From positions 41,192,234 through 41,256,233 of the forward strand of contig NC_068989.1 in NCBI RefSeq assembly GCF_001194135.2: a stretch of DNA of 64,000 nucleotides, in the 5' to 3' direction. A program made the position numbers and the translations under genes. Under the pieces are notes generated by a model that had not been told where the DNA came from, searched no databases, and saw nothing but the letters and a program-made list of their open reading frames with translations. The DNA comes from Octopus bimaculoides (Eukaryota). Positions 1 through 64,000 of this stretch are shown piece after piece. The first letter of the stretch is position 1. Every line of letters begins with the position of its first letter.

Positions 1-62
1 GGTATTTCTCCTGCAACTGTCTCACTAGAAATAAGGCATCAGTAGTTTTATATTTATATTTA

Positions 63-98
<36 letters not shown>

Positions 99-2988
99 TG
101 TGTGTTTGTGTCCGTGTCCCCCACCACTGCTTGACAACTGTTGATGATGTGTTTACATTCCCGTAAGTTAGTGGTATGGCAAAAGTGACCTGTACATTAA
201 GAACCAGGCTTAAAAAGAAAATAAGCACGAGGGTCAATTAGTCTGACTAAAAATTCTTCAAGGCAGTGCCCCAGTATGGCTATAGTCTAATAACTGAGAC
301 ATGTAAAAGATAGAAAGATAGACAGATATATATATATATATGTAGATATGCATGTGTATTTGCATGTATCTATACAACACAATGTAAGGGTTGTAAAATA
401 TTCAAAAATATACTCCATTTGGTTCAAACATTATCTGAAAGTAGATTGGATAGATATATTTATTATATCAGAGGTTGACAGTTAACTTACAAATACACTA
501 TAGGCTGAGTTCACAAACATTCACAAATAGTTCAGCTAAGTATGCATGCATGCGCACACGTGTGTTTGTTGTGTGTGCATGTGTGTGTGTGCAAGGGTAA
601 TAAGAGTCACAACACTGCTAATGATAAAAGAAAGATATCATTAATTTATGAATCGTGATTAGGACATAATGAGGCTGAAATTTTGAATAAATTATTTCAG
701 CTCTCTCATTACAAGTAAATATTTTAGATCACATTTCGATAAAAAAAAGATTCCAGCTCATAGGAAAATCTTCCTTCACTGAGAGTGCAACCACTGGTCC
801 ACAAATTCGTTGCATCCTTCAATCCACTTAAAAAATTCCTTCTCCGCTGAACTAGCAAACAGCATTTTTTGTATTGTATTTACTGTCTCATCATTCATAT
901 CTGACACTAAGCATGTTACCCAGTTGTCTGAAACTCCCTTCATGTTAATCTTCATTTACAGATATCACCAATTTGGCATTAGTTCAGTTTAATCCAAACA
1001 TCATCTGCCTTAACATTGCCAGTGACTCCAACGGGCAACAAAGCAATTACTAATAAAAAAAATTACAACAAAAACTACTGTTTTTTTTTAACAATAATTT
1101 AAGCTTAACACCTGATTAAACATCACTAACTCATACTTGGGAGCTCTTAGGAAAGACTACTGTCAGCATTTGTATCAGAAACTTTGTGGATCTTTTCTCG
1201 GTCAGGTTTTCCTGAAGCCATTGGTATAGAGATGTTCAAGATGAACATCAATCACATCAATCTAATTAATCTGGAGTGGTGACCCTGAAAAAGTAATGTA
1301 CAATTCTATCCATTTGACAAACTTATAAAAGAGATATGTGTGTGAGAGAACAAAGGTGTGTGTGTGCAGGAACAGGCAGGCTCTATGGTAACAAAGTTTA
1401 CTCTTCATAATTGTGTGGTTTTGGTTTCCAACCCATTTCATAGCACCATGGATAAATGTTTTCCTCAGACTTGTGGGTGAAATTAGTAGACAGAAATTGT
1501 ATGAAAGATGGTCGTGTGTGTATGAGTGTGTGAATGTTTATTTCCAAATGTCTCACATTGGTACCATTTAGAAGACAGCAATACGTTTACACCTTCTGCA
1601 CACAATGTCCTGTAGCTCAATATGTGAAAAGCAGAGGAATAAAAATATCTCATCTGAAAAACTGTAAGCATTGACAACGGGATGAACATCCAGCCATTGA
1701 ATACTGCCTTGATAAGTTTCATTCAAGTCATTACCAGTACGGTAAAAAACAAAAGTGATATAAAAACATCAATGATGATGACAATGATGATGGTGGTGAT
1801 GATGACATTGTATTCTTAATTGCAAATGGTGTTTTTGAGAAACACATAATCAACAAAATAATCTGTAAAAAGTTAAAAACAAAATCATTTTGAAGAAATA
1901 TGAAAAATTCAACTGAACTTGAAACAATGAAAACTGATAAAGTGTTTTGAGTAGATATGCATAAACATTTTATTACTTTCATGCATATATATATGTATGT
2001 ATATATATATATATATATGCATGTATGTACAGAAATATAACAATATTGTTAAACAAAGTAACAGCTGTAAGAATAATATAACAAACATACAAATAATAAG
2101 TATTTACCCTGATCCAGCTTCTAAAACTATTTAGAGTCCAGTTTTGAGAAATAATTTAAATGCAAAAANNNNNNNNNNNNNNNNNNNNNNNNNNNNNNNN
2201 NNNNNNNNNNNNNNNNNNNNNNNNNNNNNNNNNNNNNNNNNNNNNNNNNNNNNNNNNNNNNNNNNNNNNNNNNNNNNNNNNNNNNNNNNNNNNNNNNNNN
2301 NNNNNNNNNNNNNNNNNNNNNNNNNNNNNNNNNNNNNNNNNNNNNNNNNNNNNNNNNNNNNNNNNNNNNNNNNNNNNNNNNNNNNNNNNNNNNNNNNGAG
2401 CTGGTGCTTGGGAAAGAGAGAAATACCTGAAGTTGGATAATCAGTAAATATAGTAGAGGGAGGAGGACAGAGAGAAAAACCAGGAGTGGTCTGAGAATTA
2501 AACTTAAAAAATAAAAACAAACAGTACCAAGAACCAGAGAGGAATAAATAATTAATAAATGAAAATCCTCTTAAAATGGTATCTGCATTCTTTTTTTGTT
2601 TTGTTCTTTGTGAAAAATCTTTTCCATTTACTTTTTCAAGTCCAGAGAAACCAACAGCAGAAACTGCAAAATGAATATGAAATATACATACATACATATA
2701 TATTTATACAAATGTATATATATATATATACATACACACATGTACATGCATATATGTATGCATGTACATATATGTATGTGTGTGTAAATATAAATGCATA
2801 TATATATATATATATATAAACAGTTTTTCCATAATTTTTCTTCTATTTTGTGCCTTAACAGAATAAGATTTTTTATTAAGATAGTTTTACATGTCACATG
2901 AGCCTTAATGAGAGATTGCCATCACTTCTAAACTTAAGAGGTTCAAATTGTTAATAACAGAAAATTCTGTTTAAAAAGTTGTGTGTGG

Positions 2989-3034
<46 letters not shown>

Positions 3035-6000
3035 GTATGTATATATGTATGTATATATATATGTATGATATATATGATAAAGAGTGCTTAATACATGTTA
3101 TGGTTTATTGATATTAAATGTTTATATCTTGACTTGAGTTTCATGGCGCTGCAGTCTTCATATGAGAACATTTTTACATGTCTTTTACTTCTGTTCTCAC
3201 TTGAAGATTGTAGTGACATGAAACTTGAGTAACCAAATATACATTCAGTTTCAATAAACTATATATCATTATACAGTGCTGCCAGCAACTGTGGACTTGA
3301 GAAGGTTAATCTTTAACATAACTATTTCCAATTTCAACCCTTCATAATAATCATGCATGTCTTAGCAAAAAGTTTAAGTCATAGAGATACAAGCAAGAGA
3401 TTTAGTCAAGTCTCTCACACTCCCTAGTTGGTTATAATAGAAAGCAAACTCAATACAGTATTGTGATACAGCTAATATCAATAGTTTCAATAATTAAACT
3501 TAAGCTTCAAAAATGATATTTTAGGTTGCTGCTTTAACATATTTGATGTTTGATTTTAACATTGAAATGAGTCTTTACTTTTTCACCCCAAATTTTTCAG
3601 TTTGCAAACTTTTAAGTAGTAAATTCTATTTTTCTTTCTCCCAGCAGCTAGGGTTCATAAGGTTGGTACTTGATTTTCAGTTTTTTTTTTTAGTGATAAA
3701 TAGATGAGAGACAAATATTTTCCCTTTGGATAGGATGTGAGTCTCTATCACAGATTAACACTTCAGTTCGACTTAAAGCTGTCTTCCACATACGTAGCTA
3801 GGGCCAATTATCTTTCTCAGAGACACAACAGAATGCCTGGAGTAGAATAGTCACCATGCTCAGACATGGCAATTGTTTAGTAGACTGTATTCAGTTGAAG
3901 GGACACAAATTCAACCAGATCAAATTATTATTAATAATTATTTCAAAAATTGTGGAGATGGTACAAAGAAGTCAGATTTGAAGCATTACAATGTAGAGTT
4001 TCAGGACTTAAATTTCTGAATTCAAATTCTGCTGAGGTTGACTTTGCCTTTCATCCCTTCTTTTGCTGCTAAATTAAGTACCAGTAATATACTGGTATTA
4101 TGTCAATCAACTATAGTCCTTCTCCCTTGCAAATAAATCCTTGAGCCTAGAAACAGAAAACAAAACTCAGTATTTAACTAGTCAATCATGCTAAGATTGT
4201 ATATATTCAAAACATTTAATTCTCAGACAACAAAAGTAAAAATAAAATGGTTTCTTTAATAAATAGAATGAAATGAGTTGCTTTACTGATACTGACAATA
4301 AACAAAACTTTCTTCAATTAATCCTCTATCAATGACTAATATGTCTGAATTTTCTCAGTTTTATTTTGTTTTGTTCTTGAAATGGAAAAAGAAAGGTTTT
4401 ATTGTTCTAGTATTAAATGCTAAAATAACAAGCAGGGTTATGTTTGACCACAAGCAAATCATTAAGTTTTACTCTTTTTACACCTAAGCACAACATACAT
4501 GTAGGTATTTATAAAATGTTTAATAATAATAACAACAACAACAAGATTGTGTCTGAATATATTAAGGCTGCCTATCAAGAAATTCTAGTCCATCCTCTAA
4601 AATAGGCAAGAATCTCCCACATTTCAAGTTAGATGGCATCAATTATCTATTACCTTTTAAAAAAAACTGTATAATCCCCAACCTCAACAAAACTTCCAAG
4701 GCAGCAGGAGATATAAACTGCAAGAATTGAAAAACAAAAAAAAACAAAAACGATTGCCAAAAGACTGACAATCTAAAAAGAATTCCCCCTCCTCTCCCGC
4801 AAATACCTGTTTAACTGATTTTTTTTTTCTTCCTCTGATGACTTCTGTTTAAAAGGATGGTATTTAAAATTATTTTTCTGTCAGAGAAATTTTCATCATG
4901 GAAAGGATCAGAGGTTCAGATTACAGAATTGTACAACAAATGATTGCATCCTATTGATTAAAGTAGATTAATTGAGAATAAAAATATCATTAATGTGGTA
5001 TGAATTAAAACTTCAAAAAAAATCAAAAGAGAGAGTGAGAGAGAGAAGTAAACTGCAAGACTATGATAATGTTTGGAAAAATTATAAATGTCTAAATAAT
5101 TATTCAGATTTTAAAAGGACACTTAATGATACTTAAGAACTGTTTTATTAATTTTACTGGGAGAAAATCAAAACCTATAGCTGAGCAAGATGTTACAAGG
5201 TAGAGCTACTCATAGATGCCTAACATGAACAAATGACCACCCACTACAAAAGAAAAAAAAATGCCTTTCAAGTACCAGCATCTTCAGTAATTCAATGGAA
5301 CTTGAGGAGAACTTCATTTCAAGAAAACCAAACAAAACGAGGTTAACAAAACTTCAGTTGTGAACAAGCCCCCTCTTTGTTTGAATGAAACACAGGAGTT
5401 CAACCTTAATGATGGATCAGAAGTTTAGATTACAGAATAGCTGTAATAATACAATTCTATATTTCTAAGATGGGGAATTTATGTACACTGTTTACATTAA
5501 TTGGGGTGATGTCCTTATCTTGATTGTTGTTTTCATTATGTTTTAGCAGTGTACATTCCAGCCTTCTTCAGGTGTCTTGTGATTCACCTTAGTGGCTTGC
5601 CTGGGATTGAACTCAGAACGTCTAGGGGTACATAGCTGTAATAGTTATATACTACAGGTACTGGAGACTAAACCTGTGATTTGGGAATCAAAACATATTC
5701 ACTTATTTTAAAATGTGGAATTTCTAACACAAACTAAAAAAATACACACAAAATTGAAAGCAAAGCACTTAGTTGTGTCTCATTTCCAAATATGTCTTTC
5801 AAAATAATGATTTCAAATTTTGGCACAAGGCCACCAATGTTAGAAGGGGGGACAAGTCAGTTACATCAACCCCCAGAGATCAACTGGTACTTATTTTATT
5901 GATCACGAAAGGATGAAAGGCAAAGTTGACTGCAGTGGAATTTTGACTCAGAATATGACGAGCCAACATGCTAATAATTCTGCCAGCTAATGGTAGATAA

Positions 6001-8871
6001 TTAAAACAGTAGTGTGTAAAACAGCAAAATATTAATTAAATAACTGGTAAGATAACAACAGTTTTCACCCCTTCGTTATCGTATTCCTATTCAAAATACA
6101 TCACCTTTGCTTCAATTAATTTTGAAAATATTGAAGAATTTAGTGAAATAACCTTGTCATTATGAAAATGATGTTTTAAACAAATTAGCATGAAAGAAAG
6201 TTTTGATTTAGATCACATTATCATATAACCAGGAGTGGTCTCAGATGGGCTGATATTATAAGGATTAAACCAGCAGGTAGGTTATTGGAGACATCCGAGT
6301 TTGGCTGTGGTTTTGGTTAGCATTAGAAAAAAATCTACTCAGCTAGGCAAACAAAATAATTTAAGCACTTTCAAACTGATATTTAACAAAACACAATCCA
6401 CTATTGTTATCAATATTATTATTGTTATAATTGGCCAGCACCGGTCTGAAAAGAGAAAAGTTTTGTTTTTATTTATTGTTGAAGGTTTTTATTGAGTCCA
6501 AGTCAATATTTTCTGAGTATTCTGAATTCAAATTTTGTTTAAAGTTGGGATGGTATATAAAGTACCAGTAATATATTTAGGATTCAGTAGATTGATAACA
6601 TATTATTCTGTTATCATAATCAGGCTTCAAATCTAAAAAATAATTATCATTATTATTATTATTATCATCATCATCATTATGCAATTTGACTCAGGCTTAT
6701 TCTTATTCCAAGTGGAATTTATGTTGATTGCAGGTTACAATATGTAACCTTAGATATCCACAAGCTTTAAATAATCTATTATCATCATCATTATTATTAT
6801 CATCATCATCATTATTATTGCTGCTACTGCTGTAATTTCAAATGGAGAAAAGAAACGTGTGTTGAATTGAAACAAGTCATTTTTTTGTTGGTTTAGCTTT
6901 CATTGTTCCATTTCTACACAAAACTGCTTCTGACTGGTCAGCTTTGACCCAAACTTGAGAGCAATGGTTGATTGGCAAATGAAAGTAGTTCACTTACAGT
7001 TAGTTATAGAGAAAGATAAACGTGAATAATTAGATATAACAATTAACTAATTGAAATGATTACCAGAGTTGATTCTTATGAACTGAATGTAATTAGTGAT
7101 TGAAACTTTGGAATTATAAAGTGTGATTAATAATTTGTGAATCTATGAAATTTTTTTGCTTCATTTTTTTTTTTTTTCGTATCTGTATGAACATTGTTTA
7201 TAGTGGTTAAAAGTGATTTCTTTTTAGACTTTTTAAAAATTTTTAGTGGATGGGGTATTTGACAGTGTTAGATGAATACGGAATAAACTTGATAAGTTCT
7301 GGTAGCTAAAAGACAGCAAAGAATAATAGTACACAGAATAAAAAAGAATGAATATTATGAAATATGACTAGAATGATGAAACTATATATATATATATATA
7401 TACATGTGTGTGTGTGTGTGTTTTTATATATGTAAGTTTATATATATGTGTGTGTTTTTTTTTATATACACACATACACCAACACACACATATATATATA
7501 CATGATTTAAAAGTGGATACAGTCTGAAGAGAGATACAACTTTGTAACAATATCACATGATAAATGTATCACAGTAAACAGACATAATCAAAAAAATGTT
7601 AATATCACAACAAGAAATAATTCAGATATAACATGAAATTTAAGAAAAAAAAACATAGACACTATATCATCTATAATGGTTGCTGATGGTTGTATATAAT
7701 GTATAACAATGAGTGAGGGGAGTGACCCAACCCATTTGTAGAGCATAATACCATAATGAAAGAGAAAGAAACTAAAATGAACAGTTTATGTCTCAGTCAA
7801 TTTGAGGAAGAGATTTGCTTTCTCAGAGGTGCTTTTAAGCATGGGGGAAAACACCTAATTTTTAAGATGTAGAATACTTAAGATACCAATGAAAAACTTT
7901 ATTAAATTAGAACACATGTTCAAGAATTGGTTTAATCCTAACATTACATCACTATATTAATACGTTTTTGTTTTTTTAATTCATGGCCTTCAAAAATCAT
8001 GGCTGTCAATACTTCATAATTAAACTTCCATCTAGATTCATTTCATAGCTGTAAACAATTAAACAACTGGAATTAAGCAATAAAATTTTATTTCTATGTA
8101 GTTATTTTGCTAACTCAATATATCCTTCATATACATCCAAATATCCTTCATAAAAATCCATATTTGTATTCAAAGCTTGGGAAATAAGTCTTTAAATTTT
8201 CTCAATCTTAATACATCACCATGTCACACAATAATGTTTTCTGAGACATGCACTGGGCAAAGTTTGGGGAATGGATAGAGTCACTCTTAATCAAACCCCT
8301 TGTATCTGACTGGTACTTCATTTTATCAACTCATACTTTTGTATATGACTGGTGTTTTATTATATAAACCTTATACCCTTACTTGACTGGTACTTTATTT
8401 TAGCGATCCTCTCTCAGTACTTAACTAGTTCTTCCTTTTGTCATCCCTTTACTTGTACTTAACTGCTACTTCATTTTACCAATTTTCCTAGAAAGATAAA
8501 ATGCATAGTGGATTTCAAAAGGGTTTGAACTTGGAACGTCAGAAGTCATTTTGGTGTTTGCTCTAGTTTCCACAGTTGTTTGATACACCAGTTGAACTAC
8601 TCAATGAAATTGCAAACAAAGTAGTTGCGTATTCCATAGACACTTGTATCCTTTACCTAATTCTCAAGTGGAATCAGTATAATATAATGTGTGGCAATAC
8701 TGAATTTTTGAATTACAGGTATAAACCATCTGACAGGCTTCTGCAGTTTCCATCAACCAAAATTTCCTCACAAGGTTTGGATCTACCCAAGGCTGCAGTA
8801 AAGAACTCCAAAGTCACTGTCAAACTTTTCCTTGTAAAACTCAATATGTACTCTACTAAAAAGTGTGGAGG

Positions 8872-9110
8872 TGAGTAGCTTAGTGGTTAGGGTGTTTGGT
8901 TCATGATTGTAAGATTGTGGTTTCAATTCCTGAATTATTGTGTTCTTGAGCAAAACACTTCATTTTACATTACTCCAGCTCACTCAAAAGGCAAAAATGA
9001 GTAATCCAGTGATGGGCCAGCATCCCGTCCAAGACTGGGGCGGAATACATGTGCCACAGAAACCAGTTAGCCAGCCCTATGAGACTATATGACTCAGAAA
9101 GGATCTCTCA
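8872..9110 (+). mobile_element. tRNA-headed SINE family B, diverged
   Basis: tagcttagtggttaggg...ggtttcaattcc...gttcttgagcaaaacacttcatttta; same layout as the 19165 copy. Confidence 0.75.
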
Positions 9111-9613
9111 CTAAAAAGTATTGAGATATTCTTCAGATTAATGTTAAACTGCTTTTATATATAGCCTCACATAAAAACAAACATTAACATATCTATATAT
9201 AGTCATTATTTGTAAGAAAGAGGAAAATAATTATCAAACCAATATCAGTGAAAGACTTAAATGATATTACAATTATAAGAAAAAAAGAAAATAAAACAAA
9301 GTGGAAGAGTTTGGCAACCATGAAATTGATTAGTTAGGGCACATGAAGAAAACACTAACATAATCACACAAAATTTTAAATTATCACAACTACACACTTG
9401 ATTCAGTAAAACTTTTATACACATACATTTATAAATAAACAANNNNNNNNNNTATATATATAATTAAAGGTAGAGTTATAATACCATGTTATGTAAGCTG
9501 AGTTTTTTTCAGCTTTGATAAAATAGTATATATTTGTGGAAGTGATAGGTTCAATGGAACATTGTCAGCCCACTTAGAATAAAGAACTCAAAGCAAGAAA
9601 TCTGAGAACCAAG

Positions 9614-9725
9614 ATATTCAACCCATAACCATGAGTCTGACATAATATATTTTGTTTCATCCCTGATAAAGCCTTCTGATGGAACAAAATATATTTTGTC
9701 AGACTCACAGTTATGGATTAAATAT
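9614..9725. repeat. Hairpin, 48-bp arms (42/48), 16-nt loop
   Basis: atattcaacccataaccatgagtctgacataatatattttgtttcatc versus the reverse complement of 9678-9725. Confidence 0.85.
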
Positions 9726-10289
9726 ATATTTATATATCATATGTATATAACACAAAACCATTCAAATTGTTTATGGCAACTAATTTTTGGCCCTTTGACA
9801 AAACCTCTCAGTGAGTGAGGTGGGCAAATGATTTAGATAACTCTCCATTGCTCCAACCAAATCTTCAGGTTTCAGTAATATCATTACCAAGAACTGCCCT
9901 ATAGTAATAAGACTGAATAAATAACATCACATATGATAATATCTAAGATATGGTGATACTAATACAATTTTGACCCCTTGATTGTTGGGTGAGGAGGGTT
10001 AGAACATTATAATATGATGTTGTTTCAGGAATCCCACAATGCTTCAATATTCTGCAATTGTTCTACTACTGTCCATTTCAGTAATTTGTAAAATTCTGTG
10101 GATTCATAAAAACTTTGGTTATTATTGAGGCATCAGAAAACCACTCAAAAAAAATATTCTTGATAATCCACAGAATCTGAGCAATACAAAAGGTATTCCA
10201 GATCCTTACCAAAAAGGAAGTGTATAGTACAGTGTCTTGATGGTGATAATAAGGGTGGTAGATTAGCAAAAAAAAAAAAAAAAAATCAG

Positions 10290-10675
10290 GGAAAAAGGAT
10301 TTGCAGTATTAGTTTCAACTGTTTACATTCTGAGTTCAAATCCTGCCAGAGTCAGTTTTGCTTTCCATCCTTTTTTTTTCTTTTTTGGTGGTGGTGGGGT
10401 TTCAATCTAATTGATAAACACTCTCCTCCAAAATTTCAAGCCTTGTGCCTAAGTTACAAAATAACGATGATAATTATTTCTAATAAAAAGCACTAAGCCT
10501 GGGGGCACAGATTAGTCAATTACATCAACCCCAGTACTCGGGTAGTACTTTATTTTATTGATCCTGAAAGGATGAAAAAGCAAAGTTGATCTCAGCAGGA
10601 TTTGAATTCATAATATAAAAAACATTAACAGTATTTTGTCTGACACTCTGATGGTTCTGCTACCTACCACCCTAA
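10290..10675. mobile_element. Two SINE family A copies, tail to tail (plus then minus)
   Basis: ctgagttcaaatcc...ctttccatcc on plus; gaaaggatgaaaaagcaaagttgatctcagcaggatttgaattca on minus. Confidence 0.7.
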
Positions 10676-12611
10676 TAATAATAATAATAATAATAACAAC
10701 AACAATAACAACAACAATAATAACAACAGTGCAACATTGTTCCTTGATGTCGGTGTAGAGGAAATCAAATCTCTTGATAGTAAAGTTTCACACCACAGAT
10801 GATTGATCTGTTTGTCAAAGAATACAGATCAATATTAAATTGTTCTTTTACATAGAGGAACAGATCAGTAATGAGTTGTCCCCTTATTAAGCAGTTCAAT
10901 AATAAACTGTCTCAGCATGAAGCCATAACTTCTCATTCCTATTTCTCTTGTGCCTCACGTTCCTTAACAGAGCAGTTAATATTGTACAGAAGGTAGAGAA
11001 TCAGTTTATTGTAATCTGGTTGAGGGCTTCGTGTTTCTGGACTCAAAATCTTGCTGGGAGTAGACTTTCATCTTTTTCTTTCCCATCATAGAGAAATGAA
11101 ATATATACCAGTAATATACTGAGGTTGACCCATACAATTGTACTCCCACCTCCATCCACAGCTTTCTTTCTCCATCAAAATAAAAATTTAATTTTAAAAT
11201 ATCCCAAAAGAGTATTTTGCTTAAGAAAGTTAAGAAAGTAATAATAATGAGATCCCTTTAAATACCTGAGATTTTTTAACCCAGAATTATACACAAGCAA
11301 TAACATGCAAATAAGCAACGAAATAAGCTAAGATTAGAATGCACTGTGGTGGGGGTTGAATTGGGATGTGTTTGAGGTGGAATTTGAATGTAGAATGTAA
11401 AGTGACATAAATATAAACTGCAAAGCTTTTGATCATTCTCTGCACCTTCAATAATTGAGGATTTGTACAGCACATGCATAAATCTATCACTGCCAGGAGG
11501 TTAAACTTAATTTTTATAGATTAATTATTAAAAGTACGTAGAAATTACAGATATAACTCTGTGGTTTATAGCTCAGTACTCCTTTTCTCTGAAAAGTATT
11601 TTACAAATGATATTTTAATCAAACATAAGCTAATTCTGCACTATATTTCCTTATATTGTCTCATCCAGCATGTGTCTCTTTTCAATTATTCGCATAGATT
11701 AATGTTCCTCTGTGTAAAAGTTTTTATGGAAATTACTAAAGATGAAGACTAATATAATAAAATCATATTAGTCTTTGGCACACCATTAGTCATATTTCTA
11801 CTCACTGATCTAACAATGTTCTATTTGAATTGTAATTCCAACAAAGATTTTCTTTTTTTTTAAATATGTTTAGAACATAAATTTTGTACATGGCTTAAAT
11901 ATTTTATTTCTCAGGAAAATTACAATCCCACTTTAAACACCCAGCAACCCCATTCAATCCACTGCAACCCCTTGACATCAACTGCCCTGATTAAGAAACA
12001 CTGGTGTAACCTGTCCTATGAGAAAACTTGCCAGATAAAAAAGCCAGAGAAACTAAGAATGTACCAATAGCTAGGTTTAGAAATATATGAAAGGTAGAGA
12101 TGAGAAAACTTGGAAACTGTGGCAGTTGTGTTTAATTGTTCAGGCTGAGAAATTAGGAAAGGAAATGGATGAAATAATACACATATATGTGGAGAGAAAA
12201 CTGTAGTGAGAAAGTGAATGCCATAAAAGACATTGTCTGGAATTATCTACAGAGACTGAAATTCCTATTTCCAGAGTCCAAACAAAATTTTGGTAAACAG
12301 GTATATTCTGCTTACTACTACAAGAAGTAATGATATAAGCACAGGGACTGAAATTNNNNNNNNNNNNNNNNNNNNNNNNNNNNNNNNNNNNNNNNNNNNN
12401 NNNNNNNNNNNNNNNNNNNNNNNNNNNNNNNNNNNNNNNNNNNNNNNNNNNNNNNNNNNNNNNNNNNNNNNNNNNNNNNNNNNNNNNNNNNNNNNNNNNN
12501 NNNNNNNNNNNNNNNNNNNNNNNNNNNNNNNNNNNNNNNNNNNNNNNNNNNNNNNNNNNNNNNNNNNNNNNNNNNNNNNNNNNNNNNNNNNNNNNNNNNN
12601 NNNNNNNNNNN

Positions 12612-12657
<46 letters not shown>

Positions 12658-14569
12658 TGTTTCTAACATAAGCACAAGACCTGAAATTTTAGAGGAAGGG
12701 GGTTAATTGATTAAATCGACCTTGATACTTGATTAACACTTTATTTTGTGAACCCTGGGATGTTGAAATACATAGCTGACTGTGGTGGAATTTGAATTCA
12801 GAATGTAAAGATCTGGAAAAAATTCTGCCAATCCAGTAGGTTTGTTGGCTTAACAGTTCTGCAATGCAGATGAGTTTTATAGTTTAATGATTGAATGTTA
12901 ATTGATCAAGAATAACTTTATTCACAATCCAAGCATTAATCTCAACAATATGCCTATTTCTCAATTCATACAGCTGAAAGACAGTTTCTCTAAATTGAGA
13001 GACAATTGTATAGTGTTTGGTGTTTTTGTTGTAATCATCGTTTAGCCCCAGGCTAGTACTGACTGAACAGGTCTATGAAAGAAGGCATTCCAGCTATGAT
13101 GATCTCATTTTTTTTTTGTATATCAAGGACTATACTATCCCATATGTCCTTCATTTTTCAATATATAGGTTGTGGTTTGAGGAAGAATTAGCTGTTATTT
13201 TAGCAAGTAGAGCTAATGTGTTGGCTTGATGTCATACTGCTTATTTTATAGATGACTGGATTTGATATTGCAAAATCACTCAGCCATGGAGTGTTGCTGT
13301 AGAGCTTGTTTGTCAGCTAGGCAAACAGTGGCAAGCATAAATGAATAGATGTCTTATTCTAAGGATAAATATAATATATAAAAATCAAAGAGTTTCAGAC
13401 AGCAGAGCTGAGAGAATACAGAACTACCAACACTCTGAATTCAGTCTTAGCAATATTGCAGTGTATCTATGCTTTTGATATTTAAATCTCAATGGAAAAG
13501 TTCACCTATCTGGAAGTACCAGATGACAATGTGTGTAGCTAGGACACTAAAAGCAGCAATAATACTGTGAAACTGCCATAGATATAGTATTTATTTTGAC
13601 TGTCCATGAGTAAAGCTTGTGAAGAGATGAACTGTATTTGATGAGATCACATTAGAAATTCAAAATACTTCATAAAGATTCTGTCAAGTGATGTAAACCT
13701 TATGAACTAATTAGTTTTGAGATACTTCAAACTAAAATACAGTGATAACTAACCCTAAAACACTTTGGTAACTAATGCCAAAACTTGAGTACAACCAGAC
13801 TCCACTGTGGTAAGACATGAAAATCTAAAGATATTCTTTATAGATTTTAGTTGCTTTTAGCTAGAAAATTTGAAACAATAATATCGACCTTGAAACGACC
13901 TACTTAGATTTTGTTTGTGTTTCATATGTGTGTATATAATTTAGCATGAGTTTGTATATACAAGTATACATGTGAGAGAGTGCAAATATATAATGGGACC
14001 TTGGGTAAGTTCTTCTGCTGTAACTCTCGTTAAGGACCTCAGAGAATCTGAGAAACTGGATAAATATTTCTGAAAATATTTAATTAAGTGGTTTGAGAAT
14101 TAGGTTTTAATCTGAACTGCAAGAAATAGCTGGCAATTTCCTTGAAATCCACCTTTATTATCTTGAAACCAAAAGAAGAAACAAATGGACAGTGTTATCC
14201 TTGGTATGAAAAAACTGGCTAGCCATAGGTGGAATGCTTTTGATTAAATGTGAAATCATGACTGCACGGGGACTAAACAACTAGGTTCCATGTTGTTGAA
14301 AAATAGTCATTTAAGATTAGTATGAAAAAGGAATCCAGTTTGAAGATTTAGGGTTAGAGAGATGTGATGAGATTCAAGTGCATGTTGCTGTATCTGTATG
14401 TCAGTGTATGTGTGTGAGTGTGTTGTGTATGTATGCATGCATGTGTGTGTGTGTTTATGAGTATGTGTAAAACAAAAATAAGAGCAATTATTTTACTGTA
14501 AACTTTAAAACATATGATATTAAAAATAAATCAAAGAACTGAACCTTCGTTCTTATTTTCATTTGTAAC

Positions 14570-14583
14570 ATCATTATTATTAA

Positions 14584-14631
<48 letters not shown>

Positions 14632-14994
14632 TTTTCACCCTTCCTCCTAAGGTTTTATATTCCCTCCCTACACTCAGGTAGAAATATCCAATTAATAAAA
14701 GAAAATTATAAAAACGTTATTAAGTCACAGAAACAAAACTAAGAACATAATTAGGATGTCATTGTTAAGGACATCAGAGCGAAATTCCCTAACACCACTG
14801 CTCTCCATGAGACATCATTGCTATACTCTCTAAATCAGCATCGACATCGTCAAGAAGCCAAGGAGCATGCTTTACAACAGCAGACAATAAGTTGTCTAAG
14901 AAAGCTTTCTGTTGACTAGCTTCTGCAGTCTTCTCCTTCAGTTCTTCTAAAAGGTCTTCCTGAAAATAAACAAGAAAAAAAAGCGTGTATGTGA

Positions 14995-15040
<46 letters not shown>

Positions 15041-15885
15041 TGTATACATATATATATATAATGTATATGTATACATATATATATATATATATANNNNNNN
15101 NNNNNNNNNNNNNNNNNNNNNNNNNNNNNNNNNNNNNNNNNNNNNNNNNNNNNNNNNNNNNNNNNNNNNNNNNNNNNNNNNNNNNNNNNNNNNNNNNNNN
15201 NNNNNNNNNNNNNNNNNNNNNNNNNNNNNNNNNNNNNNNNNNNNNNNNNNNNNNNNNNNNNNNNNNNNNNNNNNNNNNNNNNNNNNNNNNNNNNNNNNNN
15301 NNNNNNNNNNNNNNNNNNNNNNNNNNNNNNNNNNNNNNNNNNNNNNNNNNNNNNNNNNNNNNNNNNNNNNNNNNNNNNNNNNNNNNNNNNNNNNNNNNNN
15401 NNNNNNNNNNNNNNNNNNNNNNNNNNNNNNNNNNNNNNNNNNNNNNNNNNNNNNNNNNNNNNNNNNNNNNNNNNNNNNNNNNNNNNNNNNNNNNNNNNNN
15501 NNNNNNNNNNNNNNNNNNNNNNNNNNNNNNNNNNNNNNNNNNNNNNNNNNNNNNNNNNNNNNNNNNNNNNNNNNNNNNNNNNNNNNNNNNNNNNNNNNNN
15601 NNNNNNNNNNNNNNNNNNNNNNNNNNNNNTATGCATATACATTATATATATATATATATGTATGCATATACATTATATATATATATATATATATATATGC
15701 ATATACATTATATATATATATATATATATGCATATACATTATATATATATATATATGTATGCATATACATTATATATACATATCTATTATTGAGTCAGAC
15801 ATGGCCTAGGCCTATACTGGCCGAAGCCTATCTAAGTTATCAAAGTTATATATACATACATAAATACATACATATTTATGTATAC

Positions 15886-15918
<33 letters not shown>

Positions 15919-15963
15919 TATATACATATATACACACACGCATATATACATAAGTACATATTT

Positions 15964-15996
<33 letters not shown>

Positions 15997-16005
15997 CACA
16001 TGTAT
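14570..16005. repeat. (ATT)n and compound (TA)n/(TACA)n microsatellites flanking the terminal exon, with an N gap
   Basis: Directly visible. Similar arrays lie at 50-100, 2690-2820, 17295-17485, 32890-33165, 35545-36480, 36860-37010, 42850-42975, 54730-54840, 57670-57782 and 61294-61364. Confidence 0.95.
14789..14959 (-). CDS. Terminal coding exon of the host gene: EDLLEELKEKTAEASQQKAFLDNLLSAVVKHAPWLLDDVDADLESIAMMSHGEQWC*; FIP-RBD-like motif
   Basis: Acceptor cttgtttattttcag|GAAGAC, 56 codons plus TAG, phase 0. Gapless by-eye match to the FIP-RBD pattern (L..L.........Y/F-I/L-D.LL..I/V....P..L). Confidence 0.85.
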   Translation of the reverse strand, partial: EDLLEELKEKTAEASQQKAFLDNLLSAVVKHAPWLLDDVDADLESIAMMSHGEQWC

Positions 16006-16270
16006 AAAAACTAAACATTATACAATCAACAGATAATATCCTAAATATTAGGGATGAAACCGTCTCTCCCTGCATACACAAGCAATATTTTACTCTCAGA
16101 TACATCATCTGCAACAGCGATCGCACCAGGATAGCCCCTTTCATGATCACAAAATCTGAACACAGACAGCAAACAAACTCCACACACAGAAGAAATATGC
16201 CCCAATGACGAACTGCCTCAGCACACAATTATAAGAACACCAAACCCAAAACAAAATAATGTACCTACAC

Positions 16271-16368
16271 CTTAGCACTATCGTGGCATCTGATGTGGCT
16301 TTTTAAATCAGAAAATGTTCTGAAAAGACACCCACATAGATTGCACCTCTGATTTGGGCCACCAATAC
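16271..16368 (-). CDS. Coding exon with a C2H2 zinc finger: (S)IGGPNQRCNLCGCLFRTFSDLKSHIRCHDSAK
   Basis: atctgcag|GT...GCTAAG|gtgtag, 98 nt, phase 1 to 0. Exact C-x2-C-x3-F-x5-L-x2-H-x3-H spacing. Splices in frame to the terminal exon. Confidence 0.85.
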
Positions 16369-17291
16369 CTGCAGATAAATGTCTGTAAATATGTATATAT
16401 CTTTGTTTTTCTTTTGTTTTATTTTTTTATATGTGTATATATGTATAATTTTACTTTATATATATATGATTTTTTTATCTTTTAATTGCATATTTTTTAC
16501 TTTTTTATATTTATATATAATTCTTATTTACATTAGCAAATCACATATCATATATGGGGCACCAAGTCAGTTCGGTATTATCCGCTCAGCTCAAAGTAAG
16601 ATGAACAAAAATCAAATAAGTAACAAAGATTAATACAATACAGCCATTTAAGGAGGCTTCATTTAGATCTCTTTGTAGTGTCCTATGTTTTCTAATGTAG
16701 GCCTGTTTAACTGAAAATAATAAAAGAGTTTATGTTACCCCTACCCTACCTCTTTTTCTGGGCCTTTACCACTATCTAATTGACTTCTTTTGACATTTGT
16801 TTCTTGAAGTTGTGTCAAGGGAATTCATAGCCCTGGTGAATTATGGTTTGAGAGAACATCTAATAATATTTATTTATAACCAGCAGCTAGTTCTGAACTA
16901 TCAACTCCAAGTACTCTTAATTCTCAACAAACACAATATACTAGCTGCATTAAATCTTTTTAATCATAAGGAGATAGATAACAATTGGAAATGAATTACA
17001 ATCTCATAACCCCCAGTGTGTTCCATTTCTGCAACTCCAAAATTGTAGTTGTTTTCTCTCTTAGTTTATTTCTGCTACGATAGTCACAGCATGGAATTCT
17101 TTCATTCTCTAGCTCTTATAAAATATTTGCTAAAAATTATATTAGAATATCCTGTCTGTTGAAAATCTATATTTTTGCAACTGAAGATGGCATTGTATTT
17201 CAAATTGATGTAATGCTTGCATTGTTCAATTAAATGGAGCCACCCAAAACAGCTGTATTGCCTTAACACCTTGACATCCTTGTTACTCATT

Positions 17292-17344
<53 letters not shown>

Positions 17345-18489
17345 TATATACACACACACATATATACACACACACACACATATATACACACACACATATA
17401 TACACACACACACACATATATATACACACACACACACACATATATACATACACACACACATATATATACATACATACATATACATATCATTGTTATTATG
17501 CAAAAGTGTTGTAAGTCCAAAACATTGCTTTTTCAGAAAACAAAAAAAATAGTTTTACCATTACATAGCAAAACCATTGTACTACTCTTTGACAATTTTT
17601 GATGTCTTGGCATCTGAAGCTGGAGATACAATAGTTTGACTGAAAGACTGCAATAGTTTGACTATTGCAAGCAAAAATAAATATTGAAAAAAACGCATTT
17701 GGCCAAATTTGGATATTCGACAGTTTAATATAATAGCAACAATATATACATACATATACATATATAAATGCACTTATACACACACACACATTATTTACCT
17801 ACATACACATGCAGATACACATAATGAATAAAAAACATGTAAAACACAGAAAAATGAAAAAAAACTTCAAAGATCAAAGAATGTGTACAATGAAAAGTAA
17901 AAGGAGTAACTGAAGGCAGAGAAAATAGAAATTATACAAAAATTTACGACATTGTTTACGTATAAAATATAGGTAAGATTAAGACTATGTGAGGGTGGGA
18001 GGATTGGAGTTGAGAGTTGAGAATATTAAATTTTGAATTGATGACTTTCAAGTGACAATAGATGTGAAGTTATGGTGGTTGACTTCAAACCAGAGATTTT
18101 GCTCCAGTTTTTGGCCATTTTCTTGTACCTTTAAACAAAATATTTAACTCTGTTTGCTCTGACTAAAACTCTGTTCCAACTGAACAAATGCAGGTTCCAC
18201 TTACATTTCAGAGTTCATTTCTATCCTCTATTTCACAGTTTGTCAAGATCTCACCACTACACAAAGTGTTTCCTCTTAGATAAAATGGTTTTAAATTAAG
18301 GTGTCAAAAGAATATAGCCAGCTACTGAGGTCCCTTATGTGCTTAAGTTTATTGATTCTGCATGTATGAAATACAAGGTCAACCTTTCAATGATTTAAAC
18401 AAAGAAATATAATGGACTGAATCCATTTTGAAGCTCTACATCCAGGTCCTTAACACTCCTCTTAAAATATCACAGCTTAATATTGATTT

Positions 18490-18890
18490 CAGATTTTAGC
18501 ACAAGGCCAGAAATTCCACAGAAGTATGGTAAGTTGATTACCTCAACCTCAGTACTCAACTGGTACTTATTTTATCAACCCTGAAAACATGAAAGGCAAA
18601 GTCAATGTAAAGACTAACGAAATGCTGCTAAGCAATTTGCCCAGTGTACTAAAAATTCTGCCTGCTTGCTGCCTTATCATAACTTAATATTCTAGTAAAG
18701 AAGGTGGCGAGTAGGCAGCATTGTTAACATGCCAGTCTTTGCATTCTGAGTTCAAATTTCACCAAGGTTGACTTTGCCTTTCGTCCCTTTACGGGTCAAT
18801 AAAATAAGTATCAGTTCATCATTGAGGGTGATATAATCAACTTACCCCTCCCTTGAAACTACTGGCCTTATGGCAAATTTTGAAACCAAC
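18490..18890. mobile_element. Head-to-head inverted pair of SINE family A copies
   Basis: Minus copy about 18490-18675 (actggtacttattttatcaaccc...atgaaaggcaaagtcaa); plus copy about 18700-18890 (ttgactttgcctttcgtccc...gtcaataaaataagtatcagt). Confidence 0.75.
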
Positions 18891-19164
18891 ATTCTAGTAA
18901 AGAAATCTGATGATATCAAGATATGACCTTGCCCTAAGTGTGAAAGTATAGAGCTTCTGAATGAGAATCTTAAGCAAACCACAGATGCAGACTTGATCAA
19001 ACATGAATATGCTGTCACACTTCATTTTAAAAGTGGAAGGAAGATTAAATAATTCTCTGTGTTTCAACAGAGAGGATTCAATAGTTTGACTAAATGAATT
19101 TTCTACTCATTGAAGTAGCATGTAAGTAGCTGAATATTCCAAAGATACACATATCCTTGTGGAT

Positions 19165-19420
19165 GTATGTGGCTTAGTGGTTAGGGTGTTGGACTCATGA
19201 TCGTAAGATTGTGGTTTCGATTCCTGGACTAGACAATGTATTGTGTTCTTGAGCAAAACACTTCATTTCATGTTGCTCCAGTCCACTCAGCTGGCAAAAA
19301 TGAGTAATCCCATGATGGACCGGCGTCCCCTTCAGGTGGGGAATTTATATGCAATGGAAACCAGGAAACTGGCCCTTATGAGTCGGTATGCCTCAAGAAG
19401 GTAACCTTTACCTTTATCTT
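19165..19420 (+). mobile_element. tRNA-headed SINE family B
   Basis: tggcttagtggttaggg (A box), ggtttcgattcc (B box), gttcttgagcaaaacacttcatttca body. Confidence 0.85.
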
Positions 19421-20099
19421 TACATGTATCCCTAACATAATTCTTAGGCAGAATCAGCATGATACAGTGACAAGGCTGATTACAGGTACAATCAATCCAA
19501 CAGTCTTCTGAACAGTTTCAGTCTATGTAATTATACTAACAAGGTGTGGGTCAACTTGAGGCTATGAAAGAGACATTTGTACTTGATGCCATATGTTGGA
19601 TTCAAACCAGAGAACTAAAGGCTGCAAAAGCAAACTTCTTAACCATCTGGCCATACTGCAACCTGCTGAGGGTAATGAAGGGAGGGGTAATATTAGCATA
19701 ATGGCTCTTACAAGCCTAAAACAGAGGGGATAGTAGGAAGGGTAATTTGATAAAACTGATGTAGGGGATGGTCAATTTAAATTCTTGAAAGTCAATAGTT
19801 TATGGTTTGTGAATGTAAACAAGGATAGAGAGGAATGCTCTGACATGTAAGAAAGGGAATCAGTTCTACAAATGGAAAATTGAAATTTTTAGCACTGAGT
19901 TGGAATGAGAGTGGGGAGGTTAAAGGTATAGTGGCATGGAAAGAGGAGGCTGATATGCATGGGTGATAGCTGGTCTTCCATAAAGCAACCTTGCCCAGAC
20001 TTGTGCCTGGGAAGGTAACTTTCTAGTTAATGCTTCTGTAGGCTTGATATGGTTTTAGCATGTCACTTGACCTTAAATATTATCCGCTTAACAATCAGC

Positions 20100-21240
20100 A
20101 CTATTTTATTTTTGTCCTGTAGAGCACCTATTTAATATATTCTTATTACATACTGATATTTACCTAATTTTTACAACAATTCGCTATATACGAAGTTTAG
20201 CCATATTTTTTTCCCCTAGTCTTCATTGACCTGTTGGCCTACCGCAGCCTGTTGCCTCCCCTTAAAACTTAATTTGTAGGTCTCTATGTTCCCCTCTCAT
20301 ATGTTATACTGTTAAGAGACTGAAGGACATAAGTCACCCTTAAATTCTACTCGTCTTATTTCCCTTACCTTTTTTCCTTCCTTTCTTTTTCTTGTTTATC
20401 AATAAACAAAACCTTCGTAACAGTTTTAACTCGTGAATTGTTTTAAATTGTTATTAACCAATGTAGAGACTGCTGGCCTTAGACTTACTCCATTGTGTAC
20501 CATAGGGGGGTTTCTTGGTATCAATTTCCTGTGAGAACATTTTTTATTTAGTAACCTACATGAATTGTTTAACATTACTTAAGTTTACTCTGTTTAACAT
20601 AGGTTTGACCTTTGAGAATTATGTTAGTATCTTATCTACATAGAGCTTCTGGAAAACTTCTTCCTTTAACACCCTGACCCCACCCCTCCTAACTGCACCC
20701 TCCCATTAATAACTTGTAGTATTCCCTAGTCCTTTAATAGCTCATTCTGTCATCTACATTCTTTGAGCTCGGATGTTAAATACTCATCAGATGTTGAGCT
20801 CAGATGTTAAATGTACACTTAACATATTGGGCTTTTAGACTATTTGTCTAAACTATGTTTTCTTACCTCTTCTTTCTTCTTTTTGTTTATATTGTATGCT
20901 CTTGTTTTTCACTCTGATGAAGATCCGTTGCCCTAATTCGAATACCCTATGAAGATGAAGAATTTTATTCTCGCATTTATGTATAGGGTATCTGATCAGA
21001 AACATTCTGGGTATCTGATCAGAAACAGTTGTTAGCTTTGTATCAATAAACAAGGTTTAAATGTGGTCCTATCGATGTACTGGCTAATCTATGGATTTCT
21101 CCATTTTCTAATTATTTGCATTGGTTCCTGATAAACTTTTGTTTATCCTATTGTCACCTGCGCTTAATGTATAGGGTGTCCCTGAACATCATTGTCTGGG
21201 GATAACACCGGTAACGGATACTGATAGTATATACAGATAT
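20100..21240 (-). mobile_element. Probable old LINE 3'-end remnants
   Basis: Higher-complexity sequence with short broken reading frames and internal duplications (tatctgatcagaaaca x2; tgagctc.gatgttaaat x2). No diagnostic motif. Confidence 0.3.
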
Positions 21241-21301
21241 TTTATCCCTTTGTCGGTTACATCAACCACTAACTCTATTTATTTATTTATTTATTTATAT
21301 A

Positions 21302-21329
<28 letters not shown>

Positions 21330-21336
<7 letters not shown>

Positions 21337-21760
21337 GCCATATTTCCTGATATTACCCATGGTGGCAAAAGTATACCATTTCAAAGTCACCCATCTTAGT
21401 GAGTTCCAAATGTGGTGTCTATGTCAGTTACTTGATGTCTCTCTACATGACTGAATCTCAAACAACATCTGAAAACAATACCAGCAACAGCTGAACTTTG
21501 AAGACCAAGTCTGGCAGTACAGGCTATAGTTGAGCACTGGAGGACAACCACACCAATTTTGTGGTGACATTGACCCACACACTGGAGAATCCAGCACAGT
21601 GCCCCAAAGAAGACATGGGCCAAACAAACTGAGGAAGACCTGAAGTCACAGTGCTTCAACCTCAAGCATGCTAAGATCAGTGCTATGGATTGGAAAGCAT
21701 GGAGTAACATCATCACCAGAGTCCGTCATCTAGCAGAACCCATGGCTGCATATTGATTGA
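21330..21760 (+). mobile_element. Degenerate RTE-clade LINE C-terminal remnant
   Basis: WRIQHSAPKKTWAKQTEEDLKSQCFNLKHAKISAMDWKAWSNII resembles the RTE C-terminal R..GRP..TW...VEEDL...DR..W pattern. Confidence 0.6.
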
Positions 21761-21867
21761 GAGGACAGCCTCCATCTCTGGTCACCAGCTAGGGATTTTA
21801 CTTACTTATAAAAATAATGGTGGGGGTGTTAATGGGGGTAAATGTCATATTTTACTATGACTAAGGA

Positions 21868-22226
21868 CGTCGAGGGTTCCAGTTGATCCGATCAACGGAA
21901 CAGCCTGCTCGTGAAATTAACGTGTAAGTGGCTGAGCACTCCACAGACACGTGTACCCTTAACGTAGTTCTCGGGGATATTCAGCGTGACACAGTGTGAC
22001 AAGGCTGACCCTTTGAATTACAGACACAACAGAAACAGGAAGTAAGAGTGAGAGAAAGTTGTGGTGAAAGAGTACAGCAGGGTTCGCCACCATCCCCTGC
22101 TGGAGCCACGTGGAGCTTTAGGTGTTTTCGCTCAATAAACACTCACAACGCCCGGTCTGGGAATCGAAACCGCGATCCTATGACCATGAGTCCGCAGCCC
22201 TAACCACTGGGCCATTGCGCCTCCAT
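21868..22226 (-). mobile_element. Full-length young tRNA-headed SINE (family B) with a 12-bp TSD
   Basis: Minus-strand head GGAGGCGCAATGGCCCAGTGGTTAGGG...GGTTTCGATTCC (Pol III A/B boxes). TATGACTAAGGA flanks it at 21856-21867 and 22227-22238. Confidence 0.9.
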
Positions 22227-22306
22227 TATGACTAAGGAATACATGTAATAATAGACAAAAATATCTGATACAAATTATATAGACAAAACATAATTCAAAT
22301 ACTTAC

Positions 22307-22393
22307 TTTTGAGTCTGAAAGGTTCCTCCAACATTCTTGATCTGCATAACCTTCCTGAGACAGTGAATCTGTTTGGAAATGAAGATTTAGCAA
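22307..22393 (-). CDS. Coding exon (V)AKSSFPNRFTVSGRLCRSRMLEEPFRLK
   Basis: tgtattttaag|TT...CAAAA|gtaagt, 87 nt, phase 1/1, consensus donor, fits both neighbours. Confidence 0.75.
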
Positions 22394-22619
22394 CTTAAAA
22401 TACAAATGTATTTACAGAATCTACCATGCTTGGATAAGTGCCATAGTAATATATTTCACATGTCACATGACTGGTACACACTAACAAAAAAAAAAAAAAT
22501 CAACCAAACTAATTCACAACGGGGGGGGTAAAATACACAGCTTTTAGTGCATTGCAGTGGTTGCCAAACTAAAGAGGGAAGGAGATAAGAAACTGATGTC
22601 ATGACAGTGAATAACATTT

Positions 22620-22671
22620 CATGGTGGTGGTGATAGTGGTGGTGGTGTCCGTGATGGTGGTGACAGTGGTG

Positions 22672-22708
<37 letters not shown>

Positions 22709-22755
22709 CATTTCGTTGTTGTTGTTGTTGTGGTTGTTGTGATGTTGTTGCTGTT
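22620..22755. repeat. Compound trinucleotide microsatellite (GGT)n-(TTA)n-(TTG)n
   Basis: Directly visible; it produces the spurious V/L/C-rich ORF at 22621. Confidence 0.9.
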
Positions 22756-23341
22756 ATTCCATGCTATGATTGTTCACCTTTGGTTACAAAGCTGGAACCA
22801 AATACCAAATATCACATGCTGACTCTTCAAGACTGAAACTATCCATAGGAAGAGCAGAAGTACGTACACCGAACATGAAAAATGAAGTCTTTTTCTTGGG
22901 GTCTTTTTTTTTAAGTGACGGTGGGGGGTAGGAACGCAGAGGAGGAACATAATCATGTGCGCACGCAAATAAATAAATAAACAAATATTTATGTAGTTTA
23001 ATCATAAATAAATAAATAAATAAACAGACCACAAATTTACAATAAAGGCAAAATTCTAGAGTCAAATTTCAAATCTGTTGCTTGCTTGTCTGACTTGATA
23101 TAGAATACATACAACACTGATAGACTCATTTCAGATGCTAAAAGAACCAATCAAAATCATCTAACTCACCAAACAGCAGTGCTGCGAACTAGAATTTGAC
23201 AAATGCAGAGAAGCATGAGACTATAGCAATAATGATATTCAATAATATTCAATGAAGAATTTTGAAGACATAGAAATAACAGTCATCAAAGCAAACAAAG
23301 ACATTTTCGTGTGATAATTAAATGATAAATATATAAATGTT

Positions 23342-23647
23342 TATATTTATTTATATAAGGGCATTACTATACAAGAATGCCTCACGCTATGAGGGACTCT
23401 AAGGTCAGACTACCATAATAAACACATTTTTACCGAACGCAAGGAAATGCAACTCTCAAAGCTAGCCCCTTAAAAACAGACTGAATTATAGATCATGATT
23501 TCGTAGTTATTGTAGTATTATACAACTTGTACTCGACAACATTTCCTCGCGTTCAGTAAAAATGTGTTTATTATGGTAGTCTGACCTTAGAGTCCCTCAT
23601 AGCATGAGGCATTCTTGTATAGTAATGCCCTTATATAAATAAATATA
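23342..23647. repeat. Fold-back MITE-like element, 108-bp arms (3 mismatches), 90-bp spacer
   Basis: 23342-23449 is the reverse complement of 23540-23647. Confidence 0.9.
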
Positions 23648-26600
23648 TTTTGGGGAATAAATGATGGATTTTTTCCCTTATGAGGTTTTTTTCACGCTAG
23701 CTACTTGATAAATTCTTGTAAAAGAATTCATCCTATTATTGAATTTATATGTTTATATATACTTTACAAATAACTAGCAGAATGACTGGCTTTCAGGCAG
23801 TTTTCTGTTAGTCGTCAAATAATATTTACACACTTGATTCCTGGTGTGTGCAATTTTTTTGATATGTTTACATTGAATTTTTCTTTGTATCTTTTACTCA
23901 TCTAATAGAACTCACTGACTCAGTAGATAAATTTAGGGCATAACTACAGAAGAGTGCCATCACCTCCCAGCACTTGGTTTCATTTCTTCATAACTTCCTG
24001 AAAAATGGATATATATTTTTTTTTAACAAATTTTCTGCAAATACCTTTCAGATGGTGTAGATGGTAATTATGTCAGAATTTAATGTGAAAAAATATCAGG
24101 ACAAAAAGCATAAGTAGTTCATGCACCAAGCTTGCTTGGTGCATAAGGGTGATTACTGGACTCCTTGCTGGATACAAAACACAACCTGACAAAGGGTGAA
24201 AGAACTTAGGAGAGTCAACAGCCATCTAGTATTGGGTAAGAAATGAAAAAGGAAGGAAAAGGGAATGACTACCTTGTAGGTGGAAAGATTAACAGAATGA
24301 AAGGAAATTATAAGAGTAAGACAGTGATTCAGAGAAGTTTCCGAAACGGAGGTCTCTCATGAGCTGCATTTTTGTATTCAATGATAGAAAGGATGAACAC
24401 TACAATGAAATCATGCACCAGAGTTTGATGTAAAAGTTGATTACACTATGAATCCCAACTGGTTGAGAATGGTTGTTCAACCACGTCAAAGGATGATGAT
24501 TTCACAAACCTTGAATTTGGCTCCCCATATATTTTGATGATGTAGATTAGAACTACACTGAAAAAAAAAAAAAAAATTTGAGTCCCACATGATCCCTGCT
24601 ATTTCTAGCATACTAAACAACCACGTAGAAGATGGGCTCCCTTTGAGTTTGCTTAAAAGAGATTAAGATTGCCATAGAATAATAAAAGAAATATGTATTT
24701 AATAATTAATGTTAGCTTCGTATTCTACCTTTCCACAAAGATTATTTTCAAAAAAGGCTGGTATAGGCCTCAAAACTTTATTTTTTTTTTCAACATAATT
24801 CTAATGTACATGACTGAAACATATGAGGAAACAAAGTAAAGATGCATAAAATATCTACTTACTCTCCCCCTTTTTTTAACATTAAATTGTAATATAATCA
24901 TAATTATTATCTGAAAGGTATTGGTTGAAAATTTCATTTAAAAAATATCTATTTTTCAGAAAGTTATGAGGAAACAAAATTCAGTGGAGACACACTTCAG
25001 TACTTATTAGTTGATATGAACCAAGATGTTAAAAAATGCTATCTCAAAATGTAACCATGTCACTGAATAAAAATTTATTTTGTGATTGAATCATGAAATT
25101 GAAATCTTCAATAATAAAAGAATTTTAAAAACCATACATTGATCAAAAAATATATATATATATGTATACTAAAATGGGGATTTTTGAAAATTTTCTAAAC
25201 TAGGTAGAATTCAGTTGTTACTTTCATTTTGTAAAAGTTACATACATCAAACTAATTAATAAGTGGATTTCTTCTGTATAGTGTAGATGTCATTTAACTA
25301 AGTAGGTAGATTCATTCTGAGGGCTAGAAGAAATGAGTAGTTATGATGTTCATGTTTTTTCTAATGAGAGTAAGGGTAGGAATGATGATTAATAAATGTT
25401 TCTAGTATAGGTACAAAACCGGCAATTTCAAGAGAAAGAGAATAATTGGCACCATTGACCCCAGTGCTTGACTTGTATTTTATTTTATTGACACCACAGA
25501 GAACTCAGACTTTAAAGAGCCAGAAGAAACACTGCAAAGCATTTTTTAGCAATGCTGTAATGATTCTGCCAGCTTGCTGCCCAATAATAATAACTTTCAA
25601 TGATAATAATAATTATGGCCTGGAATTTAAAGGAAAGGGGTTATCTGATTAAAGCGGTCTAGTACTTGACTGACATTTTATTTACCAATCCTGAGAGGAT
25701 GAAAGGCAAAGTTATCTTTGGCAGGATTTGATGAAAAGTCAGAACAAATATCACAAGGCAATTGTCCACTGCATATCACTGTATAAACAGTCTTGGAGAG
25801 ATGGAAGATAAAGTTAAACTTGGTATGATTTGAACTTGGAATGTAAAGAACCAAAGCAAATCATAAATTACATTTTGTCTGATGCTCAAATGATTCTGCC
25901 AATTTGCCACTTTGTAAATTAAAATTACTGTATCATTGTATAAACCAGACTATCATATGTTGCACACCACTGTTAACAACGCACTTCCTTGCAGTGTTGT
26001 AGTATTTGAATGATGGTACTCTGCTGGTTGGGTAGCCAGGCCAGCATTCATTCCCAATGAATGGAATGCCAGTCTGTTGCAGGGTTACCTATTTACAGCT
26101 GAGTGAACTGGAGCAAGGTGAAATGAAGTGTTTTGTTCAAGAAAACAACGCACTGCTGGTCTGAGAATCTTGCAACCATGAGTGCAACACCCTAATCACT
26201 AAGTCATATGCCTTTGTACATTAATTAAAATATCATTAATAATGGCTGGTGTTAGGAAGAGCATCCAGCCACAAAAGTCATGCCAAAACAGGCAGTGAGG
26301 CTTCTGCCTAGCCAGCTCCTGTCAAAATGTCCAACTCATGCCAGCATGGAAAATGGACATTAAATGATAATGATGACGATGATGATGATGATGATGATGA
26401 TGACAGAAACAGTGTGGGAGTGGATATAATTACATCAATTATCCTCAAAACATGATTGTATACATTATTTTCTCCACAGTTAAAAGCATGGAAGGGACAA
26501 CTAGTCTCAGTGATATTTGAATTTGCAATGTGAAGGGATTTAACTATATACTATATGATATTTAGTCTGGCACTCTAGCACCTTTATGTACATAGTATGT

Positions 26601-27641
26601 TTAAAACTGCATTATTTAATGTGGTCTTTTATTAAAGACAATAAGGTGAAATTTGAAGGAGATTTGGCTGCTGTTTCTAGTAAATCAACTAATCATGTAG
26701 AAGCTATCTCATTGATTTGAGCAATGGATATTTTATAGTTGGATGGATGCTGATGCTATTGTTGGCCACTCAACTGTCCATTTATTTTTCTTTTGGCTTC
26801 AAGATGATAAAGAAGGATTATCCAAAAAAGCCACCAAATTTGCTGCTGACTTCATCCTGCCACCAACTTTACCCTCTCAACAAATCCTTTCCTATACTCA
26901 CATATTCTGAGTCATTACTCTCACCACCATAGGCATAGTGTTACCACCCCTCTGAGAAATATCCTCAAAGTCAAATACTCCTCTGGTCTTTATTTGATCA
27001 GTTACTGACCCCTACAAAGCTCTGGATTTACATTGAGCTACTGTGCTGTTGCTATACACAAATATACTATATCAATAATCCTTAACTGCTTTTTCTCAGC
27101 TCCTCCTCTTTTTGATCTTGTAAAATCATCAACACCCCTAGTGAAATTTTATGTAACAACCTTCTTCCCTTTTCTGTAACACCTCCAAGAGGGTATTTCA
27201 GTTCCATCTGAGAATACTGTCCAAGACAAAATTCAAATTATCATTCAACTATTTGATAAAGGCTCATTCTTCTCCAACATAATACAACCACTAACCTATA
27301 CAAATGCTATTTCTTCTTCCTGCTTTTTACTTATATACCTAATTCCATCCAGCTAGACTGCACACTAAACACTTCACCCAATCCTCAATCAGCTAAACTG
27401 TAAACATCTGAAACTACTTCTCCATCGAAGTTTTTCTTCTACGGGAGACCAATAGATGTTCAAATTAATCACCACAAATCTGGAAGACCTAAAGGTTTCA
27501 GGTACCATTCCATTTCTTTTCAGTACCTTACTGACGAGTGAAACATTGGCATATTTTGATAAGCTTTTATATATTGTAGTGGGACAAGAAATTTTAGGGG
27601 TACAAAAAAAGAAAAAGAAATAATTAAATAAATAAACTAAC

Positions 27642-27729
27642 CGTCACTTTCTGTACTTTTGTGACTTTGGTTTTCAATTTTTTTGCGAAGTTGCTCATGT
27701 TCTGTGCCAAGTTCTTGAAGTGCCGTTGT
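27642..27729 (-). CDS. Coiled-coil exon TTALQELGTEHEQLRKKIENQSHKSTESD
   Basis: Long polypyrimidine tract ...tttacag|ACA...GACG|gttagt, 88 nt, phase 0 to 1. Confidence 0.8.
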
Positions 27730-28409
27730 CTGTAAATTCCAAAGAAGAAAAACAAAAGAAACATCAATTGTAATACATTAATAATATTTCTAACAGCAAT
27801 TTTTTTTTTCTTTGGTCAGTAACGTTTTTATACTCATTAATTGAACTTATTAGATTCTATAAATAAAGAGAAGTGTCATAGAAGGCCAAGTTGATAGCAG
27901 TGTAAAACTAACATATTCTATACCATCAAAGGTTCCATAAATCAGGAGACTTAATGAGTCAAAGTACACTGTATTTTTCAGGACTAGTCTCAAAGGTACG
28001 ATAAAAATCTAGAAAATGGTGTTAAAGCAGGATCTTAATAGAGTATCAACCAACACTTATATTCCAATAACATCAACTATTCTATTTAGTGAGTGATCAT
28101 CCTATCATTTTTACAACTATGACAATCACATTTTTTGTCAAATAGTGTCTCTCACACTACATTATCCACAATAATTTCTACCTTTTTTTTTTCTATTTCC
28201 AAAATAGAAAGCTATGATGTGAAAGCAATTTGACTTTTAATTACAGCAGATCACACTACCAAGAACTTGTCTTTTTGGGGGGAAATCTTGTCTCCAATTC
28301 CTCCAAGTGATACAAATAGTAGGTAATATGAGGTACTCCACAACTGAATCATAACTTATGGATTAAACCTTCTTATTGATTTTTACTAATATATTCTTTC
28401 CCCTACCTC

Positions 28410-28745
28410 CACATGGCTCAGTGGTTAGAGAATCAGGCTCACAATCATGAGGTAGTGAGTTTGATTCCCAGACCGAGCTGTGTGTTGTATTCTTAAGCAA
28501 GACACTTTATTTCACATTGCTCCAATTCACTCAGCAGTAGAAATGAATTGTGATGTCACTGGTGCCAAGCTGTATTGGCATTTGCCTTTCTCTTGGATAA
28601 CATTGGTGGCATGGAGAAAGGACGCTGATATGCATGGGTGACTGCTGGTCTTCCATAAACAATGTTGCCCCGACTTGTATCTTGAAAGATAACTTTCTAG
28701 GTGCAACCCCATGGTCATTTATGACTGAAGAGGGTCTTTACCCTT
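28410..28745 (+). mobile_element. tRNA-headed SINE family B (long variant)
   Basis: tggctcagtggttag head. Body closely matches 60665-61010 and partly 19940-20040. Confidence 0.85.
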
Positions 28746-29160
28746 TACCCCTACCCCAAATTTAATCCTTAGTTAGGAGAAAATATGATCCTTGCTACCT
28801 CTACTGTGAAGATATTCACATTCATTAGGAGTATTAAAATTCTAAAATTTATACAAATCAGTTCAGATAATTATGATAAAAATATCTTAGTATAAGAAAC
28901 ATACAACCAGAAAATGGTTTCAAACTCTTACATAAATGATTATACTCTTATATCTTTACCACCACTACCATTATTTTGCCTATGGTTCATCAGTTTGCCT
29001 CCATTTACCAATAGTGTTCTGTGGTTGATTCAACTAACTTATGCCCTATCTCCCTCTACAAATGGGTGGACTTGTGCCAGACTTAAAAAATAACATTAGT
29101 AAAATGTATGAAATCATTTAAAAATAGAGTAGATCATCTCATTGGCCACAAGAAAACTAC

Positions 29161-29241
29161 CTTTGACTCAAGTGCTTTCTGTAAATGATTTATCTTCTTG
29201 GAACTACTATTTAATGCTTCTTGCAGTTGTCTAATTTCTTC
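29161..29241 (-). CDS. Coiled-coil exon EEIRQLQEALNSSSKKINHLQKALESK
   Basis: ttcttttcttgcag|GAA...AAG|gtagtt, 81 nt, phase 0/0, heptad-like L/I spacing. Confidence 0.85.
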
Positions 29242-29589
29242 CTGCAAGAAAAGAATTTTAAAAAATTGTTAATAAACTACACAAAATGATATAACCAGAA
29301 TAATAATAAACATTCAGAAGAAAAAAAAATATTAAAAAAAAAAACAATTTTGATACGTAACAAGTTTAAAGCTGATAGATTTTCAACAATAAGTTTAACG
29401 AGATATTATCATTTGAAAATAGGAAATAGTTTAATGACAAAATTCTTAAATTATAGTCTTATGACAAGAGCACTAAATAGTAATTTAGTTTACTGACAAG
29501 GCTAGTAAATAAGTTAGTTTAATAAAACTAGTAAATAAAGTTAGTTTAAAACAAGACTGGTAAATAATGCTTTATCACAACATTATTAA

Positions 29590-29808
29590 CCCTTTCGTTA
29601 CAGTATTTACTTTGAGATGCTCTGTGTTTCTTTCAATTACTTGAATACAACAAAAAATTTAGTAAAATAACTTAGTTATCATTAAGCTAGTGTTAGGAAC
29701 ATAAATTGTGACTAAGGTTTGGTGGAAGATTTTAATTCAAAACCTATGAAAACAAAACATTTGTACTCAGAGCCAGAGCCGATTTCAGCTGAGTTGGTAA
29801 CGAAAGGG
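29590..29808. mobile_element. piggyBac-like MITE with TTAA TSD. Relatives lie at about 40780-40929 (reverse), 63205-63410 and 6065-6200.
   Basis: TTAA|CCCTTTCGTTAC ... GTAACGAAAGGG|TTAA. Confidence 0.85.
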
Positions 29809-29882
29809 TTAAATAGCTTAGCTATATTATAAAACTGGTTAATAAGTTAATTTAGTGACAAGACTATTAAATAATACTTTAA

Positions 29883-30123
29883 CCCTTTTATTGCAGAAAG
29901 CAGGTGTATCTACTCAAAATTTCATTATTCTTAACGGCAGAAAGCAGTTATATATACCAATCTACCTTTTGTTGAGGTAAGTCATGTTTGAAACTATTTT
30001 CTGTTGGGATATATCAAGTTTATTGAAGCTATATAACTTGCAGGAAGTACCAATTCTACTTTTTGGTAGATATTTAATATTATTACTGGAATAACCATGA
30101 AATTTCATTTCACAGTGAAAGGG
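29883..30123. mobile_element. Second, unrelated piggyBac-like MITE
   Basis: TTAA|CCCTTTTA ... TGAAAGGG|TTAA. Confidence 0.65.
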
Positions 30124-31956
30124 TTAACCACAAGACTATTAAACAATATTTCATTTAATGAAAAGTCTATTAAAGTCATTTTAACGACAAAACTATTAAA
30201 GTTAGTTTAATGACAGGTTTATTAAATAATGGTTTAATGGCAAGACTATTAAATAATAAGTTTAATGACATGATTATTGATTAAGTTAGTTTCATAATAA
30301 CATTACTAAATAATAGTTTAATGACAAAATTATTAAATACTAGGTTAGGTTGATGACAAGACTATTAACAGTTCCATGTTAATTTACTGCCAAAACTATT
30401 AAATAGAACATTTAACAACAAGACTATTAAATAAAACATTTAACAACAAGACTATTAAATAAAACATTTAATAGCAGGATTACGAAATAGTTCAATAATA
30501 AAATTATTAAATAGTCTAATGACAAAACTATGAAATAGTTTAATGACATGAATGTGAACTGGAAAACTTTAATAACAATTTAATAACAAGTCAATCAGTT
30601 TAATGGCAAGACTTTTAAATACTTTAATGTTGAAACTATTTATCAGATAGTTTAATGACGAAAGTAGCTCATTGTTAGTTTAATGATAAACATATTAAAT
30701 AATTATAGCTTGTCAAAATCATTAAATAATTTAATGACAAAACTAATTAGTTTAACTACAAGAATACAAAATGGAAAGTTAGCTTAATGACAAAATTATT
30801 AAATTAGTTGAATGACAACACTAAAAATAATTCATTTAATTAAATGGCTAAAAAATGGAAAATTAGTTTAATAACAAGACTGTTAATTAGATAGTTAAAT
30901 GATAAAAAATATTAAATAGTTAGTTTAATGACAAAACTACTATATAATCAGTTTAATGACAAGAATATTAAACAATTTGATGGAAAGACAATTAAATTAG
31001 ATATAACAGAGGCTTGTAAATCATCTAGGTTTAAGCATACATGAAACACAACAGCTGAGTAAGTACTAAACATAATATAGTGAGGAAAACCTTTTCATTA
31101 ATTAAAAACACCCCTGCAATGACTACAAGGACACACTGGGTACACAGCTCATGCTAATCAAATTTTCCCTCTGCCTTCATTAGATTTAATTAATATGAGT
31201 CATTCATCATTATCATCAGTAACAGCAGCAGTGGTAGCAGTATCATTTAATGACCATGCCAAAACAGACAGTGAAGCTCGGTGCAGTCCTCTCATTTTCC
31301 ACCTCCTGTCAAACCATCAAAATGAGTGAAAGCGTGCACAAGCAAAAGTTACAGCAGGGAAGACAGATACTAAAGGATGATGATGTTCCATGCTAACATA
31401 GGTAAGACAGTTTGACAGGATCTCAGAGGTTTGCATTGTACTTCAATGTCTGCTTTGCCACGGTTTTCTGGGGCTGGATACAATCACTTTACATCAATCA
31501 CTTTACAGTGTGTACTGGATGCTTTGTTCCATGGCACCAGCACTAGTGAGGTCACTATGCACTTTTGCAATGACTAAAATCCCTTTGAACTGGGTGGGGT
31601 TACAGTAGAGAGGGAGATAGCATTATGCAATGAGAAGAAAGGTTAACGTATAAAAAATAGGATCAGAACAAAACAGGTTTCTTGTTGTAGAGGAGCTATA
31701 TGGCTACCCATGTTATTAAAGAGAGGGTGAGAGTGATCAAAATGGAGGTGGAAGAAGATATAAGAATAGTAATGAGGTGTCAGGGTGGACCCTCAAGATA
31801 CAAAGGTGATAAGTAGGTGACAAGCATAAGTTCACTTCTCCTCACTACAACAGTAATTTTAATTATTATTTCTTAGTTCACTATGTCAATTATGTTAGCA
31901 CTCAATCAGTTTGTTACTTTAACAACAAAAGTGACAAATGAAAAAATTAGTTTAAC

Positions 31957-32091
31957 CTGTAATATATATTTATCCTTTGCCTCTTCTGTTTTTTGGTTTA
32001 CCCCATCATTTAACAATACATCTAAATCTTTTTCTTTCATCTGCAGAACAAGATCTCTTAGTTTTTTCCAACGCCACTCTGAAGATGATAG
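31957..32091 (-). CDS. Coding exon LSSSEWRWKKLRDLVLQMKEKDLDVLLNDGVNQKTEEAKDKYILQ
   Basis: Strong acceptor ctttctttctctttag|CTA, donor CAG|gttaaa (an in-frame alternative GGG|gtaaac lies 45 nt earlier), 135 nt, phase 0/0. Confidence 0.75.
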
Positions 32092-32675
32092 CTAAAGAGA
32101 AAGAAAGACAGAGAAAAAGAGAAATAATGGAATGGAATGGAATTCAAGTTGTAAGTTCTGGTGAAAGAACAAAAATGGGTTTTGTTGGTTCTTATTGTAG
32201 TGCAATGCAGCTGTGGGTAACCTAGTTGCAAAACATTAGTGTTACATCAGTGGAGAAAGATAGGTCACACACAATACTGAAAACAAAATGGAAAGAGTGA
32301 ATTAAAAAAAAAAGCTTCTATTGGTCAGATTCCAAGATGGAAACATAACAAAAAAGCCATAGGTACAACCTAGTGATACAAATAAAGAGGAAAATGAAAA
32401 AAAAAGAAAAAAAAACGATGGGAACTTAGATTTTATTCCCTCAAAAGGAAAAAAATATAACATAGATCAGTTTTCAAATTTTTGTTTAATTTTCTTTAAT
32501 AAACTTTAGTTTTTACTTCCATCACAATCAAATTACTATTGATACACAGATAAATATATATATATATACATACAAATACATACGTATATACACACATATA
32601 TACATACGTACATACACATACATACATATACGTATTTATATATATGAATATATATAATATATATACATATATATG

Positions 32676-32810
32676 GTGATTAAATTCAAAATAAGCAACA
32701 AGGATATACAAAAGTAATGCAGTGCGATCATTTCATGCGACTCCATTTAATTGAGCGATCGTACTGCATTACTTTTGGATATCCTTGTTGCTTATTTTGA
32801 TTTTAATCAC
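32676..32810. repeat. Hairpin, 54-bp arms (3 mismatches), 27-nt loop
   Basis: gtgattaaattcaaaataagcaacaaggatatacaaaagtaatgcagtgcgatc pairs with 32757-32810. Confidence 0.85.
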
Positions 32811-33005
32811 ATTATTTTGAAACTGTATGGATAATACACTACAAAATTCTGGTGCCTAAACTTAAGCACCATATTCACCTGAATCTAAATTTTTTACATA
32901 TATATATATGTGCATATACATATATATATATGCATATATAGAGAGGCATATATATATATATCTATATGCATATATACACATATGCAATTACACACACACA
33001 TACAC

Positions 33006-33046
<41 letters not shown>

Positions 33047-33164
33047 TATATATATATATATCAATATCTATATATCTATGTGCATATATATAAATATATT
33101 TATACACACATGTAAACATATGTATATATATATAAATATTTATATTTACATATCTATATATATG

Positions 33165-33368
33165 CAACGACGAGGGTCTCAGCTGATACGATCAACGGAA
33201 CAGCTTGCTCGTGAAATTAACATGCAAGTGACTGAGCAATCCACAGACACGTGTACCCCCCAACGTAGTTCTCAGGGAGACTCAGCCTGACGCATAGCGT
33301 GACAAGTCTGGCCCTTTCAAATACAGGTACTACTCATTTTTGCCAGCTGAGTGGATTGGAGCAACATG
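33165..33368 (-). mobile_element. SINE family B 3' part, cut by a gap
   Basis: gatcaacggaacagc...cgtgaaattaac...cacagacacgtgtaccc matches 21880-22010. Confidence 0.8.
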
Positions 33369-33468
33369 NNNNNNNNNNNNNNNNNNNNNNNNNNNNNNNN
33401 NNNNNNNNNNNNNNNNNNNNNNNNNNNNNNNNNNNNNNNNNNNNNNNNNNNNNNNNNNNNNNNNNNNN

Positions 33469-34448
33469 CATATGCTTGGGTATTATGGACGAGCAGCTAG
33501 AAGAAAACCTTTCCTTCAGCCAATTAATATCATGAAAAGAAAGAAATGAGCTAAGGAGATGCCAGAAAAATCCAGTTCATTTTGGGATAGAGTGATTTTC
33601 TCAGATGAATCCAGATTTGCATTATTTTCAGATAGTGTTCATGTTTGGGTCTGGAGATTTCCCAATCAAGAATTTGATTTGAATCAACTCAAACCAACTG
33701 TGAACCATAGCAGTATCTCTGTAACGGTATAGGGAGCTGTCACCAGCAATGGTCGTTCTGAGCTGATTGAATGTGTTGGAACCATAAACTCTGAAAAATA
33801 CATCGAAATACTTAAGCAAGGACTACTTCTGATGTATTCACATGATAACATGATGAAAACGAGTTTTTATTCATGGAAGACGGGGCTCCATGCCACACAA
33901 CGAAAAGGAATCAACAATGGCTGACTGAAAATGGGATCAAAAAGCTTCCTTGGCCGAGCCAATCTCCTGACATGAACCAATTGAAAATCTTTGGAGCATA
34001 TTAGATAGAGCTATACGAAAAACTGGACAGAAACCTAAATCTAAAGGTGAGCGAAACCTAAATCTAAGGTGGTGAGCTGGCAGAAACGTTAGCACGCCGG
34101 GCGAAATGCTTAGCAGTATTTCGTCTGCCACAACGTTCTGAGTTCAAATTCCGCCGAGGTTGACTATGCTTTTCATCCTTTCGGGGTAGATAAATTAAGT
34201 ACCAGTTACACACTGGGGTCGATGTAATCGACTTAATCCCTTTGTCTGTCCTTGTTTGTCCCCTCTATGTTTAGCCCGTTGTGGGCAATAAAGAAATAAG
34301 AAACGTAAATCTAAAGATGAATTGTTTCGATTGTTGTGTAAAACGTGGGCAGAAATTCCACAAGTGACAATCATAAAACTCATCAGTTCAATGCCAAAAA
34401 GAGTTTCTGAATTAAAAACTGCAAATGGAATGTCAACTCAATACTAAA
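33469..34448 (+). mobile_element. Tc1-family DD34E transposase pseudogene interrupted by a SINE
   Basis: GYYGRAARRKPFL...WDRVIFSDESRF...EDGAPCH...WPSQSPDMN(P)IENLW. 34 residues lie between the second D and E. Stops and frameshifts are present. Confidence 0.92.
34068..34299 (+). mobile_element. Young SINE family A (core gcctttcatcctttcggggtcgataaattaagtaccag) nested in a Tc1 transposase
   Basis: Full copy ggtgagctggcagaaacgttagcacg...aaagaaataa, flanked by gaaacc/gtaaatctaa duplications. Confidence 0.9.
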
Positions 34449-34616
34449 GTATGTAGTCCTACCTATCGATTACATTTGAATTGTTCGCTTTGCGTATTAA
34501 ATGAAAGATTTTGAAAATAAAATGTGCCTATTTAGTCCCTGCACATGTGTGTATATGTGATGATGATGATGATATACATATATATACATATACCCATATA
34601 GATATATACATTATCA

Positions 34617-35545
34617 TCATCATCGTTTAACATCTGCTTTCCATGCTGGCATGGGTTAGTCAGTTTGACTGGAGACTGGCAAGCCAGGAGGCCTCACAGG
34701 CTCCAATCTCATCTGGTATGGTTCTACAGCTGGATGTAACGCCAACCACTCCAAGAATATAGTGGGTTGTTTTTATGTGCCACCAGCACGGGAGCCAGTC
34801 AGGCAACACTGGCATCGGCCACAACTACAATTTCCATTTTTGATTGTGATTTGATTTTTGATTTTACTCGACACAATAGGTCTTCTCAAATACAGCATGT
34901 TGCCCTACGATTCAAAGGTACTTTTTAAATGGGCCAGTTATGCAACACTGGTATAGGCTACAGCTGTGATCTCACTTTATTTGCCAGGTCTTCTCAATCA
35001 CAGCATATATCCAGAGGTCTCGGTCTCTTGTCATCGCCTCTGTGTGGCCCAACATTTTGAAGGTCATGCTTCACTACTTCCTCCCATGTCTTCGTCTTCC
35101 ACGAGTTCCTTCCACTGTTAGGGAATGGCACTTCTTCACACAGTTCTCCTCATCCATATGTAGCTCATGACCACACCAGCGCAGACATCTTGCACACCAC
35201 ATCTGATGCTTTTTATGTCCCAACATTTCTCTTAGGGCGCTTACACTCAGTTGTGCGTACACTGACATTACACATCCAGCGGATCATACTAGCTTCATTT
35301 CTTTCAAGCCTACGCATGTCTTCAGCAATCATGGCCCATGTTTCACTGCCATATAGCATGGTAGTTTGCACACATGTGTCATACAGTCTACCATTCACTC
35401 TATAGAGGTAGGAGCTTTCTGAACTTTGTCCAGGCTATTCTTATTCTAGTGGCAATGCTGTCCGAGCATCTACTCCCAATACAGTCTTGGTCACCTAGGT
35501 AGCAGAAGCTATCAACTACTTCCGGTTTCTTCCCCTGGCATTTGA
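34617..35545 (-). mobile_element. 5'-truncated RTE LINE, degenerate RT C-terminus, 3' UTR and (GAT)n tail
   Basis: EVVDSFCYLGD...RIRIAW.KFR.LLPL / RLYDTCVQTTMLYGSETW / LRWCGH motifs across frameshifts. Confidence 0.9.
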
Positions 35546-36312
35546 TACACACACATATATATATGTATATATATATATACATACATANNNNNNNNNNNNN
35601 NNNNNNNNNNNNNNNNNNNNNNNNNNNNNNNNNNNNNNNNNNNNNNNNNNNNNNNNNNNNNNNNNNNNNNNNNNNNNNNNNNNNNNNNNNNNNNNNNNNN
35701 NNNNNNNNNNNNNNNNNNNNNNNNNNNNNNNNNNNNNNNNNNNNNNNNNNNNNNNNNNNNNNNNNNNNNNNNNNNNNNNNNNNNNNNNNNNNNNNNNNNN
35801 NNNNNNNNNNNNNNNNNNNNNNNNNNNNNNNNNNNNNNNNNNNNNNNNNNNNNNNNNNNNNNNNNNNNNNNNNNNNNNNNNNNNNNNNNNNNNNNNNNNN
35901 NNNNNNNNNNNNNNNNNNNNNNNNNNNNNNNNNNNNNNNNNNNNNNNNNNNNNNNNNNNNNNNNNNNNNNNNNNNNNNNNNNNNNNNNNNNNNNNNNNNN
36001 NNNNNNNNNNNNNNNNNNNNNNNNNNNNNNNNNNNNNNNNNNNNNNNNNNNNNNNNNNNNNNNNNNNNNNNNNNNNNNNNNNNNNNNNNNNNNNNNNNNN
36101 NNNNNNNNNNNNNNNNNNNNNNNNNNNNNNNNNATACATACATATATATATATACACACATACACATGCATACATACATATGTATATATATATATACATA
36201 CATACATATATACATACATATATACATACATATAGATATGTATGTATATATGTATGTATACATACACACATAGATTTATACAGATATATATATACCCATA
36301 TATGTAGGCATA

Positions 36313-36350
<38 letters not shown>

Positions 36351-36955
36351 CATACATTTATATACATACATATATATACATACATATACAAACATTTATA
36401 TGCATACATATATATACATACATATATATACACATACATACATACATACATACATATATGTTGGTATGTGTATGCATGAGTGAATGTTTGTCAGATTGCA
36501 GTGTGTTAACAATGAGTGAAAGCGTGCACAAGCAAAGGTAAGATTGAAATATTTAGTGTTTTGTGCAAACAGTTTTTATGATTTTATAAAGGAAGTTTTC
36601 AAATAATACAATTATAAGAGCAGAGTTAAATGAATGCAGTGAGGGCATATCAACATCATCATCATTTACTGTCTATGTTCCAACCTGGCATGGGTTGGAT
36701 GGTTTGACAGGACCCACTGGGTCAAGCACAGCATTGTGCTCCTGTGTGCTTTGACAAGGTTCCTACGACAGATGCCCTTCCTAAACATGGACTTGTTGCT
36801 ATTTTCATGGTAGAAACACTTGTAAAGTTGCCAGCACTAATAAAGTCACTTAGTACAGAGTGTATATAAATGTGTGTACTTACATGTATATATGTGTGTG
36901 TGTGTATGTGTGTATATATATTTGTGTGTGCGCATGTGTGTATATATGGATGGAT

Positions 36956-37010
<55 letters not shown>

Positions 37011-37582
37011 NNNNNNNNNNNNNNNNNNNNNNNNNNNNNNNNNNNNNNNNNNNNNNNNNNNNNNNNNNNNNNNNNNNNNNNNNNNNNNNNNNNNNNNNNN
37101 NNNNNNNNNNNNNNNNNNNNNNNNNNNNNNNNNNNNNNNNNNNNNNNNNNNNNNNNNNNNNNNNNNNNNNNNNNNNNNNNNNNNNNNNNNNNNNNNNNNN
37201 NNNNNNNNNNNNNNNNNNNNNNNNNNNNNNNNNNNNNNNNNNNNNNNNNNNNNNNNNNNNNNNNNNNNNNNNNNNNNNNNNNNNNNNNNNNNNNNNNNNN
37301 NNNNNNNNNNNNNNNNNNNNNNNNNNNNNNNNNNNNNNNNNNNNNNNNNNNNNNNNNNNNNNNNNNNNNNNNNNNNNNNNNNNNNNNNNNNNNNNNNNNN
37401 NNNNNNNNNNNNNNNNNNNNNNNNNNNNNNNNNNNNNNNNNNNNNNNNNNNNNNNNNNNNNNNNNNNNNNNNNNNNNNNNNNNNNNNNNNNNNNNNNNNN
37501 NNNNNNNNNNNNNNNNNNNNNNNNNNNNNNNNNNNNNNNNNNNNNNNNNNTAAATACGTAGATGTGTGTGCATATATCATCA

Positions 37583-37790
37583 TCATCATCATCATCATCG
37601 TTTAACGTCCGCCTTCCATGCTAGCATGGGTTGGATGATTTGACTGAGGACTGGTGAAACCAGATGGCTACACAAGGCTCCAATCTGATTTGGCAGAGTT
37701 TCTACAGCTGGATACCCTTCCTAATGCCAACCACTCAGAGAGTGTAGTGGGTGCTTTTACATGTCACCCGCACGAAGGCCAGTCAAGCGG
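37583..37790 (-). mobile_element. RTE 3'-UTR/tail fragment. Similar pieces lie at 26250-26400, 31200-31600, 36650-36830, 38670-38880, 58030-58250 and 60480-60550.
   Basis: catcatcgtttaacgtccg...ccatgctagcatgggttgg...tttctacagctggat...cttcctaatgccaacc. Confidence 0.8.
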
Positions 37791-37819
37791 TATATATATA
37801 TATATATATATATATTTTT

Positions 37820-38653
37820 CGAGGTGGTATCAAAAGTTCCCAGACTAGTTCTACAGCATACCAACAAATGACAGCACACAGTTGCGTACACAGTGCGAGC
37901 TAGCTGTGACCTTCATGAGGCAGTGTGTTGAGAGATGTCACTGTGTTTATTTCATAAATTGTGAAATTTGTGATTACATGTATGCTGTAGTCTGCAATCT
38001 TCTCATGAACAAAGAACCAGTGTAAAATTTTGCATTAAACTTGGAAAGTTTGCTACAAAGACATCAAGCATACTTTGGAAAGATTATGGAAACGAGGCAA
38101 TGGGGTCGTATGCAATGTTTTGAGTGGCATGACTGCTTCAAAAGTGGAAGAATAACGTTGGAAGATGATGAGCGATTTGGAAGACCTGCCACAAGCGTCA
38201 TCCCCAGAAACGTGGTATTGTACATTGACAATTTGAACCCCGGAGCCAGACCCACAATTGAGAGTTATACTGTGATATTTTGAAGCATTTGACCTTGTCA
38301 CTGAGCTCTCCTCATTCGGGAGTTTCTCACCAAAAACAATGTGGTATTGCCTCTGCATCTATCATATTCACCAGATTTAGCACCTGCAGACTTCTATCTC
38401 TTTCCTAAGTTGAATATGCAGCTCAAAGGTCACTGTTTTAACACTATTGTTGAGATCTAGAGTGAATCGCAGAAGGTTCTCAACTCGCTTGTGGAAAATG
38501 AATTCCAGGCCAGATTCCAAAAGTGGTAGGAATGCTGGGACTGGTGTATTGCTGCGCAAAGTGATTAGGTTGAAGATGATTTTAAAGCTTAGGTAAAGAA
38601 GTTATTTTTTTTATTAAATATAACTAGTTCTGGAACTTTTTGATACCACCTCA
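37820..38653 (+). mobile_element. Internally deleted mariner element
   Basis: TIRs cgaggtggtatcaaaagttcc / ggaactttttgataccacctca. Remnants EQRTSVKFCIKLGK, EDDERFGRP and YSPDLAPADFYLFPKL. Confidence 0.9.
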
Positions 38654-38706
38654 TATATGCATGTCATCATCTTCATCTTCATTCAATATCCACCTTCCAT
38701 ACTAGC

Positions 38707-38763
38707 TTGAATTGGACACTTTGATTGGACACTTTGATTGGACACTTTGATTGGACACTTTGA
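38707..38763. repeat. 13-bp tandem repeat (TTGATTGGACACT) x about 4
   Basis: Directly visible; embedded in an RTE-tail-like fragment. Confidence 0.9.
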
Positions 38764-39247
38764 CAGGCATAAGGAAAGGTATCCAGTTGTAGAAACTAAT
38801 CTGAAGTAAACATTGAAGTTAGGTGCAACCCTCTGCTCATCAGTTCATGCCTAACTGCTGAAGCCATGCCACCATGGAAAAAGTGATATCAAATGATGAT
38901 GATGATGTATGTGTGTGTGTGTGTGTGCATCTATCTATCAAGTTACCTATCTATGTATCTATGTGTATGTGCTTGAGAATGTATGTATGTATATGTCTAT
39001 ATATATATGTATGTATGTATGTATATCTTTACAAATACTTCCAGAAATATTTTGCATTTAATACGTTAGCAACTGACAGTGATTTGATATGCAATTATTG
39101 GTACACTGGTGCATTCACAAAGAAATTACTTCAAGTAAGCTGGATGGGAGAGAACACATATTTATGTTAGCAGCTATTGCAGCAGGAGTGAAAAAAAGCA
39201 AGGGTGAGTGCTTTTGCTTTAATTCCTGTTCCCTAGAAAACCCTCAC

Positions 39248-39349
39248 CTTATTATTTAGTTTTGTGGGCTTCTCTGGACCCAGACAGCACCCCCAATATT
39301 GCAGAGAACAAATGAAACCAAGGTTTGACAGATATTGAGACAGCTTGAT
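39248..39349 (-). CDS. Coding exon IKLSQYLSNLGFICSLQYWGCCLGPEKPTKLNNK
   Basis: ctttttatttcag|ATC...AAG|gtgagg, 102 nt. The phase-0 frame is open to the donor; the phase-1 frame stops. Confidence 0.7.
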
Positions 39350-39994
39350 CTGAAATAAAAAGTGTTTAACCACAGGTATGTTCTATCACTGAGTGAATGA
39401 CAATCAAATAGGTTTTAGAGTAAGTTGAGCACAACTTATAAAATAAACAGTGTATTTATGATTGGGATTGTGATGGGTGGAACTTTCAAAATATGGATTG
39501 GAATAAAGCACCTTCATACAAGAAATGCAGATTGAAATAAAGTATCTTTGATTTCTAACTTCTAAGGGAAAGTAATACAAAAGTGGCAATTCAGTACAAT
39601 ATATAAGGATTCACTGGACCATATGTATATGTGTGTGTAAATGTGTCTGTCTGTCTGTGTCTGTGTAGATATACATATGTTTAGAAATTAACTAACCATG
39701 ACATTTTCCTCACTCAAATTGTAGAGAGGTTAAGTCCTTCCAACCATTTGAGTCTGACAAGTCACTTGTATGGCTAAGCATTTTATAGGTGTAAAACCGA
39801 TTAAAAACAAAAGTAAGCAACAGCTATGGGGGCCACTATTAACAGTGAGCCATAAACACTCTTGACTACAAAGTTGTCTTCTTTTTCTACATGTGTTGCT
39901 CATTCCCACTTTACTGAGAATTTGGCTATTCCTGCTTTAGAGGGAACAGTGTGACAGGGTTAGGGATGACTGATGACTTGCATGATGACTTTGT

Positions 39995-40293
39995 ACCAGT
40001 TGTGCACTGGGGTCAATCATCTCAATTAACCCCCTTCCCCAAAATTTCAGGCCTTGTGCCTATAGTAGAAAGGATTATTATTATTATTATTATGGCGATG
40101 AGCTGGGTGAAGTATTACCATGCCAAACAACTAGCTTAGCAGTATTTCTTTCAGCTTTATAGTCTGAGTTCAACTTTGTCTTTCATCCTTTCAGAGTCAA
40201 TAGAATAGGTACCAGTTGCGCACTGAGGTCAATGCAATCAACTTACCCCCTCTTCTGGTCTTGCTGGCCTTATGCCAAAATCTTCAACTATTA

Positions 40294-40338
<45 letters not shown>

Positions 40339-40755
40339 TAGGCAGTGAGCAGACAGAATCATTAATAGGTCAAACAAAATACTTAGCAGCATTTCTTTCA
40401 GTTCTTTAAATTCTTATTTCAAATCAACTTTGCTCTTCATTCTTTCTGGTTCAATAAAATACAGTACCAGTCAAATACTGGGGGCCAATTGTATCGACTG
40501 AGTTCCTTCACTTCAAAATCACATGCCTTGTGCCTAAATCAACAACCATTATAATTATAATTATTATTATTATTAAGGCAGTGTGCTCACAGAATTGTTA
40601 GCATTGCCAAGCAAAATGCTTAGCAACATTTTGTCTGTCTTTAAGTTCTGAGTCCAAATTCTACCAAGGTTGATTGTGCTTTTTATCCTTTTAAGAGTCA
40701 ATAAAATAAATATCAGTCAAGTACTAGGTTCAATGTAATTGACTATCCCCCTTCC
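39995..40755 (+). mobile_element. Run of about four tandem SINE family A copies separated by (ATT)n tails
   Basis: Repeated ctttcatcctt...gtcaataaaataagtaccagt...aatcaactt cores, each followed by ATT repeats. Confidence 0.75.
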
Positions 40756-41950
40756 CAGCTCTTGCTGAGTACAAATGTCTAAAATCTTCCACTAAAACTT
40801 AGTTACAATTTATGTTCCTAATACTAGCTGAATGATAACTAAGTTATTTTACTAAATTCTTTGTTATATTTAAAGTAATTGAATGAAACACAGAGCATCT
40901 CAAAATAAATACAATAATGAAAGGGTTAATCATCAAGACCGCCCTACCTGGAATGAATAGAGTGTCACAGTACCCACACAGCCATATGTGCCTATATGTC
41001 AATTGTACTTTCAGTCATTAATCAAATGAGGAAAGGTTATAGATTTCTAGTCTTGTTAGAATCTTCTAGAATGAAAGACTGGGATGGCTATGGGAAAGAG
41101 CTGAATTGATGTTTAAGTTAAATAATTACTAATTACTAAATAGATAATTGGATGAAACACATGAGTAAGGTTGGTGTTGTAACTCTAGTTTAGGAAAAGA
41201 TGGATAAGGTAAAGTGTCAAGTATAGAAGCAGTGTGAGTGTGTGTGGGGGGGGGGGCAGATGAATGAAACACTGGTGGAGTGAAAGAGACTTAAGTAGAT
41301 TTAATTGGTTTAGAGAACAGTGATGTAGTATCAATAAATCTAGTGTCAATAGTAGTAGTGGTAAAGAATGAGGAGGAGGACATGCTGTATGAGTAAACCA
41401 AGAGTTGGAAGATAATTGTGGTGATGTGTGCAGAGCATAGCTAAACTAAGAGCAATCACATGGTACAAAAATAATTGAACAATGTTTAATTTAAACAGAA
41501 TACAAATTAATTCTTACATTTATGAATTTGATTTTATCAGTTATCATAACAAAAAAAAGAAAATGAAGTAAAAATGAAATTTATTTATAAAATTACATTA
41601 TTTAGATTCAATCACAATGAACTTAGAATAGAACTTCAGTCATTTTGTATGCTTTTATGCTTTGTTATTTTCATTGAATATGTATATTTCCATGTTAGTA
41701 AGGCTGGAAACTGTAAAAGGAATTTGAGGAATTTGAAAGCACAGAACTTGAAGTTGATTTGTTAATAGGAAACGCTGACAAATGCACCAGTTACAGAACA
41801 ACCATAAATGGTGATGGCATAGCTATAGCTCTGTATAGTTTTTGGAAACATTCATGCAGACACATACCTGCATACACACATACACACACACACACACACA
41901 CTAAATATATGTGGGTGCACATGTATAAAGGATTGTATAACTAACAACAG

Positions 41951-42093
41951 AACAAGAAATTATGTAATGAACTTCATTAGCCTTACAACTGCTTTTGCTT
42001 TAAGGTGACACACAATAACTCAACAATTAGTGCTTTGCATCTTATAGCAGAAACAGCTGTAAGCTAATGAAGTTCCTTTCATAATTTCTTGTT
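41951..42093. repeat. Imperfect fold-back, about 50-55-bp arms
   Basis: aacaagaaattatgtaatgaacttcattagccttacaactgcttttgct versus agcagaaacagctgtaagctaatgaagttcctttcataatttcttgtt. Confidence 0.75.
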
Positions 42094-42549
42094 TCCTTGT
42101 CATTTATATAATTTCTTTTTATACTCTGTATTTGACTAACACTTTTCTTTGAAGCATATGTATACCGAGTTACAACAACAGGCTATTAATACTGCTATGC
42201 CTAAACCAACATATCAATATACTCATATGTGTGTGTGTGTGTGCATATTATTATCATTACTATCAACATCATTATTATTATTATGATTGGGTGAAATCCA
42301 AAATTCAAGTAAATTAGGTAGTAAAGTGAAAGGGCATGTAGGGATTGCAAAGGAAACAAAATCAATCACTCAACATATATCAGTATCTATCTATTTATCC
42401 ATGTTATATTTTTTTCATCTGCATACATATGTAACAGCATACATACACACTCACATACACACACAGATACACAAACATACACACACACAAACATACACAC
42501 ACACAAACATACATACATACATACATACATATTTACATACATACATACA

Positions 42550-42845
42550 CTGAACTATTGAGAAATCTGCAGTTACTCCATATCCTGATCACAGGTTCAG
42601 GTTTATACCTGTAATTATTGGGGTACTGGGATATGTAACACACTGCTTAAATACCAGTCTTGAGAAATTAGGCTTCTAAAAACCAGAAAGGAGAAAGCTG
42701 ATTCGAAGTCTACAGATCCAGTCCATCACTGGAACTGTAAAAATCTGTAAAACTTTCCAGACGTCTATCATTTAAGTATTAATGAGCATGTCTAGGTATG
42801 CAACAATATGCATGATAATACAGACATAAAACAAAACATATGAAT

Positions 42846-42850
<5 letters not shown>
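42550..42850 (+). mobile_element. 3' end of a restriction-like-endonuclease (RLE) non-LTR retrotransposon (R4/Dong/NeSL-like)
   Basis: ELLRNLQLL-YPDHRFRFIPVIIGVLGYVTHCLNTSLEKLGF*...LQIQSITGTVKICKTF matches the RLE C-terminal pattern (IPVIIGALG...GT.KI). One frameshift and one stop. Confidence 0.7.
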
Positions 42851-42940
<90 letters not shown>

Positions 42941-42989
42941 CACACACACGCACGCACACACACACACACACACAAACAAATGAAAATAC

Positions 42990-43069
42990 CCAGCTGATAT
43001 TTTTGAAATTCTAATGAAGGGACTTTGAATCTAGGTAAGAAACTGGCTCTCTTTCTATTTGCAAGAAAT
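42990..43069 (-). CDS. Tentative upstream exon [26 protein letters not shown]
   Basis: ttctgttttatttcaag|A...CTGG|gtattt, one open frame (phase 2 to 1). Needs a bridging exon to join 39349 (a weak candidate is 39512-39561). Confidence 0.4.
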
Positions 43070-43667
43070 CTTGAAATAAAACAGAAAAATGGCATACGTA
43101 CATAGACACATTATTTACTATACATATATTCTACTTTTTAAAATATGTAAACTACATCTTTGCCAGTCATACAGGTTGGCATCAGGGAGTCCCCCCATAC
43201 ACCCACAAACCATGCCAATATGGAAAAGCAAACTAAAAGGTGACAATGATTATATATATATATTAACTTTTAGAAGGTAAAGGTTGACAGTGACTTCAAA
43301 ATTTTGGCTTCCTTGTCTTCAGCAGGCTGTGTTCTATTAAAAAGTATTGAGTAATCCTTCATTTTAATGTTAAAATTGTTTTTCTGCATAACTTAATATA
43401 AAAGCAAGCAAACAAACACATACACACACATAAATATCAAACAATGAGAATGAGGCTCAAAACTACATTGGTAGATAAAGATTCTATTAATCTAAAATGA
43501 AGATGAACACCTATGTTGCATGCAATAGGCTAGAAAATTGTTTAGGCCTTCCTAAACATGAAACCAATGGTAGCCTCAATACATAAATAAAGAATATATA
43601 AAAGGCTGTGCTCCATCATGGCCACAGTGCTATGACTGAAACACGTAAAAGAATATATATATATATA

Positions 43668-43699
<32 letters not shown>

Positions 43700-45580
43700 G
43701 ATATGCAGGGCAGGGAATCGTCAATTAGTAATAAAATTAATAATCAACAATTTTGCCGGGTAGCTCAGTATGAAAAAACCTTCTTCGGTAAAAAACATTT
43801 ATAATCATAAATATATAGGGATTGACAGTAACCTGCTTCTCCAACATACTGAGAATTCAGAAATAGCAGTCAAAGAACTACTGATTTCAAAACTACAAAT
43901 TATTACTCCAGATTGATAGCGATATTTTTGATGGGAAAAGTTATAGTGTATTGTGCAGTAAAAAGAGAGTGATCTGATACNNNNNNNNNNNNNNNNNNNN
44001 NNNNNNNNNNNNNNNNNNNNNNNNNNNNNNNNNNNNNNNNNNNNNNNNNNNNNNNNNNNNNNNNNNNNNNNNNNNNNNNNNNNNNNNNNNNNNNNNNNNN
44101 NNNNNNNNNNNNNNNNNNNNNNNNNNNNNNNNNNNNNNNNNNNNNNNNNNNNNNNNNNNNNNNNNNNNNNNNNNNNNNNNNNNNNNNNNNNNNNNNNNNN
44201 NNNNNNNNNNNNNNNNNNNNNNNNNNNNNNNNNNNNNNNNNNNNNNNNNNNNNNNNNNNNNNNNNNNNNNNNNNNNNNNNNNNNNNNNNNNNNNNNNNNN
44301 NNNNNNNNNNNNNNNNNNNNNNNNNNNNNNNNNNNNNNNNNNNNNNNNNNNNNNNNNNNNNNNNNNNNNNNNNNNNNNNNNNNNNNNNNNNNNNNNNNNN
44401 NNNNNNNNNNNNNNNNNNNNNNNNNNNNNNNNNNNNNNNNNNNNNNNNNNNNNNNNNNNNNNNNNNNNNNNNNNNNNNNNNNNNNNNNNNNNNNNNNNNN
44501 NNNNNNNNNNNNNNNNNNNNNNNNNNNNNNNNNNNNNNNNNNNNNNNNNNNNNNNNNNNNNNNNNNNNNNNNNNNNNNNNNNNNNNNNNNNNNNNNNNNN
44601 NNNNNNNNNNNNNNNNNNNNNNNNNNNNNNNNNNNNNNNNNNNNNNNNNNNNNNNNNNNNNNNNNNNNNNNNNNNNNNNNNNNNNNNNNNNNNNNNNNNN
44701 NNNNNNNNNNNNNNNNNNNNNNNNNNNNNNNNNNNNNNNNNNNNNNNNNNNNNNNNNNNNNNNNNNNNNNNNNNNNNNNNNNNNNNNNNNNNNNNNNNNN
44801 NNNNNNNNNNNNNNNNNNNNNNNNNNNNNNNNNNNNNNNNNNNNNNNNNNNNNNNNNNNNNNNNNNNNAACCAAATCCAAAAACGAAATATATATACAAA
44901 TGTATATATACAGAGAGAGAAAGAGAGAGAGATGCATGTATGTGAATACAAAATGCACTTTGCTATAAGGGTAGTCCTTAGAAGATAAGATACTTTTTAA
45001 CTTGTCAAACCTACTTTTGTTACCTTTTCACTTTGCATCCTTGACATATCCCTCTTCTCTCATCTACTTGTTACTCACCCACTCCAATTCTCCCACCCTT
45101 TTATCACTCATAGAATTCCATCTTTCATTTCCACACTATGTGTTTACTGCATCATCCTTCTTACTGACCCCTTCACTCTTTACTAGGGCTTTATCTAAGA
45201 AACTGTATCAGATCACTCTCTTTTTACTGCACAATACACTATAACTTTTCCCAATTCTACTGCCATCCATCACTCTCTCTGCCCTCAACTGCAACTCATC
45301 ACCTACTTTTTATCTTATTACCACCCTTATCTCCACTCACTTCTATTATTGTAAAATAATACATAATTACTTGCAAAATAACTTAATTTCTTTAGAATTT
45401 CAAAGATTTATTGAAGAGTTTGAGATTCCACATAGGTACACATATGTTGTTAATGATTTCAGTCATAGCACAGTGAAAATAATTGGGATCAGTCAAACAA
45501 ATCAACTGCAATACTTATTTTAAGTTGGAAATTTTTTCTATTAGTAACATTTTGTCAAGCAGCATACATACATACGTACA

Positions 45581-45615
<35 letters not shown>

Positions 45616-45646
45616 GCATACATATATTTATACATACATACACACA

Positions 45647-46866
45647 TTGGGTTGGCAACTAAGTTCCCGCCATTTAAAAATTTTTTTTAATTTGTTACGT
45701 TTTTAAATTTTGGAATCTATTTTTTTCAAGAATTCTATTTTTGAATCATTTTGGAATCTATTTTGTTTTTTTACTAGTTAAGTTTAGTTAACTTCTGTTT
45801 ATTTTCAGATCATTAAAATGGAATGTCAAGTTAAGAAAAATGAGCATTTTCAACACCTCGTTCTAAGGCCACAAAAGCTGCTTGCGACATTTGTGCTGTG
45901 TATGGAGAGGGTGCCATAGCTGAAAGAACCGCTCGTGATTGGTATGCCAAGTTCAAAAATGGAAATTTTGACCTCATAGACGCACCTCGTTCTGGCCGTT
46001 CAGTTGAGTTCGATGAAGAGCAATTAAACCAACTTTTGCATGAAAATTCTCATCAAACGCCATGGGAACTGGCAGAGAAAATGGAATGCTCCCACACTGC
46101 TATAAAGAAGCATCTTCACTCGATGGGAAAGGTTCAGAAGTATGGAGCATGGGTTCTGCATGCTTTAAGTGACAACAGCACAAATCAACGAGCCACAATC
46201 TCCACTGGTTTGTTGGCTCGTCACCACTCAACTCATGGACACAAGCAACGATTTCTTTACTGAATTGTTACTGGTGATGAAAAATGGTGCCTGTACATCA
46301 ATATGAAGCAGCATAAGGAATGTCTTAGCCCCGGTAAACAAGCGACACCACACTTGAAACAAGATCTCCATCTGTATAAAACAATGTTGTGCATATGGTG
46401 AGACTGGGAAGGGATTATCCATTATGAATTGCTTGAACGTAACCAAACAGTTAACGCGGAACTCTATGTTCAACAGCTAGAATGACTCAACACGGCTATT
46501 CAAGAGAAAAGACCTAATCGGCAGCATGGAGTTCTTCTGCTGTACGACAACACCCACCCTAATATCGCCAATATGACCAAGGAAGCCATTCAAACACATG
46601 GCTGGGAAGTGCTGCCACACCTGCTGTACTCTCCTGATTTGGCACCAACGGATTTCCACTTCTTTCGATCTCTTTCAAATACTATGCGTGGAAGTCAAAA
46701 TTGGGTGATTTCTACGAACGAGGTATTGAAAATCTTGTTGAACATTGGGAAGAAGTTGTAAGCAACAAGGGTGAATACATTATTGATTAATTAGTTGTTA
46801 TTTTTTATTAAACCTTTTAAAAAATTTAAATTTTTAAAAACGGTGTCAACTTAGTTGCCAAACCAA
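45647..46866 (+). mobile_element. Near-full-length mariner (DD34D); transposase remnant 45818-46790 with stops and deletions
   Basis: TIRs ttgggttggcaactaagtt / aacttagttgccaaaccaa. Motifs TGDEKW, YDN...YSPDLAPTD (34-aa spacing) and WVLH (WVPH). Confidence 0.95.
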
Positions 46867-46879
46867 TATATACATGTAC

Positions 46880-46928
<49 letters not shown>

Positions 46929-47023
46929 GATAGAAAGGACAACAAAAGAAAGAAAGAGACCTCGATATAATGTAAATAGAGGAATATATCTGTAAAAATA
47001 TGTGACACTTATTTGGTAGCCAT

Positions 47024-47084
47024 GATAAAACTATGAGTTTCGGATGCCGGGGTGGGAACCCACGCCAACATCTCTTCAGTTATC
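47024..47084 (-). ncRNA. Type I hammerhead ribozyme motif (inverted copy)
   Basis: GAUAA-CUGAAGA-GAUGUUGG...CCGGCAUC-C-GAAAC-UCAUA-GUU^UUAUC. Confidence 0.65.
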
Positions 47085-47437
47085 CGGCCATTGAAAATTC
47101 CTGAGAAAAATGACCTCCTCTTCCATGCTAAAAAAGAAAGCTTTCCATCTCATATGCATAATGAGGTCTGTAATTTTCTCCAAAAGTTTCTTAGAGTATA
47201 GTTCCCTTGATGGTATCGGTATGTTTTTCATAGAATAATCGATGTAGAAGGCGTCCATATTGAATTCTTCTGTGGGGCAGAGCCCTCAACCGATTTCTGG
47301 TGATTTTCCAAAATAAGGTGTATTAGTCCTTACGGAAACAAGCGGTGTATGGGAGGTAACTTATTGATAGAAAGGACAACAACAGAAAGAAAGAAGCCAC
47401 AAAAGAGGTCATTTATCACAGGAATTTTCAATGACCG

Positions 47438-47496
47438 GATAACTGAAGAGATGTTGGCGTGGGTTCCCAACCCAGCATCCGAAACTCAGTTTTATC
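47438..47496 (+). ncRNA. Type I hammerhead ribozyme motif
   Basis: GAUAA-CUGAAGA-stem II (GAUGUUGG/CCAGCAUC)-C-GAAAC-UCA-GUU^UUAUC. Stem I is GAUAA/UUAUC. Confidence 0.65.
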
Positions 47497-48336
47497 ATGG
47501 CTACCAAATAAGTGTCACATATTTTTACAGATATATATANNNNNNNNNNNNNNNNNNNNNNNNNNNNNNNNNNNNNNNNNNNNNNNNNNNNNNNNNNNNN
47601 NNNNNNNNNNNNNNNNNNNNNNNNNNNNNNNNNNNNNNNNNNNNNNNNNNNNNNNNNNNNNNNNNNNNNNNNNNNNNNNNNNNNNNNNNNNNNNNNNNNN
47701 NNNNNNNNNNNNNNNNNNNNNNNNNNNNNNNNNNNNNNNNNNNNNNNNNNNNNNNNNNNNNNNNNNNNNNNNNNNNNNNNNNNNNNNNNNNNNNNNNNNN
47801 NNNNNNNNNNNNNNNNNNNNNNNNNNNNNNNNNNNNNNNNNNNNNNNNNNNNNNNNNNNNNNNNNNNNNNNNNNNNNNNNNNNNNNNNNNNNNNNNNNNN
47901 NNNNNNNNNNNNNNNNNNNNNNNNNNNNNNNNNNNNNNNNNNNNNNNNNNNNNNNNNNNNNNNNNNNNNNNNNNNNNNNNNNNNNNNNNNNNNNNNNNNN
48001 NNNNNNNNNNNNNNNNNNNNNNNNNNNNNNNNNNNNNNNNNNNNNNNNNNNNNNNNNNNNNNNNNNNNNNNNNNNNNNNNNNNNNNNNNNNNNNNNNNNN
48101 NNNNNNNNNNNNNNNNNNNNNNNNNNNNNNNNNNNNNNNNNNNNNNNNNNNNNNNNNNNNNNNNNNNNNNNNNNNNNNNNNNNNNNNNNNNNNNNNNNNN
48201 NNNNNNNNNNNNNNNNNNNNNNNNNNNNNNNNNNNNNNNNNNNNNNNNNNNNNNNNNNNNNNNNNNNNNNNNNNNNNNNNNNNNNNNNNNNNNNNNNNNN
48301 NNNNNNNNNNNNNNNNNNNNNNNNNNNNNNNNNNNN

Positions 48337-48396
<60 letters not shown>

Positions 48397-48970
48397 GTGT
48401 GTGTTCTTAAGCAAAACACTTCATGTTGCTCCAGTCAACTCAGCTGCTAATGGGTACACCTTGCGATAGACTAGCCTTCCAATCACAGTGAAACATTGGC
48501 CTACTCATCTAGCCAGCAGGGTGGCATCATTCAAAAGCTAAAGCAATGTAAAAGCACACAGTGACCAATGATGTTAAATAACACCCACTTGACTGGTTGA
48601 TCACATGATCATGTGATTTATATATATATATACAATGATGCTTTGATATATGAGTTAATTTGTTCCCAGAGACCGCTTGTAAAGTGAAAACTTGTAAAGC
48701 AGAGCCATAATTTTCTATAGGAGAGATGTTATAAACTGTAAATTGTTTCTAGAAAAATATTTTGCGAATAAAATTTATAACACACGTAAATAAATGGCAA
48801 GAAAACAATAGTAGAATGTAAAGAATAGTGTGTGTGTGTGTGTGTTAGAATAATTGTCTAGTAAACCATGAAATAGTTTTATAGTTGATTCAAGTGTGAC
48901 TTGCCATAGGATTTAAAATGTCTTGTTTACAAATATGTGGGTGTATTTTTTTGTACATACATAAATACAT

Positions 48971-49012
<42 letters not shown>

Positions 49013-49599
49013 GACAGGTGATAATCATATAAATATCAAATATTTATACATATATACATTAGAAAACCTTAGCTGAAAGAGAAAATTATAAGAATGTAAA
49101 CATGTTCCTTCTATGCTTTCAATGTGCAGAAAAAAAGAGGAAGAGACTCCTTAAAGATAGCTTTACAGTTTCTTTACTGCTCCTCAGATGAAACATACCC
49201 AATTTCATTTTACCACACATCATAAACATTGAAAGAATGTTTCCTCTAATAGCCAAAGCTATCTAATGTTTAAATTTGTTTCAATCCATCTGATTCATAA
49301 TATATTATAAATAAAATATATTGTTTAATGAAAATCTGCTAAAAGTACAAAAGGTATTTTTCTACATTCTTATAATTTCCTCTCACAGCTAGGTTTTCTA
49401 AAGTTAAAATTTGTTTCATTCCTTTTGATTCATGCTATGTTGGGCATATATATATATGTGTGTACGTGTGTGTATATATAATATATATTATATACACTGT
49501 ACAGTTCTGTCTTTTGTACGATCAACAAAATAGTACTGCATTCAGCAAATGATAAATATCATTTAATAAACACAGAACACAAAATTTAAATATGAACAA

Positions 49600-49815
49600 C
49601 TATAAGTTTCATACAGTTCTATATTTAAGAGATGAGGAATTATGTACACTATTTACATTATTTACATTCGATGGATACCTTAGGAATGAGAACCCAGGTT
49701 CGAAATTTCCCCCAAGACACCTGAAGAAGGCTGGAGGGTGTATCAGCCGAAATGTTGTGTAAACAACAAACAAGATGAGGACAAATATCCGTTGAATGTA
49801 AATAATGTATATAAA
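49600..49815 (+). mobile_element. Short Penelope-type repeat carrying a minimal hammerhead-like motif (49717-49760); decayed reverse copy near 5450-5590
   Basis: ACAC-CUGAAGA-A-GGCUG...CAGCC-GAAAU-GUU-GUGU. Confidence 0.55.
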
Positions 49816-50137
49816 TTTCATGTCCTAATAGTACAATAGTCCAATGAGCTTATATAGCATATCCCTTTTGAGTCTGAAAGATTCCAGGACAGCACATGGT
49901 TTGCTATACAAGCTTGTCCAACAATTGTACTATCATCACATGAAACTTATAGTAACTTACATTTAAATCCTGCATTTATTTTACACACACACACACATAC
50001 ACACAGAGAAATACACAGACAAACATTTGTATAGATCATACAATGAACTCAGTAATTTTGACTTCATATGCAATGTGCCACAATGCAACATGTATATGGT
50101 TGCTCAACAGGCTAGGGCTTTTTCAGATTATTAGGTA

Positions 50138-50171
<34 letters not shown>

Positions 50172-50469
50172 GCAAAAGATTTGAACATATTGAATAATGT
50201 AGTCTTAGATACACAATGTCTGAAATGAAACATGGAAGGAATACCTTCAATAATACTTCTGTTGTCTAAAGACACTGTAACAGAGAAAGTTAGACTCATT
50301 AAAATATTGACTCAGTGATGAAGAAAATTACCTGAGAGACACAACAACACAGAAGTAACAGAGAAAACATGCGATGGTAGACACTAATCAATAAAAAAAA
50401 AAACTGGAAATAAACACAAAAAATAAAACAATTCACTCTTGTAGAGATTTGCATTCTTTGTGTTAAAAC

Positions 50470-50511
<42 letters not shown>

Positions 50512-51505
50512 TGATAATAATAATATGGGAAACTAAATTTTCTTGTTTCAAAAATGCAGAAACCAAAAAAGAAACAAGAGAGGGCTAAAGATAAATAAGT
50601 GGACAGCTAATGGAAATTCTTTACAAAACCCATGAAAGGGTAAGAGGGCAGCCATTTTGACTAAGATTTCTACAAATATAAGAAAATTGTTTATATCTAC
50701 AGCAGGCATGGGCAACCTTTTTTTGACAAGCAGGCCACATGAGACATGGCTCATAATCAGGTGGGCCACACAACTAAAAAGAATTTCAAGATAATATAAT
50801 TTCTTTAGTTATGCATGACATTTTAGTTAGGTGTGTCATTAGACATACGGCAGTTATGTCCATGATGGATTTTCAGATTCATGTATTGGTTCAGTGTGCT
50901 ATTTCTTGTAGAACATTGGTTTAGAACACAAACAATTGAAGAAAGTTACTGAAGAGACAGCTGTAGTAGCTAAGATCACTTCAAGCTGTTTGCAGTTGAC
51001 AAGATAATGCAGATGGAACCATTCTGCAAGTAAACAATAATTCAGCTTTTGCTACTCTGCTCAGGTGTTATTTGCAGGCTAAAGGATGAGGTGCTGAGAT
51101 ATCTGCTGAAGATACAGAAGGGTTCCTAACAATATAAACGACTGAGCCACCATCAAAAGAAAGAGTGTGCAACATCTTCTTTAAGTAGCAAAACGTCTCT
51201 GATGTTTATTTCATATGTATGTGTACGAGTGCATCCACATGTAAGTATACATGTTTGTATGCATGTCTGTCTGTATATGTATGTATGCATGAATATGTAT
51301 GTATGCATGCATGTATGTATACATATACCTGCCTGTCTCTGTATGTACGTACATGCACAGATGTCTGTATATGTATGCCTGTATGTATATCAGTATGCAT
51401 GTACATTTAGTTTTCCTTTGGTTTACATGGTTTCAGTTTAGCAGTTTGGAATTATTTTTCTTTCACTTTTCAACCAATAATTATATTTATGAATTTTTAA
51501 ATATT

Positions 51506-52341
51506 AGACAGAATAGTTGTTCTTTATTGAAATTACACATGTGCTCCATACTTTTTTCAACAGGTGGAAAGTGGTCCTTGCCTCACTTATTCTCGTCTTA
51601 ATATCTTCATCGGTGCCACCTGAGAACGTTATCTTACTACCTAAATACGTAAACTCGGCTACATCCTCTAGTTCACCGGTTTCTAGTTTAATACGTTCAC
51701 TGTTTTCTTCATTAACGCACATAATTTTTGATTTGTCGCGGTTGACTTTCAATCCTAGTTTGGCAGCTATTGCTTCTAATTTTGACGTTTTATTTTGTGT
51801 TTGGCTATATGTTTGTGAAAGTAGCGCTATATCATCTGCAAAGTTGAGATCTAGAGCTTCTGCATCCGTCCATTCAATGCCTGTTTGGCTTTCAATCGTA
51901 GTAATTTCAATAAAGAACAAAATAAGAATTTTTAACACTAACGTAAAAGCGGTGTTATTGTATGNNNNNNNNNNNNNNNNNNNNNNNNNNNNNNNNNNNN
52001 NNNNNACATAAGCAATATGGAGCTATGGCAAAGAACGAATCAAGTTTCGATTAGGGAGCAAATATTTAAGAAAAAGTGGAAGTGGATTGGTAACACAATT
52101 AGAAAGGACACACTAAATGTAGCGAAAAGTGCTTTACAGTGGAATCCAGATGGATATAGAAAGAGGGGTAGGCCTAAGAACCCGTGGTGTAGATCAACAC
52201 AAAAGGAACTAGAGAAAGGGGGACATTCATGGCAGAGTATAAATACAGAAGCGAAAAATTATGCGACATGGAATTCAATTATAAGTGGCCTATACTCCAC
52301 GTTGGAGGGTTAAAGGCAAGAAAGAAAGACAGAATAGTTGT
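51506..52341. mobile_element. Second RTE-clade LINE family copy with a 5' inversion (inverted 51517-51900, sense 51901-52326) and 15-bp TSD
   Basis: Minus: GIEWTDAEALDLNFADD...FTYLGS...KVWS. Plus: ISIKNKIRIFNTNVKAVLLY...WKWIG...RKRGRPKN. TSD AGACAGAATAGTTGT at 51506-51520 and 52327-52341. Confidence 0.92.
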
Positions 52342-52454
52342 AATGTCAGATATATATGCAAAGCAGTTCCCAAGCTTGTTTGGCAAGTGATTTGCAAAAA
52401 ATAACATTTTCCAATTTCAATTGTTTCCATTACCTCCTATTACTCCCCTCAGAC

Positions 52455-52871
52455 TGCTCTTGGCACAAGGCCTGGGATTTGGGGGGGGGGGAGAGCCAGT
52501 CGATTAGAACGACCCCAGTACACAACTGATACTTCATTTATCGACCCTGAAAGGATGAAAGGCAAAGTCAACCTTAGCGGAATTTGAACTCAGAACGTAA
52601 AGACAGATGAAATACTGCTAAGCATTTTGCCCAGCATGCTAACGTTTCTTATTTCTTTATTGCTTACAAGGGGCTAAACATTGAGGGGACAAACAGGGAC
52701 AGACAAAGGGATTAAGTCGATTACATTCACCACAGTGTGTAACTGGTACTTAATTTATCGACCCCGAAAGGATGAAAGGCAAAGTCGACCTGGACGGAAT
52801 TTGAACTCAGTACGTAACAGCTGACGAAATACCGCTAAGCATTTCGCCCGGCGTGCTAACATTTCTGCCAG
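52455..52871 (-). mobile_element. Two tandem SINE family A copies
   Basis: Two copies of ttatcgaccccgaaaggatgaaaggcaaagtc...ggaatttgaactcag; the second is close to the 34068 copy. Confidence 0.85.
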
Positions 52872-52942
52872 CTCGCCACCTTATACCCCTCAGATTGTGA
52901 AACTACAATACGTAAACAGTACCTCTCTCTCTCTCTCACTAT

Positions 52943-52980
<38 letters not shown>

Positions 52981-53759
52981 TACCTATATATATGTCTCTC
53001 TACACTGAAAGAGTGACTTGTAATCAAAGACAGAGTGCCAAGGAAGTGTGTCAACTGTATTGTACAATGTAGCTAGCTGCCTTACATAATAATGATCAGT
53101 TTACTGAAACATGTGTATATTTTATAAAGCTAAAATGCCATTTACACTGCGTGTGTGTGTGCATAGCCTAAAAGTTAAGTTGTTTGGCTTACAACCATAA
53201 TATCATGGCTTTCAATTACTGAGCTGCCCAGTCTATTCAGCTCAAAATAAGTATCAGCCAAGAGGTGGTGAGTGGTGGTACAGCTCTCTTTCCCTCCTGC
53301 TATTACACCCTAAATATGCTGGTGAGTCAAATGATGCAAGAGTCAGGAGGATATTTATGTCTGCTTGCAACTACAAACACACCTAAAACAATTAGCAAAA
53401 GCATGGTACATGTTACCAAGCCATAATCGATTGCAGATGACAGCTTTCTCATATCTATCTATCTATATATATANNNNNNNNNNNNNNNNNNNNNNNNNNN
53501 NNNNNNNNNNNNNNNNNNNNNNNNNNNNNNNNNNNNNNNNNNNNNNNNNNNNNNNNNNNNNNNNNNNNNNNNNNNNNNNNNNNNNNNNNNNNNNNNNNNN
53601 NNNNNNNNNNNNNNNNNNNNNNNNNNNNNNNNNNNNNNNNNNNNNNNNNNNNNNNNNNNNNNNNNNNNNNNNNNNNNNNNNNNNNNNNNNNNNNNNNNAT
53701 ATATATATATATATATAGACAGAGAGAGAGAGAAAGAGAGAGACATAGATATAGATATA

Positions 53760-54722
53760 CAAGGGGTGTTCCTTGGATATTTCCCCTGACCCACTTCCCA
53801 GGAAATGGGATAAACGAAACTTAGCATAATTATTAGTCCTTCTCTACATAGCCACCACCAAGGTCAAGGGTCAAACACTTCTCCCATCGCTTTATTCAGC
53901 TGTGCAGACCTCGTCTGTAGAAGTCAGTAGGTTGCATCTGGAGCCGAGACTTTATCTTGGAAATAAGTTCATCATCATCCGAAAAGTGCTTCCTCTTCAA
54001 AAAAAACTTCAAGGTTGGAAAGAGTTGGAAGTCAGACGGTGCAAGATCAGGAAAGTAAGGGGAATGAGGAAGGATTTCATAGCTGCAAGAGTGCGCTTTC
54101 ATCTTGGCAACATGTGCATTGTGACCTGGGGCATTGTGTTGGAGGAGGCAGATACCTTTGGTCAGCACGTCACACCTCTCTGCTTTGATGGTGTCCTGCA
54201 ATTTCTGCAGCAGAGAAGCATAATATGTCCCATTAATTGTGGTGTCCTTTGCCAGAAAACCCTACACTAATCTTCACTTCTTGGGCTAGTTGCCAAATGG
54301 CTATGTGGCGAGCCTCCAAATGGTGGCTTTCATTTTATGGATGGCATCGTCATCAATGGCAAAATGTAGTCATTTAGGAATAGAAGTTTCCACCAATGTC
54401 TGACTACATTTGAACTGGTGATGCCAGTGCTTAACTACATCGTATGATTGTGCATCATCATCATAAACTTCTTTCATTTCATCAAAACTCTCTTTTGGTA
54501 TATAACCTTTCAAGTATAAGGACCTGATCACTGATCTGCATTCAACCGCCTCCATTATAACACCTTAGTCCACTTCAGCGGCCATAAAAGACAAACGAAT
54601 ACTAGTGAAAAGCTGCAATTTACAATATGACATGTAGAGACATGTATGATTATACCTGTACAAGTTCTGTTTCTTGCAGTAATGGAAGTGGGTCAGGGGA
54701 AATCTTTAATGAGCACCCCTTG
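53760..54722 (-). mobile_element. Internally deleted mariner element
   Basis: About 39-bp TIRs caaggggtg...tttcccctgacccacttcc. Remnants MEAVECRSVIRSLYLKG and PHSPYFPDLAPSDFQLF. Confidence 0.9.
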
Positions 54723-54725
54723 TTT

Positions 54726-54784
<59 letters not shown>

Positions 54785-54839
54785 ATACACACATGCACAT
54801 ATATATACATAGATATACACACACACACACACACATATA

Positions 54840-56745
54840 TAGGGTGTGGTAAATATATTGTCATCTAAATTACACAAAAAGGAAAATAACAAATCTCATT
54901 TTAACAGATATATTTACCAAAATTACATTAAAATATCTTGAAATACTAAAGAGTAAATTTATTCAATACAATCACCATTGGTTTCAACCATGGCCTCCAG
55001 ACAACTTCAGAATCTCCTGCAACACTTCTGGACGGTCTCTTTGTTTAAGTTGGTAAATGCTGCCATAATCCTTGTCTTTTGTTGGTCTCTCACTCAACTG
55101 CAACCCGTACATAATAATCAAGGGGCTTGCAGTCTGGGGAAGCAATGAATTCCGGGTAGAGGTAGGGGTCCACCAAGGTTCCGTCCTCAGCCCCCTATTA
55201 TTTACCATAGTCCTCCAGGCAATCACAGAGGAGTTCAAGACAGGTTGCCCCTGGGAGCTCCTCTATGCTGATGACCTTGCCCTAATTGCGGAGTCACTAT
55301 CAGAACTAGAGGAGAAGTTTCAGGTGTGGAAGCAAGGTCTAGAATTGAAGGGCCTTAGAGTCAACCTAGCTAAAACCAAAATCCTAATAAGTAGGAAGGT
55401 AGATAAAACACAAACCCCTTCAGGTAGATGGCCCTGCTCAGTATNNNNNNNNNNNNNNNNNNNNNNNNNNNNNNNNNNNNNNNNNNNNNNNNNNNNNNNN
55501 NNNNNNNNNNNNNNNNNNNNNNNNNNNNNNNNNNNNNNNNNNNNNNNNNNNNNNNNNNNNNNNNNNNNNNNNNNNNNNNNNNNNNNNNNNNNNNNNNNNN
55601 NNNNNNNNNNNNNNNNNNNNNNNNNNNNNNNNNNNNNNNNNNNNNNNNNNNNNNNNNNNNNNNNNNNNNNNNNNNNNNNNNNNNNNNNNNNNNNNNNNNN
55701 NNNNNNNNNNNNNNNNNNNNNNNNNNNNNNNNNNNNNNNNNNNNNNNNNNNNNNNNNNNNNNNNNNNNNNNNNNNNNNNNNNNNNNNNNNNNNNNNNNNN
55801 NNNNNNNNNNNNNNNNNNNNNNNNNNNNNNNNNNNNNNNNNNNNNNNNNNNNNNNNNNNNNNNNNNNNNNNNNNNNNNNNNNNNNNNNNNNNNNNNNNNN
55901 NNNNNNNNNNNNNNNNNNNNNNNNNNNNNNNNNNNNNNNNNNNNNNNNNNNNNNNNNNNNNNNNNNNNNNNNNNNNNNNNNNNNNNNNNNNNNNNNNNNN
56001 NNNNNNNNNNNNNNNNNNNNNNNNNNNNNNNNNNNNNNNNNNNNNNNNNNNNNNNNNNNNNNNNNNNNNNNNNNNNNNNNNNNNNNNNNNNNNNNNNNNN
56101 NNNNNNNNNNNNNNNNNNNNNNNNNNNNNNNNNNNNNNNNNNNNNNNNNNNNNNNNNNNNNNNNNNNNNNNNNNNNNNNNNNNNNNNNNNNNNNNNNNNN
56201 NNNNNNNNNNNNNNNNNNNNNNNNNNNNNNNNNNNNNNNNNNNNNNNNNNNNNNNNNNNNNNNNNNNNNNNNNNNNNNNNNNNNNNNNNNNNNNNNNNNN
56301 NNNNNNNNNNNNNNNNNNNNNNNNNNNNNNNNNNNNNNNNNNNNNNNATCGTTGCCAGTGCCCCTGGACTGGCTTGTGCGGGTGGCACATAAAAGACACC
56401 ATTTCGAGCGTGGCCGTTTTCGTGCGGGTGACACGTAAAAGCACCCACTACACTCTCTGAGTGGCTGGCGTTAGGAAGGGCATCCAGCTGTAGAAACTCT
56501 GCCAAATCAGACTGGAGCCTGGTGTTGCCATCCGGTTTCACCAGTCCTCAGTCAAATCGTCCAACCCATGCTAGCATGGAAAGCGGACGTTAAACGATGA
56601 TGATGATGATGATGATGATGTAGTCACAGAAATTGTCTGACAGCCATGATTGGATTTTCCTGCTTGTGTAGCATGGTGCAAAGTCCTGTTGCCAGACATA
56701 GGGTCTTCCAGCAGCCACCCTCTTGACCCAGGGCAGAACTACAAG
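54840..56745 (-). mobile_element. maT-like (DD37D-type) Tc1/mariner remnant split by the RTE insertion (pieces 56620-56745 and 54840-55140)
   Basis: LPWVKRVAAGRPYVWQQDFAPCYTSRKIQSWLSDNFCDY on the right; SPDCKPLDYY...AAFTNLNKETVQKCCRRF*SCLEAMVETNGDCIE* on the left. Confidence 0.8.
55141..56619 (+). mobile_element. 5'-truncated RTE LINE with RT core (middle in a gap) and (GAT)n tail
   Basis: VGVHQGSVLSPLLF...WELLYADDLALIAES...KGLRVNLAKTK. The 3' UTR matches 34617-34800 and 37583-37790. Confidence 0.92.
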
Positions 56746-57007
56746 TCAACCCTGAACACTAATTGTACATATCTTCTCTGTTACATCATCAGATGGCCAT
56801 ATTATTTGAACTCTATGCATGTGTGTATTCTTTCTGAATTTGGGTAAATGTATATAGAATAATGTATCAGTTGAATAAAGATACATGGTCTGGTTTTTAC
56901 ATTTTTTATCATTGCATTTGAAAAAAAAAGTTTTTTACATTGTTGAAGTGTGTTAAACATTAAAACATATTCTGTAATGTTCATAAAGTTTAATTAGCAC
57001 TACATAC

Positions 57008-57065
57008 ATTTGTAGTAATCATCAGATTTCAAAATGTCTTTAACTGACAGCTGAGTTCTTGGCAA
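57008..57065 (-). CDS. Tentative exon LPRTQLSVKDILKSDDYYK
   Basis: cattttactacag|TTG...AAAT|gtatgt, 58 nt, only one frame open. Link to the main gene is unproven. Confidence 0.4.
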
Positions 57066-57341
57066 CTGTAGTAAAATGACTGGGGGGTGGGGGTGGGGTA
57101 TAAGATAGGAATTCAGAGATTTGTGTGTCTGTCACAGCTTATCCCCCCTTACAGATTCAGCCAATAGTGCACATAATAATCCAATCCAATACAGAGAAGT
57201 GTAATGCAAAGTGTCTATTCAGAAGAACTGATCAATGCAAATATTTCATGATGTGTATATAAACCAGAAAAGTTTGGAGGGATGAGAGATGAATATATAT
57301 TTATTTAATCACGTGACCTCCATGGGATTACAGTTGTTTCA

Positions 57342-57580
57342 CAACCTTCTTCATGTAGTATTAATTTCAGTGGAAGAAATTATACTTACATGTTTGCATT
57401 AATATGCATTCTCAGTATTGTACAATATAATTGCACATTCAGAAATTGGTTAGTGAATATACATGATATTTATTCATTTATGAATATGCAAATTTTATTG
57501 TATTATTCTGAGTATGCATATTAATGCAGACGTGTAAGCATAATTTTTACCACACTGAAATTAATACTACATGAAGGTTG
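57342..57580. repeat. Fold-back MITE-like element, about 100-bp arms, roughly 85% matched
   Basis: ttcatgtagtattaatttcagtg...gcattaatatgcat pairs with atgcatattaatgc...cactgaaattaatactacatgaa. Confidence 0.8.
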
Positions 57581-57688
57581 CTGAACAGCCAAACATAAGT
57601 ATGTTACATGTCTAAATAATTGTATATTCACCTCTCATAGCTCCTGACTTTTATGGTTTATGTGCCTCTCTTTATCTATCTATCTATA

Positions 57689-57749
<61 letters not shown>

Positions 57750-59239
57750 GTATATATATATGTATATATATATATATATATAAGTAAATAAAAGTGTACA
57801 GTATTATATATTCATTACAGCAAATCTTCCCAATCAGTTTCGCACTAGGGGTACAATGGAGTGTTAGGTAACAATCCGACTATGTAATTCTGTGCTCTTC
57901 AGAGGTAGCTGTTAGGAAATGAAATATGGTAACTGCTCTCTATTCTCTATGTATATGTATATATATATATGCATATATGCGTGTCCATTGTGCATGTATA
58001 AGTGTGTGGTGTGTGTGTGTGTGTGTGTGTGTACCATCATCAGCATCCCCAACACCATTTAACATCTGTTTTTCATGCTGGCATAAGTTAGATAGTTTGA
58101 AAGGAGTCAGCAAGCCAAAGGACAGCATGAAACCCAATTCCCAAATGTCTGTTTTGAGATGGCTTCTATGACAGGATGCCCTTCATAATGCAAATCACAT
58201 TATAATGTGTACTGGCTGTACTGTATGCTTCTTACATGACACTGGCACTAGCGAGATCATCAAGTAGCTTGCGAGACAAGGTGTATATAAGAGAATTGAT
58301 GTAAAGGTTTGGCCAGAATGAGGGGTCAATATGACTTCTGAACACTGATCACTCATATGAATGGGCACATATTTTGCAGAGGAAATCATTTTGCATGCAA
58401 GCGAATTCCTGCACACATCCACACAAAAAAAAAAATTGAGAAAACATTGCCCAGCAAACAAATAAATTCTTTAGACCTACCACCTCGACTGACTTATAAT
58501 GAAAATCTTATACTACACTTTCAATAACTATATTTTTTATGTTACTATAACTTTTGAAAGATTTATAATGCTAGCAAACCAGATTTCATGGTTATGTTAT
58601 TAGCACCAAGCTGACAAATAGATTAAATTATTTTTATTAAAAGTAACTTAAAAGAGAAAACACTACTTTTTTTCTGTTGAGGGCTTATATGCACCAATAT
58701 TAGGCTATTTCTTTAGTCATTACACAGTGATCACTTATAAGCTTTAATCTTATAAAATATTATTATCATTTACAGAATTGTTAAAGTTGACACTGCTTAC
58801 CAAAAACCATCGCACAAAAGAGAAATACTTGATATAGCAACATTGCAATACATCTCCTTCTTTCACACTGAGATCTATTTTTTTTTTGTCATTAGAAACA
58901 CAAAGAAAAATAGTGAAACATCGATAGAGTAACATTAGTTGGCATTCATTGATCCAAAGAGGAAATGCTGTGTACAAAGCCTATGAATGATGTCCAGAAA
59001 TAGAAGTAGATTATTCTGATTGAAGAGCTGAAAGTATGTTATACTGAAATACTGTTGTAGCATTGACTCTATACATACATTTGAATGTAACAGGGACCAA
59101 CTGGCCTTTGGCTGACTAGAACTAGTTTATTGATGAGTTAGGTATGTTGTGTTAAGCAGAGAATGTAATACAGTGTAAAAAGTCATTTTGGTTTTGTTCT
59201 TTAGGTTCAAAAAAATTATACAAGAATTGTGCATTGTAT

Positions 59240-59805
59240 ATTGGTTTCAAATTTTGGCACAGAGCCAGCAGTTTTAGGAAAGAGGAATGTCTGTTACATC
59301 AACTCCTGTATTCAACTGGTACATATTTCATTGACCTTGAAGAAATGAAAGGCAAAGTCAACTTCAGTGGAATTTGAACTCAGAATATGAAGATGGACAA
59401 AATGCCACTAAGTATTTTGCCCAATGTGCTACCAATTCTGCCAGGTCACCACCTTCAAGAATTATATTTGTAAATTAATAGCTATTAAAAAAAAGATAAG
59501 AAAATATAAGAAGCAATTCTGGCACAGCAAGATCAATGCTTTGTCCTAACTTGAGGTTTGACTAGTTAGCTTAATATAGCTGACAGAATAAATATTTGAA
59601 GAATAATTTCTGAAAAAGAATCAAAGCACAGTAACTGATACTGTTTCCAAATAATAAGTGAATATTAAGTAAATATATTTATTATGAATTGTACATAACT
59701 ACTAAGGTACTTTTTCATAGTAATGTAATATCACAATACATCTTTCATTATCTGTTAGAAAGCAATAAAGTCCTTCAGATTTATTTAAAGCCTAAACATA
59801 CATAC

Positions 59806-59840
<35 letters not shown>

Positions 59841-60250
59841 GTAATAATAATAATAATAATCCTTTCTATTGTAGGTACTCAATCACACTGACCCCAGTGT
59901 TCAACTGGTACTTATTTCATTGACCCCCGAAAGGATGAAAGGTAAAGTCAACCTCGACGGAATTTGAACTCAGAACATAAAGACAGGTGAAATATCGTAA
60001 AGCATTTTGCCCAGCGTGCTAACGATTCTGCCAGCTCACCCCCTTAATAATAATAATAATAATAATAGTACTTTTTACTATGGGCACAAAGCCTGAATTT
60101 TTCAGGGAGGGAGCAAGTTGATTACATCAACCCCCAATCAACCCTGAAAGGATGAAAGGCAAATTGACATTGGCTGAAATTGAATTCTGAACATAAGGGT
60201 GGACCAAACACCACCAAGCAATTTGTCCAACATGCTATCGATTCTGCCAG
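59240..60250 (-). mobile_element. Three SINE family A copies (about 59240-59455, 59870-60046, 60070-60250). Further diverged copies lie near 4010-4150, 5815-5990, 12664-12830 and 25400-25910.
   Basis: Shared aaggatgaaaggcaaagtcaac...ggaatttgaactcagaa core. Confidence 0.75.
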
Positions 60251-60664
60251 TTTGTTGCTTTAAAAAATAATAATAATAAAAAAAATGTGTGTGTGTGTGA
60301 CCACGCATACGTGCACGCATATAAAGTATTCATGCCAGCCTGAGTTGAGAGGAGCTCAGAGTATTTTGCTGCTAGTAGTACTCCTTTGTCACAATGCAAC
60401 AAAGAATAACCAACGCTAGATGCTTGCAGAGAGTCAATATCACCATCCATTCCTTTCTTTTTTGGCATGATCTACAGGCAGCTCTCTGGATAGTCAGCTC
60501 CTGCCAAACCATCCAACCCATGTGAGCTTAGAAAACAGACATTAAATGACAATAATACACACACACACACACACACACAGTAATATTGAATAGTGAGAAC
60601 GAGTGTTCAACACTGCATTGGCGGATAAATATTCATTATTTATGGATTAACAAGGCTACCTGTG

Positions 60665-61010
60665 AAGGGATATGGCTCAGTGGTTAAAGCATTGGGCTCA
60701 CAATCATTAGGTAGTGAATTTGATTCTTAGACCAGGTTGTATGTTGTGTTCTTGAGCAAAACACTTTATTTCATGTTGTTTCAGTTCACTCAGCTGTAGA
60801 AATGAGTTGCGACATTATTGGTGCCAAGCTGTATTAATGATTACCTTTCCCTTGGATAACATCAGTGGCGTGGAGAGGGGAGGCTGGTATGCATGGGCAA
60901 CTGCTGATCTTCCATAAAAAAAGTCTTGCCCGGACTCGTGCCTCAGAGGATAACTTCCTAGGTGCAATCCCATGTCATTCATGACTGAAGGAGGTCTTTA
61001 ACCTTTACTC
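60665..61010 (+). mobile_element. tRNA-headed SINE family B (long variant)
   Basis: tggctcagtggttaaag head; colinear with 28410-28745. Confidence 0.85.
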
Positions 61011-61292
61011 TAACAAGGTTACCGAATAGTTTCAGTAGAGAGAAAATTCTCAACAATTATCAAGCCTCCCACATGGGCATGTAAGAAGCTTGACAATATA
61101 TGGATGGACCGATGGACAGAGAGACAGGTAATAGCAGGCATAGCTGTGTGGTTGAGGTTTGCTTCCCAACCATACAGTTTTCAGTTCAATTCCAATGCAC
61201 ACCAACTTGGGCAAATGCCACGCATTGCAGCCCTGGGCCAACCAAAGTGCTGAAAGCGAATTTGGTAGGTAGAGACAAAAACAAAACTTGTC

Positions 61293-61366
<74 letters not shown>

Positions 61367-61685
61367 ATTTGCACACTTTGAAAATTATGAGCTAAGTACA
61401 ATGTGGTTGTTATTGTGTTTGTCAATAAATCATCCACTCACTTTGTGCCTTCAAGTGCAATTGAAATATGAGATCCCTTACTTATAAAACAGATAAAGGT
61501 TAGTTACAGGAAGGGCATCTGGCTTTCAAAGAATGGCTCAGTAATATATTACTCCAACCGCTGTTAACATGGAAAAAATGAATCTAAAATAAATTAACAA
61601 TATATATATATATATATGTATGCATGTAAGTGTACATGTGTATTAGCCTAACTCCTGCTAGTACAGGAAAAATGGACCCAAAACA

Positions 61686-61734
<49 letters not shown>

Positions 61735-61744
61735 TGGCAACTAC

Positions 61745-62070
61745 CTCGTTTTGTCAGATGATAGCCATCTCACATTCAGTCAAATTGTTCTGATTTACAG
61801 TTATCCTTGCATGTGCACAGATACGACTTTTTACCACTCATCCATCACCATAGGACTTTATATAATACAAAAGGGATCCAGAAATGAAATGAGGCGAGAC
61901 ATCTGTACATCACTGGATTCAGGTGACAAATGTTTGTACAAGACTTTTGCCACCCTCTCACTCACCACAGAAGCTTCCACTAGCAAATATTGCAAGATGA
62001 CCAGTGTCATTTTGACTGCAAGTTTTATGTCAGAATATCTTTCTCGGAGATCATACTCTGGTTTGTCATA
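61745..62070 (-). pseudogene. Decayed DNA-transposon protein C-terminus (possibly Academ/XPG-type with a Cys-rich tail)
   Basis: ERVAKVLYKHLSPESSDVQMSRLISF followed, after a frameshift, by LCTCKDNCKSEQF. Many stops. Confidence 0.35.
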
Positions 62071-62368
62071 ACTGAATAAGGACTACACTCTCAATGAGAT
62101 CCTAAGTATCACTCTTTAAACTGTCCAATGAATGGACACACACACACACACACACACGACAAGTTTTGTTTTTGTCTCTACCTACCAAATTCACTTTCAG
62201 TACTTTGGTTGGCCCAGGGCTACAGTGGGTGGTATTTGCCCAAGTTGGTGTGTATTGGAATTGAACTCAGAACTGTATGGCTGGGAAATAACAGATTGGA
62301 GATTTTTTTCAGGTTTAATAAAACCATACCACCTTGTTTTGCATTTATGTGCATACTTGTGTGTGTCC

Positions 62369-62407
<39 letters not shown>

Positions 62408-62560
62408 AATATACAATTTAAATATACAATTTAACATCACTCTTAAAAGTTAAGAACAAAGTTACATATAAAGTTTATTTCTCAGCCCATGGAGAGATAA
62501 AACTGTAATGTAACAACTTGGCTTACTATTTACAGGGTTTATTATTGTGCTTCTTTAAAG

Positions 62561-62703
62561 CAGGCATGGGAAACCTTTTATGAGAAGCAGACCATGAGAC
62601 AGGGCTTATCATCAGGTGAGCGATAATACTAAAAACATTCAAGGTAATTTTTCATTGGTGAGCCATTCAGAGAGTATCATGAGCCACAATTTGCCCATGA
62701 ATG
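62561..62703. mobile_element. hAT-like non-autonomous element; related left end at about 50703-50790
   Basis: caggcatggg(c/a)aacc terminus and a ttgcccatg inverted end. About 90 nt is shared with the 50703 region. Confidence 0.45.
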
Positions 62704-64000
62704 ATTTAAAGTTTAACCTCCAACTCAAAACTATCGTCGTCATTATTTTCCATCCACTTTTCAAACTGGTATGGGTTGGATGGGTCGCCATAGTCAGAGT
62801 TAGTACATATTCTTGATTATTGCTCACCAAGATGGGTCAGAAAGACTTTATCGTGCTTGTGTTTCCTTTATAGCATAGTTTGTTTGGTTGGATGTTCTTA
62901 ACACCAACTACATTAGTGTGTACTGGGTGTGTTTTTCTTCATAGCACCATCACTAGAGAGGTGTCATGTCCCCAACAAGACAAAAAAGGGACCTCAGAGA
63001 AATGAACAATTAGTTTGAAAGATGATATTAGGATCTCATTCACAGTGTATGGCCCCATTCAGAATGTAGCCCTTATTCAGTTATGACAAACTGGAGCATG
63101 CAAACATTGATAAGTTTGTTTTGTTTTTTTTTTGTTTTTTTTTGCTTTTATTTGTTTTGGGGATTCTTTAGGGTTTTTTTTTATCATCAACTAATCACAT
63201 TTAACCCTTTTAATACCAGCCTAAGATAGAAACTTTCTGTTTTAAAATGATAGAAATTAAGTCCTGCCAACATAATTTTTATGTCAATTTTATGTTCCAA
63301 ATACTAGGTTAATAATGACAGTTAGCTTACTAAATTTTTCTTTATATTTCAAAAATAATTGCAACAAAGGCAGTATATTTCAGCAGAGATATGATAACAA
63401 AAGTGTTAAAAATTGATCCAATATTTGGGGGGGACCCTAACACTACCTGACAAAAACAGAACAAAAAATATACAACAATGAAAAAAAATGAAAATATAAT
63501 TACAGTTAATACCATAGGTGTGTATGAGGAAGAAATTGAAGGTGATTAAGGGATCAAGCATAAATGTCTAGACATCACCATCTTGTAAGGACAACTCAAG
63601 GATATAAAAATGATTTTGAGGGAATCAGAACAAGTTAACGTCATATTGTTTTGATACACACTGATTTCAGTCATATTGAAAGCCTTGATTCATTTCTTGA
63701 GAAGTTGTAAGATGTGGTGACTTTCATGCAATTTCAAAGAGCTTGCAGGATTTTTGTGTGACCGAAGTGAAGTGGTTCTGGCTTGAAACTGAAACCAGGT
63801 ATTGAAAATTCGGTTCGCCAAAAATTAATGGCTATATCACAGTAGTTGCCATAATACACCCACATGTACCTGTATGTTTGTGTGTATATTTATATACATA
63901 TAAACATGTGTGTGTGTATGTATGTGTATGAGTGTGTGTGTTCATGCACACATGTGTTTGTGTATAAATTAGTGATAACATTACACAAAGTATAAATAGA

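What the first reader, a model, noticed from the sequence alone, without database searches (positions are those of the whole stretch)
14789..39349. Non-canonical Rab11-FIP-like gene: coiled coil, C2H2 zinc finger, then FIP-RBD
Seen: seven exons with compatible phases (0/0, 0/0, 0/0, 0/1, 1/1, 1/0, 0/stop) give 253 aa. The end reads ...QRCNLCGCLFRTFSDLKSHIRCH-DSAK-EDLLEELKEKTAEASQQKAFLDNLLSAVVKHAPWLLD. Known: the FIP-RBD (Pfam RBD-FIP) sits at the C-terminus of class I (C2-domain) and class II (EF-hand) Rab11-FIPs, with a Y-I-D-x-L-L core. I know of no canonical FIP with a C2H2 finger four residues before the RBD. Here the core is diverged (YID to FLD). Inference: a lineage-specific Rab effector in which a single finger (possibly ubiquitin-, RNA- or protein-binding) abuts the Rab-binding helix. 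None of this is visible in the supplied ORF track except the last exon.
Basis: partly seen in the sequence, partly recalled or inferred. Interest (0 to 1): 0.75.

Follow-up and report, generated by a model that had tools for sequence, protein, structure and literature searches.

The report
Mis-spliced zinc finger in octopus scaffold gene
The window holds the tail of an annotated but unstudied octopus gene, conserved across molluscs, whose protein really does end in a Rab11-FIP-like helix; the zinc finger said to sit next to that helix is an intronic reading frame that no known transcript uses.

Summary
The region is the 3' third, on the minus strand, of Octopus bimaculoides LOC106871175, an "uncharacterized protein" with RefSeq isoforms X1-X5.

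**What holds up.**
- 39349..39248 (a cassette exon)
- 32091..31957
- 29241..29161
- 27729..27642
- 14959..14789

**What does not.** The other two are not in any model:
- 22568..22482
- 16368..16271 (the C2H2 finger)

The true exon between the coiled coil and the last exon is 22368..22307 (DSLSQEGYADQECWRNLSDSK). It is conserved in Argonauta, squid and other molluscs. In Argonauta the intron that would hold the finger is 578 bp of tandem repeat, with no finger. All assembly gaps lie in introns.

**What the gene encodes.** It is a family found in cephalopods, gastropods and bivalves: SAM, PDZ, coiled coil, then a C-terminal helix. The helix motif [Y/F]-L-D-x-L-x-S-x-V-x3-x-P-W-x-L matches the Rab11-FIP binding motif. 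The match is modest: Pfam RBD-FIP 20.2 bits against a cut-off of 23.3, and hhalign E 3.4e-5. The protein ends in an invariant E-x-[W/F]-C. It has no C2 domain and no EF-hand.

**Verdict.** The headline architecture is an exon-chaining artefact. What remains is a modestly interesting, FIP-like scaffold found so far only in molluscs.

The parts
39248..39349 (-). Cassette exon IKLSQYLSNLGFICSLQYWGCCLGPEKPTKLNNK, phase 0/0. It is real but optional.
   Evidence: Present in O. bimaculoides isoform X2 (P0055) and O. sinensis X1 (P0064), absent from X5. The reading frame is kept in Argonauta at L001:39068-39145, with 73% amino-acid identity, pN 0.17 and pS 0.62.
31957..32091 (-). Coiled-coil exon LSSSEWRWKKLRDLVLQMKEKDLDVLLNDGVNQKTEEAKDKYILQ, phase 0/0.
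   Evidence: 100% match to P0001 residues 362-406. Argonauta ortholog at L001:42673-42804.
29161..29241 (-). Coiled-coil exon EEIRQLQEALNSSSKKINHLQKALESK, phase 0/0.
   Evidence: 100% match to P0001. Against Argonauta, pN 0.02 and pS 0.60.
27642..27729 (-). Coiled-coil exon TTALQELGTEHEQLRKKIENQSHKSTESD(G/D), phase 0/1.
   Evidence: 100% match to P0001. Donor is ACG|gttagt.
23170..23188 (-). Alternative 19-nt mini-exon (VRSTAVW). With the terminal exon near 4146 it produces isoforms that lack the RBD.
   Evidence: Isoform X3 (P0061) ends ...STESDVRSTAVWLKDLFAREKDYS. Mapped. Conserved in Argonauta (L001:45222-45242) and in squid or cuttlefish transcripts (P0079).
22307..22368 (-). The true penultimate coding exon DSLSQEGYADQECWRNLSDSK, phase 1/0. 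It links the coiled coil to the RBD exon.
   Evidence: 100% match to P0001 residues 463-483. Acceptor aaacag|AT and donor AAA|gtaagt. Orthologous exon in Argonauta at L001:50419-50481. Corresponds to ...EYYxMTMESLNxxSAxK in bivalves and gastropods.
14789..14959 (-). Last coding exon including the stop: EDLLEELKEKTAEASQQKAFLDNLLSAVVKHAPWLLDDVDADLESIAMMSHGEQWC*. The FIP-RBD-like core QKAFLDNLLSAVVKHAPWLLD is at 14911..14849. The terminal EQWC is at 14803..14792.
   Evidence: Sequence read. The first 43 residues are identical in Argonauta although pS is 0.41.
4103..4146 (-). Coding part of an alternative terminal exon downstream of the RBD exon. It is read in different frames by different models: X3 LKDLFAREKDYS*, X4 GSRIYLQGRRTIVD*, O. 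vulgaris AQGFICKGEGL*.
   Evidence: Argonauta counterpart at L001:59238-59289.
16271..16368 (-). Intronic reading frame (G)IGGPNQRCNLCGCLFRTFSDLKSHIRCHDSAK with a classical C2H2 signature. It is not an exon of any known transcript.
   Evidence: - Sequence read. PDB finger hits.
- Absent from all isoforms and orthologs.
- Single copy in the window, with no counterpart in the Argonauta locus.
- Weak pyrimidine tract at the acceptor, 0.61.
22482..22568 (-). Intronic reading frame VWQPLQCTKSCVFYPPRCELVWLIFFFFV. It is not an exon.
Evidence: It is in no isoform. It runs through a T-run and ends at a poor donor, TTA|gtgtgt.

Best explanation
**Shown.**
- Window 39349..4100 on the minus strand is the 3' third of Octopus bimaculoides LOC106871175.
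- The gene is annotated but uncharacterised, and related proteins were found in cephalopods, gastropods and bivalves.
- Its 539-618 aa products are built of an N-terminal SAM domain, a PDZ domain, a coiled coil of about 100 aa, a short conserved linker exon, and a C-terminal amphipathic helix. The SAM and PDZ are encoded upstream of the window.
- The helix carries the motif Q-K-x-[Y/F]-L-D-x-L-x-S-x-V-x3-x-P-W-x-L. The protein ends in an invariant E-x-[W/F]-C.
- The C2H2 finger is not part of this protein. It is a lone finger-like reading frame inside the 7.3-kb last intron.
- Alternative 3' exons (23188..23170 and about 4146..) give isoforms without the helix.

**Inferred, at about 50%.**
- The coiled coil makes a parallel dimer, and the C-terminal helix docks onto a GTP-bound Rab11-family GTPase, as the RBD of Rab11-FIPs does.
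- The PDZ and SAM domains bring in cargo tails or partner scaffolds.
- Alternative splicing would then switch the Rab link on or off.
For: **Gene identity.**
- An exhaustive HMMER search returned P0001 (E 5.5e-84), which is XP_052826614.1, LOC106871175 isoform X5.
- The last 178 aa of P0001 and the last 212 aa of X2 equal the window translation exactly.

**The finger is not used.**
- All isoforms X1-X5, O. sinensis X1-X3 and a 1751-nt squid or cuttlefish RNA contig join ...STESD-DSLS..DSK-EDLL... with no finger.
- The O. vulgaris and Argonauta models also carry no finger.
- The Argonauta exon5-to-last intron is 578 bp of 40-bp tandem repeat.

**The real exons are under purifying selection.** Between Octopus and Argonauta, pN is 0.068 against pS 0.54.

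**Domains.**
- SAM_2 scores 24.4 bits, above the 20.5 cut-off.
- The PDZ fold is confirmed by an AlphaFold model (pLDDT 75-91 over residues 241-330) with Foldseek PDZ hits at probability 1.00.
- Helices are predicted at residues 394-457 and 483-532.

**FIP-like helix.**
- Pfam RBD-FIP is the only hit of the last exon (E 5.4e-4), and nine controls gave no such hit.
- 13 of 18 family members hit it, and full-length P0004 scores 23.7 bits, above the cut-off.
- hhalign against the RBDs of FIP1, FIP2 and FIP3 gives E 3.4e-5 and probability 72%.
- The family's L of [Y/F]-L-D aligns with the Ile whose change to Glu abolishes Rab11 binding in FIP1C, FIP2, FIP3 and FIP5. FIP4 has YMD at this site (PMC9282008).
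Against: **Against the Rab11-binding inference.**
- The octopus RBD-FIP score (20.2 bits) is below Pfam's cut-off of 23.3.
- The family profile does not retrieve any Rab11-FIP chain from the PDB at E<=10, and neither does the last exon alone.
- The similarity covers only about 21 residues of an amphipathic helix.
- No binding experiment exists, and no multimer model could be run.

**Against dismissing the finger.**
- It has legal AG/GT borders and the same phases (1/0) as the real exon 5.
- Its G+C content is exon-like (0.42).
- Its consensus is unlikely to arise by chance in a single window.
- No RNA-seq of O. bimaculoides itself could be examined here.
Confidence: 0.82

Rival explanations
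1. The C2H2 reading frame at 16368..16271 is a genuine but rare or tissue-specific exon restricted to Octopus. It would be used in place of exon 22368..22307, since both are phase 1/0. The product would be an isoform with a single finger directly before the Rab-binding helix.
For: - It has an AG acceptor and a GT donor, and splicing 27642 to 16368 and 16271 to 14959 keeps the frame.
- It carries an intact classical C-x2-C-x3-F-x5-L-x2-H-x3-H signature, which did not occur in any of 200 composition-matched simulations.
- Its best single-finger alignment, to a BCL6 finger, scores 19 bits.
- Its G+C is 0.42, like the real exons and above the 0.34 background.
Against: - It is absent from all five O. 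bimaculoides and all three O. sinensis RefSeq isoforms, from the O. vulgaris and Argonauta models, and from squid or cuttlefish mRNA contigs.
- The orthologous Argonauta intron is 578 bp with no finger.
- Using it would delete a linker exon that is conserved across molluscs.
- Its pyrimidine tract is weaker than that of the flanking real exons.
- From general knowledge, not tested here: octopus genomes carry very large numbers of C2H2 finger genes, so stray finger relics are expected in a genome-wide scan.
Confidence: 0.06
2. The gene is as described, but the C-terminal helix is not a Rab-binding domain. Its likeness to the FIP RBD would be the convergent look of a short amphipathic helix after a coiled coil. 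The family would be a CNK-like SAM-PDZ scaffold. Its conserved tail would serve dimerisation, another partner, or presentation of the E-x-[W/F]-C end as a PDZ ligand.
For: - All but one of the Pfam RBD-FIP scores are below the cut-off.
- The family profile finds no FIP in the PDB.
- The whole-family profile's best PDB match is CNK2 SAM-to-PDZ, 9k1l_A, at E 7.5e-8. Drosophila CNK scores 0.0012, and Foldseek also lists both.
- The invariant terminal E-x-[W/F]-C resembles the DDWC/EDWC-COOH PDZ ligand of CaV2 channels (PMC11405698).
Against: - The match is in register over the exact residues that define the FIP motif: [Y/F]-[I/L/M]-D-x-L, V, then P-x-[I/L]-L.
- It lies at the same place in the protein, the C-terminal end after a coiled coil.
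- It is the only Pfam family hit by the exon, while the reversed and shuffled controls hit nothing comparable.
Confidence: 0.38
3. The finger-like frame is a decayed fragment of one of the many octopus C2H2 zinc-finger genes, or of a mobile element carrying one, that landed in this intron. The alternative is a pure chance frame. Either way it is non-functional here.
For: - The full consensus is too good for chance within one window.
- It is a single finger with a stop two codons after the claimed donor and no second finger nearby.
- The intron is rich in microsatellites and interspersed repeats.
Against: - No near-identical finger protein appeared in the exhaustive search. The best finger hits are only 37-43% identical.
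- No second copy exists in the window.
- The source of the fragment therefore cannot be named.
Confidence: 0.6

Closest known systems
Rab11 family-interacting proteins (Rab11-FIP1 to 5; Pfam PF09457 RBD-FIP)
   Same: - A coiled coil is followed by a short helix at the C-terminal end.
- The helix motif [Y/F]-L-D-x-L-x-x-x-V-x3-x-P-x-[L/I]-L lines up with YIDNLLVRVMEETPNIL of FIP1/2 and YIDRIIVAIMETNPSIL of FIP3.
- The key Ile position is a conservative Leu.
   Different: - It has no C2 domain (class I) and no EF-hand (class II). It has SAM and PDZ instead.
- The octopus score is below Pfam's cut-off.
- A 20-residue acidic tail ending in E-x-[W/F]-C follows the helix.
- Rab binding is untested.
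CNK / CNKSR scaffolds (connector enhancer of KSR: SAM-CRIC-PDZ-PH)
   Same: An N-terminal SAM is followed by a PDZ in the same order and at similar spacing. CNK2 is the best PDB sequence match of the family profile (E 7.5e-8, SAM through PDZ). Foldseek lists the CNK SAM-CRIC-PDZ structures.
   Different: - No CRIC domain was detected by Pfam even at E<=10.
- The region between SAM and PDZ is mostly predicted to be disordered.
- There is no PH domain.
- The C-terminal half is a coiled coil plus the FIP-like helix.
EEA1 and Rabenosyn-5 N-terminal C2H2 fingers that bind Rab5
   Same: This is the only well-known case in which a C2H2 finger is itself part of a Rab-binding module (PMC5902227).
   Different: Here the finger is not in the protein at all.
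CaV2 calcium-channel C-terminal DDWC/DHWC/EDWC-COOH PDZ ligand
   Same: The family ends in acidic-x-[W/F]-C-COOH: EQWC, EEWC, EVWC or EEFC. This is the same rare non-canonical ligand type that is bound by Mint PDZ-1 and RIM PDZ (PMC11405698).
   Different: The protein is unrelated. Bivalves have F rather than W at position -1. No binding has been tested.

Membership tests
Rab11-FIP (RBD-FIP, PF09457) | The C-terminal segment scores at or above Pfam's gathering cut-off (23.3 bits) for RBD-FIP. | tested here: inconclusive
   - The octopus last exon scores 20.2 bits, E 5.4e-4. This is the only family it hits. The reversed sequence and eight shuffles do not hit it.
- 13 of 18 family members hit it. 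Only full-length P0004 reaches 23.7 bits.
- hhalign against the RBDs of FIP1, FIP2 and FIP3 gives E 3.4e-5 and probability 72%.
- The reverse search, family profile against the PDB, finds no FIP.
Rab11-FIP (RBD-FIP, PF09457) | A conserved Y-[I/M]-D tripeptide whose central hydrophobic residue is required for Rab11 binding (I481E, I621E, I630E, I738E and YMD-to-AAA mutants). | tested here: met
   Octopus has F-L-D and the other molluscs have Y-L-D. L and D are invariant or nearly so in 18 sequences. They align to the YID of FIP1, FIP2 and FIP3. The mutant data are from PMC9282008. The substitutions are conservative, not identical.
Rab11-FIP (RBD-FIP, PF09457) | The RBD lies at the C-terminal end, directly after a dimerising coiled coil. 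| tested here: met
   AlphaFold predicts helices at residues 394-457 and 483-532 of 539. The motif lies at residues 500-520 of 539. Dimerisation itself was not tested.
Rab11-FIP (RBD-FIP, PF09457) | An N-terminal C2 domain (class I) or EF-hands (class II). | tested here: not met
   Pfam finds SAM and PDZ only in ten family members. The model and Foldseek confirm the PDZ. The class definitions are from PMC9282008.
Rab11-FIP (RBD-FIP, PF09457) | GTP-dependent binding to Rab11, Rab14 or Rab25 as a 2:2 complex. | not testable with these tools
   Only monomer prediction is available, and no experiment could be done.
   The frame at 16351..16283 fits exactly. Its best single-finger PDB alignment, to a BCL6 finger, scores 19 bits. 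Pfam zf-C2H2 gives only 14.2 bits against a cut-off of 25.2.
   It is absent from isoforms X1-X5, O. sinensis X1-X3, O. vulgaris, Argonauta and squid or cuttlefish transcripts. The Argonauta intron has no counterpart. Octopus RNA-seq itself was not available.
CNK / CNKSR scaffolds | An N-terminal SAM followed by a PDZ in one module. | tested here: met
   The profile hits CNK2 9k1l_A at E 7.5e-8, spanning profile positions 61-328, and Drosophila CNK at 0.0012. SAM_2 is above its cut-off. The PDZ fold is confirmed.
CNK / CNKSR scaffolds | A CRIC domain between SAM and PDZ, and in most members a PH domain. | tested here: not met
   No CRIC hit at E<=10 in five members. No PH domain was found. Residues 159-240 are predicted to be disordered.

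The most novel reading that the evidence does not exclude
The SAM-PDZ-coiled-coil family is a third class of Rab11-FIP-like effectors, seen so far only in molluscs. Its Rab-binding helix would be switched in or out by the choice of 3' exon. Its invariant E-x-[W/F]-C end would copy the CaV2-channel PDZ ligand. The protein could then tie Rab11 recycling vesicles to RIM/Mint-type or other PDZ scaffolds, or fold back onto its own PDZ domain.
Probability: 0.15. Interest if true: 0.55.

Novelty: new variant of a known kind. Interest (0 to 1): 0.22.

Why it matters
**As stated, the finding does not matter.** A zinc finger fused to a Rab11-binding helix is a product of chaining open frames with legal splice signals across a 25-kb repeat-rich region.

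**What is really there has modest value.**
- It is an unstudied gene family conserved across three mollusc classes.
- It joins a CNK-like SAM-PDZ front end to a FIP-like C-terminal helix, a domain combination I did not find described for Rab11 effectors.
- RBD-less splice forms are conserved across cephalopods.
- If the helix binds Rab11, it would widen the known architectures of Rab11 effectors and give a handle on recycling-endosome adaptors in molluscs.

**A practical caution.** In octopus genomes a lone C2H2-like frame with AG/GT borders inside an intron is not evidence of an exon.

Tried and rejected
- **Word-indexed protein search with the 190-aa spliced query.** Nothing was found, although identical proteins are in the collection. 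The negative was a tool limitation, so I did not use it as evidence.
- **phmmer of the last exon against the PDB.** No hits.
- **Family C-terminal profile against the PDB.** No FIP chains. I kept this as evidence against strict FIP membership.
- **Profile search with the full-length family alignment, to reach beyond molluscs.** It returned only the same eight cephalopod and bivalve proteins. "Mollusc-only" therefore rests on the one exhaustive search and on the names.
- **Fetching the Octopus loci to compare the finger-bearing intron between species.** The O. sinensis and O. vulgaris genes span 167 and 172 kb, so no DNA was returned. X2, P0057 and the old 161-aa model are not on record. A hypothetical finger-containing isoform could not be looked up.
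- **Literature search for the locus names.** Nothing found.
- **CRIC domain search, to file the family under CNK.** Not found, so I rejected CNK membership.
I rejected it as a frame running through a T-run. The direct junction from 27642 to the next exon is already phase-compatible.
- **A nested zinc-finger gene in the intron.** I rejected this because there is only one finger and no start codon (the frame is not listed).

Full report
**1.

All features lie on the minus strand. The quoted peptides map to 16351..16283 (finger) and 14959..14849 (helix). The last exon follows a strong acceptor (ttttcag|GAAGAC) and runs to a stop at 14791..14789. The finger frame is bounded by ctgcag|GT and AAG|gtgtag.

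- 39349..39248
- 32091..31957
- 29241..29161
- 27729..27642
- 22568..22482
- 16368..16271
- 14959..14789

**2. The assembly gaps.**

The four gaps in the interval (15094-15629, 33369-33468, 35588-36133, 37011-37550) all lie inside introns. No frame is read across a gap. RefSeq proteins predicted from a 96.9-Mb chromosome-scale contig join the exons on either side of the gaps exactly as the window does. The C-terminal 212 aa of isoform X2 and the C-terminal 178 aa of X5 are identical to the window translation.

**3. What the gene is.**

A word-indexed search with the spliced peptide found nothing. An exhaustive HMMER scan of 1.84 billion representative proteins returned a 539-aa protein at E 5.5e-84, plus a series of proteins of about 340-615 aa aligned over the whole query and, in nearly all of them, ending where it ends.

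The top hit, P0001, is XP_052826614.1, [quoted passage not shown]. The other named hits are uncharacterised proteins from these genera:
- Gastropods: Haliotis, Lottia, Batillaria, Physella, Aplysia, Plakobranchus.
- Bivalves: Potamilus, Pinctada, Mizuhopecten, Mya, Mytilus, Saccostrea, Tegillarca.

tblastn places P0001 residues 366-539 in the window at 100% identity on five exons, and the full spliced translation equals its last 178 aa:
- 32091..31957
- 29241..29161
- 27729..27642
- 22368..22307
- 14959..14792

The first 361 residues are not in the window. In O. sinensis and O. vulgaris the gene spans 167 and 172 kb.

**4. The finger is not part of it.**

In P0001 the segment between ...KSTESD and EDLLEEL... 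is DSLSQEGYADQECWRNLSDSK. It is encoded at 22368..22307 with acceptor aaacag|AT and donor AAA|gtaagt, phase 1/0.

- All five O. bimaculoides isoforms and all three O. sinensis isoforms were read. Every one that reaches the last exon uses this exon, and none contains the finger or the frame at 22568..22482. The O. vulgaris and Argonauta models contain neither.
- A 543-aa ortholog is encoded without interruption on a 1751-nt assembly of an RNA sequencing run (SRR19578109). It reads ...SDSDDSLSREALGNRENWRNLSESK-DDLLEEL.... This is direct transcript evidence, in a related cephalopod, for the finger-less junction.
- The linker exon is homologous to ...EYYxMTMESLNxxSAxK in bivalves and gastropods.
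- In the Argonauta hians locus (L001) the orthologous exons lie at 50419-50481 and 51060-51230. The 578-bp intron between them is a 40-bp tandem repeat with no finger-like frame.
- The octopus finger sequence is single-copy in the window and has no match in L001.

It is present in O. bimaculoides X2 and O. sinensis X1 and is kept as an open frame in Argonauta.

**5. What the finger frame is.**

It fits the full classical C2H2 pattern. Its best single-finger alignment to a solved structure is 19 bits, to a BCL6 finger. Pfam zf-C2H2 gives only 14.2 bits against a cut-off of 25.2.

In 200 composition-matched simulations of the window, the bare spacing occurred 0.1 times per window and the full pattern never. 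Within one window it is therefore unlikely to be pure chance.

It is a single finger with a stop two codons past the claimed donor, no start codon, no neighbouring finger, and a weaker pyrimidine tract than the real exons. My reading is that it is a relic of a finger-coding sequence, or a rare chance frame, in a lineage-specific 7.3-kb intron. I leave about 6% for a genuine rare exon restricted to Octopus that would be mutually exclusive with 22368..22307. This cannot be excluded without Octopus RNA-seq.

**6. The C-terminal helix.**

- The last exon alone hits one Pfam family, RBD-FIP (E 5.4e-4, 20.2 bits, cut-off 23.3, profile positions 3-38 of 41). Its reverse and eight shuffles give no such hit.
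- Across 18 family C-termini, 13 hit RBD-FIP, with a best E of 3.4e-5. The full-length Pinctada protein scores 23.7 bits.
- The family consensus is E.V...LKEIV.EAS.QK.YLDRLISVVIEEAPWLLD.VDAD......EEFC. Q, L, L, V, W, L and the final C are invariant.
- I confirmed the real RBD sequences of FIP1, FIP2 and FIP3 from PDB chains.
- A profile-profile comparison aligns QKaYLDrLiSvVi..aPWlLd to LEDYIDNLLVRVMEETPNILR, with E 3.4e-5 and probability 72%.
- The aligned Leu corresponds to the Ile whose change to Glu abolishes Rab11 binding in FIP1C, FIP2, FIP3 and FIP5. FIP4 has YMD at this site (PMC9282008).
- FIP RBDs act as parallel dimers that bind two Rab11 molecules (PMC5902227; PMC9282008).

Against this:
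- Neither the exon nor the family profile retrieves any FIP chain from the PDB.
- The similarity is short.

I put the chance that this helix is a working Rab11-family binding site at about one half.

**7. The rest of the protein.**

- **SAM:** SAM_2 is above its cut-off for the octopus N-terminus, at 24.4 bits.
- **PDZ:** Pfam PDZ scores are all below cut-off. An AlphaFold model built on the family alignment (mean pLDDT 62.7) gives a confident β-rich domain at residues 241-330. Foldseek matches this to dozens of PDZ structures at probability 1.00.
- **CNK resemblance:** the family profile's best PDB sequence match is CNK2 from SAM through PDZ (E 7.5e-8), followed further down the list by Drosophila CNK at E 0.0012. 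No CRIC or PH domain is detectable. The family resembles CNK in layout only.
- **Selection:** between Octopus and Argonauta the constitutive exons show pN 0.068 against pS 0.54. The first 43 residues of the last exon are identical. That is strong purifying selection.

**8. Alternative 3' ends.**

Isoforms X3 and X4 and the O. vulgaris model skip the RBD exon. They use a 19-nt mini-exon (23188..23170) and/or a terminal exon starting at 4146. The same forms exist in Argonauta and in squid or cuttlefish transcripts. The FIP-like helix is an optional module.

**9. Verdict.**

The frames, borders and phases are real. Five of the seven exons are true exons. Two are not, and one true exon was missed.
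There is a non-canonical FIP-like C-terminus, but no zinc finger in the protein.
- The gene is annotated but unstudied; a literature search for its locus names found nothing.
- Its domain combination, a CNK-like SAM-PDZ front end with a FIP-like tail, is a new variant of known kinds.
- Interest is low to modest.

Noticed in passing
window 14803..14792 (minus strand); alignment A1: Every full-length family member ends in acidic-x-[W/F]-C-COOH: EQWC in octopus, EEWC in squid or cuttlefish and Lottia, EVWC in heterobranchs, EEFC in bivalves and Haliotis. This looks like the rare non-canonical PDZ ligand DDWC/DHWC/EDWC-COOH of CaV2 calcium channels, which Mint PDZ-1 and RIM PDZ bind (PMC11405698). 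It could be a ligand for such PDZ domains or for the protein's own PDZ.
   Followed up: partly
window 23188..23170 and 4146..~4103 (minus strand); L001:45222-45242 and 59238-59289: Alternative 3' exons give isoforms that lack the FIP-like helix (X3 ...VRSTAVWLKDLFAREKDYS*, X4 ...GSRIYLQGRRTIVD*). The terminal exon is read in three different frames by different gene models. The RBD-less form is conserved in Argonauta and in squid or cuttlefish transcripts.
   Followed up: partly
window 45844..46260 and 46486..46758 (+ strand); 54261..53899 (- strand): Open frames that look like mariner/Tc1-type transposase fragments, judged from the sequence (for example ...LLYDNTHPNIANMTKEAIQTHGWEVLPHLLYSPDLAPTDFHFF...). 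They lie upstream of the mapped exons, probably in a large intron.
   Followed up: no
window 35434..35216 (- strand): A frame resembling a reverse-transcriptase or LINE fragment (...MLYGSETWAMIAEDMRRLERNEASMIRWMCNVS...), in the intron between the cassette exon and exon 32091.
   Followed up: no
proteins P0057, P0058, P0071 and P0044: The O. vulgaris and Argonauta orthologs are named "X-box-binding protein 1" by their sources. This is probably a name carried over from a 996-aa Mizuhopecten model (OWF42676.1) that shares a 90% cluster with the 601-aa family member and appears to fuse it to a neighbouring gene. The family has no bZIP hit in Pfam.
   Followed up: partly
L001:50482-51059 (Argonauta hians): The intron before the last exon is only 578 bp and consists almost wholly of a tandem repeat of about 40 bp (TGTGACCAATGTGTAAACTATAACTGCCACTGTGTTCTATAG...). 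The same intron is 7.3 kb in Octopus.
   Followed up: no
window 19262..19110, 20054..19892, 28718..28366 (- strand): Similar frames recur in two different introns (SVLLKNT.H..V.ES...; ...LESYL.R.KSGQ.C....). This suggests copies of an interspersed repeat.
   Followed up: no
The word-indexed protein search missed proteins 100% identical to about 150 aa of a 190-aa query. It found them when the full 539-aa protein was the query. Negatives from that tool with short spliced queries should not be trusted.
   Followed up: partly
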